Assembly: GCA_947176505.1 (NCBI GenBank) | Contig: CAMWQW010000006.1 | Span: 1 to 64,000 of the forward strand | Direction of reading: 5' to 3' | DNA length: 64,000 nt | From: an uncultured Lachnospiraceae bacterium | GTDB lineage: Bacteria; Bacillota; Clostridia; Lachnospirales; Lachnospiraceae | Shown: positions 1-64,000 of the stretch, one piece after another | Layout: each line of letters begins with the position of its first letter | How positions within the stretch are numbered: position 1 is the first letter of the stretch | Made by a program: the position numbers and the translations under genes | Notes under the pieces: model-generated | Database searches by the model: none | Seen by the model: only the letters and a program-made list of their open reading frames with translations | Told to the model about the DNA's origin: nothing

Positions 1-120
1 ATTTGACGTATCATTCGCCGGCGGAGTGGTGGTTGTCGTATTCCCTCCCGTTTGACTGCTATTTGACGTATCATTCGCCGGCGGAGTGGTGGTTGTCGTA
101 TTCCCTCCCGTTTGATTACT
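1..120 (-). repeat. 60-bp tandem direct repeat, 2 near-identical copies that may continue past the window edge, coding for 20-aa repeats in the hydrolase tail
   Basis: atttgacgtatcattcgccggcggagtggtggttgtcgtattccctcccgtttga(c/t)t(g/a)ct occurs at 1-60 and 61-120. Confidence 0.8.
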
Positions 121-2994
121 ATTTGTCGGGGCATTATTATTATTCCCGGGAATCGTTGTTGTCGCAGTACTTCCTGCACTGCCGACATCTACCCCACCGC
201 CCGCGGACGTGCTCCCGCCGCTTGTTGTACTGTTATTTGACGTATTACTATTCGACGTATTACTATTTGACGTACTGTTGCTTGACGTGCTTCCGTTACC
301 TGTTGTATTGCTGCTTGATGCATTTCCGTTGCTTGGTACATTTCCGCTGTTTGTCGTATTACTGTCTGTTATCTCCCCTGCTGATATACCGCCGTTTGTC
401 GATACGTTGCCGCCTGTTGTATTGCCACCCGTTGCCGTGCTTCCGCCGCTTGTATTGCCGCCCGTTGCCGTGCTTCCGCCGCCGCTTGTATTGCCGCCCG
501 TTGCCGTGCTTCCGCCGCCGCTTGTATTGCCACCCGTTGTCGTGCTTCCGCCGATTCCATTATCATCTTGTTCCTCGTCCGTCGATGCCTTGCCTGTCAC
601 TCGTACGATAATCGGGAGATGCTCGACTTTATAGTAATTTTTCTCATCAGGATCATAAGATACATAAAAAGTATGTTCTCCGGGTTCCTCCAGCTTAGTC
701 TCTACACTGCTCTCCCATGCAAAGCCGTTGGGAAGTGTAATTTCTCCCAGTACAGTACCAGCCTTCACCTCAAATCCTTCCGGCATCTTACAGACCGGAA
801 CAGCTTTCGTCACGGTAAACTCAATATTTCTCGTGATAGCATTATACCTTGTCGTATCGGCAGGTGTATATGATGCAGGATAGGAAAAAGTCCCCGCCTC
901 AATCAGCGTATCTCCCTTCACCCATGTCCATCCGTCAGGCAGTGCAAAATCAGACAGTTTCAGTCCATCACGATACGTTCCCGGCGACAGAACAGGCGTT
1001 TTCACATTAGGATTCGTCTTGATTACCGTTACCGTACAGGTCGCAGTATTGGCGCCGCTTCTGGTACAGCTTATGGTGGCAGTGCCCGGCGAAACCGCCG
1101 TAACCTTTCCCTTACTGTCCACGGTTGCCACCGATGTATTACTGCTTGTAAAAGTCATGTCGCTGACGTAATCCACTTTCGATCCGTTCACATAGGGAAC
1201 TAACGTCACAGTCTTATCCACTTCCAGACTGCTTACCGTCGTCTTGTCAAAAGTAATGGAATCCGTTATCTCCGGCTTCGAGCATGCAGATGCCGGCATA
1301 TTAAGATACACCGGTATCTTGAACGTAAAACTGTTCTCCAATGCTCCCGCATTACTATATGCTCTGCGTACATTGGATGCTTCGGAAGATGGCGCCTGTA
1401 TATTCTGCATATATTGATGCGTATAGTTGGCGTACTTGCCGTTGGACACATTAAACTTTTGCAGGTACAGTGTATCCTGCCCTTTCATTATATAGTTTTC
1501 GCCTATCACCGCCGCACCGCCATTCAGTGACTTATACCGTGTGTCCCATCCCATTGCGACTGCCTTCTTTAAGCCGTTTACGATTTCTTCTAAGTTTGTT
1601 TTACCGGCTGCACTTACATTGAAATAATTATAATATCCTTCATATCCCGCATAAGTACCGGATATAATGGGTGAAGTTCCCTTAGTTCCCTGTTCCTGCA
1701 GCACTCTGGAAGCAAGATGGAATGGACTGATATTCAATCGCTGCCCTATTTCCGTAAAAGCCTGCGCGTAAGTCCGGCTGTCACCCGGAATCGCAGAAGC
1801 CATAAAAGAACTCTTAATAACTTCCTGTACGGCAGTCGTTGTGTGGTAAGACTCATTATATGTCAACTGTTCAAACTGAAAAATAGAAGAATCATTCAAG
1901 AAATTTCTCGGATCCATATAATATTTCAGTATCCCCTCAGAAGCATAACTCCACCCCTGCCCGTACACACCATTCTGCCAAGAACCGGAAGATGATGAAT
2001 GAATAAGACTCTTGTCACCTTTCTCGTTTGCAATGGCAGTATTCCAGTCCACTCCTGTATCCATCCTTACGAAAATCCAATTCGGATGCTTGTCCTTCAA
2101 GGCATAGAGCGCGTTCTGATAAGACGCCGGAAACTGATCCACGTCCGGATATCCCGCTGATGCTGCCATCACCATAGGAATCGATGAAAAATCAAGATAA
2201 GCGTTTTCCCAATCGATAAACTCTTCATCGGAAGTCGCCAGATATTCCTTCTCTATATACCCGACATATTCTTTCGCATTCCGGTACAAAAGCACCTGAT
2301 ACCAGACAGCTCCATATTCGTCCAATTCCACATCCGTAATCTGTACCGACTGTCCACTCGTCACCGTGCAGACTGCCGTACCGCCGTCAGAAGGGCTTTG
2401 CTTTACTTCGTACTTATCGCATAAATAGACAAGCGCCAGAATCGTTTTCTTCCCTGATATACCCTGTAGAGCGCTCTTTGCCCCTTTCAAATCGCTGATA
2501 ATATCATTCGACGCCGGAACCTCCACCGTAATAGATGGTAACACTACACTGTCTGCCGCCGTATCTGCGACGCCGTACATTGTGTCATCCCATTTCGGAT
2601 AGAAAGTATAGGATTCGAACTGTGTGGCATCAAAATCTTCTTTACACTCCCATGTAACCTCAAGTTCACTAGGCGCTTCTGCTCCCTCTGTCCAAATCCA
2701 AATCGTTTCAGGAAAGACACTAAGCAATTCCTCCAGACTTGGCTTATACATACACGGGAAATAAGCATCTTCCTCTGCAAGCGCTTCAAATCCCGTGATA
2801 TACTGCACCTCGCCGGCGATATCACCGCTTCCGTTTTCCGATATTGTATCCTGCACAGACGTCTGTCCTTCCTGTGCAGCCTTCTGTCCCATTTCTACCG
2901 CCATAGCCATGCACGGCTGTATCAATCCCATGATTACCGCCATCATACAGCATAAATATTTGATATAGCGCCTTGTACGACTGTCGTTTTTCAT
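1..2994 (-). CDS. secreted peptidoglycan hydrolase: GH73-like N-acetylglucosaminidase region plus SH3b, two Big_2-like Ig repeats and a G/S/T/N-rich tandem-repeat tail. N-terminus complete; C-terminus runs off the left edge
   Basis: I translated the minus frame myself from ATG at about 2994 (MKNDSRTRRYIKYLCCMMAVIMGLIQPCMAMA, signal-peptide-like). It reads without stops to position 1 and is absent from the ORF track because no stop lies in the window. Segments: SH3b-like GTAVCTVTSGQSVQITDVELDEYGAVWYQVLLY; glucosaminidase-like FHLASRVLQEQGTKG...GYYNYFN; Big_2-like TVSSLEVDKTVTLVPYVNGSKVDY...ATISCTRSGANTATCTVTV; then GGNTSGGGSTAT and SSQTGGNTTTTTPPANDTSN repeats. RBS-like GGAAGTGAAAGGA upstream. 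Confidence 0.6.
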   Translation of the reverse strand, partial: MKNDSRTRRYIKYLCCMMAVIMGLIQPCMAMAVEMGQKAAQEGQTSVQDTISENGSGDIAGEVQYITGFEALAEEDAYFPCMYKPSLEELLSVFPETIWIWTEGAEAPSELEVTWECKEDFDATQFESYTFYPKWDDTMYGVADTAADSVVLPSITVEVPASNDIISDLKGAKSALQGISGKKTILALVYLCDKYEVKQSPSDGGTAVCTVTSGQSVQITDVELDEYGAVWYQVLLYRNAKEYVGYIEKEYLATSDEEFIDWENAYLDFSSIPMVMAASAGYPDVDQFPASYQNALYALKDKHPNWIFVRMDTGVDWNTAIANEKGDKSLIHSSSSGSWQNGVYGQGWSYASEGILKYYMDPRNFLNDSSIFQFEQLTYNESYHTTTAVQEVIKSSFMASAIPGDSRTYAQAFTEIGQRLNISPFHLASRVLQEQGTKGTSPIISGTYAGYEGYYNYFNVSAAGKTNLEEIVNGLKKAVAMGWDTRYKSLNGGAAVIGENYIMKGQDTLYLQKFNVSNGKYANYTHQYMQNIQAPSSEASNVRRAYSNAGALENSFTFKIPVYLNMPASACSKPEITDSITFDKTTVSSLEVDKTVTLVPYVNGSKVDYVSDMTFTSSNTSVATVDSKGKVTAVSPGTATISCTRSGANTATCTVTVIKTNPNVKTPVLSPGTYRDGLKLSDFALPDGWTWVKGDTLIEAGTFSYPASYTPADTTRYNAITRNIEFTVTKAVPVCKMPEGFEVKAGTVLGEITLPNGFAWESSVETKLEEPGEHTFYVSYDPDEKNYYKVEHLPIIVRVTGKASTDEEQDDNGIGGSTTTGGNTSGGGSTATGGNTSGGGSTATGGNTSGGSTATGGNTTGGNVSTNGGISAGEITDSNTTNSGNVPSNGNASSSNTTGNGSTSSNSTSNSNTSNSNTSNNSTTSGGSTSAGGGVDVGSAGSTATTTIPGNNNNAPTNSNQTGGNTTTTTPPANDTSNSSQTGGNTTTTTPPANDTSN
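421..545 (-). repeat. about 39-bp imperfect tandem repeats (3-4 copies) coding for GGNTSGGGSTAT repeats in the hydrolase
   Basis: Reiterated gccgcccgttgccgtgcttccgccgc(cg)cttgtattgcc units. Confidence 0.7.
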
Positions 2995-3160
2995 CCGTGT
3001 CTAAAATCCTTTCACTTCCGTATAGTTTCCATAATGACAACAATTCACCATATTATGTCAACATAATTAATGTAACATTACACATGAGATTATGTCAACT
3101 ACATCATGTAAAAATATTTTAGAGAAAAATCTTTTTCAAGAATAATTGACATCCGCATAG
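2995..3160 (-). promoter_or_regulatory. upstream regulatory region of the hydrolase gene; holds two direct copies of TTGACATAAT (minus strand) 37 bp apart, each a possible -35 TTGACA
   Basis: Plus-strand attatgtcaac at about 3052-3062 and 3089-3099. No clean -10 at 17 bp, so the promoter assignment is tentative. Confidence 0.3.
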
Positions 3161-3200
3161 AAAAAACACCATCACCTATATTTCTATAAGTAATGGTGTC
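3161..3200 (-). terminator. putative rho-independent terminator after tsf
   Basis: Inverted repeat acaccat/atggtgt followed on the minus strand by a T-run (plus aaaaaa 3161-3166). The loop is long, so confidence is moderate. Confidence 0.35.
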
Positions 3201-3253
3201 TGCTATTTCGTTTGCTTTGCTACTTAAAACAATCGTGCAAAAAACCTAATGAG

Positions 3254-4189
3254 TTACATTCCCATCTGCTTTGCTACTTCTTCTGCAAAGTTCTCTTCCT
3301 TCTTCTCAAGACCTTCACCTGTCTCAAAACGAACAAATTTCTTAATGGAAAGATTTGCACCGTTCTCCTTTGCAACCTGCTCAAGATATTTCGCAACGCT
3401 CTGTTTGCCGTCCTCTGCCTTTACATATACCTGCTCTAACAGACATACTTCTTTCAACTCTTTGTTCAGACGACCGTTTACTGCGCCCTCAATTACCTTC
3501 TCCGGTTTACCTGCCATCTTAGGATCGTTCTTAATCTGCTCAGCGATAATCTCTTTCTCGTGTGCCTTATACTCCTCAGATACTTCCTCTGTAGATACAT
3601 ACTTAGGATACAATGCTGCAACCTGCATAGCGATATTATTCAGCGCTTCTTTCACCGCATCGTTAACTACGTCTGTAGCCGCCTCTACGATAACACCGAT
3701 TCTTCCACCGCCATGTACATAAGATACTGCACAGCCATCGTTGGCAACAACCTTCTCAAATCTTCTAATCGTAAGATTCTCACCGATTACCGCAATCTTA
3801 TCAACCAGTGCATCTTTTACTGTCTTAGAAGAATCTAAATGCCAGCTTTCTGCAAGGAAGGCATCCATATCTGCCGCTTCAGACTCCACTGCCTGTTTTG
3901 CAACCGCCTCCACATATGCCTGAAAATCAGCATTCTTAGCAACAAAATCTGTCTCGGAGTTAACTTCTACTACCGCTACTGTCTTGTCGTCTTTCACTGC
4001 TACACGGCATAGACCTTCCGCTGCAATTCTGCCGGCTTTCTTCTCTGCCTTCGCCTGTCCGTTCTTTCTCAAATATTCAACCGCTGCATCCATATCGCCA
4101 TCGGTCTCACCGAGAGCTTTCTTGCAATCCATCATACCTGCACCGGTCATTTCTCTTAACTCTTTTACCATTGCTGCTGTAATAGCCAT
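3254..4189 (-). CDS. tsf: elongation factor Ts
   Basis: 311 aa. MAITAAMVKELREMTGAGMMDCKKALGETDGDMDAAVEYLRKNG is a canonical EF-Ts N-terminus; AGGAGG RBS; lies downstream of rpsB as in most bacteria. Confidence 0.95.
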   Translation of the reverse strand: MAITAAMVKELREMTGAGMMDCKKALGETDGDMDAAVEYLRKNGQAKAEKKAGRIAAEGLCRVAVKDDKTVAVVEVNSETDFVAKNADFQAYVEAVAKQAVESEAADMDAFLAESWHLDSSKTVKDALVDKIAVIGENLTIRRFEKVVANDGCAVSYVHGGGRIGVIVEAATDVVNDAVKEALNNIAMQVAALYPKYVSTEEVSEEYKAHEKEIIAEQIKNDPKMAGKPEKVIEGAVNGRLNKELKEVCLLEQVYVKAEDGKQSVAKYLEQVAKENGANLSIKKFVRFETGEGLEKKEENFAEEVAKQMGM

Positions 4190-4276
4190 CTATCTTTCCT
4201 CCTGAATCATTCTAGTTTACCGTACTATCAATCCACCCATCGCTCTACACACGTTGACGCAGGCGCGGATATCAAA

Positions 4277-5023
4277 TTATTCGTTGACTTCGTCTGTCTC
4301 TGCAATTTTCTCAGCTTCAGCTTCCTCTACATATTCCTCAGCTCCCTGATTAGCTTCAATAACTGCATCTGCCATTTTGGCAACGATTAACTTAACGGCT
4401 CTGATCGCATCATCATTACCGGGAATGATATAATCCAGTTCTTCAGGATCGCAGTTTGTATCGCCGATACCGATCAGTGTAATACCAAGTGTATGCGCTT
4501 CTTGAACGCAGATTCTTTCTTTCTTAGGATCAACTACGAAAATACAATCCGGAATTCTTGTCATGTTCTTGATTCCGCCCAAGTTCTTCTCTAACTTTTC
4601 CCATTCTTTCTTAATCTGGATAACTTCTTTCTTAGGAAGCACATCGAATGTACCATCCTCTGACATTGTCTCTATCGCTTTCAGTCTGTCGATTCTGGAC
4701 TGAATCGTCTTGAAATTAGTGAGCATACCGCCCAGCCATCTCTCATTAACATAGTACATACCGCAGCGCTCTGCCTCTGTCTTAACAGCATCCTGCGCCT
4801 GTTTCTTCGTGCCGACAAACAGAATTGTTCCACCCTGTGATGCCACGTCAAATACTGCCTTGTAAGCCTCGTCAACCTTACCTACGGATTTCTGCAGGTC
4901 GATGATGTGGATACCGTTTCTTTCTGTAAAGATGTACGGAGCCATCTTAGGATTCCATCTTCTTGTCTGATGTCCAAAATGAACACCTGCTTCTAATAAC
5001 TGTTTCATTGAAATAACGCTCAT
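4277..5023 (-). CDS. rpsB: 30S ribosomal protein S2
   Basis: [32 protein letters not shown] is a canonical S2 N-terminus. The track ORF starts at a GTG 23 codons upstream (5092). I moved the start to the ATG preceded by GGAGGTAGAG, computed as 5092 minus 69. Confidence 0.93.
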
Positions 5024-5242
5024 GTCTCTACCTCCATTTGGTTGTTCTTCCATATGCCATGACCATGCTGCCACTTCCGCGCCTAGAAGCACCGGCAGTT
5101 ACAGGTGTACGCATACTCAAGATGCGACTACACTGACATATGTGATTACTTGGTTAATCATTTATGCTGTCTGCGGGCGTTACGGTTCAGCATATAATCT
5201 TCAACATAACACCAATGCACACACACTTAAATAGAATAGCAC

Positions 5243-5267
5243 AAAAAAACCCCTTTTGCAAGGGGTT
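5243..5267 (-). terminator. rho-independent terminator downstream of the 5277-6044 gene, upstream of the rpsB leader
   Basis: aacccctt-ttgc-aaggggtt hairpin followed on the minus strand by a U7 tract (plus aaaaaaa 5243-5249). Confidence 0.7.
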
Positions 5268-5276
5268 AATACATCT

Positions 5277-6044
5277 TTACTCCGCTCCTGTCACAATCCG
5301 GGCAATCTGCTCATCACTGGCATCTGCCGGAATCGAAAAAGTTCCCGTTCGCAGCCGTTTATCATAGCCATTCTGACAAAGAAACGTATCAAATGTCTCC
5401 GCCGAAGTTACTACGCCTACATCAGCCAGTTTTCTTGCCACCGTATAGGAACCGTCGCCGCTGTTAACTGTAATTGTCTTAACTGCCGCAGATGTGATAA
5501 TCTCGTTGGGATTCTCTTTCGGTTTATCATTCTCACGTTCTTGTTGTGTTGAACTTGGTTTTTCGTCATTCCTAACACTTGTTATATTTTCCGTATTCCC
5601 ATCATTCGCATCTGCTTCCTCATCTGTGTCTGTCGCCGTATCTGCATCTGTCTCCGTTTTATCCGTTCCCTCACCTGCTGCGGTATTCATATCCGCCTTT
5701 TCTTCAGTTTCGTTATCTGAATCCTCTCCGGTGTCTGCATCTACGTCCGTCTCGGTATCCTGCGCACCGTCCTCCGCCGTTTTTACCGATGGGTTTTGTT
5801 TCGTTTCTTCCGCATTTGATTGTTCGGCATCCTGCCTGCTTGTGCTGTCATCATCTGTGTTTTCTGCGGCGCTCTCGTCACCCGTGTCCGATAGAACCGT
5901 ATTCTCAACCATACCCAGTTCTTTTGCTCTGGCTATAATCTCTTCATCCGTCATGGTCTTATTTCCCGACAACGCTACACCCATAATAATTGCCGTCATC
6001 GCTATCCCAAGTCCAAGCCCGCGCAAATAATATTTCCGTTCCAT
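5277..6044 (-). CDS. membrane-anchored protein with a highly acidic D/E/T-rich linker and a C-terminal YceG/MltG-N-terminal-like domain
   Basis: 255 aa with an N-terminal TM (LGLGIAMTAIIMGVALSG). The C-terminus VKTITVNSGDGSYTVARKLADVGVVTSAETFDTFLCQNGYDKRLRTGTFSIP resembles the small N-terminal domain of YceG/MltG. Confidence 0.5.
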   Translation of the reverse strand: MERKYYLRGLGLGIAMTAIIMGVALSGNKTMTDEEIIARAKELGMVENTVLSDTGDESAAENTDDDSTSRQDAEQSNAEETKQNPSVKTAEDGAQDTETDVDADTGEDSDNETEEKADMNTAAGEGTDKTETDADTATDTDEEADANDGNTENITSVRNDEKPSSTQQERENDKPKENPNEIITSAAVKTITVNSGDGSYTVARKLADVGVVTSAETFDTFLCQNGYDKRLRTGTFSIPADASDEQIARIVTGAE

Positions 6045-6079
6045 GCATTATCACCTTTTTATATAATCATTTTAACCTG

Positions 6080-7441
6080 TTACATTCCTTCAAACAGATC
6101 AATGACCAACTTCACCTCACCAAGTCCCAATCCAAGCTCCTTGGCTATAGCCATGTTAGATTTACCTGCTTTGTGCAGCTCCAAAATCCTTTCGTTGCTA
6201 TTACGTCCGTTATCTTTTCCTTGGGCAAATCGTATATCTACAGCAGAAACGCCCTCTTGCGTCCGTTCTCTTCTGGAACTTTTTCTTGATCTGGTCTTCT
6301 TGCCCGGTACTTCCGGTGTCTCCGGCTTCGGTGCAAAGATTCCCATACTGGCAAATGCTGCACTGGTGGACATATCTTCTGCATTATCCGCCACATAATC
6401 GCCGTCCGGCTGATGGATTATCTCCACTCGTCTGGGCGAAATCGGTTTAAATTCCGCCGGCTCCTCCGGCTCAGAGGACGCCGCATGCACTATATTCCCA
6501 CTAAACCTTCTGGGTGGCACCGGTTCATCATACACTCTCCTATCAAGTGTATCCTCCTCAATCGGTTCTTCGTCGTATTCCTCTTCGTCATATACATCCG
6601 GTTCCGACATATCTTCTGCCAAAACACCTTGCTGCGGCACTCCTGTCACCCATTCGTCTGTCCGAGAAGCATCTTCTGAAAATGTATCCGTCTCCGGTAT
6701 GTCTGTCGCCCCTTCGTATGAATCGTCTACCTGTCTCCCGCCATAATACACTTCTTCCGGCTCCTTGACTACTGCCATATCCTCTTTCCGAGCAGGCTTG
6801 TGTGTCACTTCAGCAGGTTCCTCTCTGGATGGTCTTACACTATGAAGCGCCATAATATCGTTCTTGGCATTCTCCACTGCACGGATAACGGTATGCATAG
6901 CCTTGTCTGCCGCTCTTTGTACCTGTATGGCAGCATTTTCCGCATCTTTAGCCGTCTCTTCCGCATCATCAATAGCCTGCAGCACAGCCTCCAGCTTGTC
7001 CGACGCTTCCCCCGCTGTAATCTCCGCATCTTTCACCGTCTGTTTCATTCCGTCTGATGCCATTGTCGCTTCGTTGATTGCAGACATCAGATTGTCATGC
7101 TTGTCATTAAGCATATCATACAGGAATACGACTTCCTTATGATTCTTGTTAATTTCTTCCAGCACGGTATCGGAATATTCATTGACAGCCATAATCTTCT
7201 CATTCGTCACACGCTCCATTGCGCGTTCCGCTTTCTCAATCGAATAGTCGACCGTTTCATCTACGATATCTGAAATCCTCTCCTTAACATGCTCCACTTC
7301 ACCGGCAATCAGTTTACGGACTTCATCTTCGCTGATCAATTGAACTTCTTCATCTAAGTCTTTCTTTCTGGCTGGCATCAGATACCCTAACAGGAACACT
7401 GCCACCCCGATCACAATCAGAATAATCTCTGTTGCACTCAT
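6080..7441 (-). CDS. membrane-anchored coiled-coil protein with an acidic low-complexity middle and a C-terminal helix-turn-helix
   Basis: 453 aa. N-terminal TM IILIVIGVAVFLLGYL, a long A/E/D-rich coiled region, C-terminal RILELHKAGKSNMAIAKELGLGLGEVKLVIDLF resembling sigma region 4 or a resolvase-type HTH. ATG start confirmed. Confidence 0.5.
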   Translation of the reverse strand: MSATEIILIVIGVAVFLLGYLMPARKKDLDEEVQLISEDEVRKLIAGEVEHVKERISDIVDETVDYSIEKAERAMERVTNEKIMAVNEYSDTVLEEINKNHKEVVFLYDMLNDKHDNLMSAINEATMASDGMKQTVKDAEITAGEASDKLEAVLQAIDDAEETAKDAENAAIQVQRAADKAMHTVIRAVENAKNDIMALHSVRPSREEPAEVTHKPARKEDMAVVKEPEEVYYGGRQVDDSYEGATDIPETDTFSEDASRTDEWVTGVPQQGVLAEDMSEPDVYDEEEYDEEPIEEDTLDRRVYDEPVPPRRFSGNIVHAASSEPEEPAEFKPISPRRVEIIHQPDGDYVADNAEDMSTSAAFASMGIFAPKPETPEVPGKKTRSRKSSRRERTQEGVSAVDIRFAQGKDNGRNSNERILELHKAGKSNMAIAKELGLGLGEVKLVIDLFEGM

Positions 7442-7475
7442 TTTATATCCATTCCCTTCTATGCTCTATGGCATC

Positions 7476-7796
7476 TCAAACAGAAAAATCAATCTTCTCT
7501 GCCTTTTTCATGAGTACTTTGCCATCAGGATTTTCACCCTTTTTTTTCTTTCTCGCCTGACCGCCATCTCCATGGTACTCATTGCTTCCCTTATCCTTGG
7601 CGTCAAACTTACGTTCATGGTACTCCGGCTGATTCCCCTTATTCACCCTGTTGACCTGACGTTCCACCTGTTTTGTCATCTGCTGACCGGCATTCGCCTG
7701 CTCGACCATACCTTTCGCATCTTCGTTATGTTTGATTGTCGTGAAATCTTGGGCTCTTGTAATCTGTCCCTGCATTTCTACAAATCCTATTGCCAT
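7476..7796 (-). CDS. small basic hypothetical protein
   Basis: 106 aa, ATG with RBS AGGGGAGG upstream, K/Q/N-rich with no recognisable motif. Sits between the FapA-like gene and the HTH membrane protein. Confidence 0.4.
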   Translation of the reverse strand: MAIGFVEMQGQITRAQDFTTIKHNEDAKGMVEQANAGQQMTKQVERQVNRVNKGNQPEYHERKFDAKDKGSNEYHGDGGQARKKKKGENPDGKVLMKKAEKIDFSV

Positions 7797-7888
7797 CTGA
7801 ACCCGCCTCCCCTATATAACTGATTTTCACATATGACTTTTCTTATATTTCTAATTATTTTATACAAATCATGTCTATTTTATCACTA

Positions 7889-9478
7889 CTAAAAAGGTGC
7901 CATCTTTACATCTCCGCGCTCTCGCACGAAACGGCAGTAATGCGCATTCTTTTGGACTACCATGGAAACATCTCCGATACAAATCTTCGTTCCCGGATAG
8001 ACCATTCCTTTCACTTTAACTTGTGCCTGCGCAATGTCGCCCGTCTGGTCCGTCAACACTCTTAATTCCGACTCATTTTCCCTAATTGCCTCACTTTTCT
8101 GCTGATTGGCAATCGTCAAAGCATGTATATGCTTAAGTTGATCCTGACTCAATTTAATGCCTTGCGTAATTTTCTGTTTTGCCGCAATCAGTACCGGCTG
8201 AATCGTCTGCAATGTCTTTGTATCCTCATCAATCAATTTCTGTAACTGAGCAATACGGTTCTTTATCGTAGGATCTGCGCCCACTTCCACAATAGTGTCC
8301 GCCCCCATCTCTGATCCGAGCGTCTTAACATTAATAGCATTTGCAGCGCATACTCTGCCTCCGGTAATAAATCCTCTCCTCCCGTCCACGTTTATCTCCG
8401 TGCCGGCAGTAATCTTGCTGTGCAATATAGACTCAGACGCGATATATCCATCCGCCTGCGCAGTAGAATTCTCAAGGAACTTAGCCACAATATTGCCTTT
8501 CGCCGTCAAGCTGCCCTTCCCCTTGCCGTTCATACCTCTTGCAATAATAATATTACCGCTCGACTGCAAAACGGCGCCTTCTACAACGCCCTTGACCACG
8601 ATGTCACCCTGTGCTTTCACCGTAAAATTCGTGGACACATTACCGTTAACCTGAACGCTTCCTTCATAGTCGATATCTCCTGTGGAATTGTCCACATTCT
8701 CCACTATGAGCATATCCGATACAAATACTTCCTCATCTATCAATTCCACATGTCCGTCTACCAGCGAAGTAAGCGTCATGCCGTCTTCTGACAGTTCAAT
8801 ATTATTACCGAATTTTAATTTCGCTGTCTTTACATCCGCAGGTTTTATATGCGTACCAAAAACATCCTCTCCTGCCACACCTGCTTCTTCTTTGTGTAGA
8901 ATTGCTAGAATATCTCCCTTGCTGCAATGATTAAGTATATTTAAATTGAAGAAATCCACACTACCGTCTTCCTTTAATGTGGGTTTAGCTTTCTTGTCCG
9001 TATTAAATTTATATTCTATAAAAGCATCTTTTCCACGTGTAGGCTGTGTACCTTCCGCAAGAAGGATGTCCTCACAGTATTTTCTACTCTGTATAAACTG
9101 TGCAATGACATCCTTTTTAATGCCGGATTTTACGCCTTTAGACTCCAGCTCACGCAATATTTCCCCTGCGCTGATTTTCTCGCCGCCCTCGGATGCCGCA
9201 TAGAATCTTGCATATACTTGCATTTTATCCGGTGTAATGGTCAATTTACAGCACTCACGTTCAGGCGTTCTCTTACCCTGTGCCAATGCAAAGACAACTT
9301 CTTTATCCGATGCCGCATCCACTGCGCGCTTCAAATCCGGAAGGTCACAGGAGTAGCCCTTCATAGTCATATACTCGATGATATCATTTATATCAATCGG
9401 TTTATCATTTCCCGCCGGTGGAATCAATTTGAGACTGGTTCGATTCGCCTCATGTATGAGTCTAAAATATCCATTCAT
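7889..9478 (-). CDS. FapA-like (DUF342) flagellar assembly protein A family
   Basis: 529 aa immediately downstream of sigD. Central beta-helix-like G-rich repeats (VKAQGDIVVKGVVEGAVLQSSGNIIIARGMNGKGKGSLTAKGNIVAKF...) and a C-terminal coiled coil, as in FapA proteins that follow fliA in Clostridia. Confidence 0.65.
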   Translation of the reverse strand: MNGYFRLIHEANRTSLKLIPPAGNDKPIDINDIIEYMTMKGYSCDLPDLKRAVDAASDKEVVFALAQGKRTPERECCKLTITPDKMQVYARFYAASEGGEKISAGEILRELESKGVKSGIKKDVIAQFIQSRKYCEDILLAEGTQPTRGKDAFIEYKFNTDKKAKPTLKEDGSVDFFNLNILNHCSKGDILAILHKEEAGVAGEDVFGTHIKPADVKTAKLKFGNNIELSEDGMTLTSLVDGHVELIDEEVFVSDMLIVENVDNSTGDIDYEGSVQVNGNVSTNFTVKAQGDIVVKGVVEGAVLQSSGNIIIARGMNGKGKGSLTAKGNIVAKFLENSTAQADGYIASESILHSKITAGTEINVDGRRGFITGGRVCAANAINVKTLGSEMGADTIVEVGADPTIKNRIAQLQKLIDEDTKTLQTIQPVLIAAKQKITQGIKLSQDQLKHIHALTIANQQKSEAIRENESELRVLTDQTGDIAQAQVKVKGMVYPGTKICIGDVSMVVQKNAHYCRFVRERGDVKMAPF

Positions 9479-9488
9479 AAAACACCCG

Positions 9489-10271
9489 TTATTTTCCGCC
9501 CGCTTCTGTCAGAATACCGATATAATTACCTAATTTTACCTTCATCTTCTGAAGCGCTCTTGTGTGCAGCTGCGATATTCTGGACTCCGATACTTCCAGA
9601 ATACTACTGATTTCCTTTAATGTAAGTTCTTCATAATAATACAAAAGAATGACTTTGCGTTCTTTCTCAGTCAAAAGTTCCAACGCTTCTGCCAACATTT
9701 TTTTGAGTTCATCCCGCTCCAGAACCTCTTCCGGACTATCGAATTGTGTACTTCTCGTATGGCTCGCTTCGTTGGGTACTTCACTCCCCTGCTCCAAAAA
9801 CTCATTCAAAGACACTACATTTGTAATTTTCATTTGTGACTGCCAATCCAGATATTCGTCACCCGTAATCCCAAGTCCTTCAGCTATCTCCTCATCTGTG
9901 GCAGGTCTTCCGTAGCGTACTTCCATTTCTTTAATGACAGCATCAATCTTCTTCTGCTTCTGTCTAATCGTACGCGGAATCCAATCCATTTTACGAATCT
10001 GGTCCAAAATCGATCCTCTGATTCGCAGGCTGGCATATGTCTCAAATTTTACATCTTTGAGAAAATCAAACTTATCAATCGCATCTATCAGACCAAATAT
10101 ACCGTAACTGACTAAATCTTCATACTCTACATTATAACCCAGATACATACTCAGCCGCCCTGCTACGACCTTTACAAGCGGAGCATACTCTAATATGATT
10201 TTTTCTCTGATCTCAGGAGATTTATCTTTTGAATACTCCTCCCACAACTTCTTTCTGCCTGCCTCGTCCAT
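9489..10271 (-). CDS. sigD: flagellar sigma factor sigma-28 (FliA/SigD)
   Basis: 260 aa. Region 2 (YAPLVKVVAGRL...DLVSYGIFGLIDAIDKFD) and region 4 (LKEISSILEVSESRISQLHTRALQKMK), last gene after cheD as in B. subtilis. Confidence 0.9.
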   Translation of the reverse strand: MDEAGRKKLWEEYSKDKSPEIREKIILEYAPLVKVVAGRLSMYLGYNVEYEDLVSYGIFGLIDAIDKFDFLKDVKFETYASLRIRGSILDQIRKMDWIPRTIRQKQKKIDAVIKEMEVRYGRPATDEEIAEGLGITGDEYLDWQSQMKITNVVSLNEFLEQGSEVPNEASHTRSTQFDSPEEVLERDELKKMLAEALELLTEKERKVILLYYYEELTLKEISSILEVSESRISQLHTRALQKMKVKLGNYIGILTEAGGK

Positions 10272-10279
10272 ATGCGTTC

Positions 10280-10720
10280 TTATTCATCCTTTACATTCGC
10301 TTCCGAATTTCTATTCATTTTATCTTCTTCTGCGAGTTCCTTCTCGATGACTTCGCCCTCTTCCATGTCGGCTTCTTCTATCTGCTTCTCAAATCTGTCC
10401 AGCATCCCTTTAATCACACAACCGGCTATATAAAAACCAAGCAGAACACCTAATAAAATAATCAGCATCGTCTTTGTATCATAATGCAGCATACGCATAG
10501 TGATACTGGTAATCGCCCCTGCAAGCAACATAACAAACGGAGGAATCAATCTGCGCTTCTTCGCTCTAAACTCACGTTCCCTTGCTTCCCGTTCTTCTCT
10601 TGCTTTCTTCTCTCTCGGAGTTTCTACATCAGGCTGATTATCATTATCAATAGCATTCTCTTCATTGACACCGTCTACCTTGGTATCTTCTTCATTGATG
10701 TTTACAGCTTCGTTATCCAA
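10280..10720 (-). CDS. hypothetical membrane protein with charged termini
   Basis: 146 aa with a TTG start as listed and GGTGGAAGG 8 nt upstream. One or two TM segments (LIPPFVMLLAGAITSI, LIILLGVLLGFYIAGCVI). Lies between cheD and sigD. Confidence 0.4.
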   Translation of the reverse strand: MDNEAVNINEEDTKVDGVNEENAIDNDNQPDVETPREKKAREEREAREREFRAKKRRLIPPFVMLLAGAITSITMRMLHYDTKTMLIILLGVLLGFYIAGCVIKGMLDRFEKQIEEADMEEGEVIEKELAEEDKMNRNSEANVKDE

Positions 10721-10752
10721 TTTACATTCCTTCCACCGTATCTATCTACCTA

Positions 10753-11247
10753 TTAAATCACGCTCTCCGGTTTACCTACCGCACGGATTACAAAATCCCC
10801 GGTCTCCGGGTAGAAAATAACGGTTCTTCCATAATTCTTACCTGTATCCTGCGCTATGATAGGTATCTTAAGCTCTGCGAGCTTCTTTTTGGTGGCTGCT
10901 ACGTTACGCTCTCCCACACGAACCATATCATTCGTGCTCTGAAATGCAAACATCTGCGCACCGCCTGCTATCTTAGCAACCAGACGTCCCCTGTTAGCTC
11001 CCCTTGCAACTACCTGCTTTATTAATTCCTCTATTCCCGTATCTGCAAATTTAGGAATATTTGAATTAATACGAATGGAAGTACTGTCCGGAAGCATAAT
11101 ATGTGCCAATCCGCCAATCTTAGTTACCGGATCACGAACGGCAATTCCAACGCATGAGCCAAGCCCTAATGTAGTAATACTATCAGGACTGACGCACACG
11201 TTCAAATCGGCCATACCGACCTTTATCACTTTGCCCATAAATGACAT
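10753..11247 (-). CDS. cheD: chemoreceptor glutamine deamidase CheD
   Basis: 164 aa; GLGSCVGIAVRDPVTKIGGLAHIMLP carries the CheD catalytic Cys/His region. Confidence 0.9.
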   Translation of the reverse strand: MSFMGKVIKVGMADLNVCVSPDSITTLGLGSCVGIAVRDPVTKIGGLAHIMLPDSTSIRINSNIPKFADTGIEELIKQVVARGANRGRLVAKIAGGAQMFAFQSTNDMVRVGERNVAATKKKLAELKIPIIAQDTGKNYGRTVIFYPETGDFVIRAVGKPESVI

Positions 11248-11290
11248 CTCCTGTCTACACTTATCAATTCACACTTCTCACTTTATTATC

Positions 11291-11905
11291 CTAACCAATT
11301 CCTAATGCGGATAATATCTTGCCGTATGAGTCCAAATCCGGAACTAAGATGAAATATCCATCCAAAGTCATTTCATCAAAGAACTGTGTCTGTATCAACA
11401 GCATCTTGTCTCCAAGTTCCCCAAACTGAATTGCCGGAACACTTAAGATTGCTCCTGCCATATCTACTGTCAAATCGGGAACCGACGGGTAAATTACCAG
11501 ATTAGTCAAACTAGACAGCGAATTTAGATAAGCGCCCGTGATAATATTTCCCACTTCTTTCAGCGCTGAAAACTCCATCTCAGAAAATTCTTCTCCCTCA
11601 GCCTGCATTCCCATCAACTTATTCACAAGATGTCTGGCTGCCTGTTTCTCCAAGAGAAACATGATACTGCCCGTGATATCTCCTTCTATAGCGAGATAAA
11701 TGCCCGCCATAATTGTCTCTTCGCCGCCCATCATTTCGCCCATTTCCTTAAACTCAAGCAATCTGACCTGCGGCACAGACATATCTACTTTGCACTGCAT
11801 CATCTGCGCCAGTGCAGTAGTCGCATTACCGGCTCCGATATTTCCTAATTCTTTTAAAACGTCAAAGTACTCATTTGACATTTTCTCTAAGGTAATCTCG
11901 CTCAC
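11291..11905 (-). CDS. cheC: CheY-P phosphatase CheC
   Basis: 204 aa; duplicated CheC motifs (DVLKELGNIGAGNATTAL and LKEVGNIITGAYLNSL); GTG start with TAGGAGG RBS. Confidence 0.85.
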   Translation of the reverse strand: MSEITLEKMSNEYFDVLKELGNIGAGNATTALAQMMQCKVDMSVPQVRLLEFKEMGEMMGGEETIMAGIYLAIEGDITGSIMFLLEKQAARHLVNKLMGMQAEGEEFSEMEFSALKEVGNIITGAYLNSLSSLTNLVIYPSVPDLTVDMAGAILSVPAIQFGELGDKMLLIQTQFFDEMTLDGYFILVPDLDSYGKILSALGIG

Positions 11906-11916
11906 TCTGAAACCTC

Positions 11917-12366
11917 CTAAACGTTTTCAACCACGGAATTCAGATCTAACAGAGAAATCAGCCCACCATCACATTTACCGATTCCGCACAGAAAACTTCT
12001 CATCTCTTCCTTGGCATCATACGCCATTTTTTCAATCTGATCATTTTCCAAAGTAACTACTTCTTTTACTTCATCCACAATCACACCGATGGTACTATGC
12101 TGCTCTAACTTCAATATAATAATTCTTGTAGATTTCGTCTCCACATCCGGATCCAACCCCATTTTGATGCGGATACTCATAACAGGGATAACCTCGCCAC
12201 GCAGATTAATAACGCCTTTTAAGTAAGCATCTACCTTCGGCACTCGTGTAATATGCTGCATTCTTACGATATTGTCAATATATTTGATATCTATTCCGTA
12301 CTGTTCATCACCAAGTTTGATCACAATGAACTGCGTTGTTTCTCCAACTACTTTCAATTCTTCCAT
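11917..12366 (-). CDS. cheW: chemotaxis coupling protein CheW
   Basis: MEELKVVGETTQFIVIKLGDEQYGIDIKYIDNIVRM. Start moved from the track's upstream start (12465) to the ATG after GGAGGGAGGAA. Confidence 0.9.
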   Translation of the reverse strand: MEELKVVGETTQFIVIKLGDEQYGIDIKYIDNIVRMQHITRVPKVDAYLKGVINLRGEVIPVMSIRIKMGLDPDVETKSTRIIILKLEQHSTIGVIVDEVKEVVTLENDQIEKMAYDAKEEMRSFLCGIGKCDGGLISLLDLNSVVENV

Positions 12367-12386
12367 GTCACTGTTCCTCCCTCTGC

Positions 12387-14513
12387 TTAAATCAATGTAT
12401 TGGCATCCAGAATCAGAGCTACCTCGCCGTCGCCAAGGACAGTTGCACCGCTGATGATCTTGCACTTGTTGATGTACTTGCCTAATGACTTAATAACAAT
12501 TTCCTGCTGTCCGATCAGTTCATCAACGACCAAACCAGCCATTTTATCACCCTTCTTGACAACAACAACTACCAGATTTTCATTAGGGTCTTTCTTACTC
12601 TCGATATCCAAAATTCTGTTCAGACGCACGAGCGGAATAACAATGTCACGAATCTGAATGACTTCTTTTGCCTCTACCAGCTTTACATCGTTAGGTGAAA
12701 TATCCTCAATTGTCTGGATAGAGCCGAGGGAAATCGCATATTTCTCATTACCGATATCTACCATAAGAGCCTGAATAATCGCCAGTGTCAGAGGGAGCCT
12801 TATAATCCATGAGCTTCCTTCTCCGAGCTTGGTCTTAACTTCCACTTCACCGCTCAAAGCCTCAATCTTAGATTTTACGACATCAAGCCCAACGCCTCTT
12901 CCGGATACGTCGGATACCACCTTAGCCGTAGAGAAACCTGCGTGGAACAACAAATCAACGCTGTCCTTCTCACTCATATTCTCTGCCTGTTCAGGTGTGA
13001 TGATTCCCTTCTCAATCGCCTTATTTCTAACGGCTTCCGTATCAATACCGTTACCGTCATCCCTTACTTCAATAACTACGTTATTACCGTCCTGATATGC
13101 CTCTAAGAAGATGGAACCTACTTCCGGCTTTCCTCTCTCCCTACGAACTTCTGCCGATTCCAGACCATGATCTGCAGAGTTACGAAGCAGATGCATCAAA
13201 GGATCGCCAATCTCGTCTACCACAGTACGGTCAAGTTCTGTCTCTTCACCGGACATGTACAATTCCATTTTCTTGCCCAGAGTCTTCTGCAAGTCACGAA
13301 CCATACGAGGGAATTTACTCACGGTACTCTCAATAGGCACCATTCGAACCTTCATAACCGACTCATGCAGGGAGGTCGTCGTACTCTCCAGATATTCAAT
13401 CTGCTCATTAACTGCAGCGCTTGACGTACCGGATGCTGCCGATGCCGACACAAGAGAGTTCTTTGCGATAATCAATTCACTTACAAGATTCATCAGCGTA
13501 TCTAACTTCTCAATATCAACTCTGACAGTCCTGTTCACTACCGGCTTATTTGCAGCAGGTTTTTTCTCTTCGGCTTTCTTTTTGCTCTTATTCGTAGTCT
13601 TTGCGACAGCCGTTGCAGGCGCGGGTGTAGTTACCGCAGGTGCTTCGGCAGGTTTTGTCTCTTGCTCCACCTTAGCCGGCTGCTCTTTAACAGCCTCATG
13701 TACCGGTGCCGGTGCGTGGTTAGGATCCACTACGTCACCGATTACATCTTCTATCTCAGACACGCTCTTAGCTGCTGTAAGTACCTGTTCCAAAGTAGCA
13801 TCGGATACGATAATGAGGCTGAAATCCAACTCAAACTTCTCGTCTTCGATATCTTGTGCCGAGGGATTCGACATGATAATCTCACCATTCTCTTCGACCG
13901 CTTTAAATACCAGAAAAGCTCTTGCCGCTTTCAAGATACACGAATCCTGTACCTTAACAGTCAGACCATACACGTTCTTTCCTTGTTTCACAGCCTCTTT
14001 CAGCACGTTCTGCTCGCTGTCGCCAAGTTTGATTTCCAGCCACTTCTTATCACCGGCATCCGTTTCTGTCGAAGCAGATGCTGCTTCTTCCTCTGCTGTC
14101 TCCTCAGAATCTTCATCACCGTCATCCGAGTCACCATTCAATATAATATTCAATTCTTTTATCAAGGGCTCATTGTCATTGGTGCCTTCATCAGCATTCT
14201 CGCGTATATTCGTGGTATACTCCTCCAAGGCATCAAGACACTGAAACAACACGTCAATCATACTGGCTTTGACAGTAATATTACCGTTACGAACTTCGGA
14301 AAATACATTCTCCATGTCATGAGTCAGATTCTGCATTCTCTTATAACCCATGGTACCTGCCATACCTTTCAGCGAATGCGCCGCACGGAAAATCTCATTG
14401 ATCGTATCCATATTATCCGGTTCCTGCTCCAATGAGAGAATCTGTGTGTTCAGGTTCTGCAAATGTTCATTTGTTTCATCAAGGAAAATTTCGAGATACT
14501 GACTTACGTCCAT
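12387..14513 (-). CDS. cheA: chemotaxis histidine kinase CheA
   Basis: 708 aa. P1 HPt (AAHSLKGMAGTMGY), P2, dimerisation, HATPase (G-boxes) and a C-terminal CheW-like domain. Confidence 0.95.
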   Translation of the reverse strand: MDVSQYLEIFLDETNEHLQNLNTQILSLEQEPDNMDTINEIFRAAHSLKGMAGTMGYKRMQNLTHDMENVFSEVRNGNITVKASMIDVLFQCLDALEEYTTNIRENADEGTNDNEPLIKELNIILNGDSDDGDEDSEETAEEEAASASTETDAGDKKWLEIKLGDSEQNVLKEAVKQGKNVYGLTVKVQDSCILKAARAFLVFKAVEENGEIIMSNPSAQDIEDEKFELDFSLIIVSDATLEQVLTAAKSVSEIEDVIGDVVDPNHAPAPVHEAVKEQPAKVEQETKPAEAPAVTTPAPATAVAKTTNKSKKKAEEKKPAANKPVVNRTVRVDIEKLDTLMNLVSELIIAKNSLVSASAASGTSSAAVNEQIEYLESTTTSLHESVMKVRMVPIESTVSKFPRMVRDLQKTLGKKMELYMSGEETELDRTVVDEIGDPLMHLLRNSADHGLESAEVRRERGKPEVGSIFLEAYQDGNNVVIEVRDDGNGIDTEAVRNKAIEKGIITPEQAENMSEKDSVDLLFHAGFSTAKVVSDVSGRGVGLDVVKSKIEALSGEVEVKTKLGEGSSWIIRLPLTLAIIQALMVDIGNEKYAISLGSIQTIEDISPNDVKLVEAKEVIQIRDIVIPLVRLNRILDIESKKDPNENLVVVVVKKGDKMAGLVVDELIGQQEIVIKSLGKYINKCKIISGATVLGDGEVALILDANTLI

Positions 14514-14514
14514 A

Positions 14515-15585
14515 CTATTTTACCCCCACGTTCATTATTATTTCCTGTGCAATCTGGTCAAGCGGTACAATCTGGTCACTCAAGCCTGCTGTCACAACAC
14601 TTTTCGGCATACCGTATACCGCACATGTACTTGCCTCTTGGGCTATTACATGAATCTTTTTCTTTGTCTTAAGCCGCTTGATTCCTTCTGTACCATCAGC
14701 GCCCATACCGGTCATAACAACGCATACAATCTGATCATACCGGCTGTCTTGTAATGATTCGTACATATAATTGGCACACGGCTTAACGCCTTCCCTGTTC
14801 GGCTGGTCTGTGTAGTGAATCGTATATTTACCCATTGATGACTGTACATTCAAATGCTTGCCACCCATTGCAATATATACGGTTCCAGCCTCCAGCGTAT
14901 CTCCCTCCGCCGCTTCTTTCACATGAATCGCGCTCAGAGAATCCAGCCGCTCCGCCAAAGATGCGGTAAAACCGGCAGGCATATGCTGTACAATTACTAC
15001 CGGCGCCTTCAGATTCTTAGGTAGTCTCGGAATCACAGACTGTAATGCTTTCGGACCACCGGTAGAACTTGCCAAAGCCACAACTTTATTGCCGCTCACT
15101 GAAGCAGCATGTTTACTGACTAATTCTACCACTTTCTTAGAAGTCTTCGCTTCCTCCATAGAGAATGCCTTGCTAACTACCGGCGCCTTGGAGTCTGCTA
15201 CCACTGCCAGAATACTAAGCAGCTTATCTTTAAACACATCATTCCTACAGTCCATAGCATTGTTTGGTTTGTGAACAAAGTCCAACGCTCCCAGCTCCAA
15301 TGCATCCAAAGTTGTCTTGGCGCCTTCCCTCGTATCGGTACTTGCCATCATGACTTTCGCCTGAATCTTACGCTTATTCAATTCTTTCAACAGCTCTAAG
15401 CCATTCATCTGCGGCATGTTGACGTCCAGCACAACCGCATCATATGTTTTCCGGCTTAAAAGATCTAACGCTTCCAGACCGTTGACAGCCCGATCCTGTA
15501 CTTCAAATCGGCTGTCGCTGTTAATTATATCACATAGTACCCTTCTCATGAGTGCAGAGTCGTCAACAACTAATATTTTTTTCAT
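14515..15585 (-). CDS. cheB: chemotaxis methylesterase CheB (REC + methylesterase)
   Basis: MKKILVVDDSALMRR... and a C-terminal esterase (GMGADGTEG). Start moved 1 codon from the track's GTG to the ATG with AAGGAGG RBS. Confidence 0.9.
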   Translation of the reverse strand: MKKILVVDDSALMRRVLCDIINSDSRFEVQDRAVNGLEALDLLSRKTYDAVVLDVNMPQMNGLELLKELNKRKIQAKVMMASTDTREGAKTTLDALELGALDFVHKPNNAMDCRNDVFKDKLLSILAVVADSKAPVVSKAFSMEEAKTSKKVVELVSKHAASVSGNKVVALASSTGGPKALQSVIPRLPKNLKAPVVIVQHMPAGFTASLAERLDSLSAIHVKEAAEGDTLEAGTVYIAMGGKHLNVQSSMGKYTIHYTDQPNREGVKPCANYMYESLQDSRYDQIVCVVMTGMGADGTEGIKRLKTKKKIHVIAQEASTCAVYGMPKSVVTAGLSDQIVPLDQIAQEIIMNVGVK

Positions 15586-15607
15586 CACTTACGCCTCCTT
15601 GCTTATA

Positions 15608-16348
15608 TTAGTCACCTTTCTGATTCTTTAATGTCTTGCGCTCCTCATCAAAGATATACTTAATAATCTCTTCTCTCTCTGTTGCATCTACATTTACATA
15701 TTGAACACGGTGCTCAAATACTCCTTTACGGTTTTCCAGCTCCCTAACGCTCAATACTTTTCCGACAAGGTTATATTCCTTGTTCTCTCCGTTGATCATC
15801 AGATGATACTTGCACAGAATCAAACTCTGAATTTCGTATGCATAATTTGCTACGAATCTGAGTCCTCCGCCGCTGATGTCTACAATAACACTGCTCTTAA
15901 GCGGCAGTTGAGGAATCAACAGCTCATCTCGTTTTCCCGCCATTGCCACTTCCTCTTTCTCCAGCGCTCTGGAATTCATCTCCAATGCGCAGCTGAAGCG
16001 ATAATATTCTCTACGCTGATGTTTGCGCAGATTACTGATCAAATCAAGCACCAATACATACATGCTGTTATTTTTATATCGGTCTACCACTCTCGCATAG
16101 CACTGATACAAACCATTATCGGAATAAAAATACAAATCGTATTCTCCGTCCACTGGTAATAAAATTAATTTTGCTTTTTCCATAGGCATGGATATTTCTA
16201 TCCGATCCTCCGAAAGAACATCTATCACCTGACTTTGATAGCTTTTGCGCTCTTCGTTAACCGGTCTGGGATTTTCCTTGAAGCGGTCTATTGCCTGTAA
16301 ATCTACACGGCATCCCGGAACCACATATTTAGACAAAAGATTTGGCAT
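15608..16348 (-). CDS. PilZ-domain flagellar brake-like protein (YcgR/MotI-like)
   Basis: 246 aa; C-terminal PilZ signature (QRREYYR ... DISGGGLRF); sits between flhG and cheB. Confidence 0.65.
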   Translation of the reverse strand: MPNLLSKYVVPGCRVDLQAIDRFKENPRPVNEERKSYQSQVIDVLSEDRIEISMPMEKAKLILLPVDGEYDLYFYSDNGLYQCYARVVDRYKNNSMYVLVLDLISNLRKHQRREYYRFSCALEMNSRALEKEEVAMAGKRDELLIPQLPLKSSVIVDISGGGLRFVANYAYEIQSLILCKYHLMINGENKEYNLVGKVLSVRELENRKGVFEHRVQYVNVDATEREEIIKYIFDEERKTLKNQKGD

Positions 16349-16387
16349 AACTTTTTCCTCCTGCCTCCGTTTTCTGATATAGTTTCC

Positions 16388-17263
16388 TTATTTTTTAGAT
16401 ATGATATGAGAGAAAAATGCTGCCATACCACGCTTTGTTAAATTCTTATTTAATTCTTTGTTCATTAGTTTAGCCGCAATTTCTTCATATGCAAGCGCCG
16501 ATCTTGCGCGGGGATTATCCAGCGATACCGGCATTTGCTGCATCACTGCTTTTGCAAGTTGATTGTCATGTGGTATCATCCCTAAGTAAGTAATCGGAAC
16601 TTTTAAATAACACTCGACTACTGCTTCCAGTTTGGCATAAAGCCCTTCCGCCTCCGCCTCGCCAAACACTTTATTGGCAATCACTTTGACCTGTGAAGTT
16701 TCACTGGAATATCTTGGATGTCTGTTCAACGCCTTAAGCAGGGAGTAGGAATCCGTAATAGAAGTGGGTTCCGGAGTAGTAACCAGCAGAATTTCTCCGC
16801 TCGCCACCAGAAACTCAAGCACAGCATCGGAAATACCAGCCCCCGTATCTACAATAATCGTATCTGCCATCTCGTCAAGTTCAACCAAATTGCGGATAAT
16901 ATAATTCAGGTAATCTATACTCAGATTAGACATACCCGCAATGCCCGATCCTCCGGAAATAAAACCGACCTCCATCGGTCCCCATGTAATGATATCTCGA
17001 ATGCTCTTACCCTGATAAATTAAATCACACAAGTTATGTTTGGGTACTGTGCCAAACATAATCTCTATATTTGCCAATCCGAAATCGGCATCCAGTATAA
17101 TCACCTGCTGCCCCATCTTACGGAATTGTATTGCCAGATTTATGGCTGTATTAGATTTACCCACACCACCTTTACCGCTCGTAACGGTAATCACTCTTGC
17201 TAATGGGCGCTGTGGCTGACTGCTTGCTTTTATAATATTTCTTAATTGTTCAGCCTGATCCAT
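16388..17263 (-). CDS. flhG: MinD-like ATPase FlhG (YlxH)
   Basis: 291 aa; deviant Walker A VTSGKGGVGKSNTAINLA; lies directly after flhF. Confidence 0.85.
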   Translation of the reverse strand: MDQAEQLRNIIKASSQPQRPLARVITVTSGKGGVGKSNTAINLAIQFRKMGQQVIILDADFGLANIEIMFGTVPKHNLCDLIYQGKSIRDIITWGPMEVGFISGGSGIAGMSNLSIDYLNYIIRNLVELDEMADTIIVDTGAGISDAVLEFLVASGEILLVTTPEPTSITDSYSLLKALNRHPRYSSETSQVKVIANKVFGEAEAEGLYAKLEAVVECYLKVPITYLGMIPHDNQLAKAVMQQMPVSLDNPRARSALAYEEIAAKLMNKELNKNLTKRGMAAFFSHIISKK

Positions 17264-17275
17264 TAGCCTTCCTCC

Positions 17276-18505
17276 TTAGTTTTTTCCTCCCAGCAACTGT
17301 TTGACGGTGCTCTGGGGGTTAAACTCTTCAATATCGTCAGGAACATTCTGCCCATACGTTACATAGGACATATCTGCGTTCGTATACAGCCTTAAGTTTA
17401 ACAAATTCCCCAGTGTAGTAGTCTCATCAAGTTTCGTAAAAATCAATTTGTAATCTGTCATTTCTTTATAAGAATCGGCTATGCTGATTAAATCGCGATA
17501 TTTTGTCGTTGCGCTTAAAACGAGATAAACTTCTTTCTCCACCTTGTCATCCACAGAATGTATCAGATTGCTCATACTCTCCTTCTGCGTCATATTCTGA
17601 TGGGAATGTCCCGCCGTATCAATCAGGATATAATCATAACCTTTGAAATCTTCCATGGCTTTCTCAATCTCTTCCACGGTATATATAATCCTGAATGGCA
17701 CTTCAAGAATATTCGCATACGTACGAAGCTGCTCTGCGGCAGCGATACGGTATGTATCCGCAGTAAGAAGTGCAACTTTCTTCTTTTGGTCCACACAGAA
17801 AATCGACGCAATCTTCGCAATTGTAGTCGTTTTTCCTACGCCTGTAGGACCAATAAAAAACACCATTTTAATTCCGTTTTCTGCCGGTGTAATACTGGTC
17901 GGCATACCGAACTTCAATATCATTTTCTGATAAATATTTGCCAGCGCATAATCAAACGGCATATTCGGTTTATTAATCTGCTCTATCTCCTCGATAATTT
18001 CTTTGGCATACTTTTCATCCACTTCGTTGTCGAGCATCGTATTATGAAGCAGCTTCATAAACTTGTCAATTTCTGTCTCTTCCTTCTTTTCTTTCTTTTC
18101 TTCTTTTTCTTCCTTTACTTCTTTATCCTCATCAGGTTTCTGAAGCTGCTGCTCCAACAATGACTGTAAACTGTCAAGCTTCTCTTCAATAGCGCTGTTC
18201 TCTTTGCTGGCGGGAGCTTCCGTCTTGACAGGTTCCGCCTCTGCCGGCTGTGTCTGCGCAGGTTGTGTCTCTTTTGTCTGACTGGAAGCTATGACGTTGT
18301 TGATTGCCGATACAGCCGCCGTGTATTTTTCACTCTCTTCCTCTAATGCAACTGTCACTTCAACCATAGGCGGTTTTAAAAAGGAAAAAAAGCCCTTATT
18401 TTTGACGTCTTTGACATTCATGACAACTACGCCTTCACCTAATTCACGCTTGGCATTATCCAGTGCTTCTTTTTCGGTTTTTGCAGTAAATTTCTTGATA
18501 ATCAT
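17276..18505 (-). CDS. flhF: SRP-type GTPase FlhF
   Basis: 409 aa; G-domain GPTGVGKTTTIAKIA, DTAG, TKLD; charged K/E-rich N-domain. Confidence 0.9.
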   Translation of the reverse strand: MIIKKFTAKTEKEALDNAKRELGEGVVVMNVKDVKNKGFFSFLKPPMVEVTVALEEESEKYTAAVSAINNVIASSQTKETQPAQTQPAEAEPVKTEAPASKENSAIEEKLDSLQSLLEQQLQKPDEDKEVKEEKEEKKEKKEETEIDKFMKLLHNTMLDNEVDEKYAKEIIEEIEQINKPNMPFDYALANIYQKMILKFGMPTSITPAENGIKMVFFIGPTGVGKTTTIAKIASIFCVDQKKKVALLTADTYRIAAAEQLRTYANILEVPFRIIYTVEEIEKAMEDFKGYDYILIDTAGHSHQNMTQKESMSNLIHSVDDKVEKEVYLVLSATTKYRDLISIADSYKEMTDYKLIFTKLDETTTLGNLLNLRLYTNADMSYVTYGQNVPDDIEEFNPQSTVKQLLGGKN

Positions 18506-20547
18506 TATGCTGTCACCATCCCAACAGACTGTAATTCAATATTTGATTCCACTTCATTGTAAGACACAACAACCAAGTCTTTAAAATAATCCTCTGTCAA
18601 TTTCTTGAAATATACTCTCACAATCGGAGATGTGATTACAAGAGGCATCTTACCCAAATCCTCCAGTTTCTTTGTCTCCGTACCTACAGAATCCATGATT
18701 GCCTTTGTCTTATTCGGGTCAAGCGTCAGATAAGCTCCCTGTTCGGTCTGCTTCACACTGGACATAATTTCCTGCTCCAGCTTCGGATCAAGGGTTACTA
18801 CGCTGGTTGTCTCGTTAGAGAGGAAGAACTTATTGGATATCGCCCTCTTAAGACTCTGTCTGACGTATTCTGTCAAAATATCGGTATCTCTCGTTGTCGT
18901 CGCATAATCCGCAAGCGTTTCAAATATTGTAAGCAAATCTCTGATAGAAATGCCTTCCCGCAGAAGGTTCTGCAATACTTTCTGTATTTCTCCCAGTCCA
19001 AGCAGCTTGGGTACCAATTCCTCCACCAGAGAAGGATTGGATTCCCTTAAGTTGTTGACCAGATTCTGTACATCCTGTCTGGTTAAAAGCTCTGCTATGT
19101 ACTGTCTTATAATCTCAGTCAGATGCGTCGCTATAATCGATGGCGGATCAACTACGGTATATCCCATACTCTCCGCACGCTCTCTCTGACCTTCCGTAAT
19201 CCAGATAGCCGGCAGATGGAAGGACGGTTCAAAAGTCGGAATACCGGTAATCTCTTCTTCAACATATCCGGGATTCATCGCCATATAATGGTCAAAAAGT
19301 ATCTCGCCCTCACTAACCTGTACGCCTTTGATTTTAATAATATATTGGTTCGGATTCAACTGTATGTTATCACGCAGACGGATAATCGGCACAACGGTAC
19401 CAAGTTCCAAAGCAATCTGGCGTCTGATCATAACGACACGGTCTAACAGGTCACCGCCTTGATTGACATCCGCAAGCGGAATGATACCGTAACCAAACTC
19501 AAGCTCAATCGGGTCAACCTGTAAAAGCGAGGTGACATTCTCCGGCTGCCTGATTTCTTCAGCTGCCGCCTCCTCTTCGTCCGCCTCGTGTTCAATCTCC
19601 GCCGTCTCGATAGTGCCTGCCATAACCCTGCCGGCTACAATAAATACCATGCCTAATCCTACGAATATCACAGTATTAAGAGGCGTAATAACACCCAGCG
19701 CAGCAATAACCGCACCAACCAGATAAAGCACCTTCGGTACACCGAATAACTGCCCGATCAACACCGTACCGAAATCGGCATCTTTCGAACCTTTCGTCAC
19801 CAGAATACCCGTAGACAATGAGATAAGCAATGACGGAATCTGGCTGACCAGACCATCACCAATGGTCAAAATTGTAAACTGCGAAAGAGCATCGTTTAAC
19901 TCCATGCCCTGCCGCAATACTCCCATCGCAATACCGCCCACAATATTTATGAGTGTGATGAGCAGACCTGCCGTGGCATCTCCCTTTACATATTTCACGG
20001 CACCGTCCATAGAGCCAAAGAAGCTTGCCTCTTCCTGAATCTTCTCACGGCGTTTCTTAGCTTCCGCGTCACTGATTGCCCCCGTATTCAAATCGGCGTC
20101 AATCGCCATCTGTTTACCCGGCATAGCGTCCAGCGTGAATCTGGCTGTAACCTCAGCAACACGCTCAGAACCCTTGTTGATAATCATAAACTGTACAATA
20201 ATCAAAATAACAAATACAATACAGCCAACAATGATATCATTACCACCTACATATTCGCCGAATGTCCGAACTACGTTACCGGGATCGCCGGTCGTCAAAA
20301 TCAATTTGGTGGAAGAAACATTCAGCGCGATTCTGAATATCGTAGTAAACAACAGAATCGTCGGGAAATAGGACATGTTCAGAACTTCATTAGCAAACAT
20401 ACAACTGAACATAACCGTAAATGCTACCGCAATATTACATGCCAACAGCAGATCGAGAAGCCCCGCTTTAACCGGCACAATCAACATGATAAACGCTGCA
20501 AGCACGTATGCAACTACCCCAATATCCGCCGTTTTCAGTTTTCCCAT
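18505..20547 (-). CDS. flhA: flagellar export apparatus protein FlhA
   Basis: Start MGKLKTADIG after AGGAGG, moved from the track's start 17 codons upstream (20598). Conserved FHIPEP TM region and C-terminal cytoplasmic domain. Confidence 0.93.
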   Translation of the reverse strand: MGKLKTADIGVVAYVLAAFIMLIVPVKAGLLDLLLACNIAVAFTVMFSCMFANEVLNMSYFPTILLFTTIFRIALNVSSTKLILTTGDPGNVVRTFGEYVGGNDIIVGCIVFVILIIVQFMIINKGSERVAEVTARFTLDAMPGKQMAIDADLNTGAISDAEAKKRREKIQEEASFFGSMDGAVKYVKGDATAGLLITLINIVGGIAMGVLRQGMELNDALSQFTILTIGDGLVSQIPSLLISLSTGILVTKGSKDADFGTVLIGQLFGVPKVLYLVGAVIAALGVITPLNTVIFVGLGMVFIVAGRVMAGTIETAEIEHEADEEEAAAEEIRQPENVTSLLQVDPIELEFGYGIIPLADVNQGGDLLDRVVMIRRQIALELGTVVPIIRLRDNIQLNPNQYIIKIKGVQVSEGEILFDHYMAMNPGYVEEEITGIPTFEPSFHLPAIWITEGQRERAESMGYTVVDPPSIIATHLTEIIRQYIAELLTRQDVQNLVNNLRESNPSLVEELVPKLLGLGEIQKVLQNLLREGISIRDLLTIFETLADYATTTRDTDILTEYVRQSLKRAISNKFFLSNETTSVVTLDPKLEQEIMSSVKQTEQGAYLTLDPNKTKAIMDSVGTETKKLEDLGKMPLVITSPIVRVYFKKLTEDYFKDLVVVSYNEVESNIELQSVGMVTA

Positions 20548-20624
20548 GACCGTTTCCTCCTTTCCTGTTATATTTTTTCTCAACTTGGAAAAATGCACTC
20601 TTTGCGCACTCTTTCAGACATATC

Positions 20625-21737
20625 CTATACTTTACCCTGCAAATGATATACGAAGGCAAGTACTTCCGCCACTGCCTGATATAATTCCGGCGGAACAACG
20701 CTGCCCACATCTACATTGGCATACAGCATACGGGCAAGCGGTTTATTCTCTACAATCTCAATATGATTTTCTTTTGCAGTTTCCTTAATCCTCTGTGCCA
20801 AATAATCTGCACCCTTCGCTACAACATAGGGCGCATCATACATCTGCGGATCATACTTGATTGCCACCGCAAAATGCGTCGGGTTGGTAATAACCACATC
20901 CGCCTGCGGAAGCGCCTGCATCATACGACGCCTTGATGCTTCCTGCATACGCTGACGCTGCTTGCCCTTAATCTGCGGATCACCTTCCTGATTCTTATAC
21001 TCGTCTTTTACTTCCTGCTTCGTCATTTTCATGTCATTTTTAAATTTCCACTTTTGATAAATGTAATCAAGCAGTGCAATGATCATGTAAAATAGCGAGA
21101 TGCGAATTCCAAGGTTCACAACTATCCTACCAGCCTGTATGATTCCCTGATTTAAAGAAAAGTCATAAAATTGGTACAGCGGAGGCATATTTTTCTTCAA
21201 ATAAGAATAGACAACATATCCTACCAGTCCAATTTTAAGAAGCGATTTTACCAGCTCCACCAGTGAATTAGGCGAAAAAATCCGCTTAAAACCACTGACC
21301 GGATTCAATTTGTTAAACTTAGGCTGCAACGGTTTTGTAGTCGGCTTCCATTTCACCTGTACCACATTCGTCAGAAATGATACCAGAAAACCGATCAGAA
21401 GAAACGGAGCTAATATAAGCAGCACCCTTGCCATTGCACGGACAAAAAGCATATTGATTGTCTGCTCCTGTATATTACCGTCATACATCTTAATATATTC
21501 CGGAATCTGGGAATAAATATCGCGCATATTACCTACGAAAAAGGTACCCATATATTCCACCCAGAAGTAAATCAACAGAAAGAAAACCAGCAATTCAAAT
21601 GCATTGGTAACTTCCTTGCTCTTGGCAACCTGCCCTTCTTTACGGGCATCCTCCAGCTTTTTGGAAGTAGGGTCTTCTGTTTTCTCTCCGCCGGGTCCGT
21701 CCTTGGCAAAGAACTGGAGATTATACTCTAGTATCAC
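20625..21737 (-). CDS. flhB: flagellar export apparatus protein FlhB
   Basis: 370 aa; N-terminal LQFFAKDGPGGEKTEDPTSKKLEDARKEGQVAKSKEV and an NPTH autocleavage site (VVITNPTHFAVAIKY); GTG start with GGAGGGG RBS. Confidence 0.9.
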   Translation of the reverse strand: MILEYNLQFFAKDGPGGEKTEDPTSKKLEDARKEGQVAKSKEVTNAFELLVFFLLIYFWVEYMGTFFVGNMRDIYSQIPEYIKMYDGNIQEQTINMLFVRAMARVLLILAPFLLIGFLVSFLTNVVQVKWKPTTKPLQPKFNKLNPVSGFKRIFSPNSLVELVKSLLKIGLVGYVVYSYLKKNMPPLYQFYDFSLNQGIIQAGRIVVNLGIRISLFYMIIALLDYIYQKWKFKNDMKMTKQEVKDEYKNQEGDPQIKGKQRQRMQEASRRRMMQALPQADVVITNPTHFAVAIKYDPQMYDAPYVVAKGADYLAQRIKETAKENHIEIVENKPLARMLYANVDVGSVVPPELYQAVAEVLAFVYHLQGKV

Positions 21738-22525
21738 ATCATCCCCTCCACAAAAGATACAATCATCTTCTTCATCTCCACGGACACATAATCTGCCGCG
21801 GCAGGAAGCATTCTGGCAGTCAGAAATATGATTCCGATTCCCACCAGCACCTTAAGCTGCATACCTACCGCAAACATATTGAGCTGCGGAGATACTTTCG
21901 CCAAAACGCCGAGAACTGCATTCAGTAATATCATCGTGCAGAAAATCGGAAGAATAATGCGAAATCCGATGGCGATATAATCTCCCAAAAACATCACAAC
22001 CGATTCCAGCAAAGACTCCGATTTAAATATTGCCCCGTTGACGGGAATCAATGTAAAACTATCGATAAGCGCACGTAACAGATACTGATACATGCCGGTT
22101 ATTATCATATATAATGTAAAAAAATATTGGTAAAACACACCGGTAAAGGTTGCCTGCTGTCTGGTCGTCGGATCCATCAACGACACCATGGATATACCTA
22201 TCTCCATATCTGCAATGCTTCCGGCAAAAGAAGTCACTGTAGTACATATCTGGGCACCCCACCCAATCAAAAATCCTGTCAGCGCTTCCTTCATAACAAC
22301 AACCGCATATCCCACTACTGTGTTATATACAACCACGTTATGGTCCACTGCGGCATAGACCAGATATGCCAGAAAAATACTAAATCCCACCTTCACCCTG
22401 CGTGGCACGCCATTCATTGAAAAAAAGGGCGCCGAGTAAACAAAACAGGTGATCCGTACCAGAATCAGTAAAAAATATTCTAAATCTGCATAACTAAAAG
22501 TAAAATTGATCATGCCGTCACTCAC
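21734..22525 (-). CDS. fliR: flagellar export apparatus protein FliR
   Basis: 263 aa polytopic membrane protein in the fliPQR position. The start is ambiguous between GTG 22525 and ATG 22513. Confidence 0.85.
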   Translation of the reverse strand: MSDGMINFTFSYADLEYFLLILVRITCFVYSAPFFSMNGVPRRVKVGFSIFLAYLVYAAVDHNVVVYNTVVGYAVVVMKEALTGFLIGWGAQICTTVTSFAGSIADMEIGISMVSLMDPTTRQQATFTGVFYQYFFTLYMIITGMYQYLLRALIDSFTLIPVNGAIFKSESLLESVVMFLGDYIAIGFRIILPIFCTMILLNAVLGVLAKVSPQLNMFAVGMQLKVLVGIGIIFLTARMLPAAADYVSVEMKKMIVSFVEGMM

Positions 22526-22527
22526 TC

Positions 22528-22797
22528 TTATCTGATGTAAGCACCGAAATCAGACCATAAACTCACCATAAACTCTATCATATTATTCATAATCCAATGC
22601 CCCATAAGAATCAATGCCAAAAAAATGGCAAGTATCTTCGGCACGAAGGTAAGCGTCTGCTCCTGAATAGAGGTGACTGTCTGAAAAATACTGATAATCA
22701 AACCAACACACAAAGACACAAGCAAAAGCGGCGCCGCACATTTGATAATTGTAAATATAGCCGTCTCTGCAATGGCAGTGATGTCATCTATTGTCAT
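22528..22797 (-). CDS. fliQ: flagellar export apparatus protein FliQ
   Basis: 89 aa, two TM segments, typical FliQ. Confidence 0.9.
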   Translation of the reverse strand: MTIDDITAIAETAIFTIIKCAAPLLLVSLCVGLIISIFQTVTSIQEQTLTFVPKILAIFLALILMGHWIMNNMIEFMVSLWSDFGAYIR

Positions 22798-22815
22798 ATT
22801 CTCCTCCGCTTTCTG

Positions 22816-23697
22816 TTACCAGTAAAAACTATCTACCAATCCTTTAATAATCAGATACCAACCGTCCGCCAGCACAAAGAGTAAAATCTTAAATGGCATG
22901 GAGATTGTTGTAGGCGGCAGCATCATCATACCCATACTCATAAGAGTTGATGCAACTACCATATCGATTACAATAAACGGTATATATATCAAAAACCCGA
23001 TAATAAATGCATATCGAAGTTCACTGATGATAAAACTCGGTACCAGCACACTCATCGGTATCTCATCCAGCTCTCCGCTCCACTCCAGACGGCTGATATC
23101 CATAAACAGACCAACATCCTTCTTAAGTGTCTGCTTATACATAAATGTTCTAATCGGAGCTGCCGCCTTCGTAATCGCTTCTTCCTCGTTCAGTTCACCC
23201 GCCTCATAAGGTACCACCGCTTCCGTGTAGATTGACGTAAGCGTCGGCTGCATGATAAAGAACGTCAAAAAGAGCGCAATACCTATCAACACTGTGTTAG
23301 GCGGCGCCGTCTGTGTATTAAGAGCCTGCCTCGTAAAATGCAGAACAATAATAATTCTGGTAAACGAGGTCATCATGATAATCAGTGTCGGTGCAATAGC
23401 AATAAGAGTAAGTATCATCAGAATGCGCAAAGCGCCATTCACGCTGCCGTTGCCATCGCCGTACGTAATCGTCACCGTATTGGCTATATTCAATTCTGCG
23501 AGATCATCGGCATTCTCTGATGTCCCCGGCGCTCGTTCATTCGTCCGCTCCTCCGTAGTTCCCGTAAGATTAGACTCTCTATAAGGAGTGTCCGCCGCTG
23601 CCAGTGCTGTTGCTTTCTGGCTAAGACACAATATGCCTGCCATTAACAGCAGGCATACTAATTTTGCCAAATGATATCCGGAAAAAAACTTTTTCAT
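22816..23697 (-). CDS. fliP: flagellar export apparatus protein FliP with a long N-terminal signal and pro-region
   Basis: 293 aa; conserved core ILMILTLIAIAPTLIIMMTSFTRIIIVLHFTRQALN. Confidence 0.9.
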   Translation of the reverse strand: MKKFFSGYHLAKLVCLLLMAGILCLSQKATALAAADTPYRESNLTGTTEERTNERAPGTSENADDLAELNIANTVTITYGDGNGSVNGALRILMILTLIAIAPTLIIMMTSFTRIIIVLHFTRQALNTQTAPPNTVLIGIALFLTFFIMQPTLTSIYTEAVVPYEAGELNEEEAITKAAAPIRTFMYKQTLKKDVGLFMDISRLEWSGELDEIPMSVLVPSFIISELRYAFIIGFLIYIPFIVIDMVVASTLMSMGMMMLPPTTISMPFKILLFVLADGWYLIIKGLVDSFYW

Positions 23698-24077
23698 TCG
23701 TCTCGCCCATCTTCTTTTTCCAGAAAATTCTTTTTTTGTAATTTCTCCAAAATATCTTTAAATCCTTGTCCTTTAGAAAGATTTTTATCAGAGAAAATTA
23801 AATCCTGTTCAGGAATCTCTGTTAACATTGTAACAGTATCTTTACAAATTGCTACCGCCAAATATTTCCTTCCTACTCGTACAATTTGGATGTATTTATT
23901 GTTAGAGAGCCTGATTGTATCCAGAATCTCCATATTGGCGTTAACATTCTGACTTTTCTGATATCCCGCTGTCCATTTTGTGACCCAGTATGTAATCACA
24001 AGCACAAACAGGAACAGAATAAGTACCGTCATAAACTGTACATAAGAATCAACACTCTTTGATACAGTAAGTATCAT
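23694..24077 (-). CDS. fliO: FliO/FliZ-like flagellar biosynthesis protein
   Basis: 127 aa, single TM (VLILFLFVLVITYWV), located between cheY and fliP as in B. subtilis fliZ. Confidence 0.6.
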   Translation of the reverse strand: MILTVSKSVDSYVQFMTVLILFLFVLVITYWVTKWTAGYQKSQNVNANMEILDTIRLSNNKYIQIVRVGRKYLAVAICKDTVTMLTEIPEQDLIFSDKNLSKGQGFKDILEKLQKKNFLEKEDGRDE

Positions 24078-24439
24078 TATCCCACTACCTTCTTAACAGC
24101 CTCTAATACACGGTCTGCTTGGAAAGGCTTCACGATAAAGTCCTTGGCGCCGGACTGAATGGATTCAATAACCATAGCCTGCTGTCCCATTGCCGAACAC
24201 ATAATAATCATTGCACCGGGATCTGTTTCCTTAATTTTCTTCAGCGCCTGAATACCATCCATCTCGGGCATCGTGATATCCATCAATACCAAATCGGGTT
24301 TTAATTCGTTGTATTTCTCGACAGCCTTGGCACCGTTCTCGGCTTCCCCGGCTACATTATACCCGTTCTTAGTCAAGATGTCCTTGATCATCATACGCAT
24401 GAATGCTGCATCATCACATATTAAAATATTTTTTGCCAT
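24077..24439 (-). CDS. cheY: chemotaxis response regulator CheY
   Basis: 120 aa; DD...D(LVLMDITMP)...K(DFIVKPF) receiver residues. Confidence 0.9.
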   Translation of the reverse strand: MAKNILICDDAAFMRMMIKDILTKNGYNVAGEAENGAKAVEKYNELKPDLVLMDITMPEMDGIQALKKIKETDPGAMIIMCSAMGQQAMVIESIQSGAKDFIVKPFQADRVLEAVKKVVG

Positions 24440-24459
24440 CTTTCTTCTCCTATCATATT

Positions 24460-25782
24460 TTATTTGATAATTTCAGTTACACGAACACCAAAGCTTTCTT
24501 CTATTACAACTACTTCACCCTTTGCAACAAATTTACCATTCACCAATACGTCAATCGGCTCACCGGCAATCTTATCAAGTTCAATAATCGTACCCGGCGC
24601 AAAATCTAATATATCCGAAATAGATTTAGACGTTCTGCCAAGTTCTACCGTAACTTCCAACGGCACATCTTTAATCAGTGTAATATTCTCCTGCGGCTGT
24701 GCCGGATTGAAATCGGTAGAAAAACTCTGAAACTGCGCTGGCTGTATATTCATATTAGGCTGCATCTGCGGCATCATCTGCATCTGCGGCATCATTTGCA
24801 TTTGTGGCATCATTTGCATCTGCGGCATACCCATCATTCCCATCTGACTCATATCCATTTGTGGCGCTGCCATTTGTGGCGCCATCTGCGGTGTTCCCAT
24901 TTGCGGCGCCGCCATCTGCGGTGCGGGCGTCGGTGTCGGCGTCGGTGTCGGCGATGCCTGTGGTGCAGGCGCCGGTTCTGTTTCACCCAATTGGTTCTTT
25001 AAGAAAGTATCGCATAATTCTTTCGCAAAGTCTATAGGGTACAGCTGCATAATTGTAGAATCGACCAAATCATCAATCTGCATCCTAAATGCAATTTTGA
25101 CAAAATCTCCCTCCAAGAAAGGAGCTATATCACCACCGGATTTGAAAGCAGTCAAATCTACCAGACTTGCATCCGGAGGGCTGATATCAATCATCTTACC
25201 AAGCATCGTAGAAAGAGATGTTGCCGAAGAACCCATCATCTGATTCATCGCTTCAGAGATTGCACTTAAATGCAGTTCTCCTAATTCTCCGTCTATGTTG
25301 CTTCCGTCTCCACCCATCATAAGATCGGTGATAACCTTAACATCATGTTCTTTTAATACAAGGATATTGGAACCATCCAGACCTACCGTATATTTAATTT
25401 GAATAAATACACACGGCTTTTCATAATCCTGCAGTACGCTCGCCCATCTTGCTATTGTAACAACAGGTGTCGTAATATTAACCTTACGGTTAACAAGCGA
25501 GTACAGTGTTGTAGCCGAGGAACCCATACTGATATTGGCAACCTCGCCAATTGCATCCTTCTCTATTTCTGTCAGGAGTGAACTATCCGGTTCACCCTCG
25601 GCTGAAGGTGCAGATGCCGCCGGTGCGTCTGATGCTGCCGGTGCCTCAGACGCTGTCGGCGTCTCAGGCGCTGCTGGCGTCTCAGGTACAACCGGTTCTT
25701 CCGGTGCACTTCCGGCATCGCTTGGTGCATCCATACCGCTCAAGAGTGCATTTATTTCATCTTGTGATAACATTCCGTCCAT
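24460..25782 (-). CDS. fliY: flagellar motor switch phosphatase FliY (CheC-like and FliN domains) with a Q/M/P-rich repeat linker
   Basis: 440 aa; N-terminal MDGMLSQDEINALLSG, CheC-like middle, C-terminal FliN/SpoA domain (VPLEVTVELGRTSKSISDILDF...VLVNGKFVAKGEVVV). Confidence 0.85.
   Translation of the reverse strand: MDGMLSQDEINALLSGMDAPSDAGSAPEEPVVPETPAAPETPTASEAPAASDAPAASAPSAEGEPDSSLLTEIEKDAIGEVANISMGSSATTLYSLVNRKVNITTPVVTIARWASVLQDYEKPCVFIQIKYTVGLDGSNILVLKEHDVKVITDLMMGGDGSNIDGELGELHLSAISEAMNQMMGSSATSLSTMLGKMIDISPPDASLVDLTAFKSGGDIAPFLEGDFVKIAFRMQIDDLVDSTIMQLYPIDFAKELCDTFLKNQLGETEPAPAPQASPTPTPTPTPAPQMAAPQMGTPQMAPQMAAPQMDMSQMGMMGMPQMQMMPQMQMMPQMQMMPQMQPNMNIQPAQFQSFSTDFNPAQPQENITLIKDVPLEVTVELGRTSKSISDILDFAPGTIIELDKIAGEPIDVLVNGKFVAKGEVVVIEESFGVRVTEIIK
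24730..24960 (-). repeat. imperfect tandem repeats of about 21 nt (catctgcggcatcatctgcat...) encoding (P)QM(Q)MM and APQM repeats in FliY
   Basis: The repeated DNA is visible in the sequence and translates to MAAPQMGTPQMAPQMAAPQMDMSQMGMMGMPQMQMMPQMQMMPQMQMMPQMQ. Confidence 0.8.
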
Positions 25783-25786
25783 GCCT

Positions 25787-26767
25787 CTACTCCCCCTCTC
25801 TAATTACCGACGTTACTCGCACAGCATATTTATCCTTGCTGGAACCCGGTAATGCGGTGAATTTCTTGATATTACCGACATATACCTTCAAATCCTGTTC
25901 TATATCGGTATCTAATCGTATGATATCTCCGAGCTGTAAATTGACAAAATCGTTTACGGAAATTCTTGTCTTGCCAAGTACTGCCTTCACCGGAACATCT
26001 ACTCTCTTGATCAATGCTTCGATATACTCCTCGAAATCTTCTTCCTTCTGTTCCTGCATGTTAGCATACCAGTATTTCGTATTCAGCTTATCCATGACAG
26101 TTTCCAGAGTAAAGAATGGGAGACATATATTCATGAAGCCTTCCACTTCGCCGATTTTCATATTCAGCGTAACAATAGCAATCATATCATTTGGCGCTAT
26201 AACCTGTGCAAACTGAGAATTTGTCTCAATTCTTTCCATCACAGGATTCAAATCCACCACATTCTTCCACGGCTCGCGCATAAGCTGCATGCACACCACC
26301 ATCATTTTCTCTATGATTGTCATCTCAATCTCTGTAAAATCTCTGTTCTTATCAAGCGGCTCTCCGCTTCCACCCAGCATCCTATCTATCATAGCATATC
26401 CAAGCTGTGTTGCCAATTCAATCAATATCGTACCGCCAAGCGGTTGAAAATTGACAATTCCCAAGATAACCGGATTAGAAAGAGCATTGGTAAACTCTGA
26501 GAAAATAACCGTCTCAGAACTTGCCACGGAAATCTGTATGTTCTTTCTAAGATATATCGGAAGACTGGTAGACAGCAAACGCCCGTAATGCTCATATATA
26601 ATCTCCAGTGTTCGCAGATGTTCCTTTGAGAACTTAGTAGGACGCTTGAAGTCATAGTTCTTCACCTGCTTATCACTGTTGTCATTCATATCCTCTGCGT
26701 CAATTTCGCCGCTGCTCAGTGCGGCGAGCAGATTGTCAATCTCATTTTGAGATAGTACCTCTCCCAC
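25787..26767 (-). CDS. fliM: flagellar motor switch protein FliM
   Basis: 326 aa; N-terminal CheY-binding LSQNEIDNLL motif; GTG start with AGGAGGTGAA RBS. Confidence 0.9.
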   Translation of the reverse strand: MGEVLSQNEIDNLLAALSSGEIDAEDMNDNSDKQVKNYDFKRPTKFSKEHLRTLEIIYEHYGRLLSTSLPIYLRKNIQISVASSETVIFSEFTNALSNPVILGIVNFQPLGGTILIELATQLGYAMIDRMLGGSGEPLDKNRDFTEIEMTIIEKMMVVCMQLMREPWKNVVDLNPVMERIETNSQFAQVIAPNDMIAIVTLNMKIGEVEGFMNICLPFFTLETVMDKLNTKYWYANMQEQKEEDFEEYIEALIKRVDVPVKAVLGKTRISVNDFVNLQLGDIIRLDTDIEQDLKVYVGNIKKFTALPGSSKDKYAVRVTSVIREGE

Positions 26768-26801
26768 GAAAGTTCACCTCCTGTGGCACTATTTAAGGAA
26801 A

Positions 26802-27344
26802 TTATTGAATCATAATGTCACTAAACGCCACATTAAAGATAAACTCGGACTCAAACATCTTCTGAATCCTCTCAAGTATCTCGGCTCTGATTTGATCCTG
26901 ATTGTTTCTCGCTTCATCTACCGTATACTGACCAACAATATCATTGATCTCACTCTTAATAAGACTTTCTCTGCTTTGCATTTCTTCATCCGATCCATAC
27001 GTTTTATAATCCTTATCCTTGGTATTCATGGACAGGGTAACAACCGCAATAAAGAAATGAGGGTCGCCGTCATTGCCTTCGGCATCCTGCTCTATCTTTA
27101 ACGGTATTGTCATCTTCTCAGAGATGTCATACGTTGCGATATCGGACATCGGAACAACTACCTCTTGTGCATCCTCTCCGTTTCCGTTCGCTTCCAACTC
27201 CAGATTAAGCGCTGTCGCAATGTTATCCACCAACGCAGCTGTCTTTCTTGAAGTGCCCGTTACACTGAACATCATGATTGCTGTTAATACGATATTCACA
27301 ATCAGAAGTGCCAGTATAACAATCGAAATCAAATTCTTCTTCAT
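26802..27344 (-). CDS. fliL: flagellar basal-body-associated protein FliL
   Basis: Start MKKNLISIVILALLIVNIVL (AAAGGAGA RBS), moved from 27383. Single TM plus a periplasmic domain. Confidence 0.8.
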   Translation of the reverse strand: MKKNLISIVILALLIVNIVLTAIMMFSVTGTSRKTAALVDNIATALNLELEANGNGEDAQEVVVPMSDIATYDISEKMTIPLKIEQDAEGNDGDPHFFIAVVTLSMNTKDKDYKTYGSDEEMQSRESLIKSEINDIVGQYTVDEARNNQDQIRAEILERIQKMFESEFIFNVAFSDIMIQ

Positions 27345-27431
27345 GACTGATTTTCTCCTTTTTACACTTTCTATCTTCCGCAATATATTCTATCACGCGA
27401 AATATTCATTGATATACCAAAATTCATCACT

Positions 27432-28238
27432 TTAGTATGAACTCAATGAATTATAGATCTTAATTTCTACACGGCGGTTCTTGGTTCTGCCCTCCGCAGT
27501 GGAATTATCTGCGACCGGCATATACTCACCTCTGCCCGAATGCTTCACTTCCGCGGGATCCAGACTGGTAACCGACAACAGATAATTAAATACTGATAAA
27601 GCTCTACCCGAACTCAATTCATCATTATTAGAGTACTTAGCGCCCGACATCGGTACATTATCCGTATGTCCTTCTATTTCTATCGTCCCTTCGGCATATC
27701 TTTCCAGAATCAAGCCGACCTGATCCAGCACCGGTTTTGCCTCTTCTTTGAGTTCAACGCTCCCGGAATCAAACAAAATTGCGCCTTTTAATGTCAACTG
27801 CACATACTGGGACGTGAATTCAATATCAATGTCGCTTGTCATATCCTTCTCAGCGATTGCTTCTTCAATCTTCTCGGCAAGCTCCTCAGATTCCTCCATC
27901 TGCGCTTCCTCTAACTGTTCCTGCGCAGCGGCTACATCGTCATCGACAACATCGCCTTCATTCATTTTACCCGTACTGTTAATATAATCATCCAGCTCAT
28001 TCAACTGGCTGACACCGTTACTGATTAACACACCATCCCCGATAGCGGATGCTCCCGCATCGAATACGGAAAACATCTGATTGAAGGATGCTACAATCGC
28101 TTCCTGTTTATCCTCATCAATACTAGACATCGCAAAAAGTAGCACAAAGAAGCAGAGCAGCAGGTTCATCAGATCGCTGAATGTTGCCATCCACGCTGGC
28201 GAGCCTTTCGGCGGTTCTTCAGGCTTCTTCTTAGCCAT
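27432..28238 (-). CDS. motB: flagellar stator protein MotB (OmpA-like C-terminus)
   Basis: Start MAKKKPEEPPKGSPAWMATFSDLMNLLLCFFVLLFAMS (plug and TM with the conserved Asp), GGAGGTG RBS, moved from 28289. C-terminal OmpA-like motif. Confidence 0.9.
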   Translation of the reverse strand: MAKKKPEEPPKGSPAWMATFSDLMNLLLCFFVLLFAMSSIDEDKQEAIVASFNQMFSVFDAGASAIGDGVLISNGVSQLNELDDYINSTGKMNEGDVVDDDVAAAQEQLEEAQMEESEELAEKIEEAIAEKDMTSDIDIEFTSQYVQLTLKGAILFDSGSVELKEEAKPVLDQVGLILERYAEGTIEIEGHTDNVPMSGAKYSNNDELSSGRALSVFNYLLSVTSLDPAEVKHSGRGEYMPVADNSTAEGRTKNRRVEIKIYNSLSSY

Positions 28239-29028
28239 CTGCTTCACCTCCGAGTTCATCGTTCGTGGCCTTCCTGTCGCCCGGTGCAAGGAAGGACTTC
28301 AACTTCTCTTCAATAACACGCGGATTTTCGCCCGCTTGAATTGACAGCAGTCCTTCAATCTCTATTTCTTTGACCATCATCTCTTCGTCATTCTTACCTT
28401 TCAGCTTCGTAGCTACCGGAGAACAAATCCAGTTTGCTAATACGGAACCGTAGAATGTCGTAACAAGAGCTGTCGCCATATTAGGACCGATGGAAGCAAA
28501 ATCAGACAAGTCTTTCAACATCAGAATCAGACCAATCAATGTACCAATCATACCCCATGCAGGACCCATGGCTCCCAAGTTCTCCCAGAAACCAATCTTC
28601 TCTTTATGTCGTCCTTCCACACTGGCTAGCTCTGTCTCCATAATCGCACGAACCAATTCAGGGTCGGTACCATCCACAACAAGCAGAATGCCTTTCTTCA
28701 GGAACTCGTCATCAATGTCCCCCGCAGCCTCTTCCAGAGAAAGCAAACCTTCTTTACGTGCAACATTAGAAAGATCAATAATTTTCTGAATGATCTCCGG
28801 AACATTCAAAACAGATTGTTTGAAAATCAATGTGAAGCTCTTCAAGCCACCCACAAAATTAGGCAAGGAGTAACTCGCAAGAATACACATAAATGCACCA
28901 CCAAATGTAACAAGCGCTGACGGTGCGTGGAGAAAGCTTGTTACTACAGAAAAACTCTTACCAAACACCATACCGAAGATCATCAACGCCAAACATGCCA
29001 ATAAGCCGATAATCGAAGCTATATCCAT
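28231..29028 (-). CDS. motA: flagellar stator protein MotA
   Basis: 265 aa, 4 TM; typical MotA. Confidence 0.9.
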   Translation of the reverse strand: MDIASIIGLLACLALMIFGMVFGKSFSVVTSFLHAPSALVTFGGAFMCILASYSLPNFVGGLKSFTLIFKQSVLNVPEIIQKIIDLSNVARKEGLLSLEEAAGDIDDEFLKKGILLVVDGTDPELVRAIMETELASVEGRHKEKIGFWENLGAMGPAWGMIGTLIGLILMLKDLSDFASIGPNMATALVTTFYGSVLANWICSPVATKLKGKNDEEMMVKEIEIEGLLSIQAGENPRVIEEKLKSFLAPGDRKATNDELGGEADG

Positions 29029-29048
29029 CTGTACTCACCCGTTTTACA

Positions 29049-29234
29049 CTAATCTGCAAAAATATCCTTTCTATACGATTTTACTAAATTTTTCACTTCT
29101 TGTCTACTTTCTTTTACAATTATTTTCCGCCCCGTTGTGAATGTCAAGACGGTGTCCGGCGTCTCCTCCGCTAACTCGAGCAAATCAGGATTGATAAGAA
29201 TTTTCACGCCGTTAATCTTAGTAACCTCTATCAT
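29049..29234 (-). CDS. flbD: flagellar protein FlbD
   Basis: 61 aa MIEVTKINGVKILINPDLLELAEETPDTVLTFTTGRKIIVKESRQEV, classic FlbD; GGGAGG RBS. Confidence 0.8.
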   Translation of the reverse strand: MIEVTKINGVKILINPDLLELAEETPDTVLTFTTGRKIIVKESRQEVKNLVKSYRKDIFAD

Positions 29235-29250
29235 AGGAACCTCCCAACGG

Positions 29251-29341
29251 ATCTTACCCTAAATATGTATGCTGTCAATATCCTTGTATATGTAACTGCA
29301 TTGAACTTTTATATTCTACCACACATCTTAAAAAACTGCAA
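29251..29341 (-). promoter_or_regulatory. two candidate sigma-A promoters in the flgE-flbD spacer (TTGACA-16-TAAGAT near flbD; TTGCAG-17-TGgTAGAAT further upstream)
   Basis: Minus-strand hexamers: rc of 29274-29279 with 29251-29256, and rc of 29336-29341 with 29313-29318. A 208-bp non-coding gap inside an otherwise tightly packed operon. Confidence 0.3.
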
Positions 29342-29428
29342 AAAAAAATTATGGAAATCTCAAATAATAAGTAAATTAAATGAACTACAAAAGAGGAACT
29401 CTCCAAACAAGAAAGTCCCCCTTATTAT

Positions 29429-29442
29429 GCGCCTTACGGCGC
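29429..29442 (-). other. GC hairpin GCGCC-GUAA-GGCGC immediately 3' of the flgE stop (attenuator or RNA-stabiliser candidate, no U-tract)
   Basis: Perfect 5-bp GC stem with a GNRA-type tetraloop, directly downstream of the flgE TAA. Confidence 0.35.
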
Positions 29443-31464
29443 TTATCTCTTCAGATTAACAAGCTCTTCCAGCAACGTATCAGAAGTCGTGATAATACGG
29501 CTGTTTGCTTGGAAACCACGCTGTGTGGTGATCATCGTGGTAAACTCGGAAGACAAATCTACATTACTCATCTCCAGCACACCTGAAGTCATGGAACCGC
29601 CGCTTGCCGTAATGTCCTTGCCGACACCGTCAAACTCACCGGAGTTTTGTGTTGCGGAATATAAGTTATTACCCGCCTTGGCAAGACCTGACGCATTGGC
29701 AAATTCCGCCACCGCTATCTGTCCTAACAATTTCGTCAAGCCATTATCGTAAGAAGCCGTGATTCTGCCGTCCTGCCCAATTTCAATACCAATCAGCTCA
29801 CCAATCTTTCTCCCCTTGCCGGAAGCAGTACTATCCTTGGAACCGGGTGTAAGCTCTAACGTACACTTCTTACCGTTACCGAAATTGTTTACTGATGAAA
29901 AATCAATGTCAACATTACTGAACTGACTCAAATCGATCATCTCACCAGAGATAGAAGATGCAGATGAATTAAATGTGAGCGTAGCCGTATCAATTCCCAC
30001 TCCGCCAATACCAGAGAAATAACCCGTATCATGGTCAAATATCAGTTCCATGCCTCTCGTATGCTCTGTCTCAGTAATCTGCGCCGTTCCGTTCGGAGCA
30101 ATGTATGAAATCTTGTAATCTTTATTACTGGTATCTTCTAAATTATATACATATTTCAAGATATCTTTCTCATCCGCCGGCATCGTTAATTCCAAACCGA
30201 ACGATGAACCCGTACGTATTGCATTCTTGGTCGGAGTAAAATCGGCTTCAAATGTGATTTCCATTTCTCCCGCTTTACCATCCGCCTTCTGTGCCACCGT
30301 AACATTTTTCACGCCCTTTAACGAGTCAAGACTAGACAGATAAGCTGCCATATCCGTTACTTCCGTTCCAAGCGTTGCGCCGTCAGCCGTAGGCTTCTGA
30401 TAATACTTACTAGTCGTCTCATCATAAATCAAATTATACGGCTCCGCCTCCAACTGTTCTTTCGTCAAGGACACTTTACCTTCTACGGTAACTGCATCCG
30501 CAGTACCCGCAGTCACGCTGCCGCCGTCAGCCGGCACTTTCACTGTCACACTGTCACCTGCCGCAACCACCAGCGCATTCTGTTCAAAATTCTGCAGGAT
30601 CTCACTAAACGCCAACGTTACGTTAAACTTACTCGTACCGTCAAACGTTGCATCCTTATTAGCAGCATATGCAGAAGTTTTCGTCGGATCTGAGTTAGAA
30701 CCAAACGTCGCAATCTGGTTAATGTTCTCCAAACCATATTTCTTAACTAAGGATGTCCCCGTAGCATCCAGAATATCATCTAACTGCACACGGAATCTGT
30801 CATCGTCACCAATGCCATGAAAACTCATCTTAACCGTATATGCATAACCTTGCGCATCAAAAATTGTGAAGGTACGAATCGCACCCGCATCACTGTTGAT
30901 TGTCGGATCGGTCTTATCCAGAATACCCGATACGTATGCTTTGGTCGTCGCTTCCGGCGGAGCCGTCAGATTATCCGTATTCATGACCTGAAGCGCCGAC
31001 ACTACATCAGATCTGATGTCGCCTGTCTGCGGATCTACCTGCCATCCCATAACTGTATAACCAAGACTCGCCATAACCAGATTACCTGCGCCGTCCACGG
31101 TAAAAGAACCGTCTCTTGTGAAGAAATTCTGGGAGCCGTCGCTTACGACGAAGAAAGAATCTCCCTCAATCATAACATCCCACGGATTGTTAGTAGACTG
31201 TGCGGAACCCTGCTGCGTGATTGCAGTAGAGATTGCGCCGGTCTTAGAACCAAGACCAATCTGTCTGGGATTTATACCGCCTCGTCCGGTATTTGCATTC
31301 GCACCGGAAGCTGCCTGTGTTGTTTGGTATAACAAATCGTTGAATACCATGTTCTGTGACTTATATGCTGTTGTGTTAACGTTCGCGATATTGTTACCGA
31401 TAACGTCCATTCTGGTCTGGTGCGTCTTAAGACCTGCTACACCAGAGAATAATGATCTCATCAT
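29443..31464 (-). CDS. flgE: flagellar hook protein FlgE, long form with an inserted domain
   Basis: 673 aa; N-terminal MMRSLFSGVAGLKTHQTRMDVIGNNIANVNTTAYK and C-terminal TTQRGFQANSRIITTSDTLLEELVNLKR rod/hook motifs. Confidence 0.9.
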   Translation of the reverse strand: MMRSLFSGVAGLKTHQTRMDVIGNNIANVNTTAYKSQNMVFNDLLYQTTQAASGANANTGRGGINPRQIGLGSKTGAISTAITQQGSAQSTNNPWDVMIEGDSFFVVSDGSQNFFTRDGSFTVDGAGNLVMASLGYTVMGWQVDPQTGDIRSDVVSALQVMNTDNLTAPPEATTKAYVSGILDKTDPTINSDAGAIRTFTIFDAQGYAYTVKMSFHGIGDDDRFRVQLDDILDATGTSLVKKYGLENINQIATFGSNSDPTKTSAYAANKDATFDGTSKFNVTLAFSEILQNFEQNALVVAAGDSVTVKVPADGGSVTAGTADAVTVEGKVSLTKEQLEAEPYNLIYDETTSKYYQKPTADGATLGTEVTDMAAYLSSLDSLKGVKNVTVAQKADGKAGEMEITFEADFTPTKNAIRTGSSFGLELTMPADEKDILKYVYNLEDTSNKDYKISYIAPNGTAQITETEHTRGMELIFDHDTGYFSGIGGVGIDTATLTFNSSASSISGEMIDLSQFSNVDIDFSSVNNFGNGKKCTLELTPGSKDSTASGKGRKIGELIGIEIGQDGRITASYDNGLTKLLGQIAVAEFANASGLAKAGNNLYSATQNSGEFDGVGKDITASGGSMTSGVLEMSNVDLSSEFTTMITTQRGFQANSRIITTSDTLLEELVNLKR

Positions 31465-31578
31465 AGTGATATGACCTCCTTAAATCTGTGTCGAAACCGT
31501 TCGGGACAACTGTCTAAACGGCAGTCATCCCATCGCCCCATCCGTCGTTCCGGGACGTAAGCCTCCTTTAAGGTCCGG

Positions 31579-31983
31579 CTATATAATTACGGCTCCGTCA
31601 ATATTTGTAAATACATTTTCATCGGTTTCTGTCTGATCCATAGCCGTGATAACCGTCTGATTCGGCACATTCACGATAAACGCCAGTGAATCGACGATAA
31701 CCAACGATTCGTTGATTCCCTTCGCACCCGCTTTAGCTGCTCCCATGTTCAGGCGTTCAACCTGTTCCTTGGTCAATTCAATATTTCGGTCAACCAGACG
31801 GTTCGCCGCATGCTTTGAAAACCTTACCTCTCCGTCCGTCTGAATATCTACCGTCTTACCCGATAAGATATCCTGAAAACTCGGTCCGTTCTGCTTTAAT
31901 GCACCCGCCTGCTGTCTGCCTGCATTTAAATATTGATCCTGCAGCTGTTCTATGGAAAGGAACTGATTACCTTGAATCTTCAT
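31579..31983 (-). CDS. small flagellar operon protein (TIGR02530 flg_new-like) between flgD and flgE
   Basis: Start MKIQGNQF after AGGAGG, moved from 32037. About 134 aa. Position and size match the Clostridial flgD-X-flgE gene. Confidence 0.5.
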   Translation of the reverse strand: MKIQGNQFLSIEQLQDQYLNAGRQQAGALKQNGPSFQDILSGKTVDIQTDGEVRFSKHAANRLVDRNIELTKEQVERLNMGAAKAGAKGINESLVIVDSLAFIVNVPNQTVITAMDQTETDENVFTNIDGAVII

Positions 31984-32064
31984 ATTAACTCTCCTCCTTG
32001 AGATGACTGCTACCGCCTCCGGCGATGATACTTTCACAGTTCCTTCTGTGTCGTCATTTTCAGA

Positions 32065-32757
32065 TTACTTCGTATCGGAACCTTCACCTGAATCATCATC
32101 AGGGTCATTGCCATCTTCATTAGGAATAATGTCTTTCATTCTCTGGATATAAGTCTTAGCGCCCTCGATATAGTCATCCGTCAAGAAACTTAACTGATAC
32201 TCATCCATGCTGTTAAGAATCTCCTCCAGTTTCTCCACATTGTCTCTGTCCGCAATTGACAGCATACCAATCTCTGGAAGTTTCTTGTAAATATTCAAGA
32301 AGTCTGCCGCCTTAGCATATCCTTCCAGATATTTCTTATCCGCCACTTTATCCAGATCATCCATGGAATATAATTCTCCGGCGATTGAAAGATACGCCTT
32401 ATTATTCTCATACACAACGAAATCTACATTGCCCTGTACCTGAGTTGTTTTACCTGTGCTGTCAGTAACTTTCATAAGTACCGTCTGACCTACTAGCGAT
32501 GACGCTCTGGAAAGTTCCAATGTTGCGCTCATGTTCTGCATCTGCTCCAATGAGGAGAATGTCGCGAACTGAGAAATGTACTCTGTGTTAGAAGTCGGCT
32601 CCAATGGATCCTGATATTTCATCTGCGCTACTAAAAGCTGCAAAAATGCATCTTTATCCATTCCGGAATTTGCCTTCTTAATATTTTCCTTGGCAAGAGA
32701 TGCTGCTGTCTGACTCTCGACAAATTTACCGTCTTGTACTGCCTGTACTGCTCCCAT
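32065..32757 (-). CDS. flgD: hook capping protein FlgD
   Basis: 230 aa; FLQLLVAQMKYQDPLEPTSNTEYISQFATFSSLEQMQNM is the FlgD N-terminal motif; Tudor/FlgD-Ig part follows. Confidence 0.85.
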   Translation of the reverse strand: MGAVQAVQDGKFVESQTAASLAKENIKKANSGMDKDAFLQLLVAQMKYQDPLEPTSNTEYISQFATFSSLEQMQNMSATLELSRASSLVGQTVLMKVTDSTGKTTQVQGNVDFVVYENNKAYLSIAGELYSMDDLDKVADKKYLEGYAKAADFLNIYKKLPEIGMLSIADRDNVEKLEEILNSMDEYQLSFLTDDYIEGAKTYIQRMKDIIPNEDGNDPDDDSGEGSDTK

Positions 32758-32773
32758 ATAATTACTCCTCTCT

Positions 32774-34258
32774 TTATACTGTGTAATCTACAGTGTTACC
32801 GTTTGCTTTCATCATCTCCACTGCAATACGCTCAGAATCTTCCATCTCGGAAAGCTCATCTTCTTCGTCAATTTCATCCAGATTAATCTTCCTCGTACTC
32901 TTAGCGGATTTGCCTTGTTTCTGATCCGTATTCGCATTATCCTGCGAAAACTGCTGACCATATTCATGACTGGCAACCGTGACTTCCACTGCATCAACTT
33001 TAATTCCCTGCTCTTCAAATTGTTCCTTAAGCTGAATAAGCTGTGTCTCAATCACTGCGCGGACCGCTTCGTTCTGCGTAGTAAACTGTGCCGTAATTGC
33101 ACCGTCTTTTGATGCAATCTGTACATTTACCGTACCCAAGCTGGCTGGGTGAAGTTGTAACTCCATCTGCTGTGTATCAGCCTTCAGATTGATTCGCATG
33201 TAATCCATAATCTGGTTCATGATATCTTCCGTCTGCATTGACTGATATCCCGCGCTTACGGGAGCCGGTGTCTCAACCACCTCTATCGGCTTATCAGGTG
33301 TCTGTAACAAAGGATTTCCTGCCGCTTGATCCGCCGCATTTCCTTCTCCTCTGCCACTGTCCGCTGAAGCATCTTTAGTCTGCATTCTGCGTGTGTCCTG
33401 TAAATCCGCCTTAGAAGTGTCCGTCACTTCTTCCTGAACGCTCTTATTGCCGCTTGCATCATCCACAGTCACTTTCACTTGAACCGTCTCGCCATCTTTC
33501 TGAACAGACACCGTGTAATCCTTCATACCTTCCAGATCTGCCCCCGGCATATCCTGTACAAGCGCTGCATCCAGTATGTCTGATTCCCCATTCTCAGAAA
33601 TCATCTGTTCTACTAATGCGTTAAGCTCTTCTTCGCTAAGTCCCAATTCCTCCTGCAGGCTCGCAAGGCTTTCTTCCACTACCGCAAATAAATTCTGCAG
33701 ATTACCATACAGCGTTTCGTTCGTCACAAGCGAAAGTTCATCGGTACTGCCCGATATCTGAAGTAAAAGCTGTCTCAGATTATCCACATCGAACAATTCA
33801 ACCGCCGTAAGCCCCAACACTGCCATGGCTTCTTCTACCTCTTCCGGTGTCACATCCATCTCATCAGCGATGTCCTGCACCAGTTCCTCGGCTGCTTTCT
33901 CCACTTCTTCTGTGCTGCCGTCTGACTTTGCCGCTTCATCGGTGTGCTGAACGGTTTTATCTCCGCCCCGCTGCATCGCATCTTCGGTCTTAGTCGAATC
34001 ATTCGCCGTATGCTGCTCGGTATTTTGTACCGCAGTGTCTTTTTTGGCTGTGCTCACGGCTGTGTTTACCGATGCCGCAACAGAAGTGTTTCCGGCTGCA
34101 CCTGCATGAAGACTCTTGAGTGAGTCGTTCACTTTCGTCATAACCTTGTCGAAGCTGCCCTTTACGAGCTCTTCCTGCTTTGTTCCTGTCTGCTCAGTCT
34201 GAACTGCTGCCTGACCAGCCTTTAAATTAAACAAAGCATTCACATTGTTTACAGTCAT
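32774..34258 (-). CDS. fliK: hook-length control protein FliK
   Basis: 494 aa; a low-complexity acidic middle and a C-terminal Flg_hook domain (LQLHPASLGTVNVQIASKDGAITAQFTTQNEAVRAVIETQLIQLKEQFEEQGI). Confidence 0.8.
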   Translation of the reverse strand: MTVNNVNALFNLKAGQAAVQTEQTGTKQEELVKGSFDKVMTKVNDSLKSLHAGAAGNTSVAASVNTAVSTAKKDTAVQNTEQHTANDSTKTEDAMQRGGDKTVQHTDEAAKSDGSTEEVEKAAEELVQDIADEMDVTPEEVEEAMAVLGLTAVELFDVDNLRQLLLQISGSTDELSLVTNETLYGNLQNLFAVVEESLASLQEELGLSEEELNALVEQMISENGESDILDAALVQDMPGADLEGMKDYTVSVQKDGETVQVKVTVDDASGNKSVQEEVTDTSKADLQDTRRMQTKDASADSGRGEGNAADQAAGNPLLQTPDKPIEVVETPAPVSAGYQSMQTEDIMNQIMDYMRINLKADTQQMELQLHPASLGTVNVQIASKDGAITAQFTTQNEAVRAVIETQLIQLKEQFEEQGIKVDAVEVTVASHEYGQQFSQDNANTDQKQGKSAKSTRKINLDEIDEEDELSEMEDSERIAVEMMKANGNTVDYTV

Positions 34259-34363
34259 ACTTTTTCCTCCTTTCTTTAATTTTCAATGTTCTATGCCTTC
34301 CGGCATGAATTATATATAATGGATGATAGAGCGCACCTTAGACACACTCCGCCATCTCAATAT

Positions 34364-34391
34364 ATATCGGCTTAAATACCCGATTCCTTTA
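34364..34391 (-). promoter_or_regulatory. sigma-28 (SigD/FliA)-type promoter: TAAA-N16-GCCGATAT, about 105 nt upstream of fliK
   Basis: Minus strand reads ctacTAAAggaatcgggtatttaaGCCGATATatattgag; GCCGATAT is rc of plus 34364-34371 and TAAA is rc of 34388-34391. It sits in the 150-bp gap between the ylxF-like gene and fliK. Confidence 0.55.
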
Positions 34392-34409
34392 GTAGGCAGC
34401 CACCATTAA

Positions 34410-35285
34410 TCATGAATCAGGATCCATGATTCTTGTCAATCTGGCTGCGGTTTCTGAATCCATAACGCCTAATATTTTACCGCGGTCCTCGGCACTCATC
34501 TGATACAAAATCTTAGCAGCCAGATCAAGGTCATCCGTCATACTCTCGAAGATTGCCGCCGCTTCCTTAGGCTTCATCTCGGAGTAAGCCTGCGCATAAT
34601 CCTGTACTTCCTTGCTTACTTCTGTTTGTTCGACTACTTGTTTGTACAAATATTCCGCCATGGCGGGATCCATACTCTCATAATATTTCTGATATGCTTC
34701 CGCCCCCGGTCCGTTTTCAGCGTAAACCACTTCTTCGTAAAACTCAGTCTTGATTCTTTCAAACTCTACCTGTGCATCCTCAAAAGTCTGCAATCTATCT
34801 ATTTCGGCGCGAAGTTGATCCAGTTCTTCCGAATCTGTGTTGCTGGCTGTCTGCGCTCTCTCAAGCTCAAGCTCAAGCTCCGTGATATAATCCACGGCTT
34901 CCCGTAAGCTGGTATACCCGCCGTACGCCTCTTCGTCGTCCGTTGTTACCACCGCATCTGACGGAAGGATTTTATTGATGACCGGAACGTCTTTCAGTAC
35001 CGGTGCAAGCACACCCGAACCAAAACCGCCCACGTCCAATTTAATCAACAGACACAGAATTGCAAGCCAGATAATAACAATAACAATCGTTACCAAAGCA
35101 ACGGACACACCACCTGCATCCTCATCCTCAGCCAATTGTGCTTCCTGTGCGGAAATCTCCTTGGCGCGCTGCTTAGCTTCCTTTTTCTGCGCTTTCTGAT
35201 CGTCTTTTATCTTTTTACGCTCTTCCTTTAATCTCTTTTTTTCTGCCTTGGTATCCACCTCGGCATTCAAAAGTTCGTCAGCCAT
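34410..35285 (-). CDS. YlxF/MotE-like flagellar protein (basic N-terminus, one TM, MgtE-N-like C-terminal domain)
   Basis: 291 aa, between fliJ and fliK as B. subtilis ylxF; C-terminal MKPKEAAAIFESMTDDLDLAAKILYQMSAEDRGKILGVMDSETAARLTRIM. Confidence 0.55.
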   Translation of the reverse strand: MADELLNAEVDTKAEKKRLKEERKKIKDDQKAQKKEAKQRAKEISAQEAQLAEDEDAGGVSVALVTIVIVIIWLAILCLLIKLDVGGFGSGVLAPVLKDVPVINKILPSDAVVTTDDEEAYGGYTSLREAVDYITELELELERAQTASNTDSEELDQLRAEIDRLQTFEDAQVEFERIKTEFYEEVVYAENGPGAEAYQKYYESMDPAMAEYLYKQVVEQTEVSKEVQDYAQAYSEMKPKEAAAIFESMTDDLDLAAKILYQMSAEDRGKILGVMDSETAARLTRIMDPDS

Positions 35286-35287
35286 TC

Positions 35288-35740
35288 TTACTCCCCTTTT
35301 CCACGCTGTCCGTAAGTATAACTGGTCAGCTCATCTACCGCTTTACCTTCTGCGGCATTCTCTTCTTGTATAAACTGCTCTAAGGCTTTCTCTTTCAGCC
35401 GTTCGTGCATCTTACGCTCCTGCATGACTTCCTGCAGTTTCAGCCTTGCCGCTTCCACAACATTCTGTGCCAATGCGACTTGCTCTCTCTGTTCCTCTAT
35501 CATCGCATCCATGATCAACATGGCATTTCTATTATCTTTCAAATCATTTACGTGCAGTACATCGCTGCGCATCTTCCTGCCTTCTTCAAGATAGGCTTCC
35601 TTCCTGTCAATCAGCTCCTGCAGTCTTTCTTCTTCTTCCATGAGCTTCATCTGCGCTCTGCCAAGCTCCATTTTGGCCTGCGTTTCTAACTGATACTGGA
35701 TATTCAAAATGCTCTGCATTCTGTATGTAAATTTCGCCAT
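35288..35740 (-). CDS. fliJ: flagellar export chaperone-like FliJ
   Basis: 150 aa all-coiled-coil; MAKFTYRMQSILNIQYQLETQAK; position after fliI. Confidence 0.75.
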   Translation of the reverse strand: MAKFTYRMQSILNIQYQLETQAKMELGRAQMKLMEEEERLQELIDRKEAYLEEGRKMRSDVLHVNDLKDNRNAMLIMDAMIEEQREQVALAQNVVEAARLKLQEVMQERKMHERLKEKALEQFIQEENAAEGKAVDELTSYTYGQRGKGE

Positions 35741-35755
35741 GACCGGTTACCTCTT

Positions 35756-37057
35756 TTATTCCGCAAAAAGCTCCCGCAGCATATCTACTGCCTGCTCATA
35801 GTCGAATTTATCATTCACATCCTGCATCAAAAACTCATTCACCGCATCAATCTTGGCTATGGCATAGTCAATCTTCGGATTACTGCCGCTCTTGTAAGCA
35901 CCGATATTGATCAAGTCCTCCGCTTCATTGTGAGTCGCGAGTACATTTTTAAGCTTTCCAGCAAGTCCTTTATGTTCTTTATCAACAATCTGCGACATAC
36001 ATCTCGAGATGCTCTGCAGCACATCGATTGCCGGATAATGGTTCTGGTGCGCCAGTTTACGATTCAGCACAATATGCCCGTCTAAGATACTTCTTGCCGT
36101 ATCCGTAATAGGCTCATTCATATCATCGCCGTCCACCAAGACTGTATATAACCCTGTGATAGAACCTACCGCAGCGCACCCGGCTCTCTCCAAAAGTTTC
36201 GGCATCTCTGAATATACACTCGGAGGGTATCCTCTGGACACCGGCGGTTCTCCGCTCGCCAGCCCTATTTCTCTCTGAGCCATGGAAAAACGCGTCAGTG
36301 AATCCATCATAAGCAGGACATCTTTCCCCTGATCCCTGAAATATTCTGCAATGGCAGTCGCCGTTTTCGCAGCCTTATTCCTCTCCAGAGCCGCCTTGTC
36401 GGAAGTAGCAACCACCACTACCGAACGCTTCATGCCTTCCTCGCCCAAATCTCTTTCTATAAATTCACGTACTTCCCTGCCACGCTCACCAATCAATGCA
36501 ATCACATTGATATCCGCCTTCGTATTGCGTGCAAACATACCCATCAAAGTAGATTTCCCTACTCCGGAACCGGCAAAAATGCCGATACGTTGTCCCTTAC
36601 CCACAGTCATCAAGCCGTCAATCGCCTTCACACCGAGTGGAAGCACTTCATCAATAATCTTCCTGCTCATCGCATCCGGCGGCTGCGCCTCCACACTATA
36701 AGGAGTTCCGGGCATATACTCGCCGTTAATTCTGCCAAGACCGTCCAGCACCTTACCGAGCAGTTCGTTACTGACAGGCACCGACAGCGGTTCTCCTGTA
36801 TTCTCCACGATACAGCCCAGCCCAATGCCGTCCGTTTTGTCACAAGGCATGAGAAGTGTCTTGCGCTCCTTGAATCCGACCACTTCCGCCATAATCGGGC
36901 TGTACGCATCCTCCGCCGGATATATTTTGCACAAATCTCCCAGCGTAGCCTCCGGACCTGCCGATTCAATTGTCAGACCCACTACATTCTCAACCCGCCC
37001 TTTTTTCTTGAAAAAGGTCTCGTTCGTTATTTTGCTGTATTTAGAAAAATTAATCAT
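35756..37057 (-). CDS. fliI: flagellum-specific ATPase FliI
   Basis: Walker A GIFAGSGVGKSTLMGMFAR and Walker B, F1/T3SS-ATPase family. The start is ambiguous between the TTG at 37069 listed by the track and the ATG at 37057 that I chose. Confidence 0.93.
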   Translation of the reverse strand: MINFSKYSKITNETFFKKKGRVENVVGLTIESAGPEATLGDLCKIYPAEDAYSPIMAEVVGFKERKTLLMPCDKTDGIGLGCIVENTGEPLSVPVSNELLGKVLDGLGRINGEYMPGTPYSVEAQPPDAMSRKIIDEVLPLGVKAIDGLMTVGKGQRIGIFAGSGVGKSTLMGMFARNTKADINVIALIGERGREVREFIERDLGEEGMKRSVVVVATSDKAALERNKAAKTATAIAEYFRDQGKDVLLMMDSLTRFSMAQREIGLASGEPPVSRGYPPSVYSEMPKLLERAGCAAVGSITGLYTVLVDGDDMNEPITDTARSILDGHIVLNRKLAHQNHYPAIDVLQSISRCMSQIVDKEHKGLAGKLKNVLATHNEAEDLINIGAYKSGSNPKIDYAIAKIDAVNEFLMQDVNDKFDYEQAVDMLRELFAE

Positions 37058-37907
37058 TGGATTTTTCAAATGATAACACCCGCAATTTATTAGTTAATTC
37101 TTGCAACTGCGTATCAACGCCGCAGTCAAAAATACCGCCATCCGTCTCAATCAGGCAGTCACCCTGATTGAGGGCAAGGTCTTCAACAATTTCCACTATG
37201 CCTTTACCTGCAGTTGCGCCTTCCGTGAGAGCTTGTTTCTGCATATTGACATAAGGGTAATCGTCCTGAGAAACATGAACAATAAAAGTCCTGCTGCTTT
37301 CCACCCGTCTTAAGGTGGCATCAATCAAATGCACCAGGATATCTCTGTTGTCCGCCAGCTCAATGCCGAAAACATAATTGTAAACCTCTATGATCGTATC
37401 AATGAAACGTGGTTCTAACGTCTCAATCAGCCGGTCATACTCCTCTTCCAACTGTCTTTTCTCACCCTCAAGCGCCAGCTTGATATCATCTACTTCAGAC
37501 ATACCCTTATGAAAGCCAACATCATAACCCTGCTTATTGCCTTCCTCTACCGCTTTCCTGCGCTCCATTTCAATTTCTTGCTTGGCGGCTTCCATCATCT
37601 CGTCAATCTGCGCCTGCGCATCATCTAACATCGCTTGCGCCTGTGCCTTAATCTCTTCGAGGTCGGGACCCTGTACACCCTTCGCGGCTTTAATAATACC
37701 GCCTTCGGTTCCGTCTCCTGCATCGGCAAGAAGAGCATCAATCTCTTCTCCACCCAAGCCGCTTACAAATTCCGCCTCGCCATCCTCTGCTTCATCGTAA
37801 GCGCTCTGTTCATTTGCCTTTGCCCGTCTGATTGCCTCGAGTTCCTCGATTCGACGCTCCATCCGTGCATTGCTGTCAATCACACATTTCTCGTCACTGG
37901 ATACCAT
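37050..37907 (-). CDS. fliH: flagellar export protein FliH
   Basis: A/E-rich coiled N-terminus and a FliH C-terminal domain. The track start is TTG 37973, which overlaps fliG; I chose ATG 37907, 25 nt after the fliG stop. Confidence 0.7.
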   Translation of the reverse strand: MVSSDEKCVIDSNARMERRIEELEAIRRAKANEQSAYDEAEDGEAEFVSGLGGEEIDALLADAGDGTEGGIIKAAKGVQGPDLEEIKAQAQAMLDDAQAQIDEMMEAAKQEIEMERRKAVEEGNKQGYDVGFHKGMSEVDDIKLALEGEKRQLEEEYDRLIETLEPRFIDTIIEVYNYVFGIELADNRDILVHLIDATLRRVESSRTFIVHVSQDDYPYVNMQKQALTEGATAGKGIVEIVEDLALNQGDCLIETDGGIFDCGVDTQLQELTNKLRVLSFEKSND

Positions 37908-37932
37908 GACCCAGCTTGATTTATACAAATTC

Positions 37933-38949
37933 CTAGACAATGATTTCGTCACCTCCACCTCTGGAGATAACAATTTCTGCGGAGTCTTCCAGTTTTCTGA
38001 TAATATTTACAATCTTCTGCTGTGCTTCCTCTACATCCTTCATACGTACAGGACCCATGAACTCCATATCTTCCTTAATCATAGCGCTCAGACGTTTGGA
38101 CATATTATTGAAGATTGCATTCTGCACTTCTTCGTTAGATCCTTTCATCGCAATTGCCAAGTCTCCGTTATCCACGTCACGCAGCACACGCTGAATCGCC
38201 CTGTCGTCCAGAAGCAAAATATCTTCGAAGACGAACATTTTCTTTCTGATCTCGTCCGCCAACTCCGGCTCTTCGATTTCCAATGTCTCCATAATATGTT
38301 TCTCTGTACCGCGGTCTACCGTATTTAAGATTTCCACGACAGCATCCACACCACCGATGATCGTGTAATCCTGATTGACCAAAGATGCCAGCTTTGATTC
38401 CAACACTTTCTCCACTTCCTTAATGACATCAGGACTCGTTCTGTCCATGACTGCAATACGTTTCGCAACATCAGCCTGTCTGTCAGGCGGCAGTGCCGAA
38501 AGAATAAGCGCTGACTGCGCTGCTGATAAATAAGATAAAATAAGCGCTATCGTCTGCGGATGTTCATCCTGAATAAAGTTAAGAAGCTGTGAAGCATCCG
38601 TCTTTCTGACAAACTCGAAAGGCTTTACCTGCAAAGATGCTGTCAGCTTGCCAATAACATCCATCGCCCTGTCGGAACCGAAAGATTTCTCCAGAAGTTC
38701 CTTTGCATAATTGATACCGCCTTCCGCAATATACTGTTGCGCCAGACATATCTGATAAAACTCACTGATGACATCATCTTTCATCTGTGGGGTGATATTT
38801 CTGGTGTTGGCTATCTCTAATGTCAGTTCTTCAATTTCTTCTTCTTTTAGATGTTTAAAGATAGATGCCGATTTCTCCGGTCCCAGAGCTATCAAAAGAA
38901 CAGCCGCTTTTTGAAGTCCGCCGGTAACTTTCTCTTCAGTCTTTGCCAT
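37933..38949 (-). CDS. fliG: flagellar motor switch protein FliG
   Basis: 338 aa; conserved torque-helix region and an MFVFEDI motif. Confidence 0.95.
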   Translation of the reverse strand: MAKTEEKVTGGLQKAAVLLIALGPEKSASIFKHLKEEEIEELTLEIANTRNITPQMKDDVISEFYQICLAQQYIAEGGINYAKELLEKSFGSDRAMDVIGKLTASLQVKPFEFVRKTDASQLLNFIQDEHPQTIALILSYLSAAQSALILSALPPDRQADVAKRIAVMDRTSPDVIKEVEKVLESKLASLVNQDYTIIGGVDAVVEILNTVDRGTEKHIMETLEIEEPELADEIRKKMFVFEDILLLDDRAIQRVLRDVDNGDLAIAMKGSNEEVQNAIFNNMSKRLSAMIKEDMEFMGPVRMKDVEEAQQKIVNIIRKLEDSAEIVISRGGGDEIIV

Positions 38950-38954
38950 CTAAC

Positions 38955-40565
38955 TTACCCCCAGTCTTCATTTAACCAGTTGCGCAGCAGGTTCGCTGCG
39001 GCTTCCGGATTTTCTTCCACAAATTTATTGATCAGTCTTCTCTCTTCCGTCTCATTCTCTACAGTGATATCCGCAAGCTGATTTTCCGGTGTGGATTGCA
39101 ACAGCGTCTCCACAACCAGTTCTTCTTCTTCCTCCTCATGTTTCTCACCCTTCATGCTTCTGAGTACTACGAATGCAAGAAGCGCCAGAATAACAACAAT
39201 CAGAAGAATCTGCATAATATCCGTTGCAGTAATATTAGAGCCTTCCGCATCGAAGAAAATATTCTCACTGTAAGCCACCAGAGAGATACTTCCTGATGGG
39301 ATACCGGTAGCATTCGCTACTGCCGTATAAAACTCTTCATCTACTTCTATTCTGGTTCTTTCCGTATGTGCTAACTTATACTCTTCCCAAGTGATACCAT
39401 CAAGTTCACCCTGTGTTCTCACATCTTCCTCTCGGATGATATTGTATTTAATCAAGGATGCTGCCAGCGAAGACTGACTATAATCGACCAGTCCTGCCGG
39501 TGTTGTCTTCGTCGTAATCTCTTCATTGGGAAGATAATCTCTGGACTCCTCCGACTGCGTGGAAGAAGAGTTGCTGTTATCCTCCAGTACATATGTCGTG
39601 TCATCGTCATTGGAATCCGTACCCGGAATACCGCCCACATCGCTCGTATTCTCCGAGTTAAAAATATCCTCATGCGCCACCATACCTTCTGTTCGCCCGT
39701 CAGGCGCAGAGTAATTGTGTACCGTCGAATTCGTAGTGGAGAAATCCAGCACAAGATTGGTCGCCACTTCCACATTGTCAAATTCCTTCGTGCCAAGCAG
39801 TACCTTGCGGACTTCATTAATCACCAGCTTCTCTGCTTCCGCTTTCACGGAAAGCTGCGCATTCGCAGTGCCCGACACAGTATAGTTGTCATCACCTGTA
39901 AAGAGCATATTGCCCTCCGAATCCATAATGACAATATTGTTTGTGGTCGTATTACCGATAGCCGTAGCAATCGCCCGTGCCAGATAAGCCGCGCTGTCCG
40001 TACTGAACTCATCCTTTAATTCCAAAACCACCGTCGCAAAAGATTCTTCTTCGGATGCTATCAGCGTACCGTCATTCTCTGGAATGTGAAGCGTTACATT
40101 GGCACTTTTGACCGCTGTAAATTTCATCAGGAAATCATGCTCCAAAGATTCCTGTAAATATACTACATATTTCTTCTGTTTGTCTGATTCCGTAGTGGAA
40201 AAGCTTCCGTCCGTTACGTTATCGATTCCGTAGCTTGCAGCCTTAATGTTATTGGCTCCCAAAAGCAGGTTCGCATCAGATAACTGTTCTCTGAGAATGC
40301 TGATCCTAAGACCGTCATCTGAAACATCGAACGTCATATTCTCGCCTTGCAGCAAGTCTCTTACTTCCGCCGCTTCCTTTGTGCTCTCACATTCCCGCAG
40401 CAATATATATTGAGGCTTTGTCAGCATTGAAACGATAAATACGATTGCTATAATCACAACCGCCATGCCGGCTACAATCAGCGTCTTCTGCTTCGCCGTA
40501 AATCGATTCCACCACTCTAAGATTCGATTGCCTAATTCTTTCAATTTCTCTAACAATTTATCCAC
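38955..40565 (-). CDS. fliF: flagellar MS-ring protein FliF
   Basis: 536 aa; N-terminal TM, RBM domains, C-terminal TM and a FliG-binding tail; GTG start with GAAGGAGAG RBS. Confidence 0.9.
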   Translation of the reverse strand: MDKLLEKLKELGNRILEWWNRFTAKQKTLIVAGMAVVIIAIVFIVSMLTKPQYILLRECESTKEAAEVRDLLQGENMTFDVSDDGLRISILREQLSDANLLLGANNIKAASYGIDNVTDGSFSTTESDKQKKYVVYLQESLEHDFLMKFTAVKSANVTLHIPENDGTLIASEEESFATVVLELKDEFSTDSAAYLARAIATAIGNTTTNNIVIMDSEGNMLFTGDDNYTVSGTANAQLSVKAEAEKLVINEVRKVLLGTKEFDNVEVATNLVLDFSTTNSTVHNYSAPDGRTEGMVAHEDIFNSENTSDVGGIPGTDSNDDDTTYVLEDNSNSSSTQSEESRDYLPNEEITTKTTPAGLVDYSQSSLAASLIKYNIIREEDVRTQGELDGITWEEYKLAHTERTRIEVDEEFYTAVANATGIPSGSISLVAYSENIFFDAEGSNITATDIMQILLIVVILALLAFVVLRSMKGEKHEEEEEELVVETLLQSTPENQLADITVENETEERRLINKFVEENPEAAANLLRNWLNEDWG

Positions 40566-40624
40566 AGCAACTTACTCTCCTTCAGTCTTCCCTCATATAC
40601 TTATACTTTGATCTTATCCGGATA

Positions 40625-40951
40625 CTATATCTGCATCTGAATAAGTTCTTTATAAGCGTCCAAAAGTTTGTCCCTGATTGCAACCGTGTATTGCAGCGCT
40701 GTAGATGCTTTCTGAAGAGCAATACTTAAATCATGCGTATTCTCGGTCTCTCCGAGCGCCCACTTAATCTCCTCATTCTCCGCATCCGACAGATAATTAT
40801 TTGTCGTTGACAAATTGTCGATCGCGGTATGTAACAAACTGTCAAATCCCTGATCCGCGTAGGAATCAGGTTTGTTGGTAGCGGCGGTCTTCGCAGCTTC
40901 CCTAACTGCTCCCGAAGACACATTATAAAGTTCTGTGATGTCTAAAGCCAT
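40625..40951 (-). CDS. fliE: flagellar hook-basal body protein FliE
   Basis: 108 aa; C-terminal LSIALQKASTALQYTVAIRDKLLDAYKELIQMQI. Confidence 0.85.
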   Translation of the reverse strand: MALDITELYNVSSGAVREAAKTAATNKPDSYADQGFDSLLHTAIDNLSTTNNYLSDAENEEIKWALGETENTHDLSIALQKASTALQYTVAIRDKLLDAYKELIQMQI

Positions 40952-40985
40952 CTCTCATTCCCTCCAAAACACAAGTTATTTACAA

Positions 40986-41432
40986 TCAGCTATTCAGCAT
41001 ACTAAGTCCCGTAGTCGCTATGCTCTTGCTGGCGTTAAACGCCGTCGCATTTGCCTGATAAGCACGACTGGCGTCAATCAGGTTTGTCATCTCTGTAATC
41101 GTGCTGACATTAGGATACATAACATATCCGTTCTCATCTGCATCCGGATGCGAAGGGTCATAAACCATATTACCTTCTGTCCACATATCCTCATAGACTC
41201 CTGTTACCTTCACTCCGGTACCGGAATATCGATCCGTCGCTCTGTTTAACACCTGATGAAAAGGTGTCTGAGAATTCTTTTCCTCGAAAACCACTACTTT
41301 CCTGCGGTAAGGTGTTCCGTCCTCGGTACGTGTCGTATTCGCATTTGCCATGTTCTGAGCAATAATATCCATACGATAACGCTCCGCCGTCATACCACTT
41401 GCATTGATATCAAAAGCCGTAAACATTCCCAT
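40986..41432 (-). CDS. flgC: flagellar proximal rod protein FlgC
   Basis: 148 aa; SGMTAERYRMDIIAQNMANANTT and a C-terminal rod motif. Confidence 0.9.
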   Translation of the reverse strand: MGMFTAFDINASGMTAERYRMDIIAQNMANANTTRTEDGTPYRRKVVVFEEKNSQTPFHQVLNRATDRYSGTGVKVTGVYEDMWTEGNMVYDPSHPDADENGYVMYPNVSTITEMTNLIDASRAYQANATAFNASKSIATTGLSMLNS

Positions 41433-41453
41433 ATTCTTCTCTCCTTAATAAGT

Positions 41454-41858
41454 CTATTTCATAACTGCCTGTAAATTCTTAAATTCCTGATTCATAGACA
41501 ATTCCAATCCCTGATACACAATCTGATTCTTGGCAAGATAAACGCCTTCCGTATCGGGATCTACATTGTTGCCGTCAATACGATATGAAAAACCGGAATA
41601 ATCTGTATATGTAATAGGTTTCAACCGGTTTGTCTTAAGGTTTGCCACCTTGGCATCCATGCTCTTATATCTTGAATTCCTGAGCGCCTTTGCAAGCTGC
41701 ACCTCAAAATTTACCTCCTGCCGCTTATATCCCGGCGTATCGGCATTAGAAATATTATTGGAAATAACGTCATTCCGCAGCCAAGCCGCGTCTGCCGCCT
41801 TATCCAACACATTGATATAATCAAAAACATTTGTATTTGCCAGCATACTCATAAGCAT
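41454..41858 (-). CDS. flgB: flagellar proximal rod protein FlgB
   Basis: 134 aa; ISNNISNADTPGYKRQEVNFE rod motif; first gene of the operon. Confidence 0.9.
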   Translation of the reverse strand: MLMSMLANTNVFDYINVLDKAADAAWLRNDVISNNISNADTPGYKRQEVNFEVQLAKALRNSRYKSMDAKVANLKTNRLKPITYTDYSGFSYRIDGNNVDPDTEGVYLAKNQIVYQGLELSMNQEFKNLQAVMK

Positions 41859-41888
41859 ACTCCTCCCACACTAATAGAATCCATATTC

Positions 41889-41916
41889 CATTATAAAGAA
41901 AATATGAAAAAAAACA
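41889..41916 (-). promoter_or_regulatory. sigma-A-type promoter of the fla/che operon (TTGTTT-16-TATAAT) about 30 nt upstream of flgB
   Basis: Minus strand aaccTTGTTTtttttcatattttcttTATAATggaatatgg, then GGGAGGAG RBS and ATG. Confidence 0.45.
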
Positions 41917-41991
41917 AGGTTTTTCGATTCATTTTCACAAATTCCCATTTTTGTGCCACCAACTCATTAACCGAAAAAGCTCGCTCTACGC

Positions 41992-42038
41992 ATAAAAAAA
42001 GGATTTACCTGCCGCTTTCGACTCTGTGTAAATCCTTT
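41992..42038 (-). terminator. rho-independent terminator after codY
   Basis: Perfect 11-bp inverted repeat AAAGGATTTAC...GTAAATCCTTT with a 19-nt loop, followed by U7 on the minus strand. Confidence 0.7.
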
Positions 42039-42055
42039 TACCTAAACTCTCTCCG

Positions 42056-42841
42056 CTAATATCTCCCCTGTTCTTTTAATTTCTCCACTTCATCAAAGAC
42101 CACATCATTAAGTACCTTGATATAGGTCCCCTTCATCCCCGATGAACGAGATTCAATAACACCTGCACTCTCAAACTTACGCAGTGCATTAACAATCACC
42201 GAACGGGTAATTCCTACCTTATCTGCAATCTTACTTGCCACTAAAATACCTTCCATACCGCCCAGCTCATCAAAAATATGAGTGATTGCTTCCATTTCAG
42301 AGAAGGACAATGTACTGATTGCAGATTTTACAACTGCAACCTTACGATTCTCTTCCGCACTCTCCTCGCTCACTGCGCGAAGCATCTCAAGCCCCACAAC
42401 CGTAGTGCCGTACTCGCACAGAATAATATCGTCAATATCATACTGCTCATTGCATTTGTATAAAAAAAGCGTGCCGAGCCTCTCTCCCGAAATCTCAATC
42501 GGTGCAATCACCGCTTGAAATTTCTTTGTATCCGTACTCTCAAAGCCAAGAGTCTCCAGATTAACATTCTCCTTGGTAGACAATACCGCAAGAAGTCTTT
42601 CATTCAACATCGGATCGATAAAACCGCCTACATGATCCACAATAAGCTCCGTAATCGACTCTACGGAATCTACATCCCCTATGCCGAGTACCTTACCCTT
42701 TCTGCTGATAACAAGCACATTAGAAATAAGGATATCCTTAAGTACATCGCAGATATCATTAAATACTACTTTCCCGGAATTATTATTATGCAGAAGTTTA
42801 CCGATTTTCCTTGTTTTATCCAACAACTGAACGCTACTCAT
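42056..42841 (-). CDS. codY: GTP/BCAA-sensing global regulator CodY
   Basis: GAF-like N-terminus and C-terminal wHTH (ASKIADKVGITRSVIVNALRKFESAGVIESRS). Start MSSVQLLDKTRKI with TAAGGAGC RBS, 2 codons inside the track's TTG start. Confidence 0.9.
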   Translation of the reverse strand: MSSVQLLDKTRKIGKLLHNNNSGKVVFNDICDVLKDILISNVLVISRKGKVLGIGDVDSVESITELIVDHVGGFIDPMLNERLLAVLSTKENVNLETLGFESTDTKKFQAVIAPIEISGERLGTLFLYKCNEQYDIDDIILCEYGTTVVGLEMLRAVSEESAEENRKVAVVKSAISTLSFSEMEAITHIFDELGGMEGILVASKIADKVGITRSVIVNALRKFESAGVIESRSSGMKGTYIKVLNDVVFDEVEKLKEQGRY

Positions 42842-42906
42842 GAACAATGCTCCTTATAAAAGCTGTTGTGAATGTCTCAAAAAGTTACACAAATGTATAT
42901 AAAATG

Positions 42907-42934
42907 ATTTTATCACAACATTTCAGCATTTTCA
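42907..42934 (-). promoter_or_regulatory. sigma-A promoter of codY (TTGAAA-17-TGaTAAAAT, extended -10)
   Basis: Minus strand cattgaaaatgctgaaatgttgtgataaaatcatttt; about 65 nt upstream of the codY ATG. Confidence 0.45.
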
Positions 42935-42999
42935 ATGTACTTTCGCTACATTTTATTCAGTTTACCTACAATTTATACTTATTGTATATAGTTTTCTGA

Positions 43000-45075
43000 C
43001 TATGATGTTTCCTTCGGCACATCCTTGATAAAGCCGCACTGCTCATCGGAGCACACAAGCTTATTTCCCTTCTGCAGCATAATAGCCCCGCATCTGTCAC
43101 ATTTGTCTGCTACCGGCTTCTGCCACACCATGAAATCACACTCGGGGTTGTCAATACATCCGTAATACTTTCTGCCTTTTTTCGTCTTTTTCAGCACAAT
43201 ATCTTTACCGCATTTTGGACATTCCACCCCGATCTTTTCAAAATAAGGTTTCGTATTACGGCAGTCCGGAAATCCCGGACACGCCAAGAACCTGCCGTGG
43301 GGACCGTACTTGATAACCATCTGTCTGCCGCATAAGTCACAGACTTCATCCGAAAGTTCATCCGCAATCTCCACCTCATCAAGCTCTTTCTCTGCCTTCT
43401 CTACCGCTTCCTCCAAATCCGGATAGAAATTTGCCACCACAGTTTTCCACTTGACGCTGCCCTCTTCCACACCGTCCAATAATGCTTCCATGGTCGCTGT
43501 AAAATTCACATCCACAATGGAAGGGAAAGCTTCTTTCATCATATTGTTGACTACTTCGCCCAGTTCCGTCACATAGAGATTCTTATTTTCTTTGACAATA
43601 TACCTTCTGGCAAGAATAGTGGTAATCGTAGGCGCATAAGTACTCGGACGCCCGATTCCCAGCTCTTCCATTGCCCGTACAAGAGATGCCTCCGTAAAGT
43701 GCGGAGCCGGCTGGGTAAAATGCTGTTTCTCATCCAGCCCCTGCAACAATAATTTCGTATCACGTGTTATCCCTTTCATAAGGGTATTGTTTTCTTCTTT
43801 CTCATCATCCTCGGTATATACGCTCATAAATCCGTCAAATTTCACTTTAGACGCCGCTACCGTAAAACGCTGTCCGGCAGCATCAATCTTCACCGAAGTT
43901 GTCTCATACAAAGCTGATGCCATACGGCTTGCTACAAATCTTTTCCAAATCAACTGATAAAGTCTGAATTGATCTCTGGAAAGGGAATCTTTCATTTCCA
44001 ACGGAGTCCTGCTGATATCAGTAGGACGAATCGCCTCATGGGCATCCTGAATCTTCTGCTTGCTTCCTCTCTCCTGCTCCGTTGCAGCAGCATATTCGAC
44101 GCCATAATTCTCCGAAACATATGCTTTGGCAGCCCTCTCTGCTTCCTCAGACACACGGGTCGAATCCGTACGCAGATATGTGATGATACCTACCGTACCG
44201 TTGCCCTTAATGTCAATGCCCTCATACAGCTGCTGCGCAAGACGCATTGTCTTCTGTGTAGAAAAATTCAGTACTTTACTTGCCTCCTGCTGCAGCGTAG
44301 AAGTCGTAAACGGCAGCGGCGCTTTCTTCACTCTCTCACCGTTTTTCACGGAAGATACCTGATACTGCGCATGTTCCAGCGAACGCTTAACCGCCTCCAG
44401 TTCTTCCTTGGATGAGATTGTCTTCTTCTCTTCTACTGTACCGTAATACTTTGCCGTAAGTGGTTTCTTCTCTCCTTCAACCGCAAAAGAAGCATCCAGC
44501 GTCCAATACTCTTCCGGAATAAAAGCATTGATTTCGTCCTCTCTGTCGCAGATAATACGCAACGCCACAGACTGAACCCGCCCGGCACTCAAGCCTCTCT
44601 TGACCTTCGCCCACAATACCGGTGATATCTTATACCCCACCATACGGTCCAGACACCGGCGTGCCTGCTGTGCATCCACCAGATCCATATTAATCTCTCT
44701 GGCATGTTTCAAAGATTCCTTCACCGCCGTTTTGGTAATCTCATTAAAAGTAATACGGTATACTTTCTTATTCTCCAATTTCAAAGCCGCGAGCAGGTGC
44801 CACGAAATAGCTTCCCCCTCACGGTCGGGGTCTGTTGCGAGATATACTTTATCCGCTTTCTTTACTTCCTTACGCAGATTCGCAAGAATATCGCCTTTGC
44901 CCCTGATGGTAATGTATTTCGGTTCAAAATCATGCTCCACATCAATTCCAAGCACACTGCGAGGCAAATCCCGCACATGTCCGTTACTGGCAGCGACTTC
45001 ATAATTTGTTCCCAGAAACTTCTTGATCGTCTTCACCTTAGCCGGTGATTCCACGATTACCAAATATTTTGCCAT
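43000..45075 (-). CDS. topA: DNA topoisomerase I
   Basis: 691 aa; Toprim (LVIVESPAKVKTIKKFLG), catalytic Tyr region and three C-terminal Cys4 zinc ribbons. Confidence 0.95.
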   Translation of the reverse strand: MAKYLVIVESPAKVKTIKKFLGTNYEVAASNGHVRDLPRSVLGIDVEHDFEPKYITIRGKGDILANLRKEVKKADKVYLATDPDREGEAISWHLLAALKLENKKVYRITFNEITKTAVKESLKHAREINMDLVDAQQARRCLDRMVGYKISPVLWAKVKRGLSAGRVQSVALRIICDREDEINAFIPEEYWTLDASFAVEGEKKPLTAKYYGTVEEKKTISSKEELEAVKRSLEHAQYQVSSVKNGERVKKAPLPFTTSTLQQEASKVLNFSTQKTMRLAQQLYEGIDIKGNGTVGIITYLRTDSTRVSEEAERAAKAYVSENYGVEYAAATEQERGSKQKIQDAHEAIRPTDISRTPLEMKDSLSRDQFRLYQLIWKRFVASRMASALYETTSVKIDAAGQRFTVAASKVKFDGFMSVYTEDDEKEENNTLMKGITRDTKLLLQGLDEKQHFTQPAPHFTEASLVRAMEELGIGRPSTYAPTITTILARRYIVKENKNLYVTELGEVVNNMMKEAFPSIVDVNFTATMEALLDGVEEGSVKWKTVVANFYPDLEEAVEKAEKELDEVEIADELSDEVCDLCGRQMVIKYGPHGRFLACPGFPDCRNTKPYFEKIGVECPKCGKDIVLKKTKKGRKYYGCIDNPECDFMVWQKPVADKCDRCGAIMLQKGNKLVCSDEQCGFIKDVPKETS

Positions 45076-45118
45076 AGCCTATTCCCCTGTTTCTCTAATC
45101 GGTTATTCAACGTGAATC

Positions 45119-45147
45119 ACTATACACCAATTTTTTTATGCTTGCAA
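45119..45147 (-). promoter_or_regulatory. sigma-A promoter of topA (TTGCAA-17-TGtATAGT)
   Basis: Minus strand cctcTTGCAAgcataaaaaaattggtgTATAGTgattcacg. Confidence 0.5.
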
Positions 45148-45197
45148 GAGGTAAAAAATTAAAAATATATTAATAGATATATAGAATAAACACAAAA

Positions 45198-45233
45198 AAG
45201 AACCTCCGACCGTAAATCAGAGGCTCTTTCTAC
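45198..45233 (-). repeat. copy 2 of a 36-bp perfect direct repeat; on the minus strand it forms a 9-bp stem hairpin (with G-U pairs) plus a U6 tract, i.e. a terminator-like element
   Basis: aagaacctccgaccgtaaatcagaggctctttctac is identical to 46016-46051; minus-strand RNA AGAGCCUCU-loop-GGAGGUUCU-UUUUUU. Confidence 0.6.
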
Positions 45234-45262
45234 CTATTCATGATTTGTATATAGTACATATT

Positions 45263-45532
45263 CTAAATTCTGTCACCCCGACCTTGATGCGGATGCTTCG
45301 TAGCATAGTCTACAGCTTCACTGCTAATTTCCTCCAAACTCATGTTCTCAAAGTACTCCCTTCTCCAGACCGTATAATTAAAACTTTCTCTTTTAATTGC
45401 AGCAATAAAACGTTCTGCATTAATGACACCAAGTGCATCAACCAAACATGCGAAACCTTTATCCATTATGTCAATTGTGTTATCCATTATCCTGCACCTC
45501 CCATCTTCTGATGAATTCCCCCGGTGTAACAA
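45263..45532 (-). CDS. small hypothetical protein overlapping the 3' end of the PIN-like gene (possible toxin-antitoxin partner)
   Basis: 89-aa ORF; FACLVDALGVINAERFIAAIKRESFNYTVWRREYFENMSLEEI; no family recognised. Confidence 0.3.
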   Translation of the reverse strand: MLHRGNSSEDGRCRIMDNTIDIMDKGFACLVDALGVINAERFIAAIKRESFNYTVWRREYFENMSLEEISSEAVDYATKHPHQGRGDRI

Positions 45533-45931
45533 TTTGAATCTTCGGCGACTGATATTTTAGCAGTCTATCGTCTGTTGTTATAAAAAAATCACACGATGCC
45601 AAAACGGCACACGCTACATGAAGTGCATCCATGTCTTTAGTGCCTGACTGCATAATCTCTTTTGCAATTTCAATCGTTTCCTCATTTCTATCATCACTGA
45701 CATAAAATGATTCATTCATATTCATAAACTCTGAAATAGCTTGCCGCTTATGCAAAAATCTATTCTTAGAATTTTCATAATCGAGCACATAGGATGTCCA
45801 AGTTTCAGTCTGTTATCTTTTATCATTTCCTGAATATGCAGCTTTGCTTCTGTCTCTAAATGTATCCTAATCTGTGTTTGGTCATCATATGGACGGTTAT
45901 AGCTACAATTATCTAAATAGACTCTCATCAA
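45480..45931 (-). pseudogene. PIN-domain (VapC-like) gene disrupted by a frameshift
   Basis: N-terminal PIN segment MMRVYLDNCSYNRPYDDQTQIRIHLETEAKLHIQEM is in one frame (45722-45931). The C-terminal PIN segment ...DMDALHVACAVLASCDFFITTDDRLLKY is in another frame (45480-45788). The two frames overlap around 45770-45790. Confidence 0.5.
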
Positions 45932-46015
45932 CCCATTCCTTCTTACATATAATTAAATCAGCCAGATATCGTTTCTCTTCGGATTTTCATCATAACATAA
46001 AGGCAATAGATAGTA

Positions 46016-46051
46016 AAGAACCTCCGACCGTAAATCAGAGGCTCTTTCTAC
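46016..46051 (-). repeat. copy 1 of the 36-bp direct repeat, 45 nt downstream of the 1811-aa gene stop (operon-end hairpin; weaker U-tract)
   Basis: Identical 36-mer to 45198-45233. Confidence 0.6.
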
Positions 46052-46095
46052 TTATTTAATAGTATTTCAATTTCACTGATTGCAAAGACAGTCCA

Positions 46096-49000
46096 TCACT
46101 CGAGCAGGAACAATCTGGCACGATTCAACGATACCGTTCCAAATCCATCTATCTTGTACGTCTTTCCGTTTCTGATAAACTCAGACTCTACGAGAACAAA
46201 GATTCCCGCATTGTTGGTCTTGTCATCCGTAAGGCTCCTAAGTGAAACCACCGGTGCTTTAATCCGGTATACTTTACCCGGAAGTAAACCTATCTGGTCA
46301 GGATTCTGCGGGTCAGCCGCTGTCACAGGTACAAGCTTATTATCTGTAACCGTCCAGATTTCCGAACCGAACGGCGTCGCTTTAACAGTCTTGTCACCGA
46401 TGACAAACTCCTGCGTTCCGGCATCATCCTCATAATAGAAGCTGACCGTCACATTCTTGTTTGCTCCGATATTGCTATCTGCAAACTTAAAGTATACATC
46501 CACGGTATTGTCCAGAATTCCCTCGGTGTCATCGTCCGCCGTGTCTCTCCACTCCTGATCAAAGGGAACGGCAATGCTCTTCATCGGTGCGGAATTCTGC
46601 GCAAATCCGGACACAATAGCGACGTCCGAACCGTGTACGCCCGCACTGTACGCTGCCATAAGCGCATTGACAAAGAACTTACATTCGTCAACTCCCATTG
46701 CATTAGCAGCCACCTCACCTTCGCCGTATATGTATGGATATTCCGACTGCGCCAAATAGACCACATTGCCCTTACTGTAGCAATAATAGTTGTTCCGGGC
46801 GTCTTTTGGTGAAATACCGTATGCCGTATCTCTATTTCCGCCAAAGGTAAGCCATGTTGTTACATAAGCTTCTGTATACTCGCTCTTTAAGTTATTCTCA
46901 AAATTCAGCAGATACTCGGAAGCTCGCAGTCCTGTTCCGTTCTCAGCCATTTTCTCCGCAAAGGCAAAAGAATTGCCCGTCATCTCATACGGATAGTAAA
47001 GGATACTTCCTTCATTAATTTTATCCGCCCTTATTCCCGCACGCCGAGGTTCGTACATGCCCGCATTCAAACCTGCATATCTATGATACTGATTTGCCGC
47101 TCCCAAGCTGACAAAAGTTCTTCCTGAAGACCAGCCTAAACTCTCCGTCGCAAGTCCCGCGCTGTTGCCGCTCTTATTCTGACTGCATACGAGCAGACTC
47201 CTGCCCTCATTGATGTAATCGGCAAACGCCACACTATCCACAGTAACACCGTCATCCACAGTCAACACTACAACATCCCACAGATTCAGGTACTTAGGGT
47301 TCTTAGTTAAATTATCAGCTAATTCTTCAGGCGTAACCGTTTCAAATTCAAAAGCGAGATGTGAACTCGACTCCGCGTCTTTGAGTAATCTTGCCAGCAG
47401 AGAGTCATCCTTCTTCTTGTACATCGCTTCCAAATCAATATAATAGTCGCCTTTACTCTTTGTCACCTGCAGCACACGTATCTCTTCTTCATAAGAGCTG
47501 ACCAGTTCAAAATAGCCCTGCACGCTGGCTCGTCTGTATGGATTGCCACTATCCGTTACTTCTAACTTCCAAGGAATGATACCCGGACCCATACCGTTAA
47601 TCGTGACATCAATGACGTTGCCTTCATTGACATAGGCGCCGAATTCTTCGCCAAGCTCCTCCTCCGTACCGAAGATACCGTCATAATTCATATCTGCATA
47701 TAAGTGCATGGTTGTATCGCCGAAATAATCTTCGCCTCTGTTATTCTTAATCTGAAAAGCAATCCTGCCATGGTATTCTTCATTTTCATCCAAGACAAGC
47801 CGCTGCACCATGCTCACTCCGGAACCGCTGTCCGCGTCCTCGTTCACCAACTCAATCCGCGGCTTGGAAGTCTTCATTCTAGCCATAAATCCGGCATTCG
47901 ACATCGTATCCGATACGGTAAAAATACTGTCCTTATATTCTTCAACGGAAACCGCAGCCAACAGGAAATTATACATCACCGTATCTTCGGCAACATACTT
48001 CGTATTAATCGTATCTCTTGACGCGCCGCGGGCTGTTGCATCCGTGAAAAAGTCATTTTCAACCACGATCGGATATCCTGCCCGAAGATACTCTAACAAA
48101 TCCATCATCTTCTGCGATGTAATATCGTTGCTGTCATAACGGCTGTCACCAGTTACATCACCTAAATGATATACTTTACCATTCAATGACTCATCATTAT
48201 AAACCGCTCTTCTTGGCTGTCTGTCACCCAGATTCAGATTCTGCCCGTCAAGACCGATAAATATCATATCATAAGCGCCGTTAACATCTTCCCACTCACC
48301 GTTAAATTCCACTACGGATTTCACGTCTGTAGAAATGCCAAACTGCTTCTTGCTGTATAGAATCTGTTTACCCGTCTTCATGGCATCTGTCTTCCAGACA
48401 AGCTTTGTGTTCCCTTTGCTGTCCTCCTCTGTATGCAAATCGGAGATGATGGCTCCTGAAGTAAGATCAATGTTCGCCGTAGGCTGCAATTCCAGAATCG
48501 TCAGGTCATCAAATTCTCCCATAATACCTACGGAAAAATTAATGATATACTGAATCGCTCTGGCTTTGCTGACCTCAAAGGAAATTTGGTCATACTCCGC
48601 CAACGTAGTATTTTCTGCTTCAATCGCTGCTAATACATCACTGAATCCGGCTTTTGCCTTGAAATCGTCAAAAAACGCCGCAAAGTCATCACTGACAAGC
48701 ATTTCGTCATTAATGATATATATATTTTGGTTTACATAATTGTATCCATTGTCATCCTTATCCGGATAATCATCAGCCTTTAGCGTCATTTCTATGTTAG
48801 CCATCAAATCCGTGCCCGTATTGATAGCCTCAAAATAACCTGCCAAATCACGCTTTAATAACGCCTGCGCCAATAACTGATAATTCGTTCCGGCATATTT
48901 GTCAGTATCTGTCTCCTCCGCAATCGCGTAATCTACAATAATCGGTGTCAGCTCATCAGCCGCGCGGCTTAAAATTGCACTAACTATCCCCTCTCCCATG

Positions 49001-51516
49001 TCATTCGCGTCACCTAAAGGCGAATCGCCTTCAACATGCTGAATATAGCTGACCGATAATGACGGATTAAGAAACATATTCTGTCCGCTTTCCAGATAGA
49101 TTAAATCTGCCGCATTCACCATATCGGATGTCACTTCATCGGCTCTCACTGTCTGTACTTCAATCTGAAAAGCACTGTTCGCATTATCTCCGCCTGCAAG
49201 CGAACTGAATACATACTGCTTCAACCAGTTATTGGTTGTCTGACATCTGAAATAAACCGGCGCATTATAGACTCCTATCACCAAGTCGCTGTCTTTGCCT
49301 GTCTCAGCCAATTTGTAGTTACCTAAGCCGGGACCGACGTAGATAAATGTCGAATCAGGTGTCAATGTGGTGCTAAACAGACTGATTCCGTCTTCCGTCT
49401 CCGCCATATCTTCATTCAACATATAATCAGTAGACATGATATCATCTGCCCCGGCAAGTTCAGCCAGCTCATCGTCTGTCATCCGCTCAAACGAAAGCAC
49501 ATAGTACATCGTACCGCTCTCTTCGGAAGGCTCCTCTGTCTGAAGTGTATCATCCGTCGATGGCGTATTTGTATCACCTGTCGATGGCGCATTTGTGTCA
49601 TCCGTCGATGGCGTATTTGTGTCATCTGTCGATGGTGCATTTGTGTCATCTGTCGGTGGTGTGCTCGTATCATCCGTTGATGGTGTATTTATATCGGGTG
49701 TTGGCTGTTCTGGTGTCTGCGGCGGTTGTTCTGATGTTGATGTATCATCATCGGGTGTCTCCATATCAGAATCCGTTGGTGTACCTGCCACTAATCTTCT
49801 CCACTCACCTGCAAACACTGTGTTCTTGCTTAGGTCCAACAAAACTGCATCAGACATCACGCCGACGGAACTCGTCTCCGGTGCTGGTTGTGTTGGATCC
49901 GACTGTTCCGGCTGTTCTGGTGTTGGCGGCTGTTCTGGTGTTGGCGGTTGCTCTGGTGTTTCTGTACCGCTTCCCGGATTTTGCCCATCCCCCGGATTTG
50001 CAGGATCAATATCCGGAATAATCGGATTTATATCTGGCTGCTCCGTCGTACCATTATTGTCATTGTTATCATTGTTATCATTATTGTTATTATCATTACT
50101 ACTGTTATTATTATTGCTGTCATTGCTCGAATTGTCTACCCAGTCCTTAAAAACCTCACCGACCGTTCCCTGATAAACGTATCTGTCATCACTTTCATCA
50201 TATGTATAGATATCAAGCTCGTCAGAATAACCATTCGGTCCATTCATTGCATTGATTTCACTACTCACGGAAGCCTTATATGCAGGAGTGCCTTCCGGCA
50301 TGTTAGCATATTCTTCCAATGTTATCGCGTAAAATTTACCATTATCTTCATTATAAAAATAGACGAATCTTCCCAACGCTCCCGGGTTTTTCAAGGTTGA
50401 GCTTTTCTGTCCGCTGGACCAGACGAAATCATATCCTGCCTTGTCTTCTCCATCAACATATTTAAGGTAGGTGCCGCGGAAAATCCCGTCCGCCATATCA
50501 GCTTTATTGTTGCCGGATGTAATCTGATAAGTATCGTCTACCGTCACTTCCTGATTCGGAAACAACAGAGTCCAGCCATCCGCCTCCGCAACATTATGTA
50601 CTCCAAGATAAGCTTCTTTATACTGAATTCCCGGAAATGATGTAAATGAGGACTCCGGCACTAACAAGTTGAGAAAATCTTCTCTGCTCGCATAATGACG
50701 GAAAACCGGATTGCTCTTATATGCCTCTGCCAAATCATCCGCAAACGGAGCTTTTCCGCCTGCCAGATACCCCATTGAACCCGTAGTAAAAGAAAACCTT
50801 GTAGGGCTTGTATCCCCTGAACCTGTCGTACCGCCCGAACCAGCCGGCGCGTCGCAATACACTTCAGATGGAACAATATCCAGTATCTTATACGGATTAT
50901 CTTCTCCATGGTCTTCTACAATCTTGCCGATTCCCGCAAAAGATTCTTTCGCCATGGCTTCCGCCGGACGTAGATGTTGTACAACAGGATAAACTACTAT
51001 CGTCACCGCAAGAAGCATTGCGACACCGGACGCCGCCTTCTTCCACTTTTTTCTCTTTGAACCGAGAATAGGCTTCTCGTTGGTACTCTCAAGCATATAC
51101 TCGGGAATCTCGCCTTTTTTAATCTGTTCAATCTCTTTTTCTTTGGCAAGCGCTTCCCAATCCAGCTCCCCGGGATTAATTTTCCGGTGCTTTATGTGCG
51201 AAATAATCTGTGCTCTGGAAGCGTCCGCGCTCTTGAGCGATACAGATTCGTTCGCCGCCATATCAGATTCTTGCAATAAATCTGGTTTCTCCGGAGTATC
51301 AGACAACTTCGTATAATCGGACTCATTGAGGGTATCAGACGTTTTAGGAGCAGCAGCCTTCTCTGCCCCTTCATCATCTGCACGTTTTCTGCCCTTGTAT
51401 CTCAAGATACCAAAAACTCCCGTCGCCACTGCTGCAATCGAAGCGATTACAATAAGAACAATGTTTCTATTTTGTTTTTTCTTATTCCTTTTTATGCCTC
51501 TTCTCTTCTTTTTCAT
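46096..51516 (-). CDS. giant membrane-anchored protein of unknown function (about 1806 aa) with PT-rich and N/D-rich low-complexity linkers
   Basis: Continuous ORF. Start MKKKRRGIKRNKKK 5 codons inside the track's TTG start. Hydrophobic segments IVLIVIASIAAVATGVFGIL and AASGVAMLLAVTIVVYPVV. Linker runs NNNNSSNDNNNNDNNDNNDNN, PEQPPTPEQPPTPEQPEQ and (T/S)DDTN(A/T)PS x6. Recurring D-hhhh-xx-G-Q-N motifs (DMIFIGLDGQNLNLG, DLIYLESGQNMFLNPS, DVVVLTVDDGVTVDS). Confidence 0.6.
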   Translation of the reverse strand: MKKKRRGIKRNKKKQNRNIVLIVIASIAAVATGVFGILRYKGRKRADDEGAEKAAAPKTSDTLNESDYTKLSDTPEKPDLLQESDMAANESVSLKSADASRAQIISHIKHRKINPGELDWEALAKEKEIEQIKKGEIPEYMLESTNEKPILGSKRKKWKKAASGVAMLLAVTIVVYPVVQHLRPAEAMAKESFAGIGKIVEDHGEDNPYKILDIVPSEVYCDAPAGSGGTTGSGDTSPTRFSFTTGSMGYLAGGKAPFADDLAEAYKSNPVFRHYASREDFLNLLVPESSFTSFPGIQYKEAYLGVHNVAEADGWTLLFPNQEVTVDDTYQITSGNNKADMADGIFRGTYLKYVDGEDKAGYDFVWSSGQKSSTLKNPGALGRFVYFYNEDNGKFYAITLEEYANMPEGTPAYKASVSSEINAMNGPNGYSDELDIYTYDESDDRYVYQGTVGEVFKDWVDNSSNDSNNNNSSNDNNNNDNNDNNDNNGTTEQPDINPIIPDIDPANPGDGQNPGSGTETPEQPPTPEQPPTPEQPEQSDPTQPAPETSSVGVMSDAVLLDLSKNTVFAGEWRRLVAGTPTDSDMETPDDDTSTSEQPPQTPEQPTPDINTPSTDDTSTPPTDDTNAPSTDDTNTPSTDDTNAPSTGDTNTPSTDDTLQTEEPSEESGTMYYVLSFERMTDDELAELAGADDIMSTDYMLNEDMAETEDGISLFSTTLTPDSTFIYVGPGLGNYKLAETGKDSDLVIGVYNAPVYFRCQTTNNWLKQYVFSSLAGGDNANSAFQIEVQTVRADEVTSDMVNAADLIYLESGQNMFLNPSLSVSYIQHVEGDSPLGDANDMGEGIVSAILSRAADELTPIIVDYAIAEETDTDKYAGTNYQLLAQALLKRDLAGYFEAINTGTDLMANIEMTLKADDYPDKDDNGYNYVNQNIYIINDEMLVSDDFAAFFDDFKAKAGFSDVLAAIEAENTTLAEYDQISFEVSKARAIQYIINFSVGIMGEFDDLTILELQPTANIDLTSGAIISDLHTEEDSKGNTKLVWKTDAMKTGKQILYSKKQFGISTDVKSVVEFNGEWEDVNGAYDMIFIGLDGQNLNLGDRQPRRAVYNDESLNGKVYHLGDVTGDSRYDSNDITSQKMMDLLEYLRAGYPIVVENDFFTDATARGASRDTINTKYVAEDTVMYNFLLAAVSVEEYKDSIFTVSDTMSNAGFMARMKTSKPRIELVNEDADSGSGVSMVQRLVLDENEEYHGRIAFQIKNNRGEDYFGDTTMHLYADMNYDGIFGTEEELGEEFGAYVNEGNVIDVTINGMGPGIIPWKLEVTDSGNPYRRASVQGYFELVSSYEEEIRVLQVTKSKGDYYIDLEAMYKKKDDSLLARLLKDAESSSHLAFEFETVTPEELADNLTKNPKYLNLWDVVVLTVDDGVTVDSVAFADYINEGRSLLVCSQNKSGNSAGLATESLGWSSGRTFVSLGAANQYHRYAGLNAGMYEPRRAGIRADKINEGSILYYPYEMTGNSFAFAEKMAENGTGLRASEYLLNFENNLKSEYTEAYVTTWLTFGGNRDTAYGISPKDARNNYYCYSKGNVVYLAQSEYPYIYGEGEVAANAMGVDECKFFVNALMAAYSAGVHGSDVAIVSGFAQNSAPMKSIAVPFDQEWRDTADDDTEGILDNTVDVYFKFADSNIGANKNVTVSFYYEDDAGTQEFVIGDKTVKATPFGSEIWTVTDNKLVPVTAADPQNPDQIGLLPGKVYRIKAPVVSLRSLTDDKTNNAGIFVLVESEFIRNGKTYKIDGFGTVSLNRARLFLLE
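49545..49700 (-). repeat. 24-bp in-frame tandem repeats (about 6 copies) encoding (T/S)DDTN(A/T)PS
   Basis: tcatccgtcgatggcgtatttgtg-type units reiterated with point variants. Confidence 0.8.
49890..50140 (-). repeat. 18-bp repeats encoding PEQPPT x3, and AAT/GAT-rich microsatellite-like repeats encoding the N/D/S run
   Basis: ggctgttctggtgttggc x3 at about 49900-49955; attgttatcattgttatcattattgttattatc at about 50040-50140. Confidence 0.75.
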
Positions 51517-51546
51517 AATTAATCGCCCCAATACTTGCTTAAAAGA

Positions 51547-54500
51547 TTACTGTTTCGTCCACTGTGTTCCGTTAGATGTACAGGTCCATGTGCCATACTC
51601 TACGCCGGAAGTATACCCATTTACTAATTTAAGTGTATAGGTATCAGTACTTGCATCATAAGTATATTCCTTTTTAATGCCTCCCCAAGAATTCTGGGCA
51701 TTCTCCCCATATGTATCCGTTGCAAAGAAGTACTCTGTGACAGATTCACTATAACTGCCCGAAATATTTGGGAATCCGCTCTCAGACGGAAGCGGCGCTT
51801 CCAGCATACACTGACTGCCATTATACGTAAATCCAATGCGTGTACCCCAAATTGCCGTATCAACTCCTGTGTTGCTTCCTGCCTTTGTCCGGTTCCACTT
51901 TGCGCCGTCCCAGCTAAATGTTCCATAGTTATACACAATCTTCTTGCGTGGATTATTGGTCAGAATTTCCCTGATTATCTCTATCGTATATGCACTGCCG
52001 GATTTACTGCATTTCACAATACATTTCTCGATAAGCGCATCGCTGCTGCCATCCTTACTAAAGGATATCAACTGCCAGTTATTGAGCGTACTGTTGTTGT
52101 CAAACGCCCCTATCGGGAAATCTGCATCCGACGGCGTCGGGAAATAAGTCTCATACTGCTTATTATCCTTTGTAAACTCCAGATTCGTCTGAATATTCTC
52201 TATCTTCGTCTCTTCAAGTCCCACTCTGGTCCATTCAAGCTGTCCCATACTTGCTTCATACTTGCCGTAAATATGGGTGATAATCTGTCTACCGTTGATT
52301 TCCATAGATGACAATGTAATCCGGTACTTATCCTGTCCTAAATATTCACACATAACCGTGGCATTATCTATCGTCCCCCGCCACTGTCCATCCTTAGAGT
52401 ACGACGTAAAATTGTATATAATTTCTTGTTTCGTATCACTCCTTAAGTCAAATGGAAATGCTCTGTCCGACGGCACTGGAAAATTTGTCCATCTTTCCTC
52501 TCCGTTCACGTTTGGCAACTGCATATTTAACCCCATGTCAATTCTCAAGTTAATAACACAATCCCACTGCTTATAATAATATGTATCGTAATCTCCGGGC
52601 ACATTCTTATAGATAACATTATCTCCCGTATAAGCTCCTGCTCTGATATCCGGATTATTTGCATAGACAAATCCGGGCACAATATGATACATTCCACACG
52701 CTTCCTGCATCTCCTGCGCATTGCTGTTTGTCAGATTAGTCACCGTCGGATTAGACCCGGGCTGAAATACAATCTTTCCAAAACGATTTTGACCGGTGTT
52801 GTTTCCTTTATCATTATAATTGCCATCTCTGTCCGGCGATATCGGGAGCGCCCCAATTCTTGTTGTTCCGTTACGGTTATCCGCATATTCCTCCGTATCA
52901 TGCGCATACCCATAAACTCTCTTCCACCGACCGTTTTCATCCTCTTTGTACACCGTAAATCTAATGTTGTTAAGGACAGCTTCTCTCAATATGTTGATTG
53001 CACCAGCATCGGCAATCTCAATCATTCCCCCGAGAGGATTATTATTGGGTGTTGATAAAAATGAAAAATGCTCATAGCTTTCTTTCTCATCATTCGGATA
53101 CGTGACCCCATTAATCTTCACAGCTACAGACGGTTGATTCAATACTGCATAATAATATTCATCCGCATCAAACATCGTACCGATATACTTTCCGTTATCG
53201 TCACATTTGTTCAAATATTCTGTTTTAATCTCTTCTTTACTTGCCTCAGTCCTACTCCCTTTTGGTCTTGGATCAAGTACTTGGAAATAAATCTCATAAG
53301 ACTTCCTGTGATCTAATCCGAATGCATCGGGAGAAAAACGCTCGTTTGCGCCCTCTGTAAAATAGACCATTACATAATCATTCTGGCATCCGACTGTCCC
53401 TGCTTCTCTGACACGGACACAGAAAACATAACGAGAATGGTCTGTTTTTAAAGATGTACGCATATAGTCAAAAATTCCCGGGTCATTATCCGTACCGAAC
53501 TTAAGCTCCGATCCGATAAACTTCGCCCCGTTGTCGCCCTCGGTCACTCTGAGGATGAGCGTTCCTGTTACCGCTCCATAGCTCTTACGAAGAGACAAAT
53601 CAGACGTCGCCTCGATTTCAATTTCCTCACCTTTTTTCGCTGTCGATTTTATCTTAACTTCTGCTTCTCCCGTATCAGATGTCACAATCTCAGCAGGTCC
53701 TCTTACAATTCTCCATCTCGTTGCCGCAAGGTCATGATCCTTTGTCTCGTCATCCGTAAGGCAGGAATGCGCTTCACAGGATCTGCCTAACATATATCCC
53801 ACTGCACTACCGTTCACCGTAACCGTACTTCCGGCTTTGATGGTCGTTGACGCACAACTTAAGTCAACGCTGTTCACACGCTTGACATTAACCTGTACCG
53901 TCTTGGCTACCTTATCATTCTGATTGGCATACTCTTCATTTACGCGGGAAACTCTCACCAGAAAACTCTTGCGTGTCTCGTTCGTACCGATAGTTAACTG
54001 CCCGTCAGCCGAAACGGACGACGTCGTTGTTCCGGTATCCACCAGCTCCCACTTAACCGCCTGATCATCAGAATTGGTATCCACCTGCGTCTTGTCTGCA
54101 AGATTAAAGCTGTCCCCCGGCTCTAACACAATATCTCTCACTGTCGTAATCGTGAACTCGTTCGCCTTCTTCATCGGCTCAATATCAATCTTATTGAGTG
54201 CAATCCGGTTACGCACGGTTACATTATTGGAAGTGGTATACTCTTTATTGCCGTTCTGGAATGTCATGGAAATCATGACTACCCTGTTTTCTTCAAACTG
54301 GGAAATATCAATATGTAATTCTTTGACATGCTGCGCGAGAATCGCCCTGTTCGTATCATTAAACACCGGCTCCGGATTTGTATCATCTATCACGGTATCG
54401 CTCGTATTGAAATAAATCGTCTGCGTGTCCTTACTCCACTCGAAACGATAACTGTCATTATCATTATTGCTGCCCTTTTTATTGACTACTACCAATATTT

Positions 54501-54771
54501 TCTCATCAGGCTCACTGCTGAACTCGGAATCTTTCAGAACAAGTTCTGTCCCGTTGCCATAACTTATACTGTCCGTCGTATCTATAATCACGTCAGAAAT
54601 CTGATTTAAAGCGAGCTGCGCCTCCTGTTGTAACATGATGTCGGTGTTAGCCGATGTATAACTTCTGGATCCTACCACAATGAAACCACAGACTGCCAGC
54701 GTCACAATTGCTAGTATTGCTATCGCTATGATCAATTCCACCAATGTAAAACCTTTCTGATTTTTTCTCAT
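51547..54771 (-). CDS. giant prepilin-type protein (1074 aa) with an N-terminal class III signal and N-methylation motif
   Basis: MRKNQKG|FTLVELIIAIAILAIVTLAV is the classic prepilin cleavage and N-methyl motif (G-1, F+1, E+5). It is followed by about 1000 aa with Big_2-like stretches (LSCASTTIKAGSTVTVNGSAV) and many W/Y/N/G-rich beta-type segments. Confidence 0.6.
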   Translation of the reverse strand: MRKNQKGFTLVELIIAIAILAIVTLAVCGFIVVGSRSYTSANTDIMLQQEAQLALNQISDVIIDTTDSISYGNGTELVLKDSEFSSEPDEKILVVVNKKGSNNDNDSYRFEWSKDTQTIYFNTSDTVIDDTNPEPVFNDTNRAILAQHVKELHIDISQFEENRVVMISMTFQNGNKEYTTSNNVTVRNRIALNKIDIEPMKKANEFTITTVRDIVLEPGDSFNLADKTQVDTNSDDQAVKWELVDTGTTTSSVSADGQLTIGTNETRKSFLVRVSRVNEEYANQNDKVAKTVQVNVKRVNSVDLSCASTTIKAGSTVTVNGSAVGYMLGRSCEAHSCLTDDETKDHDLAATRWRIVRGPAEIVTSDTGEAEVKIKSTAKKGEEIEIEATSDLSLRKSYGAVTGTLILRVTEGDNGAKFIGSELKFGTDNDPGIFDYMRTSLKTDHSRYVFCVRVREAGTVGCQNDYVMVYFTEGANERFSPDAFGLDHRKSYEIYFQVLDPRPKGSRTEASKEEIKTEYLNKCDDNGKYIGTMFDADEYYYAVLNQPSVAVKINGVTYPNDEKESYEHFSFLSTPNNNPLGGMIEIADAGAINILREAVLNNIRFTVYKEDENGRWKRVYGYAHDTEEYADNRNGTTRIGALPISPDRDGNYNDKGNNTGQNRFGKIVFQPGSNPTVTNLTNSNAQEMQEACGMYHIVPGFVYANNPDIRAGAYTGDNVIYKNVPGDYDTYYYKQWDCVINLRIDMGLNMQLPNVNGEERWTNFPVPSDRAFPFDLRSDTKQEIIYNFTSYSKDGQWRGTIDNATVMCEYLGQDKYRITLSSMEINGRQIITHIYGKYEASMGQLEWTRVGLEETKIENIQTNLEFTKDNKQYETYFPTPSDADFPIGAFDNNSTLNNWQLISFSKDGSSDALIEKCIVKCSKSGSAYTIEIIREILTNNPRKKIVYNYGTFSWDGAKWNRTKAGSNTGVDTAIWGTRIGFTYNGSQCMLEAPLPSESGFPNISGSYSESVTEYFFATDTYGENAQNSWGGIKKEYTYDASTDTYTLKLVNGYTSGVEYGTWTCTSNGTQWTKQ

Positions 54772-54875
54772 AGTACTGTGATTCCTTTCTGTCTACTCTG
54801 CCGCCATCTTCATTTTCAACCACACGCTGCACCGGATCATATTTCCGACTGTCTGCAAGCCACCTCTTTCCTATA

Positions 54876-55418
54876 CTACGGTATTGGAAGCAACTCCATC
54901 GTCGTCTTACCGGTCAGTCTCTCCAGATGGATATGATAATTCTTGCTGCCGCCGCGCACATAAATCTCCCACACATTTGTGGCAGTGGCGCCACTGTCCA
55001 AGCTCTCCAGAAACGAGCCTGAGCTTCTGTTAAAATATATCTCCCATGCGTCATCTCTTTGCGGTAAATCATCTCCGCCGTCCGTAGATCCGACCATGCA
55101 CCTTCGCGCCCCGATTTTCTCGGCACCGTTGTTGCCGGTTGTCCAACTGCCGGCTTCCAATGTCTGCAATTCACTGAATACCGTTCCGGTGTCATCTCTG
55201 TAGAGAAGCAGTCTCACATTGCCTCGTCCTGCGCTCATTGTCGCAATCTTACATTCCGAGATGGCACCTATAATGTCATTGGTGCAGGTTCTTGCATTGG
55301 CGCTGAAAACAAGCCCGACAGACAATGCCGCTGTCGTGAGAACCGCCGCTATGATTGCAATGACAATGATTAATTCCACAATAGAAAAACCACTGTTATT
55401 TTTCTCCATCCTGCGCAT
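54876..55418 (-). CDS. minor pilin/pseudopilin (180 aa)
   Basis: MRRMEKNNSG|FSIVELIIVIAIIAAVLTTA prepilin motif. Confidence 0.65.
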   Translation of the reverse strand: MRRMEKNNSGFSIVELIIVIAIIAAVLTTAALSVGLVFSANARTCTNDIIGAISECKIATMSAGRGNVRLLLYRDDTGTVFSELQTLEAGSWTTGNNGAEKIGARRCMVGSTDGGDDLPQRDDAWEIYFNRSSGSFLESLDSGATATNVWEIYVRGGSKNYHIHLERLTGKTTMELLPIP

Positions 55419-55439
55419 CTGACTATATCCTCTCCATTA

Positions 55440-58130
55440 CTATTTCTTAATCCAGTTCTCGTACCTTACAATCTCTGAATAATCAATATTGAGATTGCCG
55501 GCTTCATCTACGTCTGCCTCCTCATAACCGCTCTTAATCATACCAGAACCGTTACAAAGAATATTCGCCGGAACGTTAACGTCTCCCGCCACTTCAGATT
55601 GTGCCTGAAGAACGGCATACACGCCCTCACCGTCTTTCTTGATTGTCGCATTATTCGAGACGGTAATCTTACCGCTTGCGATAATCAGACCTTGGAAATC
55701 TTTGGTGACTTCCACATCTCCTATGGCAACCACAAGTCTTAACTTGGAATCTGTCACTCTATATACGTTGCCCGGCTCTTTCTTGCTGTCTACCAATACT
55801 GCCTTCAAAATATTTGCGCCTTCACCGGTCGTAAACTCCACCTTGCCATGATTGTCGTCAAGATAATCCTGCAATCCTTCCGTACTCTCAGGATCCGTCG
55901 GATTGGTATTAAGCTTAACCAGATTCTCAAACACGTTCTCTTCCGTGCCCGGATCCTCTTCCAACAGGTTTTTCATCAGATTCTCATAACTTAAGATAAT
56001 CTCATCCGGCTCTTTTAACTCATTCTCACTGACAATCGTTTCCACATTGTCAGATACTTCTTCATAATCCCCTGCTTCTCCTGCCGGCGGATTCTCCTCG
56101 TCATCACCATCGCCTTCCGACGGATTATTCTCAACGCTTGATAAAAGTTTGACAATATTTTGCCCTTCCGGAGATGTCATGATTGCATCACCGTTTCCTG
56201 CATCTGTGGCGGATACCATACTGTTACCTACCACCGTATATCCCTGCACGTTGCCTTTCAGTCTGATACCACCCGAAACATACTGATTAAAGTAATTGTC
56301 CAGACTTGCTTTATTGCTGTTGACATTATAATACTGCGTGAAATATTTCGCAGCATTAACACTGTCCATCACCAGATACAGGTACACCTGCTCTTTTTCC
56401 GGCTTATAAAGGAATCTGACACCCGAACCGTTCGCAACTGCCTTTTGGTTCAATGCCGTTATGACAGCTACCGGATTCGTCAAATCTACAGCGCCCAAAT
56501 CAGTCGCCTTAATATCCGGTATTCCATAACTGCTCAGCTTCCCGCCGCCTAACTTTGTCACTTCCCTGCTGGCATCCACAATTCTGAAAACTTCATCATC
56601 ATCATCGGCTCCGCCCTCCGGCGTTGATGTACCATCCCCTGCTCCCGGTGTCTGATAATCGGCAAGACTCTTTAACATTTCACTCCATGTCTCAAAAGAT
56701 ACCGGATTCTGTCCGACCACAGGTGTTCCGTTCAAAGTACCCACACACTCCGGCGGAACAAGATAGGCAATCTGATTACTCTTGACGGAAATAGACTCTC
56801 CCATCAGCACATGAGGCATCCCGTTGTCTTTCTCATCATCCTTAGCTAAGCTGACGTATGCCCTTCCCGCAAGCTGCAAAGTAGTAAGCCCTGTCAAATC
56901 CACAGACGTATTCTTTCCGTTAATCACAATAGCGCTGCTCGTGTTCGCCGGATTAACCCTCTGCAGTTCTTTGACAACCTTGCCGTCACTGTCTAACACA
57001 ACATGCCCGTCGTCATCAAGCTTCGGCGCTTCCTCTTCATGAGTCGTCTCATTCGTATTGCCGTAGCCGTAATACTGTCCTGCCAGCGACACGTTACTGC
57101 CCTTGCCGGACAAGATTAAATCATTTGCTATATACATTCTTCCGGAAACATCTAAATGCCCGCCATTTAACGCCAGTCCGTTCGCATAGACATTCGTCCG
57201 GAATCCTTTACTTCCCTGCGTTACATTTCTTATGATTAATTCTGCATCCTGATTGACCATGCTCGTAAAGATAGGATCGTTACCGACAACGATATCCCCG
57301 CCCGAAATAACATAGGACGCGTCCTCAATCAGCACATGACTGTTTCTGGCAATCTGGATACCGCCTTTGCTGTCTTCATCGACTCCGCCGTAAATATTGC
57401 CGTTTATTGCAATCGTATTGGCGTCCATCTCAATTCCCTCATCGCCGATTAATACATACGGATACAATCTGTCAATGGTTCCAGCCTGTGTAAAACGCAG
57501 CTTCGGCACATCAATAGCTATATCCGTATTGATGATGGACAGATAATCATTGGTATCGTAATACTCGATACATATATTCTGAAGTACCATGCTTCCGTAG
57601 CCGTTTACGGCATTTGCGGCTTTAAATTCAGCTACGGCGTTATCCCACGTATCGTTCACGATATATCCGTCACCATTCGGGTCGCTCTCATCCCACCATT
57701 CAGAATCCACGAAACCTTTCAGCATATCCTTGTCGTAACGGTTCGGAGACCCTGTCGGAGTTGTTCCGAACCTGCTCTCAACTGCCGCAATATACGCCGT
57801 AATGAAATAGCTCTCACGGTTCGCATCCGTCCCCAGCGCATCCCAATTGCTCACCACTTCCTGATACGCCTCATTGATTGCTTTCGAGACCTCACGCTTC
57901 ACACCAGCCTCAATCTGCTCCACCACCGTCTCTGCGGAATAAAAGCTGTTCTTCACCTTCAAGTCATTGATTTTAATACGATAATTAAGATAAGCCGCCC
58001 ACAGGATCGTAGTCGCTAGTACGCCTATTAATGCCATGGCGATAATCACGATTACAATCGCCGAACCTCTGTCGTCCCTCTTATTCAGTTTTTCTCGAAG
58101 CAGATTTTTGCTCTTGCACAGCTTTTTCAT
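55440..58130 (-). CDS. large PilX-N-like pilus protein (896 aa)
   Basis: The N-terminus DDRGSAIVIVIIAMALIGVLATTILWAAY resembles the PilX N-terminal motif (G-S, no Glu+5); a long G/N/D-rich beta region follows. Confidence 0.5.
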   Translation of the reverse strand: MKKLCKSKNLLREKLNKRDDRGSAIVIVIIAMALIGVLATTILWAAYLNYRIKINDLKVKNSFYSAETVVEQIEAGVKREVSKAINEAYQEVVSNWDALGTDANRESYFITAYIAAVESRFGTTPTGSPNRYDKDMLKGFVDSEWWDESDPNGDGYIVNDTWDNAVAEFKAANAVNGYGSMVLQNICIEYYDTNDYLSIINTDIAIDVPKLRFTQAGTIDRLYPYVLIGDEGIEMDANTIAINGNIYGGVDEDSKGGIQIARNSHVLIEDASYVISGGDIVVGNDPIFTSMVNQDAELIIRNVTQGSKGFRTNVYANGLALNGGHLDVSGRMYIANDLILSGKGSNVSLAGQYYGYGNTNETTHEEEAPKLDDDGHVVLDSDGKVVKELQRVNPANTSSAIVINGKNTSVDLTGLTTLQLAGRAYVSLAKDDEKDNGMPHVLMGESISVKSNQIAYLVPPECVGTLNGTPVVGQNPVSFETWSEMLKSLADYQTPGAGDGTSTPEGGADDDDEVFRIVDASREVTKLGGGKLSSYGIPDIKATDLGAVDLTNPVAVITALNQKAVANGSGVRFLYKPEKEQVYLYLVMDSVNAAKYFTQYYNVNSNKASLDNYFNQYVSGGIRLKGNVQGYTVVGNSMVSATDAGNGDAIMTSPEGQNIVKLLSSVENNPSEGDGDDEENPPAGEAGDYEEVSDNVETIVSENELKEPDEIILSYENLMKNLLEEDPGTEENVFENLVKLNTNPTDPESTEGLQDYLDDNHGKVEFTTGEGANILKAVLVDSKKEPGNVYRVTDSKLRLVVAIGDVEVTKDFQGLIIASGKITVSNNATIKKDGEGVYAVLQAQSEVAGDVNVPANILCNGSGMIKSGYEEADVDEAGNLNIDYSEIVRYENWIKK

Positions 58131-58244
58131 AGGCTATTTCGTTCCTTTATAAGAATCCCTTACACGTTATCTGTTTTCATCGGTTCCCGCCAGTCTACAT
58201 CCGAACTCTGTATCCAACATACGCACTCTTTCTTCTACGCCCTG

Positions 58245-59726
58245 TCACTGATTCATATTGGTAATGGTGGCAAGTCTGTGCACTTCGTCATTGTCTTCAA
58301 AGTTGCTTTCCGTAAAATGCTTCGCCGCTCCGGTCTGATAAACTGTAATTTCTACATCATAAATAATATTTGTTACTTTATCACTTGTCGTATTTCCCGA
58401 AAAAGTACACTGGTTCACATTGTGGGAAATATTCGCATTATATGTATAAAGCACTCCGCTGATTAAGTCTCTCTCTCCCGTAGCCTGATTTTTAATCATA
58501 TTGGTATCCGCATTGGTTCTGAAAGTCAGATTGCCATCCATCGAAGTATCCGCCCCAACATCGACAAGCGCGCGGTAGGCGGTCTCCTTCGCCCATAGCT
58601 CGGCATCCGTCAAATCAGGTGCAATCACATTCGCATCCACATCGACTACCGACCGTATCTGCTTCGCCAGCGTGATGCTTTTCAATAACGGTTGTTCTTT
58701 ATCGCACAGTTTTGCAGCATCCTTAATCTTAAATTGTATGTTGTCTACTAAGCCTGATTTGTAAATAGGGTAGTAAAAAAGATAAAAATTACCGCTTGAA
58801 AAAGTGCGGGTGACATCGACTACCTTGCCGCCCTCCGAACCGTCATATCCGTTGCTTGTGTAAGTATAGGTAGTCTCGCCGTATGTGTAACTACAGTCAT
58901 ATGTAAAATTAATTGTAGCTTTACACCGATCATTGCCGCCGTCTTCCAGTACAATTTCTATCGTCCTCTTTGTGACAATATCTTCTAATTTCAAATCGTC
59001 CCAATCATCCGGAAGCGTTCCGCCAACTGCCGCAATATCATCTGCAATCTGCAGCTTTACATCTTTTAAGACGGCTTCGCTTAATTTCTTGCTTTCATGA
59101 TAACTGCTGTCCGTCTTCATTGCATCCTCGTCACCACCGCCGTTTATTTCAGCTACGCTTCCGATTTCGGCGTAGAACTTGCCGTTAAACTCTCTGTCAT
59201 GTACACCCCCGGGGTTATTGACTGTCCCGCTGGCATCTATCTTTTTTGAATTAGCACCGTAAGTAGATGCGTCCAATCTAATCAGCGCATCGTACTCCGC
59301 GCCCTGCATCTTGAGATTCTCAATGCCGAAATAATATATTTCGTCACCCTCTACATGTCCGTCCATGTCTTCCGTCAAGTCTCTGACACCGCCCTGAATC
59401 ATGCTGCTATTCACAATATAGAAGCCATCCGACGGGTAGTGGAAAACGTCTCCGCTTACACCTTCCGGCGGTTCAAACTGCGCACTCACTTCCTCCAGCG
59501 TATATGCCTTGAGTCCCTCCATGATATCCTGTGCTACCGTAGTCGCACGCAGTGTCTGTCTGGACTTCACATTGATTCTTGTGGATGTGACAAACATATG
59601 TAACAGCGGTGCAACGATAATCGCAAGAATCGTCACCGCAATCAACAGCTCAACCAAGGAAAAACCTGCGTTTGGGTTCTTTCTATATGCTTTATTCAGT
59701 TGCCCTTTTTGCGTACTACTATTCAT
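58245..59726 (-). CDS. minor pilin, PilV/PilW-like (493 aa)
   Basis: 20-aa leader, then NAG|FSLVELLIAVTILAIIVAPLL prepilin motif. Confidence 0.6.
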   Translation of the reverse strand: MNSSTQKGQLNKAYRKNPNAGFSLVELLIAVTILAIIVAPLLHMFVTSTRINVKSRQTLRATTVAQDIMEGLKAYTLEEVSAQFEPPEGVSGDVFHYPSDGFYIVNSSMIQGGVRDLTEDMDGHVEGDEIYYFGIENLKMQGAEYDALIRLDASTYGANSKKIDASGTVNNPGGVHDREFNGKFYAEIGSVAEINGGGDEDAMKTDSSYHESKKLSEAVLKDVKLQIADDIAAVGGTLPDDWDDLKLEDIVTKRTIEIVLEDGGNDRCKATINFTYDCSYTYGETTYTYTSNGYDGSEGGKVVDVTRTFSSGNFYLFYYPIYKSGLVDNIQFKIKDAAKLCDKEQPLLKSITLAKQIRSVVDVDANVIAPDLTDAELWAKETAYRALVDVGADTSMDGNLTFRTNADTNMIKNQATGERDLISGVLYTYNANISHNVNQCTFSGNTTSDKVTNIIYDVEITVYQTGAAKHFTESNFEDNDEVHRLATITNMNQ

Positions 59727-59812
59727 AAATTTCTCCGCCGCCTCGCTGTCTCTCTGCGCTTACTCTGCTTACACCTGATCGGTATTCCTCTTTCTCCTCT
59801 TCCGCCACTACT

Positions 59813-60655
59813 TTAATCTTCCTCGTCCTCGTCTTCTTCATCGCCGTCTTCGGCTGCATCATTATTCTCTATATCTTCCAGTCCGCGCTCACCGTAGAGT
59901 TCTATGGAGCCAAAGATATTATCCGTGCCTAACAGAACAGAGGAAAAGTTCGGTACCACATATTCCTTGCCCGGCTGTCCCGGAATACAGTACATGTCAA
60001 CACTGGTCGTGCCCGTGAGAAGTCCCGTAGACTCGTCATATGATACCGTTAGGTTATCGATACTCATTCTGTTATCCTGAACACTAATATTTTTAATACC
60101 TCTTTTTAATCCCTCATAGGACACAAGGTAATTAAACGTCACATTACGCGCCATCAGTATAGACGGCATGTTCTCTGTACCCAGTCCGTTGCCGCTTGGG
60201 TCCGCCGCAGAAGCTGAAACATCGTCGCTGATGCCCTCCTGTGCCTCATACTCCTCTATCTCATCAATCTCGTAAGTATGACTCACATCTTCTTCCTCGC
60301 TCTGCAGAACAACCGGCTCGCATGCACTGATACTGATACTGCTGATTAACATCGGAGAAATCAATTCCTGACTGATGGCGAGCAGAATACTGTCTTCCTC
60401 TCTGACATCTATCGGAAATTCCTTGAAAATCGCATCCATTTCCCGATTCATGCTCTCCGTCTCCGCAATATAAGAATCTTTATTCTCCATCTTGGAACTC
60501 AGGTCATTAATTCTTGCCTGAAGCTGCACATTCTCCTGTTCCAAAGCGTCAGCTTTCTCCATCGTCGGCTGAAATACAAAGAAATAGGAGCAGACTGCCG
60601 CCAAAATCCCAATAAAGCCTACAAGGAGTAATATATCTCTTTTAGAAACTTTCAT
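59813..60655 (-). CDS. pilO: type IV pilus assembly protein PilO-like
   Basis: 280 aa; single N-terminal TM then a coiled coil (ADALEQENVQLQARINDLSSKMEN); acidic C-terminal tail. Confidence 0.55.
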   Translation of the reverse strand: MKVSKRDILLLVGFIGILAAVCSYFFVFQPTMEKADALEQENVQLQARINDLSSKMENKDSYIAETESMNREMDAIFKEFPIDVREEDSILLAISQELISPMLISSISISACEPVVLQSEEEDVSHTYEIDEIEEYEAQEGISDDVSASAADPSGNGLGTENMPSILMARNVTFNYLVSYEGLKRGIKNISVQDNRMSIDNLTVSYDESTGLLTGTTSVDMYCIPGQPGKEYVVPNFSSVLLGTDNIFGSIELYGERGLEDIENNDAAEDGDEEDEDEED

Positions 60656-60667
60656 GCTCTCATCCCC

Positions 60668-62308
60668 CTACTCTTCCGTGTTTGATGCACTGTCTGCATC
60701 CGCCTCATCATCCGTATCACTCAAGGAAGGCGCATGTACATCCCTGTAGAGTGCCGCCACTGAGAAGTTCACGGAGATTGTTCCTGCTTCCTCGTCAATC
60801 TCCTCCACTACGGAATTGACCGTCACGCTGGTTGGAATCAAGCTGTCAAAAGAACGGAGCTGTTCGACGGCTGCCGCCGCTTCACTCTTGCTGCTCACAT
60901 CCATATTAATCGCTACACCGTCTATCGTACTTGTAAAAGAAACTACATGGACATCACTGGGCATTTTGCTCTCAAGCTCTTCCAGAAATTCTACAAGTTC
61001 TTCGTTCCTGTTTTCCGTCTGTCCATACATCGCCGTCACTAAATTATAAGATGCCAACGTCGCTGTATATTCATTATAAATAGGAATAATCGCTTCCAGA
61101 TCGGAATTCTGCGCTTTTAACTCCATATTCTGCTTCTCTAATCCCATATACCGCAGAATGGAAACTGCCGCCAGCGCAATTGCTATGGCAAGTCCCAAGC
61201 CCAAAATCGCATAAGCAATCGGCGCAGGATTGATTCCGCCTTTTCCGCCTGCTGCCTTGTCTTTACCTTTTGCCTTCTCTGCGTCTTTCTTGAATCCTAG
61301 CGGAGCCGCAGCCGCACCTACGCTGGCAACATATTCACCATAATACTGTGTTCTGAAACTTTTCTCCAGATTCCATCCCGGTATCTGACGCAATACCTCG
61401 ACCGGAAGGTTCAAATCTCTCGCAAGCAGTTCCGCCAAACCTTTAATATTGGCGCCAAGACCTGTAATATAGACAACCTCGACAGATGCATCCGAGTTAT
61501 GAGATGTATAGTAATCCACAACCCTGCTGATGCCTGATGTGAGCGGCGCAATCGCTTCTACCATCTCGGGTGAACCGATACAGTCATTCATCGACACCAC
61601 TTCCATTGCCGCCTGAACTGAATCAGCTTCAGCCCATCTCTTGGAATCTATGACTGTTTGTATCGCTTCCTCCGCACCGTATGCCACATTTCTAACAAAT
61701 GCAAGTCTGGCATCATGAATCGCCATCACAAGCGAAGAACGTTCATCAATCTTAATCACAAGGCTCGTGCCCTGTGCATGTTTATCTTTTGCCACCTGAA
61801 ATACACTGTTGCCGGCGTAATCGATTGCGGCAAGTTCCAGCTTCAATGCTTTTGCCAAATCATAATATCCGTTAAGGAGCGCACTCGGCGCCGCCAATAC
61901 AAGCAGTTTATACTGCTGCGTACCTTTTGGATCACCCAAAACTCCCAAAATGCTGTATGCAAGCTGATACTGACTTAAATCTACAGGAAAATAATCGGAG
62001 GCATTGGCATTCACCACATCCGCAATACGATTCTCCTTCACATACGGAATCGTGACCTCGCGACTCGCAATCCTTCCTGAAGTGATGGTAAACACCACCT
62101 GTTTTGTCTTAATCTTTCTCTCTGTAAGCGCGGTAGTTAACGTCTCTATGTATTCCGGCGTCGGCGTAAGCACACCGTCATTGATAACCCCTTCCGCAGT
62201 CGGTATCGTAAAAGATCTGTATACCTTATGTGTTTTAGCCTTATAATCAACCTCGCAGACCCTTGTCAACGAGTATCCGATCTCTATACTGATCGCTTTA
62301 GCAGCCAT
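60668..62308 (-). CDS. pilMN: PilM-PilN fusion protein
   Basis: 546 aa; N-terminal actin-like PilM (ISIEIGYSLTRVCEV...), a TM segment (IAYAILGLGLAIAIALAAVSIL), and a C-terminal PilN-like region. Confidence 0.7.
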   Translation of the reverse strand: MAAKAISIEIGYSLTRVCEVDYKAKTHKVYRSFTIPTAEGVINDGVLTPTPEYIETLTTALTERKIKTKQVVFTITSGRIASREVTIPYVKENRIADVVNANASDYFPVDLSQYQLAYSILGVLGDPKGTQQYKLLVLAAPSALLNGYYDLAKALKLELAAIDYAGNSVFQVAKDKHAQGTSLVIKIDERSSLVMAIHDARLAFVRNVAYGAEEAIQTVIDSKRWAEADSVQAAMEVVSMNDCIGSPEMVEAIAPLTSGISRVVDYYTSHNSDASVEVVYITGLGANIKGLAELLARDLNLPVEVLRQIPGWNLEKSFRTQYYGEYVASVGAAAAPLGFKKDAEKAKGKDKAAGGKGGINPAPIAYAILGLGLAIAIALAAVSILRYMGLEKQNMELKAQNSDLEAIIPIYNEYTATLASYNLVTAMYGQTENRNEELVEFLEELESKMPSDVHVVSFTSTIDGVAINMDVSSKSEAAAAVEQLRSFDSLIPTSVTVNSVVEEIDEEAGTISVNFSVAALYRDVHAPSLSDTDDEADADSASNTEE

Positions 62309-62486
62309 TAATCATAGTCTCCTTTCGACTTCCCCAGTGTATTTATATTGAAAAAAACAGATAGGCTTGCCCCGCACATGCTTTTCTTATTTTCTTCCGT
62401 AAAGTTTGTTTCTGTACGCATTTGCACTTTTATTAAGCCACATATGTTATTGTTGAACGCATTATATTCTTACATACAAGTCGGTC

Positions 62487-63239
62487 TCAGAACTGTCCCA
62501 AATACCATGTAAGCATCTGATTGCCCCACATCGCTGCAATAAAAACGCCTGCTGAAAGATATGGTCCCATTGCAAGCACATGGTCTTCATTACTCACCTT
62601 CATGCGAATCACATGAATGAATGCACCTAAAATGCAGCCTAATAAAAATGCAATAATAATCAGTTTCCATCCAAGAAATAATCCGCAGGCTGCCATCAGC
62701 TTCACATCACCACCACCGATTGCCCGTCCTTTGGAGGCATAATATAAAATTGCAAGTACCGCACTGACGGCTAAGAAGCCAATCAGGTAGCTAAGGATAT
62801 GATGATAGTCCAATGCTGCCCGAATCAGCCCCAGCGCCAGTATAAACAGATTGATTCCAAATGGAATCTCATAAGTTCTAAAATCAATCACGCTCAGTAC
62901 AAGGAGCGCAGACACAAGTAAACAGTAGAGTAGGGAGTCTACGTTTACCCCATGAATACATACGATCATCACGTATAAGATTCCGTTCACTGCCTCAATC
63001 AGAGGATACTGGACGGAGAGCTTTGCCCCACAAAAGCGGCATTTTCCTCGCAAAAACAAATAACTGAACAGTGGAAACATATCATACCACTTCAGTTGTT
63101 TGCCACACGACATACAGTGCGACCTTGTCTTCACGATATCTTCATGCTCCGGAATACGGTAAACGCAAACGTTTAAGAAGCTGCCGATTACGATTCCGAA
63201 GAAAAATATAATGATGTAAAATATAATGTCTACGAGCAT
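62487..63239 (-). CDS. pilD: prepilin peptidase (A24 family) PilD
   Basis: 250 aa; N-terminal Cys-rich zinc site (CMSCGKQLKWYD...CRFCGAKL) and polytopic TM. Confidence 0.9.
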   Translation of the reverse strand: MLVDIIFYIIIFFFGIVIGSFLNVCVYRIPEHEDIVKTRSHCMSCGKQLKWYDMFPLFSYLFLRGKCRFCGAKLSVQYPLIEAVNGILYVMIVCIHGVNVDSLLYCLLVSALLVLSVIDFRTYEIPFGINLFILALGLIRAALDYHHILSYLIGFLAVSAVLAILYYASKGRAIGGGDVKLMAACGLFLGWKLIIIAFLLGCILGAFIHVIRMKVSNEDHVLAMGPYLSAGVFIAAMWGNQMLTWYLGQF

Positions 63240-63279
63240 GATTTATGTCCTTTGTAGGGGGAATTTGTTAAAGATTATC

Positions 63280-63342
63280 AAAATGGCGAAACGGAAGACC
63301 GTGCCTTATAGCATTGGAATTGCATGTAGGGGCACGCTTCCG
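63280..63342 (-). terminator. imperfect hairpin plus interrupted U-tract between the pilin gene and pilD (partial terminator or attenuator)
   Basis: cggaagCGTGCC...GGCACGgtcttccg inverted repeat, followed on the minus strand by UUUCGCCAUUUUG. Confidence 0.35.
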
Positions 63343-63420
63343 TTCGTCTAAATTATGTCACACTTATGTAGGTTTGGTGTGAGTGGTTGATGTTGGCTAG
63401 GCTAACATCAGGTTCCTGTA

Positions 63421-63879
63421 TTAATTTGTAGCTCCAAGCATTCTATTGCTAAACAGATCAGCCGATGCCTCATTATCCGCACTATACTGGAAATTAAGAT
63501 TACCATTATTAACAGTCCATGTAATAGTATAGTCTTCCCAGTTTGTTCTGCTCTGTCTTCTTGTATGCAATACACCACTAGCATCTAACAGACCTGCATC
63601 AGCCAAAGCTGCTGCTGCAAAACTACCAGTAGCAGGTGTCTGGTCAGCTGTACCAATTGTTATTGACCCAGCAGCTGGTGCTACCGTCGAATCAGGATCA
63701 GCTGCATAAATCTGTAATGCTGATACAATTTCAGCCGCATTCTGCAAATCTGTCGAATTACGGGATCTCTCCACATACTTTAAGTACTGAGGTGCAAGTA
63801 CTACAAGCAAGATAGCCATAATCGCAATAACGATGATCAACTCAACAAGGGAAAAACCTTTGTTATTCATTTTTTTCAT
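63421..63879 (-). CDS. pilA: type IV (major) pilin
   Basis: MKKMNNKG|FSLVELIIVIAIMAILLVVLAPQYLKYVERSRN prepilin motif; 152 aa; AAGGAGAAAG RBS. Start moved from the track's 63957. Confidence 0.75.
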   Translation of the reverse strand: MKKMNNKGFSLVELIIVIAIMAILLVVLAPQYLKYVERSRNSTDLQNAAEIVSALQIYAADPDSTVAPAAGSITIGTADQTPATGSFAAAALADAGLLDASGVLHTRRQSRTNWEDYTITWTVNNGNLNFQYSADNEASADLFSNRMLGATN

Positions 63880-64000
63880 TTCTCTTTCTCCTTTTCCGCT
63901 TAAATTTATTATGATTGTTCCGGATATTCCCTGATACCCGTATCTTAAACACGGCAACTCCCCTACACACTGCCATGTTCAATTCTTATATACCGCCAGC

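Follow-up and report, generated by a model that had tools for sequence, protein, structure and literature searches.

We identified, within the flagellar gene cluster of the 64-kb stretch of DNA analyzed here (the window), which comes from an uncultured member of the Lachnospiraceae, a sigma-28-type sequence that is likely to be a functional internal promoter, read by the cluster-encoded SigD (sigma-28) and raising the expression of the hook genes once SigD is active. It lies in a gap of 151 bp (34259..34409) between the YlxF/MotE-like gene and fliK. Its conservation in most relatives makes the promoter very probably real; as a type of feature it is ordinary, with a precedent in Bacillus subtilis. 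Read directly, positions 34391..34364 of the minus strand are TAAAGGAATCGGGTATTTAAGCCGATAT, i.e., TAAA-N16-GCCGATAT; because all genes of the region lie on the minus strand, the motif is in the productive orientation. Its parts are the following.

34388..34391, minus strand: -35 element TAAA (within cTAAAGg), read from the sequence
34364..34371, minus strand: -10 element GCCGATAT, the sole exact copy of this octamer in the window
34355..34357, minus strand: predicted transcription start, placed by the usual sigma-28 geometry, 7 to 9 nt downstream of the -10 element

A search of both strands of the window for TAAA-N14-17-GCCGATAT returned this single match, against a chance expectation of 0.06 (the mean of 100 dinucleotide-preserving shuffles, 6 of which contained one match). 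The -10 element has the sigma-28 form GCCGATAA/T with a CGA core, and TAAA lies within the 14 to 17 bp upstream of it that are typical of this class. When a weight matrix was built from relatives alone, the window site scored 27.3 bits, compared with 11.3 for the next-best site in the window and a maximum of 14.5 across 20 shuffles; no other sigma-28-type site was found with this matrix in the 64-kb window, and thus no clade-specific reference promoter was obtained. The preliminary description had placed a TAAA-N16 element with a perfect -10 match at 34364-34391, in a noncoding gap of about 150 bp inside a tightly packed operon, and both observations were borne out, the cluster having few other sizeable gaps. 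A start near 34356 would give fliK a 5' untranslated region of about 98 nt.

The setting of the motif was defined by Pfam and NCBIfam scans. On the minus strand, the cluster order starts with topA, codY, flgB, flgC, fliE, fliF, fliG, fliH, fliI, and fliJ, followed by an MgtE_N protein (the YlxF/MotE equivalent), the 151-bp gap, fliK, flgD, a TIGR02530 flagellar protein (104 bits against a cutoff of 83), and flgE; after flgE come flbD, motA, motB, fliL, fliM, fliY, and cheY and, farther along, flhA, flhF, flhG, and a PilZ protein. The distal end comprises cheB/A/W/C/D, the FliA/WhiG sigma factor, and FapA and, beyond these, rpsB and tsf. The features on which the argument depends are located as follows.

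41890..41917, minus strand: sigma-A-type promoter of flgB, at the start of the cluster, TTGTTT-N16-TATAAT (sequence read)
35756..37069, minus strand: fliI (Pfam/NCBIfam scans)
35288..35740, minus strand: fliJ (Pfam/NCBIfam scans)
34410..35285, minus strand: YlxF/MotE-like open reading frame (MgtE_N)
32774..34258, minus strand: fliK, for hook-length control and heading the proposed hook unit (Pfam Flg_hook, 9.4e-20)
29443..32757, minus strand: flgD, the TIGR02530 protein gene, and flgE (Pfam FlgD, Flagellar_put, and Flg_bbr_C/Flg_bb_rod)
29443..31464, minus strand: flgE itself (Pfam Flg_bbr_C/Flg_bb_rod)
29383..29442, minus strand: two hairpins past the flgE stop codon, the second (29423..29391) terminator-like (fold prediction)
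29251..29342, minus strand: sigma-A-type promoters ahead of flbD-motAB...sigD, TTGCAG-N17-(TG)TAGAAT and TTGACA-N16-TAAGAT
9489..10271, minus strand: FliA/WhiG-family sigma factor, SigD (TIGR02479, 264.6 bits against a cutoff of 189.6)

The sigma factor carries Pfam sigma-70 regions r2, r3, and r4 and, as the SigD of the same cluster, is the presumed reader of the promoter. Two open reading frames inside the flagellar cluster, 10280..10720 (minus strand, 146 amino acids, just upstream of sigD) and 7476..7796 (minus strand, 106 amino acids, after fapA), gave no Pfam or NCBIfam match. At the other end of the cluster, the end of codY (about 42000..42040, minus strand) has a hairpin followed by a T-run, like the codY-fla/che arrangement of B. 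subtilis. Upstream of topA, 46096..63957 on the minus strand is occupied by a type IV pilus-like cluster with PilM and an A24 prepilin peptidase; it encodes several pilins with an N-methyl motif, up to 1,074 amino acids long, and a DUF5057 protein of 1,811 amino acids.

A survey of ylxF-fliK junctions for a conserved motif, which the preliminary description had suggested as a check, was carried out on two sets of sequences. The genome set consisted of 80 Lachnospiraceae loci recovered by a YlxF genome scan (68 to 97% protein identity), and the metagenome set was gathered starting from the most divergent YlxF (that of locus L070) and reached lineages 46 to 67% identical to it; in the YlxF homologue search, none of the best 120 matches fell below 82% identity to the query. 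Across Lachnospiraceae genomes and metagenomes together, the box was present in 83 of 96 distinct junctions. CGATA stands in the ylxF-fliK gap of 78 of the 80 genome loci, mostly as gcCGATATATA, and a -35-like block, CT[T/A][T/A]AG, is found at a fixed distance from it, with an intervening spacer whose sequence varies freely. In the alignment anchored on CGATA, the block reads C (85%), T (93%), T (85%), T (62%) or A (20%), A (85%), and G (57%), and after about 16 variable bases there follow G (68%), C (75%), and CGATAT; the clade consensus is CTTTAG-N15-GCCGATATATA, and the commonest -10 forms are GCCGATATA (36 instances), ACCGATATA (18), GACGATATA (8), and TCCGATATA (7). Two short blocks held at fixed spacing across a free spacer are the pattern expected of a bipartite promoter recognized by one sigma factor. 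A perfect consensus is confined to the window genome and its three nearest relatives, which have CTAAAG at -35; in most relatives, CTTTAG or CTTAAG occupies the position aligned with TAAA.

The box extends to distant lineages. Of the 21 distinct junctions in the metagenome set, 13 contain it; the -35 takes the form TTAAG or TTAAAG and often overlaps the ylxF stop codon. Several of these junctions have no hairpin, and several have nothing else in common with the gap of the window. For 12 of the 13, which were tested by shuffling, no score as high as that observed was seen in 200 shuffles; L128, the remaining one, was recognized after this testing and stands outside the 12. In relatives, no other strong site of this type was found on the coding strand up to 10 kb to either side of the box. 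The weight matrix gave a second match in L110, where fliI meets fliJ, but it lacks a -35-like box and is probably due to chance. In one clade (L070, L078, L079, L087 to L095, and L106), the gap and a TATATA-clamped hairpin are kept and there is no CGATA box, its position being occupied, for instance, by CTAGTATATA; that lineage would thus have lost, or never gained, the sigma-28 promoter, which appears to be dispensable in some lineages.

A published transcription start in another member of the Lachnospiraceae bears on this junction. Capp-Switch mapping of Clostridium phytofermentans ISDg placed an intergenic sense start at NC_010001.1:3299695(-) (PMC5171806, Supplementary Data 1), 196 nt upstream of Cphy_2711, annotated as "flagellar hook-length control protein" (fliK), and within the predicted operon that runs from Cphy_2720 (flgB) to Cphy_2682 (PMC5171806, Supplementary Data 1 and 2). 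The operon has just four intergenic sense starts, this one among them, and it has higher counts (105 and 126 reads) than are found at flgB (PMC5171806). Compared by position rather than by promoter sequence, this start lends indirect support to the promoter reading. The claim that a SigD-type internal promoter precedes fliK-flgD-flgE is therefore well supported, by its conservation across junctions, by the FliA/WhiG gene in the cluster, and by the C. phytofermentans start.

The gap also encodes a structured leader for fliK, and one of its elements shares nucleotides with the promoter. The predicted elements, from the promoter toward fliK, are as follows.

34312..34367, minus strand: AT-clamped RNA hairpin, AUAUAUA ... 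UAUAUAU around a variable inner stem (RNAfold)
34289..34309, minus strand: mini-hairpin AUGCC-GGAA-GGCAU, of the GCC-GNRA-GGC type (fold prediction)
34266..34286, minus strand: TTGAAAA box and extended Shine-Dalgarno sequence (TTGAAAATTAAAGAAAGGAGG), ahead of the fliK ATG at 34258, unique in the window

The 5' arm of the clamped hairpin overlaps the end of the -10 element in the window. The hairpin was found in 74 of 96 junctions, with 16 junctions having the box only and 7 the hairpin only. Its inner stem is wholly different in sequence between lineages and always pairs, within an invariant AUAUAUA/UAUAUAU clamp; when 13 compact versions were made into a covariance model, its matches in 750 kb of sequence were confined to the ylxF-fliK junction. 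In the hairpin alignment, 96.5% of cells pair and compensatory double changes occur in all six inner pairs (63 cells), a level of covariation that none of 500 shuffles reached and that slid controls fell far below. G.U pairs outnumber A.C mismatches by 23 to 7, and the sense strand folds more stably than the antisense strand in 64 of 66 hairpins (-18.2 versus -13.8 kcal/mol); both observations indicate that selection acts on the sense RNA. Pairing is thus maintained by compensatory changes on one strand, as expected of a structured cis-acting RNA. An Rfam search of the gap returned no family, the best match being AdoCbl-II at 19.5 bits against a threshold of 36.5, in the start of the fliK coding sequence.

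In 45 of 66 loci, box and hairpin are merged, the 5' clamp being the ATATATA that follows GCCG, and the inner stem begins 5 to 6 nt past the -10 element. Since the ATATA after CGAT is here the 5' arm of the hairpin, the apparent conservation of the -10 element is partly shared with the RNA structure. In the remaining 21 loci, the complete hairpin lies 10 to 127 nt downstream of a stand-alone GCCGATAT, and conservation of the box is therefore no by-product of the hairpin. In the merged form, a sigma-28 transcript would start at or just inside the stem, in contrast to a read-through RNA, which would contain the clamped hairpin in full. Farther downstream, 47 of 66 relatives have the mini-hairpin, with a GNRA loop in 37 of these; it shows little covariation, being for the most part conserved at the sequence level. 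The TTGAAAATTAAAGAAAGGAGG sequence occurs once in the window (0.00 expected). A TTGAWAA box, 5 to 9 nt upstream of the extended Shine-Dalgarno sequence, was found in 64 of 96 junctions, some of them distant and devoid of the hairpin; it may serve fliK as a translational enhancer or as a site for protein binding. In several relatives (L041, L060, L062, L063, L067, L073, and others), one or two extra GC-rich hairpins lie between the AT-clamped hairpin and the fliK Shine-Dalgarno sequence, lengthening the leader to 150 to 235 nt.

Other functions were considered for these elements. The TATATA after the hairpin was rejected as a sigma-A -10 element, because no fixed distance separates it from any -35-like hexamer (11 to more than 40 nt), and the TTGAAA near the Shine-Dalgarno sequence was rejected as a sigma-A -35 element, because no -10 element stands before the fliK start codon. 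Binding of CsrA to a GGA in the mini-hairpin loop was dismissed as a conserved feature, the loop being GUAA or GAAA in most relatives. That the clamped hairpin is a terminator bypassed by sigma-28 transcripts was likewise unsupported, since the promoter lies upstream of the whole hairpin in the 21 unmerged loci. It is conceivable, and on balance unlikely, that hairpin, GNRA mini-hairpin, and TTGAWAA/Shine-Dalgarno element together form an undescribed cis-regulatory RNA of Lachnospiraceae flagellar clusters. One possibility for its role is a processing or attenuation switch that uncouples the hook-gene mRNA from the basal-body mRNA; in the merged form, sigma-28 transcripts, beginning inside the hairpin, would then escape any effect of the full structure on read-through transcripts.

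The extent of the transcript was considered from the gaps that interrupt the cluster. Three are real: ylxF-fliK (151 bp), TIGR02530-flgE (114 bp), and flgE-flbD (208 bp). Within the gap before flgE (31465..31578, minus strand), the blocks CCGGACCTTwAwGGAGGC and CGGTTTCGACACAGAT..AAGGAGG are kept in relatives, and a C. phytofermentans start has been mapped 70 nt upstream of Cphy_2708 (PMC5171806), a gene that is flgE by gene order; this gap may hold another internal start or an RNA element. Past flgE, the region with the two hairpins folds at -30 kcal/mol (z = -4.85). The second hairpin, 29423..29391, has a 14-bp stem followed by UUUUGUAGUU, an interrupted U-tract that is weaker still in L081 and L084; the stem is retained with altered sequence in L081 to L085, the relatives with 10-kb flanks. 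In the same five relatives, the first of the promoters that follow is conserved as TTGCAG-N17-TGnTA(G/A)AAT plus ATAAAAGTTC. A terminator-like hairpin succeeded by sigma-A-type promoters makes a feed-forward effect on sigD doubtful, and the sigma-28 transcript may largely end after flgE. The simplest reading of this arrangement would be three units, namely, a sigma-A unit flgB-ylxF, a sigma-28 unit fliK-flgD-TIGR02530-flgE, and a sigma-A unit flbD...sigD, with possible read-through at each boundary.

Three other explanations have to be weighed against a promoter that serves the hook unit. The sharing of nucleotides with the hairpin suggests one of them: CGATATATA might be merely the 5' arm of an RNA hairpin in read-through mRNA, concerned with processing, stability, or attenuation, in which case the likeness to sigma-28 would be coincidental and fliK-flgE would be expressed from the flgB promoter only. 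The hairpin is indeed real and under selection at the RNA level, as its covariation (6 of 6 inner pairs, 0 of 500 shuffles) and stabler sense strand attest; its arm overlaps the -10 element in most cases; and one clade keeps it without CGATA. Yet conservation at fixed spacing extends beyond the hairpin, to the GCC that precedes GATAT and to the -35 block, the box stands apart from a separate, complete hairpin in 21 loci, 16 junctions, distant lineages included, have the box without any hairpin, and C. phytofermentans has a primary transcription start upstream of fliK; we regard this explanation as highly unlikely. Even less probable, and in our view extremely so, is that the box is read by another alternative sigma factor or a DNA-binding regulator in place of the cluster's FliA/WhiG protein, or that the match arose by chance. 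In most relatives the -35 sequence, CTTTAG, does depart from the canonical TAAA, and the window yielded no sigma-28-regulated reference promoter of the clade for comparison, but GCCGATAT is the signature sigma-28 -10 element with an almost invariant CGATA, the spacing fits Lachnospiraceae sigma-28 promoters, and the context is flagellar with a FliA/WhiG sigma factor present; a chance match is excluded by the conservation of the box and the expectation of 0.06.

The third alternative accepts the sigma-28 promoter and differs in its reach: transcription would read through the distal cluster and create a positive autoregulatory loop on sigD, with the boost to the hook genes as a side effect. Because sigD lies downstream on the same strand, and the imperfect U-tract makes some read-through likely, this is a possibility to be kept in mind, albeit a doubtful one. 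Against it are the two hairpins past flgE, the second of them strong and of conserved structure, and the conserved sigma-A-type promoters directly after them, which read-through, were it the rule, would make superfluous. For these reasons, the statement in the preliminary description that the promoter boosts everything downstream, including sigD itself, was found to be unsupported.

We suggest the following scheme for the preferred reading, that of a SigD-dependent promoter for the hook unit, in which SigD dependence, the exact start site, termination efficiency, and physiological role are all inferred. Transcription of the cluster would start at the sigma-A-type promoter upstream of flgB and continue through ylxF. 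SigD-containing RNA polymerase would bind cTAAAG-N15-GCCGATAT in the gap and initiate about 8 nt downstream, near 34356. The resulting mRNA would have a leader of about 98 nt, in which the inner stem of the hairpin comes first, at the 5' end or close to it, and then the GNRA hairpin and a strong extended Shine-Dalgarno sequence. This mRNA would encode the FliK ruler, the FlgD cap, the TIGR02530 protein, and the FlgE hook subunit, which are hook proteins needed in many copies or exported. Most transcripts probably end at the terminator-like hairpin past flgE, and transcription of flbD...sigD would be restarted from the sigma-A-type promoters. The net effect would be that, with SigD active, hook-gene expression is raised independently of the upstream basal-body genes. 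That the hook unit has a boundary of its own, a conserved terminator-like hairpin with fresh sigma-A-type promoters after it, counts in favor of the promoter reading. Counting against it are the clade that has no box, the overlap of the -10 conservation with that of the hairpin arm, and two further points. In the classical hierarchy, sigma-28 acts after completion of the hook, and hook genes under its control would be unusual by that standard; in addition, most relatives have CTTTAG at -35, and acceptance of this variant by SigD is putative.

If this reading is correct, the "fla/che operon" of many gut Lachnospiraceae would consist of at least three transcription units and the hook proteins would receive a SigD-dependent boost, which would refine the flagellar gene hierarchies drawn for Clostridia, whose flagellins matter immunologically in the gut. 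Current understanding stands, because internal SigD promoters are known in B. subtilis and have been predicted in Clostridioides difficile. The conserved site provides a precise target for reporter and start site work. Were the leader a switch of the kind outlined above, hook-gene output would depend on the promoter used, and the hairpin is a small, well-defined candidate for RNA-family catalogues.

The leader has partial counterparts in other Firmicutes, whose mRNAs include 5'-proximal stabilizing stem-loops and intraoperon processing sites, as in the aprE and ermC leaders and in cggR-gapA processing. The likeness lies in a stable hairpin at or near a 5' end, at the boundary of genes that need different levels of expression; the invariant AUAUAUA/UAUAUAU clamp of the window hairpin is unusual in this company, and it matches no Rfam family. 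We know of no description of an AT-clamped leader hairpin for B. subtilis. The synteny of the B. subtilis fla/che operon is the same as that in the window, codY-flgB...fliJ-ylxF-fliK-flgD-flgE...sigD...rpsB-tsf, and PMC3865298 gives PD-3, PylxF3, and PsigD as established internal SigD promoters and a sigma-28 spacing of N13-16, within which the N16 of the window falls. PylxF3, like the promoter proposed here, is a SigD promoter inside a long flgB...sigD operon driven mainly by a sigma-A promoter. It is named for ylxF, the neighbor of fliK; judged by the promoter name alone, it probably lies in the same neighborhood as the window motif, and the earlier proposal that the two occupy different junctions is not supported by that name. 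PylxF3 is said to contribute to sigD expression, whereas the terminator-like hairpin and sigma-A-type promoters of the window suggest a self-contained hook unit.

In C. difficile, internal SigD promoters have been predicted upstream of motA and fliQ in the flgB operon (El Meouche 2013, PMC3865298), a transcription start has been mapped at fliQ (Soutourina 2020, PMC7438776), and none has been reported before fliK (PMC3865298, PMC7438776). That species thus likewise has internal promoters of the TAAA-N-CGA type in a clostridial flgB...sigD operon, with "early" genes partly dependent on SigD, but at the motA and fliQ junctions rather than at fliK and with much weaker matches to the consensus. A further reference is the sigma-28 promoter of Lachnospiraceae flagellin genes, TAAA-N16-17-MCGATAa in Butyrivibrio fibrisolvens, with predictions for Roseburia and Eubacterium rectale (Neville 2013, PMC3720852). 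The window promoter comes from the same family and has the same -10 core, with a spacing of N16, or of N17 when counted to CCGATAT (PMC3720852). The flagellin reference has TAAA at -35, in contrast to the CTTTAG or CTTAAG of most relatives of the window, and the flagellin promoters drive late genes, whereas the promoter described here would drive hook genes from inside the early cluster.

Follow-up and report, generated by a model that had tools for sequence, protein, structure and literature searches.

A duplicated terminator-like hairpin around a PIN-type toxin–antitoxin-like cassette between a pilus operon and topA in a narrow Lachnospiraceae clade

In a stretch of 64,000 nucleotides from an uncultured Lachnospiraceae bacterium (hereafter, the window), two near-identical copies of a hairpin-forming sequence enclose two small genes located between a type IV pilus operon and topA. 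How did the same hairpin come to stand on both sides of these genes, and does it belong to the enclosed unit or to the site in which the unit resides? The initial annotation, made from the letters of the sequence, regarded the enclosed DNA as a degenerate PIN-type toxin–antitoxin-like cassette inserted by recombination at or with a terminator and, as an alternative, considered the repeat to be a duplicated attachment-like site. Here, we describe the repeat and the genes between its copies, compare orthologous sites in related genomes and weigh the histories that could have produced this arrangement.

The repeat pair and the genes it encloses

All genes around the cassette lie on the minus strand. 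In the order of the coding strand, the locus consists of the last gene of the type IV pilus operon (46096–51531; 1811 aa, DUF5057, from ORF and Pfam analysis), repeat copy A (46015–46056), a predicted cassette promoter, the PIN gene, a 74-aa gene, repeat copy B (45197–45238), a predicted topA promoter and topA itself (43000–45075; 691 aa, from Pfam and gene calls). The upstream genes of the pilus operon have Pfam matches to N_methyl pilin motifs, PilM and prepilin peptidase, and topA is followed by codY and then by a flagellar/chemotaxis operon. The cassette promoter (45989–46017), which is predicted by a promoter scan and alignment, consists of TTTACT, a 17-nt spacer and an extended −10 element, TG-n-TATGAT, and is conserved in three relatives (L002, L003 and L006). 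The topA promoter predicted by the same kind of scan (45119–45147; TTGCAA, 17 nt, TATAGT) is conserved at sites with and without the cassette. No relationship is seen between the promoter that follows copy A and the one that follows copy B.

The perfect direct repeat of 36 bp described in the initial annotation is real and slightly longer than reported. Identity is perfect over 37 nt (45197–45233 and 46015–46051) and, with a single mismatch, extends over 42 nt (41/42 identical; 45197–45238 and 46015–46056), leaving a spacer of 776 bp (45239–46014) between the two copies. No third copy with up to three mismatches was found in the 64-kb window, which contains only these two, with none expected from 100 shuffles. 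On the minus, that is, coding strand, the repeat forms a 15–17-bp hairpin with free energies of −24.5 and −26 kcal/mol (z scores of −4.8 and −6.8), whereas the same repeat folds poorly on the plus strand (−10 and −13 kcal/mol) because two of the stem pairs are G-U. In a terminator pattern scan, each copy was scored as terminator-like on the minus strand, in agreement with the original placement of a terminator-like hairpin on the coding strand, after the 1811-aa gene and again upstream of the topA promoter.

Both copies display the features of an intrinsic terminator, namely, on the transcribed strand, a stem-loop containing G+C and, behind it, a U tract. Copy A, identified by repeat search, folding and terminator scan, is the hairpin at which the pilus transcript would end (stem at about 46047–46015); its U tract is truncated by the predicted cassette promoter (TTCTTTACT), whose −35 box shares bases with the 3′ end of this copy. 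Copy B, the hairpin at the end of the putative cassette transcript, has a complete U tract (TTCTTTTTTGTGTTT), which continues to about 45185 and is followed by the native downstream flank. The tails used in the terminator test were TTTTTTGTGTTT for copy B and the shortened TTTACTATCT for copy A. Taken together, these features suggest that transcription terminates at both hairpins. A permissive Rfam search of positions 44500–46600 yielded only a chance match to a snoRNA.

The initial annotation doubted that the two copies are independent terminators, and rightly so: they are a single duplicated sequence, identical at 41 of 42 positions and covarying between species, and an independent origin was therefore rejected. 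Across 10 hairpin copies, all 13 stem pairs are kept (100% of 130 cells) and the seven that vary do so compatibly, six via G-U only and one from A-U to G-C, in a small sample of related sequences for which the shuffle control is weak (48/500). Given that this variation is mediated by G-U pairs, as for an RNA terminator, it points to selection on the coding-strand RNA hairpin. We also considered a DNA-level operator palindrome for the antitoxin and rejected it, because G-U pairs amount to an imperfect palindrome in DNA and the variation tracks RNA pairing.

The PIN (VapC-like) gene (45480–45928, from ORFs and alignments) is split in the window into ORFs of 69 aa and 102 aa, and alignment with three orthologues traces the frameshift to a single T missing between positions 45799 and 45798. 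The T is present in L189, a 968-bp conspecific contig from another sample, which is about 99% identical at the nucleotide level over the cassette and both hairpins and encodes an intact PIN protein of 149 aa. The description of the cassette as degenerate thus did not hold, and the defect in the window would be either one strain-specific deletion or an assembly error. All genomes compared here are MAGs or metagenome contigs, in which a frameshift may be an assembly error and assemblers may collapse or homogenise repeats.

With the frameshift repaired, the PIN sequence has 1252 homologues, most of them from Lachnospiraceae metagenomes and nearly all of 147–149 aa. Its match to the Pfam family PF01850 (19.4 bits; E = 0.0017) is below the gathering cut-off of 23.6, and a few of the homologues have a precomputed match to this family; the PGAP label on the homologues is ‘PIN domain-containing protein’. 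The AlphaFold2 model of an intact, 92%-identical orthologue (P0001) has a pLDDT of 91, and its top Foldseek matches in the PDB are VapC toxins (3zvk, 6sd6, 5ecw and others; probability 1.0, TM-score of about 0.55–0.6), indicating that the predicted structure has the Rossmann-like α/β/α sandwich of the PIN fold. Residues D6, E52, D101 and D120 (P0001 numbering), which we take from the PIN literature, rather than from a superposition, to be the active-site residues, are invariant in 22 homologues.

The second gene, delineated with the help of gene calls in relatives, starts with an ATG at 45487, runs to 45263 and encodes a 74-aa partner, presumably the antitoxin; the overlap with the PIN stop codon amounts to 8 nt, here and in the gene calls of all relatives. 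The 89-aa ORF listed in the initial annotation corresponds to this frame when translation is taken to begin at a TTG further upstream. Thus, the original inventory of the spacer, a PIN gene and an overlapping ORF, is retained with a length of 776 rather than 780 bp, a partner of 74 rather than 89 aa and the addition of a promoter. The partner has no convincing family match in Pfam, and searches with both proteins against NCBIfam, PADLOC, PHROGs and PDB sequences gave no convincing match; the partner is modelled as a four-helix protein with low confidence (pLDDT 66), too weak for a fold search. In a tblastn survey, a match to the partner adjoins the PIN gene in 98 of the 99 loci, so the pair has the adjacent small partner conserved with the toxin that is typical of type II toxin–antitoxin systems. 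In one case, on a plasmid of the cyanobacterium Planktothrix, the pair is located inside a type I restriction-modification operon. Viral contigs contain only one distant relative of the PIN protein and, therefore, the cassette does not appear to be phage-associated. Overall, the module is best described as a PIN-type toxin–antitoxin-like pair with reversed gene order; judging from the sequences, its products probably act as toxin and antitoxin, and the predicted promoters are probably functional.

Filled and empty sites in related genomes

Exact-protein look-ups of the closest PIN homologues yielded a set of relatives in which the orthologous site is filled. In L002, L003–5 and L006–8, the order is pilus gene, hairpin, PIN gene, 74-aa gene, hairpin and topA, and all of these cassettes are intact, with PIN proteins of 147–149 aa whose identities to that of the window (tblastn) are 91%, 79% and 76%, respectively. 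Each filled relative has its own pair of flanking hairpins, and the aligned junctions are identical across all filled genomes. Two copies are present in L001, L002, L003, L004, L006, L007, L008 and L189, which are independent assemblies covering several species and samples, and a scan of TopA in representative genomes restricts the presence of the cassette at this junction to a narrow clade.

Look-ups of the closest TopA proteins uncovered empty sites, namely, in L179, the closest relative of the window (TopA 98% identical in aa and 92% in nt), and in L180–L188, a sister species that is abundant in the mouse gut (TopA 95% in aa). In these genomes, the pilus gene is followed by one hairpin copy and the topA promoter, with no cassette; on the left, the hairpin has the flank of copy A (ATACTATTAAATAAGTAGAAAG) and, on the right, that of copy B (TTTTTTG...TATATATTTTTAATTTTTTACCTCTTGCAAGC), that is, the outer flanks of the two copies are joined. 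Hence, the empty site with a single repeat copy that the initial annotation proposed to look for does exist, and the cassette is not conserved intact in all relatives. The only outgroup in which the pilus gene lies beside topA, L019, contains one terminator, the stem of which could not be aligned.

The initial annotation further proposed to check whether the 36-mer is a multicopy intergenic repeat, which is not the case in the DNA covered. Apart from the two copies in 64 kb, a relaxed hairpin pattern was not found outside this locus in 1.46 Mb (the window and 190 related loci), and a dispersed repeat family was rejected for this reason; an exact-stem pattern scan of GTDB representative genomes, a set that excludes the source species, gave 0 matches. 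In L191/L192, a cassette is located in a different operon; its PIN protein (76%) is as diverged from that of the window as the one in L006, and this cassette has no hairpin and no flanking repeat. Given that the hairpin is confined to the pilus–topA locus in these 1.46 Mb and the L191 cassette is free of it, the hairpin belongs to the host site and is not carried along by the cassette.

To place gain and loss in order, we relied on a tree from nucleotide identities of two genes, topA and the 3′ end of the pilus gene, with the topology ((((window, L179), L180/183), L002), (L003, L006)) and L019 outside. The cassettes of L002, L003 and L006 are 85%, 78% and 78% identical to that of the window at the nucleotide level, and those of L003 and L006 are 85% identical to each other; flank identities to the window are 84–85% for topA and 73–79% for the pilus-gene 3′ end. 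For the same pairs of genomes, the cassette values fall between those of topA and of the pilus gene. This correspondence between the divergence of the cassette and that of its flanks suggests that the cassette has been inherited vertically. The notion of an inserted cassette therefore stands inasmuch as this is a discrete unit for which empty sites exist, but the insertion is not recent, because relatives with flanks of only 73–85% nucleotide identity carry the intact unit at this very site. As filled genomes bracket the empty ones, the empty sites are best read as precise losses. The simplest history would place the cassette in the ancestor of the clade, with one gain followed by at least two precise losses between the repeats, the choice of two losses over several gains being a parsimony argument on a two-gene tree. 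Three independent gains at an identical junction are much less likely, and the empty sites could also have arisen via homologous replacement from cassette-less relatives.

The two hairpin copies resemble each other more within a genome than either resembles its counterpart in other species. In the 39-nt core, copies A and B differ at one position in the window, one in L002, four in L003 and one in L006, compared to 5–8 differences between orthologous copies A and 5–11 between orthologous copies B. Had the copies evolved independently since a duplication that preceded speciation, the A–B distances should be equal to or larger than the orthologous distances. The opposite relationship, along with two further observations, suggests gene conversion, which probably keeps the copies alike within a genome. 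Copy A of L002 has gained 10 nt of the B-type U tract, and L003 and L004, which encode the same PIN protein, contrast in that the copies differ at four positions in the former and are identical (37/37) in the latter. Repeats of 40 nt are at the lower limit of efficient homologous recombination for gene conversion, and shared selection could contribute to the similarity of the copies.

A proposed history and its alternatives

The reading that we favour, with a probability of about 0.68, is that of a vertically held module residing behind a duplicated host terminator, with the copies of the terminator homogenised by gene conversion and the cassette lost between the repeats in some lineages. The module, comprising its own promoter, a gene for a VapC-like PIN nuclease and the overlapping gene for the presumed 74-aa antitoxin, would have arrived in the common ancestor of the clade, in a core region of the chromosome and directly behind the intrinsic terminator of the pilus operon, leaving about 40 nt of host sequence with the terminator hairpin on both sides. 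Duplication of the host terminator upon insertion is suggested by L191 and the empty sites, and might have occurred by Campbell-type integration, in which a circle with the same short segment already on it enters via a single crossover, or through repair of staggered breaks around the extruded hairpin. Copy A would still end the pilus transcript, its last bases now serving as the −35 box of the cassette promoter, and copy B would end the cassette transcript, retaining the original U tract with the topA promoter behind it. With a host terminator on both sides, the pilus operon, the cassette and topA would therefore keep their own transcription boundaries, each unit remaining insulated. Gene conversion would hold the pair near-identical in each genome as the pair drifts between species, and recombination or replication slippage between the repeats would delete the cassette precisely, leaving one hairpin, as may have happened in at least two sister lineages. 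In the window, the module might have been freshly inactivated by the one-base deletion or else be misassembled at this position. The locus would then provide a natural filled/empty example of a small selfish or defence-type module in the core chromosome with undisturbed neighbours, in which the same repeats make the insertion reversible and evolve in concert.

The same family was surveyed for flanking repeats by comparing 450 nt upstream with 500 nt downstream of the PIN/partner pair at 99 loci. At most of these loci, there is no flanking repeat; the 99th-percentile score of unmatched flanks was 14, and among random pseudo-cassettes in Lachnospiraceae loci, 1 of 600 reached a score of 21. About nine independent contexts of roughly 70, including the window clade, have flanking direct repeats with scores of 21–110, and this enrichment over the 1/600 control suggests that the pattern is not a one-off. 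For instance, L088–92, a type of site that is abundant, have a 51-nt repeat with an unrelated hairpin, again with TTTACT next to it, and in L114, a hairpin of 33–46 nt occurs three times, separating the PIN cassette from a Phd/Doc-like cassette. The repeat consists of a terminator-like motif and a promoter-like motif in L124/125, of the 3′ end of the upstream ORF and a hairpin in L151 (69 nt), and of a G+C-rich terminator in L159 (54 nt). L109 is an array with repeats of about 130–200 nt, L175 has the PIN/partner family between 127-nt attC-like repeats and, in L174, the repeats are integrase-coding fragments. The hairpin-type repeats end directly past the stem or the T tract, their start lies about 0–40 nt ahead of the stem, and the duplication measures 42 nt in the window and 27–69 nt at the other hairpin-repeat loci. 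The hairpin sequences at different loci are unrelated.

These observations bear on the possibility, implicit in the attachment-like site of the initial annotation, that the hairpins are attC-, dif- or att-like recombination sites used by a recombinase encoded elsewhere to insert and excise the cassette. The excision precise to one copy, the recurrence of long flanking repeats in about 9 of roughly 70 contexts versus 1/600 controls, the three hairpins that separate two toxin–antitoxin cassettes in L114 and the occurrence of the family between attC-like repeats (L175) and beside integrase fragments (L174) all fit such a process. We nevertheless consider it unlikely, given that a Pfam scan of the 28 large ORFs of the window returned no recombinase or transposase family, and that the hairpin, at 37–42 nt, has neither RYYYAAC/GTTRRRY boxes nor extrahelical bases. 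Moreover, the hairpins are unrelated between loci, with a 5′ repeat limit that varies from about 0 to about 40 nt, the stem varies via G-U on the coding strand as expected of an RNA terminator under selection, and homologous recombination or slippage between 40-nt repeats yields precise loss without any enzyme. A Xer/dif-like site in particular was rejected on account of the G+C-rich arms of the hairpin, the direct orientation of the two copies and a sequence unlike dif. Nor does the unit fit a transposon with target-site duplication, for which a short duplication of fixed length, terminal inverted repeats and a transposase are expected: the duplication is 42 nt here and 27–69 nt elsewhere, no inverted repeats were found at the cassette ends, and the scanned ORFs include no transposase.

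Somewhat less probable still is a history in which the empty sites are ancestral and the cassette was gained separately, or spread by flank recombination, in the window lineage, L002 and L003/L006. Its presence is indeed patchy on the tree, with the closest relative of the window being empty, and toxin–antitoxin modules are known to move horizontally. However, the junctions are identical in all filled genomes, the divergence of the cassette mirrors that of the flanks pair by pair, and the hairpin pair follows the host tree. Very improbable, in our estimate, is that the hairpins are part of a mobile unit, like the subterminal hairpins of IS200/IS605-type non-autonomous elements, which was inserted as hairpin–cassette–hairpin. 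Although the same hairpin is found on the same strand at both ends, with TTAC directly after copy A, the empty sites keep one hairpin in exactly its native place, together with the original U tract and promoter, a family member of similar divergence is present elsewhere without hairpins (L191), no further copies were found in 1.46 Mb, and there is no TnpA-like gene among the ORFs scanned. The least probable explanation is that the duplicated hairpin, the frameshift or both are assembly artefacts. The source is a MAG, and short repeats are prone to misassembly, but the two-copy architecture is found in independent assemblies of several species, with copies that have distinct, conserved flanks; this recurrence covers the two-copy layout only, so that the frameshift alone could still be an error.

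Taken by itself, the window feature is modest and mostly explained, a fairly ordinary gain/loss unit. A much broader generalisation, which we regard as doubtful, would be that, in Lachnospiraceae and related Clostridia, small accessory cassettes generally dock and are exchanged at terminator hairpins. Such cassettes would enter with duplication of the hairpin, exit as one-copy circles and occasionally form short arrays (L114), as a counterpart of the PeSLs of phages that either is independent of recombinases or employs an unknown one. Were terminator hairpins such preferred points of entry and exit, they would matter for the turnover of accessory genes in gut Firmicutes and, with more speculation, for the question of how integron cassettes came to be bounded by hairpins; in that event, the L175-type occurrence could make the PIN/partner family a model for the origin of hairpin-ended cassettes of the integron type.

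Comparison with known systems

In its gene content, the module is close to type II toxin–antitoxin systems of the VapBC (PIN) type, with which it shares the small overlapping two-gene operon, a predicted fold matching VapC, four conserved acidic residues, a patchy distribution across genomic contexts and an own promoter, as predicted for the window cassette. Unlike in typical VapBC modules, the order in the window is reversed, the PIN gene preceding that of the small partner; no antitoxin family matches the partner, and the PIN protein scores below the PF01850 threshold.

As a transcription unit, the cassette is comparable to phage ‘morons’ and to engineered insertions, which are independent promoter–gene–terminator units placed between two host units, with a terminator on each side providing insulation. 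Our literature search for natural terminator duplication around inserted genes returned an engineered example only, in which a terminator was placed on each side of the insertion (PMC8880864, Methods). However, these are a descriptive class and a deliberate design, respectively, and imply neither duplication of a host terminator nor concerted evolution of its copies.

Integron cassettes are similarly discrete and lie between similar, imperfectly palindromic direct repeats; they include CALINs, which are attC clusters lacking an integrase (Cury et al., 2016; PMC4889954), and toxin–antitoxin cassettes with their own promoters are typical residents of integrons (PMC13108822). Relatives of the window module are indeed found between attC-like repeats (L175). 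By contrast, attC sites measure 57–141 nt and have RYYYAAC and GTTRRRY cores and extrahelical bases, whereas the window repeat measures 37–42 nt, its sequence AAAGAAC...GTTCTTT is at odds with these cores, and its stem has no bulges. Furthermore, the window contains one cassette at one locus only, with no recombinase family among the 28 ORFs scanned and with a repeat that looks like a functional RNA terminator.

The closest parallel for the repeats comes from the PeSL (promoter-early stem-loop) cassettes of T4-type phages, in which terminator stem-loops, sometimes overlapping a −35 box, flank small accessory genes, and homologous recombination between neighbouring copies produces insertions and deletions among close relatives and can release mini-circles with one copy; the PeSL family counts about 50 copies per phage genome and includes a conserved promoter (Arbiol et al., 2010, PMC2839356; Comeau et al., 2014, PMC4122927). 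Likewise, the window has a stem-loop on both sides of a small unit, with insertions and deletions between close relatives, and its copy A overlaps the −35 box. Unlike PeSLs, the window repeats comprise only the hairpin, present exactly twice and without a shared promoter, on a bacterial core chromosome, and no circle was observed. Two of the other loci, L124 with its repeat of terminator and promoter-like motif and L114 with its three hairpins, are closer to the phage cassettes than the window is. Overall, the unit belongs to neither the PeSL nor the integron class, and its repeat architecture is closest to that of the PeSL cassettes.

Hairpin copies around the pilus-gene/topA cassette

In the window, the cassette between the pilus gene and topA, composed of a VapC-like PIN gene and an overlapping partner gene, lies between two near-identical terminator hairpins, copies A and B. 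In L002, a relative from the same clade with an intact cassette at this junction, copy A (2530-2550) carries 10 additional nucleotides, CTTTTTTTGA, matching copy B's U tract; they resemble a conversion tract extending beyond the usual repeat boundary. Two further such relatives, L003 and L004, encode identical PIN proteins but differ when the hairpin copies within each contig are compared (4889-5714): those of L004 are identical (37/37), whereas those of L003 differ at four positions, in part compensatory within the stem. Either homogenisation is polymorphic within the species or the contrast is caused by the assembler.

Overlap with the cassette and hairpin is also seen for two plus-strand ORFs of the window (45245-45511, 88 aa, and 45874-46059, 61 aa), which are probably spurious; gene calls in the relatives provide no support for either.

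The pilus-gene/topA junction is also variable among more distant relatives. L012 carries a different, 1.2-kb insert (3808-4925) with broken minus-strand ORFs, which may resemble Rpn/YhgA-like nuclease genes, and in L013 (1644-5000), comM-like and dprA-like genes are located ahead of topA.

Repeat-flanked relatives at other loci

Direct repeats also accompany the PIN/partner family in other contexts. The L114 array (2912-4395), preceded by a gene for a 517-aa secreted protein, contains three hairpin copies of 33-46 nt, starting at 2912, 3671 and 4350, which set apart two cassettes, one PIN/75-aa and the other Phd/Doc-like, each with its own promoter-like sequence. L109 (1-5857) harbours at least five repeat copies of ~130-200 nt, spaced by 0.8-2.2 kb around the PIN cassette and its neighbours. 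In L088, an abundant Schaedlerella-type locus, a 51-nt direct repeat containing an unrelated hairpin brackets the cassette (3818-4759); given the split eutH and the fragments of a PDDEXK_9-family gene, this region resembles a decaying hotspot.

Restriction-modification and integron-type settings

On a Planktothrix agardhii plasmid (NZ_LR882945.1, 7534-8170), a type I restriction-modification operon contains a PIN gene (43% identity) and its small downstream partner between hsdS and hsdR. In a termite-gut contig, L175, the pair (54-1099) is flanked on both sides by 127-nt attC-like repeats (GCTAACAAG...GACGTTAGAC), and in L174 (119-1317) the pair is flanked by a 46-nt repeat that codes for box II of tyrosine recombinases (motif YDIRTIQELLGHSDV). 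Judging from these two repeats, the PIN/partner family appears to circulate also as integron-type cassettes.

Follow-up and report, generated by a model that had tools for sequence, protein, structure and literature searches.

Between positions 46096 and 64000 of the window, by which we mean the whole analysed stretch of 64,000 nucleotides from an uncultured Lachnospiraceae bacterium, a gene cluster on the minus strand probably belongs to a complete type IVa pilus operon of the monoderm (Clostridial) type, of which it makes up the distal two-thirds. The reading we favour, and regard as the probable one, is that the pilus is of the monoderm type IVa class and bears an enlarged, adhesive complex at its tip, on which a giant protein would dock by its C-terminal peptide. 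It builds on a distal module of five genes in strictly conserved order; these encode proteins assigned as I-type (493 aa), K-type (896 aa), H-type (180 aa) and J-type (1074 aa) prepilins, followed by a DUF5057 giant (1811 aa). A more specific proposal can be put forward only tentatively: the DUF5057 giants (1,300-2,200 aa) may be the missing monoderm counterpart of PilC/PilY1/MshQ, with the C-terminal peptide docking on the tapirin-like K-type pilin.

Architecture of the operon

All nine ORFs named in a preceding sequence-only reading of this DNA were recovered at the coordinates given there, co-directional and on the minus strand (nine of nine; Table 1). That reading had recognised a Clostridial-type type IV pilus locus, which the Pfam and NCBIfam matches support. 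It had also noted that PilB, PilT and PilC are not in view. This is true inside the window but is an edge artefact, because the window edge falls before the motor genes. As it had proposed to do, we inspected the DNA past base 64000, where the same contig carries on the same strand pilT, comM, dprA, pilB, a 318-aa ORF, and pilC; these genes were read from an identical contig (GCA_029059645.1, JAIDVO010000026.1). PilB (563 aa) consists of MshEN and T2SSE domains (T2SSE E=3e-139), PilC (404 aa) matches T2SSF (E=5e-66), and the PilT-like protein (351 aa) matches T2SSE, the latter call being from precomputed Pfam only. The extension ATPase, the platform protein and the retraction ATPase are thus all three encoded on the contig, and PilC or PilB adjoins the module in relatives too.

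Table 1. Features of the pilus locus; coordinates refer to the window, and an arrow marks the processing site.
Feature	Coordinates	Strand	Evidence
Major-pilin candidate	63421..63957	-	mechanical ORF 178 aa; N_methyl E=1.6e-8
Prepilin peptidase PilD, 250 aa	62487..63239	-	A24_N_bact E=4e-35, Peptidase_A24 E=1e-20
PilM-PilN fusion, 546 aa	60668..62308	-	PilM_2 residues 8-316 E=1.7e-15; TIGR01175 pilM E=3e-23
PilO/GspM-like bitopic protein, 280 aa	59813..60655	-	N-terminal TM segment, coiled coil, position
I-type (PilV/GspI/ComGE-like) enlarged minor pilin, 493 aa	58245..59726	-	N_methyl; site G↓FSLVELLIA
K-type (GspK/PilK/PilX-like, no Glu5) giant minor pilin-like protein, 896 aa	55440..58130	-	
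K-type extreme C-terminal peptide ...EIVRYENWIKK-COOH	55443..55475	-	motif conserved in family
H-type (GspH/FimU-like) minor pilin, 180 aa	54876..55418	-	N_methyl; site G↓FSIVELIIVIA
J-type (GspJ/ComGF-like) modular giant pilin, 1074 aa	51547..54771	-	N_methyl, sub-threshold ComGF/GspJ
Giant DUF5057 protein	46096..51531	-	mechanical ORF 1811 aa; DUF5057 E=5.7e-23, residues 1135-1412
Low-complexity Pro/Thr/Asp/Asn linker of the giant protein	49546..50120	-	tandem repeats (TRF)
Extreme C-terminal peptide of the giant protein, ...VSLNRARLFLLE-COOH, candidate docking 'plug'	46099..46134	-	conserved ending
Terminator-like hairpin, operon end	46015..46047	-	15-bp stem, 5 G-C pairs

For the major-pilin candidate, the likely CDS is 63421-63879 (152 aa, start MKKMNNKG↓FSLVELIIVIA), and the NCBI record also has 152 aa; sub-threshold matches point to GspG, PilA, and ComGC. 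Class III prepilins and a dedicated A24 peptidase are encoded together, as N_methyl was found in four proteins (the pilin and the 493-, 180- and 1074-aa proteins) and Peptidase_A24 in the 250-aa protein. In the 546-aa fusion, an actin-like PilM domain precedes a TM segment, and the periplasmic-type C-terminal part behind it would, to judge by architecture alone (topology and position), be PilN. A PilO-like gene follows PilMN in all loci compared. The 280-aa protein itself gave no Pfam match, and one orthologue of it matches T2SSM weakly.

Conservation of the five-gene distal module

The order I-K-H-J-DUF5057 is kept, with similar sizes, in about 45 Lachnospiraceae genome loci and also in loci at 23-31% identity. 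It recurs in all five distant metagenomic representatives, which were located by exact-protein look-up and each of which lies in a differing chromosomal neighbourhood. This arrangement is far beyond chance. The comparison of gene order across related genomes, which had been suggested as a check, shows the module kept in about 45 loci plus 5/5 distant ones. Among the genome loci, the families span 415-553 aa (I), 716-951 aa (K), 171-214 aa (H), and 732-1297 aa (J); J-type orthologues in more distant loci are as short as 197-259 aa. Since the same order and sizes recur across loci, large sizes are normal for this clade. With 493, 896, and 1074 aa, three of the prepilin-type proteins are oversized in comparison with textbook minor pilins, just as the sequence-only reading had emphasised. 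The reverse notion, that these are ordinary orthologues of normal size for the clade, holds in part: the sizes are the clade norm, and the four proteins probably correspond to the I/K/H/J set that is universal among minor pilins. In size and domain content, however, they are unusual with respect to described systems, and the terminal giant is no PilY1 homologue.

A class III signal had been claimed for all four proteins, and the corresponding motifs are conserved over about 50 loci, the 896-aa member being non-canonical and of GspK/PilK type. The 493-, 180- and 1074-aa families have kept Glu5; only the 896-aa family lacks it, and does so in all loci. Its prepilin-like N-terminus, RG↓SAIVIVIIAMA, is conserved and has I, V or M at position +5, never Glu. 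Four co-encoded prepilins of which exactly one is devoid of Glu5 constitute the pattern of core minor pilins. That the 493-, 180- and 1074-aa proteins are I-, H- and J-type core minor pilins is suggested by matches to the N-terminal ~60 residues, with scores below the curated cut-offs; the 896-aa protein would be the K-type one. In the I-type family, PilV and ComGE were matched in 30/30 and GspI in 24/30 members, sub-threshold and within the N-terminal ~60 aa only; the H-type protein gave a sub-threshold GspH match (E=4e-4); and in the J-type family N_methyl was found in all 31 members, accompanied by ComGF (30/31) and GspJ (7/31), both sub-threshold throughout. For the K-type, Pfam gave no match in the 896-aa protein nor among the 31 members of its family; PilX_N matched faintly on one orthologue from a distant locus, and a fold search with the 896-aa model listed no GspK among the best 60 matches. 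Profile searches of the PDB with the 1074-, 896- and 493-aa families retrieved the alpha-1 pilin helix or noise alone, and in these searches the globular parts of the large pilins could not be related by sequence to any solved minor pilin. Our literature search found nothing on the five-gene module or on minor pilins of Lachnospiraceae.

Comparison with described pilus systems

With the T4aP clusters of Clostridia and other monoderms (C. difficile, the S. sanguinis pil locus), the locus has in common a pilin, PilD, PilB, PilC, PilT, PilM-N, PilO, and minor pilins, encoded in a single co-directional cluster. The order in C. difficile is reportedly pilA1-pilB1-pilC1-pilMN-pilO-pilV-pilU-pilK. 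In contrast to those clusters, there are four minor pilins here, three of which are larger than usual by a factor of 2.5 to 6, and a conserved giant non-pilin gene follows them. Large 'modular' minor pilins of more than 50 kDa have already been described in S. sanguinis (PMC6916266, PMC8179133), and the term modular type IV pilin is used here in the sense of Raynaud et al. 2021 (PMC8179133). Two pilins of the locus are larger than the most extreme case of 860 aa in an InterPro survey (PMC8179133). The minor-pilin order is I-K-H-J instead of the canonical H-I-J-K. As in the PilHIJK/FimU-PilVWX/GspHIJK complexes, four prepilins occur together, one of which lacks Glu5; here, however, the similarity is sub-threshold and confined to the alpha-1 region, and the sizes are far larger.

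The large pilins as putative adhesins

The expectation that these pilins are adhesin-like is supported by a tapirin-like beta-helix in the 896-aa protein and by a hypervariable distal part with sporadic Ig-like and discoidin modules in the 1074-aa family. Both have a pilin module plus an extra non-pilin module, as in modular pilins. In the J-type protein, the N-terminal ~200 aa form the conserved pilin module and the distal part is hypervariable; column conservation is 0.75 at the N-terminus and has dropped to about 0.2 by the C-terminus. J-type homologues contain sporadic Big_2, Big_5 and F5/8 type C domains, and orthologue lengths range from 197 to 1297 aa.

The predicted model of the 896-aa protein is made up of a long alpha-1 helix and a tapirin-like beta-helix, to which a C-terminal beta domain and the conserved tail are added. 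By fold matching, this beta-helix resembles that of the cellulose-binding tapirins of Caldicellulosiruptor (PDB 4wa0, 6n2b, 6n2c); the tapirin chains were not retrieved by the 896-aa profile search of the PDB at E<=1. Tapirins are proteins of ~70 kDa whose C-terminal domain is the beta-helix, whereas in the 896-aa protein it lies mid-sequence, roughly at residues 180-480 according to the profile of secondary structure and confidence along the model, and is followed by ~400 residues and the conserved tail. The tail motif [LV][IV]x[YF]xNWxK[KEN]-COOH occurs in nearly all loci, including the five distant ones; in the AF2 monomer model the tail is undocked and has a pLDDT <50. An N-terminal pilin-like helix lacking Glu5 is common to TadG/CpaL, GspK, and the 896-aa protein, as is a large insertion in the middle of the sequence, although no homology was detected between the former two and the latter. 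For TadG/CpaL and GspK, the conserved extreme C-terminus has been proposed to complete the pilin-domain sheet (PMC13533445).

The DUF5057 giant

In every informative locus, a DUF5057 gene directly follows the J-type gene. The NCBI call for the protein is 1806 aa with the start MKKKRRG, and homologues carry the label 'DUF5057 domain-containing protein'. The DUF5057 (PF16480) match reaches 82.4 bits against a gathering cut-off of 27.9. Homologues were collected with a C-terminal fragment as query, a first query having been swamped by low-complexity words (16 matches); the family comprises about 1,400 clusters at 50% identity, and we found nothing on DUF5057 in the literature. The C-terminal 1,080 aa of the giant protein are highly conserved. 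Fold matches of the predicted model are weak, namely ThuA-like or flavodoxin-like and Ig-like, with no beta-propeller among them. A PDB profile search with the family produced noise only and no informative structure match, and no catalytic family was matched by Pfam, NCBIfam or PDB profile searches. The linker contains a 24-nt unit repeated 6.2 times, an 18-nt unit repeated 2.9 times, and 15-nt units (TRF).

The giant has no class III motif and is a non-pilin that is probably secreted; members of its family carry a Sec-type signal. A conserved [AV]-x-A↓KESF site of signal-peptidase-I type follows its hydrophobic segment, which makes doubtful the earlier description of the 1811-aa protein as membrane-anchored. 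The giant of the window and many homologues from several subclades possess an extra N-terminal TM segment and an extension of ~120 aa, and this complicates the secretion model.

The ending of type ...VSLNRARLFLLE is kept in all core loci, and members at 23-31% identity end in ...LF[DN]LD. Nearly all members end in ...R/K-x-x-L-F-x-L-D/E-COOH, and the C-terminal dodecapeptide of the giant is almost invariant. Of 119 full-length sequences that represent distant clusters of the family (about 1,400 at 50% identity), 78 possess the strict motif; most of the others differ at the last residue only, and in every case the chain stops at a fixed point of the motif. The last nine residues have a pLDDT <50 in the monomer model. 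The combination of a best-conserved element, a fixed end and low confidence suggests a partner-dependent peptide.

A proposed model for the pilus tip

On these grounds, we propose the following model. PilD would process all four prepilin-type proteins. The four minor pilins may assemble in the membrane into a priming complex that becomes the pilus cap, like PilHIJK/GspHIJK, and the pilus tip would then display the added modules, which would act as adhesins whose targets are probably polysaccharides or glycans. After export and cleavage by signal peptidase I, the giant protein would be held on the tip complex via its C-terminal peptide, the likely mode of docking being beta-strand addition beside the conserved C-terminal strand of the K-type protein.

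The model is guided by a comparison with PilC/PilY1 and MshQ, of which we take the giant to be a putative functional analogue and not a homologue. Like these, it is a very large non-pilin with a Sec-type signal, its gene stands directly after the minor pilins, and it has an extreme C-terminal peptide. MshQ is a non-PilY1 protein of ~1200 aa encoded after mshDOP (PMC13533445). The C-terminal peptide of PilC/PilY1 docks on PilK by beta-strand addition, and the same is predicted for MshQ (PMC13533445; bioRxiv 10.64898/2026.09.18.752573). The PilC plug has low confidence in monomer models and lies antiparallel to the terminal PilK strand with which it pairs (bioRxiv 10.64898/2026.09.18.752573; PMC13533445); the tails of the giant and the K-type protein likewise have low confidence in monomer models. 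There are also differences. [quoted passage not shown] The tail sequence of the giant is conserved family-wide, whereas PilY1 plugs differ between systems. Monoderm T4aP have been described as being without a PilC/PilY1 partner (bioRxiv 10.64898/2026.09.18.752573).

What would tie the giant to the pilus tip in this model is synteny and motif conservation. The variants of the two C-terminal peptides follow phylogeny; covariation was set aside for this reason, as the test would not be independent. Alternatively, the 896-aa tail could complete the sheet by itself, as GspK and CpaL do by providing the final strand in cis, and the giant's tail would then have no part in it.

Lachnospiraceae are dominant fibre degraders of gut and rumen, and their pili are essentially unstudied. 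For the core minor pilins of monoderm T4aP, only a PilI-like structural homologue is stated by the field. The locus described here offers a widespread and strictly conserved alternative, i.e. a full I/K/H/J-like quartet with grafted adhesin modules plus a giant non-pilin partner whose C-terminal peptide is family-wide. If the docking model holds, the 'licensing' of tip complexes by beta-strand addition would reach Gram-positive pili, a function would be found for the DUF5057 family (about 1,400 clusters at 50% identity), and a simple peptide handle for cargo display on the pili of gut commensals would be at hand. Tapirin-type beta-helix adhesins would also be linked to pili as tip subunits, which would answer the open question in the literature of whether tapirins interact with the type IV pilus.

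Alternative explanations

The strongest competitor, which we nevertheless consider unlikely, is that the DUF5057 giant is anchored in the membrane and spans the wall, as a scaffold or conduit for the passage of the pilus through the thick peptidoglycan, the C-terminus being merely the last element of its own fold. A hydrophobic N-terminal segment (two in the window protein), a long Pro/Thr/Asp linker as is typical of wall-spanning regions, a conserved C-terminal part of 1,080 aa that is alpha/beta and ThuA-like rather than composed of variable adhesin domains, and the strict operon linkage expected of a machine part would all suit such a role. It is at odds with the conserved cleavage-type site [AV]xA↓KESF after the hydrophobic segment, with a gene position exactly like that of pilY1 and mshQ after the minor pilins (PMC13533445), and with a C-terminal peptide that is the best-conserved element in very distant members and combines a fixed end with low confidence in the monomer.

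It is less probable still that the pilus serves mainly for DNA uptake (competence) and that the large tip proteins bind DNA and not surfaces. Here, comM and dprA lie between pilT and pilB, and in many relatives they are found directly downstream of the giant gene. We did not accept this as strong evidence of competence: the pair belongs to an ancestral dprA-topA-codY-fla synteny (comM-dprA-topA-codY-flgB is the ancestral Firmicutes gene order), and in distant loci the pilus module stands in unrelated neighbourhoods that have neither comM nor dprA. The discoidin and Ig-like modules of J-type homologues also argue against DNA as the main target, although roles in competence and surface binding are compatible.

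In type IVb systems, a tip minor pilin recruits a secreted protein, and the giant could analogously be cargo that is exported or released by the pilus and not a stably displayed adhesin. This explanation, to which we assign a very low probability, would draw on the same synteny and C-terminal recognition peptide as the docking model, and the ThuA-like alpha/beta domains could be enzymatic. However, the known signals of T4bP cargo are N-terminal (bioRxiv 10.64898/2026.09.18.752573), and the giant has its own Sec-type signal and matches no catalytic family.

The idea of the sequence-only reading that a type IV filament variant works here without PilB/PilT ATPase or PilC platform had in its favour the lack of such genes in 46096-64000, and is refuted by PilT, PilB and PilC directly upstream on the same contig and strand.

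A c-di-GMP riboswitch is known at C. difficile pilA1; in the window and the upstream locus, Rfam detected neither such a riboswitch nor any other riboswitch or RNA family. At the other end of the operon, a terminator-like hairpin lies after the last gene (minus strand, 46047-46015), as had been noticed, and forms one copy of a 42-nt direct repeat.

Gene content and conservation of the module

The nine ORFs and the hairpin that the sequence-only reading had described are present in the window as stated. Searches with Pfam and NCBIfam gave the family matches listed (Table), and no Pfam match for the 896-aa or the 280-aa protein (PilO-like). That reading had also seen no ATPase or platform gene, which is an artefact of the window edge. 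Looking up the exact PilMN sequence returned the same contig as GCA_029059645.1 JAIDVO010000026.1 (447 kb, a Lachnospiraceae MAG by the annotation of a homologue; its locus is L001, and the L001 positions given here lie past the window end), where genes for a PilT-like protein, PilB and PilC lie upstream beyond base 64000 on the same strand; their presence refutes an ATPase-less filament. The cluster is followed downstream by topA, codY, flgB, flgC, fliF and the remainder of the fla/che operon. With the motor genes on one side and topA-codY-fla on the other, this is a full type IVa pilus gene cluster that has been inserted into the classical dprA-topA-codY-fla neighbourhood. The pilus has ordinary machinery and an unusual putative tip module, which consists of the 493-, 896-, 180- and 1074-aa proteins plus the 1811-aa DUF5057 giant.

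Features of the pilus cluster and its surroundings (window positions unless marked L001; "same", strand of the pilus genes; arrow, predicted processing site)
Feature	Position	Strand	Assignment	Size in relatives (aa)	Predicted processing site of family
351-aa protein	L001, upstream of pilin gene	same	T2SSE, PilT-like		
comM, dprA	L001:1000-3680	same			
PilB, 563 aa	L001	same	MshEN + T2SSE, E=3e-139		
318-aa ORF between pilB and pilC	L001:5767-6723	same	weak Transposase_31 (YhgA-like), E=6e-5		
PilC, 404 aa	L001	same	T2SSF, E=5e-66		
Nine consecutive ORFs	46096-63957	minus			
178-aa (probably 152-aa) ORF		minus	prepilin, N_methyl		
250-aa ORF		minus	A24 prepilin peptidase (PilD)		
546-aa ORF		minus	PilM domain fused to membrane + periplasmic-type tail (PilMN)		
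280-aa ORF		minus	PilO-like		
493-aa ORF		minus	N_methyl	415-553	G↓FSLVELLIA
896-aa ORF		minus		716-951	RG↓SAIVIVIIAMA; I/V/M at +5, never Glu
180-aa ORF		minus	N_methyl	171-214	G↓YSLVELIIV in most relatives; G↓FSIVELIIV in window
1074-aa ORF		minus	N_methyl	732-1297	G↓FTLVELIIA
1811-aa ORF		minus	DUF5057, PF16480, E=5.7e-23	1317-1961	
Terminator-like hairpin	46047-46015	minus	3' of last gene		
Classical Firmicutes block	1-45075	same			
topA	43000-45075	same			
codY	42056-42847	same			
flgB, flgC, fliF, fliG, fliI, fliK, flgE, fliY-like, flhA, cheA, FapA	after codY	same			
DUF6115 protein	6080-7441	same			
tsf	3254-4189	same			

A scan with the DUF5057 family, one genome per species, yielded 60 loci, nearly all from Lachnospiraceae, with MAGs of Butyrivibrio, Roseburia and Lachnobacterium represented; two of the 60 are from mouse isolates and one is from Clostridium transplantifaecale. 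When the window proteins were compared by BLASTP with all ORFs of these loci, the order PilMN-PilO-493-896-180-1074-DUF5057 recurred wherever the flank sufficed (about 45 loci); the module is retained even where the giant is only 23-31% identical. An exhaustive profile search expanded the giant family to 1,416 clusters at 50% identity, 650 of them with E<=1e-30 and most 1,300-2,200 aa long. In five of five distant representatives, PilD, PilM(N), PilO and four genes (416-546, 737-848, 169-221 and 197-1006 aa) precede the giant, and in three of the five the chromosomal context is unrelated to topA/codY. This argues that the linkage reflects a functional module, beyond mere conserved chromosome order. 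The large sizes of the prepilin-type proteins, noted in the sequence-only reading, are conserved among relatives rather than peculiar to this cluster. The size-variable member is the fourth pilin, which in C. transplantifaecale has just 259 aa.

Behind the giant gene at the distant metagenomic locus L065 (16182-21012) lie a gene for a YfhO-family membrane protein (a possible glycosyltransferase) and three more small prepilin genes (151-233 aa), suggesting that this locus has a second set of pilins and that pilins may be glycosylated.

The four pilin-like proteins

In each of the four families Gly is retained at -1, and a hydrophobic stretch of about 20 residues comes after it. NCBIfam scans of whole families gave consistent but sub-threshold matches, confined to the N-terminus. 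The 493-aa family was matched by PilV and ComGE in 30/30 members and by GspI in 24/30, and for this reason appears to be I-type; the 1074-aa family, matched by ComGF (30/31) and GspJ (7/31), appears to be J-type. The 180-aa protein matched GspH. The absence of Glu5, as in the 896-aa family, is a hallmark of GspK/PilK/PilX-type subunits and is used so in PMC13533445; PilX_N matched one K-type orthologue faintly. Sequence profile searches of the PDB found no match beyond the alpha-1 helix.

In the 1074-aa family, the first ~200 residues are conserved, column identity falls to about 0.2 in the distal half, and Big_2, Big_5 or F5/8 type C (discoidin) domains occur in some homologues. Such a profile is the signature of a modular pilin (a concept described in PMC8179133) with a diversifying, putatively ligand-binding end.

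The 896-aa family comprises at least 686 members, every one annotated as hypothetical, and its C-terminus always reads ...(L/V)(I/V)x(Y/F)xNWxK(K/E/N)-COOH. An AlphaFold2 model built with 35 homologues (mean pLDDT 68; beta-rich core 80-95) has a 74-residue N-terminal helix, a beta-helix and a C-terminal beta domain modelled with good confidence (residues ~710-860), the final 35 residues being of low confidence. The beta-helix is tapirin-like. Tapirins are cellulose-binding surface proteins of ~70 kDa, whose genes come immediately behind pilO and a single pilin gene in the T4P locus of Caldicellulosiruptor; here, a modelled tapirin-like module lies within a protein that has a K-type prepilin N-terminus, at the equivalent operon position.

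The DUF5057 giant and a tip-docking proposal

The giant is a non-pilin protein. In most of its family, a single N-terminal hydrophobic segment comes after basic residues, and the conserved junction [AV]-x-A↓K-E-S-F behind it looks like a signal-peptidase-I-type site. In the window giant (N-terminal ~190 aa, 51000-51531) and many homologues, the family-wide signal-like segment is preceded by an additional basic N-terminus, a first TM segment and ~120 conserved residues (HRKxxPGELDWE...); positive charge on both flanks makes the topology of this first TM segment ambiguous. A Pro/Thr/Asp/Asn tandem-repeat linker comes next (49546-50120). Its DNA consists of 24-nt (x6.2), 18-nt (x2.9) and 15-nt units, which produce spurious long opposite-strand ORFs (49595-50173 and 49888-50400), and copy number is likely to vary between strains.

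The ~1,080-aa region after the linker is highly conserved and ends in ...VSLNRAQ(L/M)FLLE-COOH in every core locus, and in ...LF(D/N)LD-COOH in the most divergent ones. Among 119 full-length representatives from distant clusters, the giant always terminates at the same motif position; 78 satisfy the strict pattern [LIVMF]F.[LIVM][DE]$, and most others differ at the last residue alone. In monomer models, the tails of both the giant and the K-type protein are of low confidence.

The last 10-12 residues of PilC/PilY1 fasten it to the PilHIJK tip complex; disordered on their own, they add a beta-strand that runs antiparallel to PilK's terminal strand (PMC13533445; bioRxiv 10.64898/2026.09.18.752573, both 2026); in GspK and CpaL/TadG this strand is supplied in cis (same sources). 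The same docking is predicted for MshQ (~1,200 aa, gene after mshDOP), which lacks PilY1 homology (PMC13533445). Monoderm T4aP are stated to lack PilC/PilY1 (bioRxiv 10.64898/2026.09.18.752573). Here, too, a K-type protein is one of four minor pilins; as with PilC/PilY1 and MshQ, a predicted Sec-exported giant non-pilin is encoded right after them; and conserved terminal peptides are found on the K-type protein and the giant. The module thus matches the genetic and sequence logic of this docking mechanism, and on this match we propose a tip-capture sequence: PilD would process the four pilin-like proteins, these would prime and cap the pilus, exposing their added modules, and the giant would be captured at the tip via its C-terminal peptide.

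Modular pilins and tip-docked giants are already known concepts; in the literature searched, DUF5057 is unmentioned and the module undescribed. Once the supposed lack of an ATPase is set aside, there remain an I/K/H/J + DUF5057 module that is widespread and uncharacterised, a conserved peptide of the docking type and a structural connection to tapirins, which are relevant to pilus specialists and leave a specific, testable hypothesis on the tip module.

Rather than being captured at the tip, the giant could be an envelope-anchored machine part or a cargo. The pilus could also serve DNA uptake, as the adjacency of comM-dprA and a resemblance to ComZ would have it, but this adjacency is ancestral synteny and absent at distant loci.

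Chromosomal setting

Judged from the flagellar block and the pilus cluster, the organism is flagellated as well as piliated. The comM-dprA pair, here between pilT and pilB, lies directly 3' of the DUF5057 gene in many related genomes; the pilus cluster seems to be placed on one or the other side of it. The 318-aa ORF has a weak homologue (25% identity) in one relative's locus (L050); in another (L020), the interval from pilC to the pilin gene showed none.

A 42-nt direct repeat (45197-45238 and 46015-46056; copies 98% identical), one copy of which is the operon terminator hairpin, brackets a segment of 818 nt that lies between the giant gene and topA. Therein, a minus-strand ORF (45480-45788) weakly matches the C-terminal half of PIN (E=0.0013) and the N-terminal half apparently lies in another frame (45722-45931), so that it looks like a frameshifted PIN-domain toxin, adjoined by an 89-aa ORF (45263-45532). 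Here a toxin-antitoxin insertion may have duplicated the terminator and decayed.

Follow-up and report, generated by a model that had tools for sequence, protein, structure and literature searches.

A DUF5057-family protein encoded at the end of a Lachnospiraceae type IV pilus operon: a candidate pilus-associated accessory protein

The distal end of the pilus operon

The window (the whole stretch of 64,000 nucleotides that was analysed) contains a series of type IV pilus genes, all on the minus strand. The most upstream of these in the window (59813..63957) encode a 178-aa major-type pilin, a prepilin peptidase, a PilM-like protein and a 280-aa bitopic protein in the position of PilN/O. They are followed by genes for a 493-aa minor prepilin (58245..59726; G|FSLVE) with weak PilV/ComGE/GspI-type matches, an 896-aa PilK/GspK-type minor pilin-like protein (55440..58130) that has RG|SAIVI and no Glu5, a 180-aa minor prepilin (54876..55418; G|FSIVE) and a 1074-aa prepilin (51547..54771; G|FTLVE) with weak GspJ/PilV-type matches. 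For neither the 896-aa nor the 280-aa protein did a relaxed Pfam scan return useful matches.

Directly downstream of the 1074-aa prepilin gene lies a member of the DUF5057 family (46096..51516, minus strand), which encodes 1806 aa from an ATG (MKKKRRG...) and ends in a stop codon at nt 46096-46098. A TTG start at 51531 would instead give an ORF of 1811 aa (46096..51531); the initial annotation had the coordinates of the ATG form right but attached to them the length of the TTG form. It correctly described the ORF as the largest gene in the window, the runner-up ORF having 1074 aa, and as the last gene of a pilus-like operon. The gap to the prepilin gene is 30 nt, and the pilus operon is closed by a terminator-like hairpin ~50 nt past the stop (46015-46049, minus strand).

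The encoded protein has a mass of 180 kDa, contains just 5 Cys and has, in its mature form, a pI of 4.15. Its low-complexity linkers (aa 463-669, nt 49510..50130, minus strand) are disordered in the structural model and consist of two stretches, aa 463-545 and aa 585-670, with a small conserved W572/L575 motif between them. The Asn/Asp run and the PEQPPT and TDDTNxPS repeats noticed earlier are present and are true tandem repeats of the DNA, with units of 24 nt for TDDTNxPS (6.2 copies), 18 nt for PEQPPT (2.9 copies) and 9/15 nt for the Asn/Asp run. The three recurring motifs reported in the initial annotation were located at aa 804 (DLIYLESGQN), aa 1083 (DMIFIGLDGQN) and aa 1414 (DVVVLTVDDG), and a strand of the ILDIVP (aa 211), ILELQP (aa 1007) or VLQVTK (aa 1348) type precedes each. 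The underlying D-hhhh-xxG pattern, which was defined post hoc, occurs three times against 0.11 expected, a count reached by only one of 5000 shuffles. A class III prepilin motif (G|[FM]xxxE with a hydrophobic helix) is absent from the whole sequence, Pfam gave no N_methyl match, and there is no LPXTG, the protein ending in ...LFLLE. As these motifs are absent, identity as a type IV pilin, a pseudopilin or a sortase substrate was rejected.

Family, fold and export signal

No family had been assignable at the time of the initial annotation, which called for profile searches. Such a search places the protein in the uncharacterised Pfam family DUF5057 (PF16480), with 82.4 bits and an E-value of 5.7e-23 over aa 1130-1407 (gathering cut-off 27.9); relatives score up to 210 bits. 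Clustered at 50% identity, the family falls into more than 1400 clusters, mostly from gut and rumen Lachnospiraceae, and in a literature search zero papers mentioned it. An NCBIfam scan of the query yielded nothing beyond a spurious EutB match, and PDB sequence searches, one started from the insert domain and one from the C-terminal profile, yielded chance matches only. An S-layer, CotH or glycosyl hydrolase identity was rejected, since matches of such kinds did not appear. Low-complexity words dominated the homologue search with the full protein, which gave only 16 matches and was rerun without the linkers.

In the structural model, the conserved C-terminal ~1100 residues are GATase1/ThuA-like alpha/beta domains that alternate with Ig-like sandwiches. 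The first GATase1-like domain begins at aa 190-240 (nt 50797..50949) with the conserved KESFxGIxxIVEEH...ILDIVP, is interrupted by a helical and beta-rich domain (aa 241-462, nt 50131..50796) that is well folded in the model but less conserved, and by the linkers, and resumes at aa 670-1000 (nt 48517..49509), where DLIYLESGQN lies at nt 49078-49107. The second alpha/beta domain (aa 1001-1234, nt 47815..48516) carries ILELQPTAN, DMIFIGLDGQN (nt 48238-48270) and an invariant loop rich in Asp, Asn and His, and was assigned to the GATase1-like fold by its secondary-structure order and motif position. It is followed by an Ig-like beta-sandwich (aa 1235-1342, nt 47491..47814) with an EF-hand-like loop, DMNYDGIFGTEE (aa 1275-1286, nt 47659-47694), and by a third alpha/beta domain (aa 1343-1630, nt 46627..47490) with the canonical ThuA/GATase1-like order of strands and helices and DVVVLTVDDG at nt 47248-47277. 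The C-terminal beta-sandwich region (aa 1631-1806, nt 46099..46626) ends in LNRARLFLLE-COOH (nt 46099-46128), a family-wide peptide. All of these features are on the minus strand.

The earlier suggestion of a ThuA/GATase1-like fold has thus held up: the modelled domains have the GATase1 alpha/beta fold, and the closest structures are ThuA-like and GIFT domains. Likewise, the proposed repeated beta-alpha-beta units do belong to one fold class, but they are not recent duplicates and cannot be detected as sequence repeats: when the profiles of the three alpha/beta domains and of the sandwiches were compared with one another (hhalign), no significant internal repeat emerged (probability <= 1.5%). 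The resemblance to ThuA and GldG is limited to the fold, as neither the ThuA (PF06283) nor the GldG-type ABC_transp_aux (PF09822) profile matched the query at E <= 1. In contrast to ThuA, STM3548, OST48, IFT52 and GldG, the query has tandem domains and Ig-like sandwiches within an exported 180-kDa protein, and it differs from ThuA-like, GATase1-like and GIFT domains in having neither a match to the ThuA, GATase or ABC_transp_aux profiles nor a conserved catalytic triad. With regard to GldG, the operon in the window contains no ABC transporter; an ABC-2 transporter lies downstream in one relative and is not conserved.

Conservation of the query peaks in the C-terminal half and is lowest in the insert and linkers. 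Near-invariant in the family is the C-terminal motif (L/M)-F-x-L-(D/E), found in 289 of 303 sequences; in the monomer model this peptide is mostly paired in a hairpin already, with lower confidence at the last residues only. The EF-hand-like DxNxDGxxxxxE loop occurs in 207 of the 303. The insert gave no significant structural match, and a Foldseek search of the N-terminal model against the PDB found nothing at E <= 0.001. In other family members its position is occupied by a CBM26, and relatives carry CBM26, or pAdhesive_15 with PKD/PPC.

The two hydrophobic anchors of the initial annotation are present as segments (aa 19-37 and aa 161-179), but the second is the Sec signal peptide shared by the whole family, including its A-x-A site, and the first belongs to a clade-specific extension, which makes an anchoring role doubtful. 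Hydrophobic segment 2 together with AEAMA (aa 161-189, nt 50950..51036, minus strand) is the family-wide signal-peptide-like element, and small residues occupy -1/-3 before KESF in the family alignment. Signal peptidase I is predicted to cleave after A189 (A-x-A|KESF). Among 263 full-length family members, 193 have a single N-terminal segment of this kind and 252 have no hydrophobic segment after aa 300, that is, no later transmembrane segment. Most family members lack the N-terminal extension of the query (aa 1-160, nt 51037..51516, minus strand) or have a different one. In the clade of the query it contributes the additional hydrophobic segment (nt 51406-51462), which has positive charges on either side and leaves the topology unsettled.

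Linkage to minor pilins across genomes

The initial annotation proposed to examine co-occurrence with type IV pilus loci in other genomes. The synteny between DUF5057 and minor pilin genes is conserved over ~60 species-level genomes and in distant family members; each gut Firmicute genome that was analysed has DUF5057 straight behind the minor-pilin genes of its type IV pilus operon. Carriers of the locus include the cultured mouse isolates 'Bacterium 1xD42-87' and '0.1xD8-71'. A large G|F[TS]xxE prepilin lies immediately upstream in 57 of 63 loci (median gap ~50 nt), and every GTDB locus with sufficient flanking sequence retains the order prepilin-PilK-like-prepilin-prepilin-DUF5057. In these loci the gap from DUF5057 to the next genes (topA-codY-flgB) ranges from 0.1 to more than 5 kb. 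The linkage is reciprocal from the PilK side: among metagenome loci anchored on the Glu5-less PilK-like protein and with at least 6 kb downstream, DUF5057 was found downstream in 48 of 48. Further, distant members lie within type IV pilus loci where the next genes are ABC/LytTR, PilB ATPase or two-component system genes. A Paenibacillus member, which is divergently transcribed and has no C-terminal motif, lies inside a pilB-pilT-pilC...minor-pilin locus.

The pilus link of DUF5057 is thus strong and reciprocal, with the synteny evidence coming mainly from one family, Lachnospiraceae, in which vertical inheritance also preserves gene order. The outcome that the initial annotation had named as speaking against it was homology to an unrelated family without pilus linkage; the homology found is to an uncharacterised family that has this linkage. 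Of the surface or anchoring role in association with the pilus that had been suggested, the pilus association is supported by the conserved synteny, whereas anchoring is doubtful. The operon's PilK-like protein has a C-terminus of its own, IVRYENWIKK, that is nearly invariant across 61 loci.

A possible counterpart of PilC/PilY1

On balance, we favour the reading that the DUF5057 protein is exported and, without being a pilin itself, associates with the pilus as an adhesin or scaffold, an analogue but not a homologue of PilC/PilY1/MshQ; it probably fills, as a pilus-associated adhesin, the role that PilC/PilY1 has in Gram-negative bacteria. The gene would be co-transcribed as the final gene of the minor-pilin module, and its product, not a pilin, would be exported by Sec and serve a monoderm type IV pilus as an accessory protein. 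The C-terminal core would most likely associate with the minor-pilin tip or initiation complex, while the less conserved insert, held on flexible Pro/Thr and Asn/Asp linkers, would display a ligand-binding module. One possibility for docking is strand addition, in which the last ~10 residues (...LNRAxLFxL[D/E]-COOH) would insert into a minor pilin as a beta-strand.

In PilC/PilY1, the last ~10 residues form a beta-strand added to the Glu5-less PilK, and the same addition is predicted for the non-homologous MshQ, encoded after pilIJK homologues (PMC13533445). PilC/PilY1 and the DUF5057 protein are both non-pilins of more than 1000 aa with a Sec signal and a gene directly after the core minor pilins, which for the query include a Glu5-less PilK-type protein. 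Both have a conserved C-terminal part, a variable N-terminal part and a conserved extreme C-terminus. Both also have a calcium-binding-type loop, known in DUF5057 by its sequence; the function of PilY1 is described as dependent on calcium binding (PMC8833165). However, PilC/PilY1 has a beta-propeller where DUF5057 has GATase1/ThuA-like domains and Ig-like sandwiches, and the query has no similarity to it in sequence or fold and no match to beta-propeller or PilY1 profiles. In addition, the DUF5057 host is a monoderm without a secretin, and the PilK-like partner has 896 aa and its own conserved C-terminus. In the Vibrio cholerae MSHA system, MshQ (~1200 aa, non-homologous to PilY1) has its gene right after the pilIJK homologues and was proposed as a functional PilY1 counterpart from synteny and modelling (PMC13533445). 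The argument for DUF5057 is of the same kind, for another family and another host envelope. A bolder version, in which DUF5057, a structurally unrelated tip protein made of GATase1/GIFT-like domains, is the missing PilC/PilY1 counterpart of clostridial-type (monoderm) pili and combines docking on the minor-pilin initiation complex by the C-terminal peptide, a contribution to licensing of assembly and exchangeable substrate-binding inserts (CBM26 in some members), is offered as a tentative and rather doubtful proposal. The PilK-like protein's C-terminus could provide a licensing strand in cis, as in GspK and CpaL, in which case the DUF5057 strand would not be needed.

Two other readings accept the extracellular location and the operon but not this role. 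An independent surface adhesin or substrate-binding protein, co-transcribed with the pilus genes and acting alone, has a precedent in the tapirins of Caldicellulosiruptor, whose gene lies directly downstream of the pilus locus and whose pilus interaction was left open (bioRxiv 10.1101/614800). Like DUF5057, tapirins are non-pilin proteins of Firmicutes whose genes directly follow a type IV pilus locus, and they bind substrate; they differ in being unrelated in sequence and known from one genus, against the more than 1400 DUF5057 clusters. Tapirins are also much smaller and have a beta-helix-type fold. The CBM26 and putative adhesive domain of relatives and the signal peptide and flexible linkers of the query would suit such an adhesin, but the query has no LPXTG and Pfam found no SLH, LysM or CWB domain in it, and with no cell-wall anchor, and no later transmembrane segment in 252 of 263 family members, retention on the cell would be unexplained. 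Unless some physical or functional tie exists, the strict reciprocal linkage with minor pilins across distant clades and contexts is difficult to account for, and the most conserved parts are the non-adhesive C-terminal core and terminal peptide; we regard this reading as unlikely. A structural part of the pilus machine, such as a scaffold guiding the filament across the thick Gram-positive wall, would account for the strict co-occurrence with the pilus type, and the passage of monoderm pili through peptidoglycan still awaits an explanation (PMC6916266). In IFT52 and OST48 the role of the GATase1-like/GIFT fold is that of a scaffold between proteins, and the N-terminal hydrophobic segments could be a membrane tether. 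The variable CBM26/adhesive modules and hypervariable linkers, however, better suit a surface-exposed ligand binder, and most of the family has nothing beyond a signal peptide that looks cleavable. To our knowledge, the well-studied monoderm systems (S. sanguinis, C. difficile) also assemble pili without a DUF5057-like protein, and a machine part seems improbable.

It appears very unlikely that the protein is an extracellular enzyme in which one of the GATase1-like domains is catalytic, such as an amidase or hydrolase with cell wall, pilins or glycans as its substrate. The fold is common to amidotransferases, gamma-glutamyl peptidases, DJ-1/PfpI proteases and ThuA, and the second alpha/beta domain contains an invariant polar cluster (D1090, N1107, H1117, D1120, D1128, D1131 and E1153). 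Yet the catalytic GATase, Peptidase_C26 and DJ-1 profiles of Pfam did not match, and C1444 (LLVCSQ), the sole Cys in a position resembling a nucleophile elbow, is invariant among close relatives only and lacks conservation across the alignment of 61 sequences. The ThuA-like and GIFT structures closest to the query lack a catalytic triad as well. A catalytic class I glutamine amidotransferase was rejected because the Cys-His-Glu triad is not conserved and GATase and Peptidase_C26 matches are missing. Least credible of all, and close to dismissal, is a two-pass membrane protein (N-in, TM1, external loop, TM2, C-in) with a cytoplasmic body of 1600 residues: there are two hydrophobic segments and a strongly positive N-terminus, but KRKKWKK just before TM2 and neutral or acidic residues after it would place the body outside the cell. 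Moreover, most relatives have just a single N-terminal segment, with an A-x-A site behind it, and the Pro/Thr linkers, the Ig-like sandwiches, the CBM26 of relatives and the very few Cys indicate an extracellular protein.

Which component of type IV pili mediates adhesion in monoderms is still largely to be settled (PMC6916266), and so is the existence of a counterpart to the PilC/PilY1 tip adhesin, for which the DUF5057 protein is a concrete candidate. In Streptococcus sanguinis, the modular minor pilins PilB and PilC represent the monoderm solution to pilus adhesion, in which the pilus displays adhesive modules (PMC8179133, PMC6916266). The operon of the query resembles this in having modular prepilins of very large size (1074 and 493 aa); the S. 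sanguinis modules are grafted onto genuine pilins that have a class III signal peptide, whereas the DUF5057 protein lacks a prepilin motif. If the favoured reading is correct, a large DUF would gain a function, and the recently proposed rule that the C-terminus of the large post-pilIJK protein lies in the tip complex would come to cover an unrelated fold as well as Gram-positive bacteria. The reading would also imply pilus-mediated substrate capture, for example of starch via CBM26, in important gut commensals, and under the bolder version pilus tips would let abundant gut Lachnospiraceae seize dietary polysaccharide or mucus. In the sources, homologues are annotated as 'DUF5057 domain-containing protein'.

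The DUF5057 gene and its operon

The largest ORF of the window (46096–51516, minus strand) encodes 1806 aa from its first ATG (MKKKRRG...); from a TTG it spans 46096–51531. The initial annotation described a gene of this size with two hydrophobic segments, low-complexity linkers and three motifs, and ORF, hydropathy and composition scans bear this out. The hydrophobic segments lie at aa 19–37 and 161–179, the linkers at aa 463–545 and 585–670 by entropy and composition, and the motifs start at aa 804, 1083 and 1414. An ILDIVP-, ILELQP- or VLQVTK-type strand precedes each motif, and the D-hhhh-xxG pattern, which was defined post hoc, occurs three times versus 0.11 expected in shuffles. The linkers are encoded by tandem DNA repeats (24 nt × 6.2, 18 nt × 2.9 and 9/15-nt units). 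The protein has five Cys, a mature pI of 4.15 and neither an LPXTG nor a prepilin motif. Between the two linkers, which are hypervariable, lies a small conserved island (…NT.F…W572 R.L575 V…; 49750–49860, aa ~555–590) of low model confidence.

Upstream on the same strand are genes for a 178-aa pilin, a prepilin peptidase, a PilM-like protein, a 280-aa bitopic protein and four minor pilins of 493 aa (G|FSLVE), 896 aa (RG|SAIVI), 180 aa (G|FSIVE) and 1074 aa (G|FTLVE), all encoded on the minus strand. The 896-aa protein is of PilK/GspK type because it lacks Glu5. Only 30 nt separate the 1074-aa prepilin gene from the DUF5057 ORF, and a terminator-like hairpin follows ~50 nt past the DUF5057 stop codon. 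The 1074- and 493-aa prepilins (51547–54771 and 58245–59726) are unusually large, with homologues reaching 1285 aa and a W-x-K motif often at the C-termini; they are probably modular pilins carrying unassigned C-terminal domains.

The pilus operon is followed by a small PIN-like cassette, topA, codY and the flagellar flgB operon, an arrangement typical of Firmicutes. A perfect 35-nt hairpin (AGAAAGAGCCTCTGATTTACGGTCGGAGGTTCTTT) is present twice (45197–45231 and 46015–46049, minus strand; 0 expected by chance), enclosing a ~780-bp cassette that contains a small ORF and a weak PIN-domain ORF with an apparent frameshift. A 72% identical PIN ORF occupies the same place at one compared locus (L005), and the cassette resembles an insertion through which the pilus-operon terminator became duplicated. 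Since the DUF5057 stop-to-topA interval ranges among species from ~0.1 kb to >5 kb (L010, L013, L014, L025, L029, L033–L035, L038, L040–L042, L062 and L063), it behaves as a site of variable insertions beside the otherwise rigid topA-codY-flgB block. A few downstream flanks lack topA.

Family spread and linkage to pilus genes

The family could not be named from the sequence by eye, but Pfam gives DUF5057 (82 bits, aa 1130–1407) as the sole Pfam assignment. NCBIfam holds no model for the protein, and a literature search found no paper naming DUF5057. Word-indexed searches returned >170 close relatives, all of 1500–1950 aa and, where the source is named, all from Lachnospiraceae or Eubacterium MAGs. 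A profile search run exhaustively against 1.84 billion representatives recovered 1470 clusters at E <= 1e-3, of which 614 reach E <= 1e-30, nearly all of 1200–2300 aa with the homologous part C-terminal; a search seeded from a 25%-identical member extends to Eubacterium, Vallitalea and Paenibacillus. Some members of ~1200 residues may be assembly artefacts, because the 1183-aa P0293, the DUF5057 protein of locus L079 (8560–10001), is cut short by a run of N at an assembly gap. The true gene begins ~1.4 kb upstream and encodes a signal peptide and a CBM26-like module at that end.

Every GTDB species locus whose upstream flank is long enough shows the order prepilin, PilK-like, prepilin, large prepilin, DUF5057. 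At ORF level, a large G|F[TS]xxE prepilin lies immediately upstream at 57/63 loci (median gap ~50 nt), the exceptions being short contigs, start-codon artefacts, one G|LTLVE variant and Paenibacillus. In the latter, the DUF5057 gene sits between pilB-pilT-pilC-pilA-pilD-pilM-pilO and three minor pilin genes. Distant members also keep the linkage, followed in one case by ABC-2/LytTR/MBOAT genes, in another by a PilB ATPase and in a further one by a response regulator and kinase. Reciprocally, with the PilK-like protein as bait (79 metagenome loci, 25–88% identity), a same-strand DUF5057 homologue lies downstream at all 48 loci with at least 6 kb of downstream sequence. The conserved order and both counts support the pilus association proposed initially. 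At L074, the locus of a distant relative, an ABC-2 type transporter (ATPase and permease) and a LytTR protein (15039–17467) begin 23 nt after the DUF5057 gene; this neighbourhood recalls GldG-type ABC-transporter partners and is not conserved at other loci.

Export, modules and predicted fold

A single N-terminal hydrophobic segment lies within the first 300 residues in 193 of the 263 full-length members; among members inspected, most have it within about the first 30. Small residues at −1/−3 and a conserved (A/K)(D/E)(S/T)(L/F)xGI...ILE/DIVPD start come after it in the inspected members. No hydrophobic segment follows residue 300 in 252/263. The query is among 57 members with an extra N-terminal extension that carries a second hydrophobic segment; the extension is poorly conserved (28% identity). 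In the query this clade-specific extension (51037–51516, aa 1–160) includes a conserved INPGELDWEALAKEKE motif, and its hydrophobic segment has positive clusters on either side. Combined with the signal peptide that follows, the extension makes the topology 'frustrated', and cleavage of that signal peptide would leave behind a separate basic membrane fragment of ~21 kDa.

Among close relatives the C-terminal half is best conserved (61–70%) and the insert (39%) and linkers (17%) least. Some relatives have a CBM26 at the insert position, and the Paenibacillus protein matches pAdhesive_15 and, weakly, PKD/PPC-type domains. Conservation of the extreme C-terminus is striking: 289 of 303 sequences fit a relaxed pattern, and of these 272 have F at −4, 281 have L at −2 and 251 have D/E at −1. 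An EF-hand-type loop (DxNxDGxxxxxE; aa 1275–1286, in the query's Ig-like sandwich) is present in 207/303. Such traits are those of an exported, modular protein that lacks an anchor and whose conserved core is tied to the minor-pilin module.

The AF2 model of aa 1000–1806, from a 61-sequence alignment, is confident, with pLDDT 86.5 and pTM 0.89; in that of aa 185–1000, ordered parts exceed pLDDT 90 and linkers are disordered. The predicted order is read as signal region, alpha/beta domain A, alpha/beta B, Ig-like sandwich, alpha/beta C and C-terminal sandwich, with A split by an inserted folded domain and linkers. Modelling assigns a GATase1-like fold directly to A, the sole alpha/beta domain in aa 185–1000, and to at least one of B and C; the other would follow from strand order and motif position. 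The predicted structure supports the ThuA/GATase1-like fold guessed initially. Profile-profile comparison did not reveal significant sequence similarity between domains A, B and C, no PDB entry is related by sequence, and the inserted domain gave no significant structural match.

A candidate tip-adhesin-like protein

PilC/PilY1 is the closest functional precedent. This large adhesin is not a pilin; its gene follows those of the core minor pilins, and the protein primes assembly, is located at the tip and needs calcium binding for function (PMC7541494, PMC8833165). The DUF5057 protein follows the same genomic and architectural logic in a wholly different fold. We rate the DUF5057 gene as encoding a putative tip-adhesin-like accessory protein of monoderm type IV pili, with an unrelated fold.

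Rival readings would make the protein an independent adhesin, as may hold for tapirins, an envelope scaffold of the pilus machine, a protein of cytoplasmic topology or an enzyme. The case is computational throughout, and within it the genomic evidence for a tie to the pilus is strong and reciprocal. A GATase1-like fold could suggest an enzyme, but no catalytic Pfam profile matches the query, nor is C1444, the Cys at the elbow position, conserved in the alignment.

As for how a tip-adhesin-like DUF5057 protein might dock, a 2026 study found that the last ~10 residues of PilC/PilY1 complete the beta-sheet of the Glu5-less PilK, and on grounds of synteny and modelling put forward the same mechanism for the unrelated MshQ; clostridial-type pili were outside its scope (PMC13533445). 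Strand addition would be only one possibility for DUF5057, because the PilK-like protein (55440–58130, minus strand) has its own almost invariant C-terminus, IVRYENWIKK, which corresponds to the 'in cis' solution reported for GspK and CpaL. Its near invariance across 61 loci, even at ~35% protein identity, suggests that it is a functional C-terminal strand of the PilK-like protein itself.
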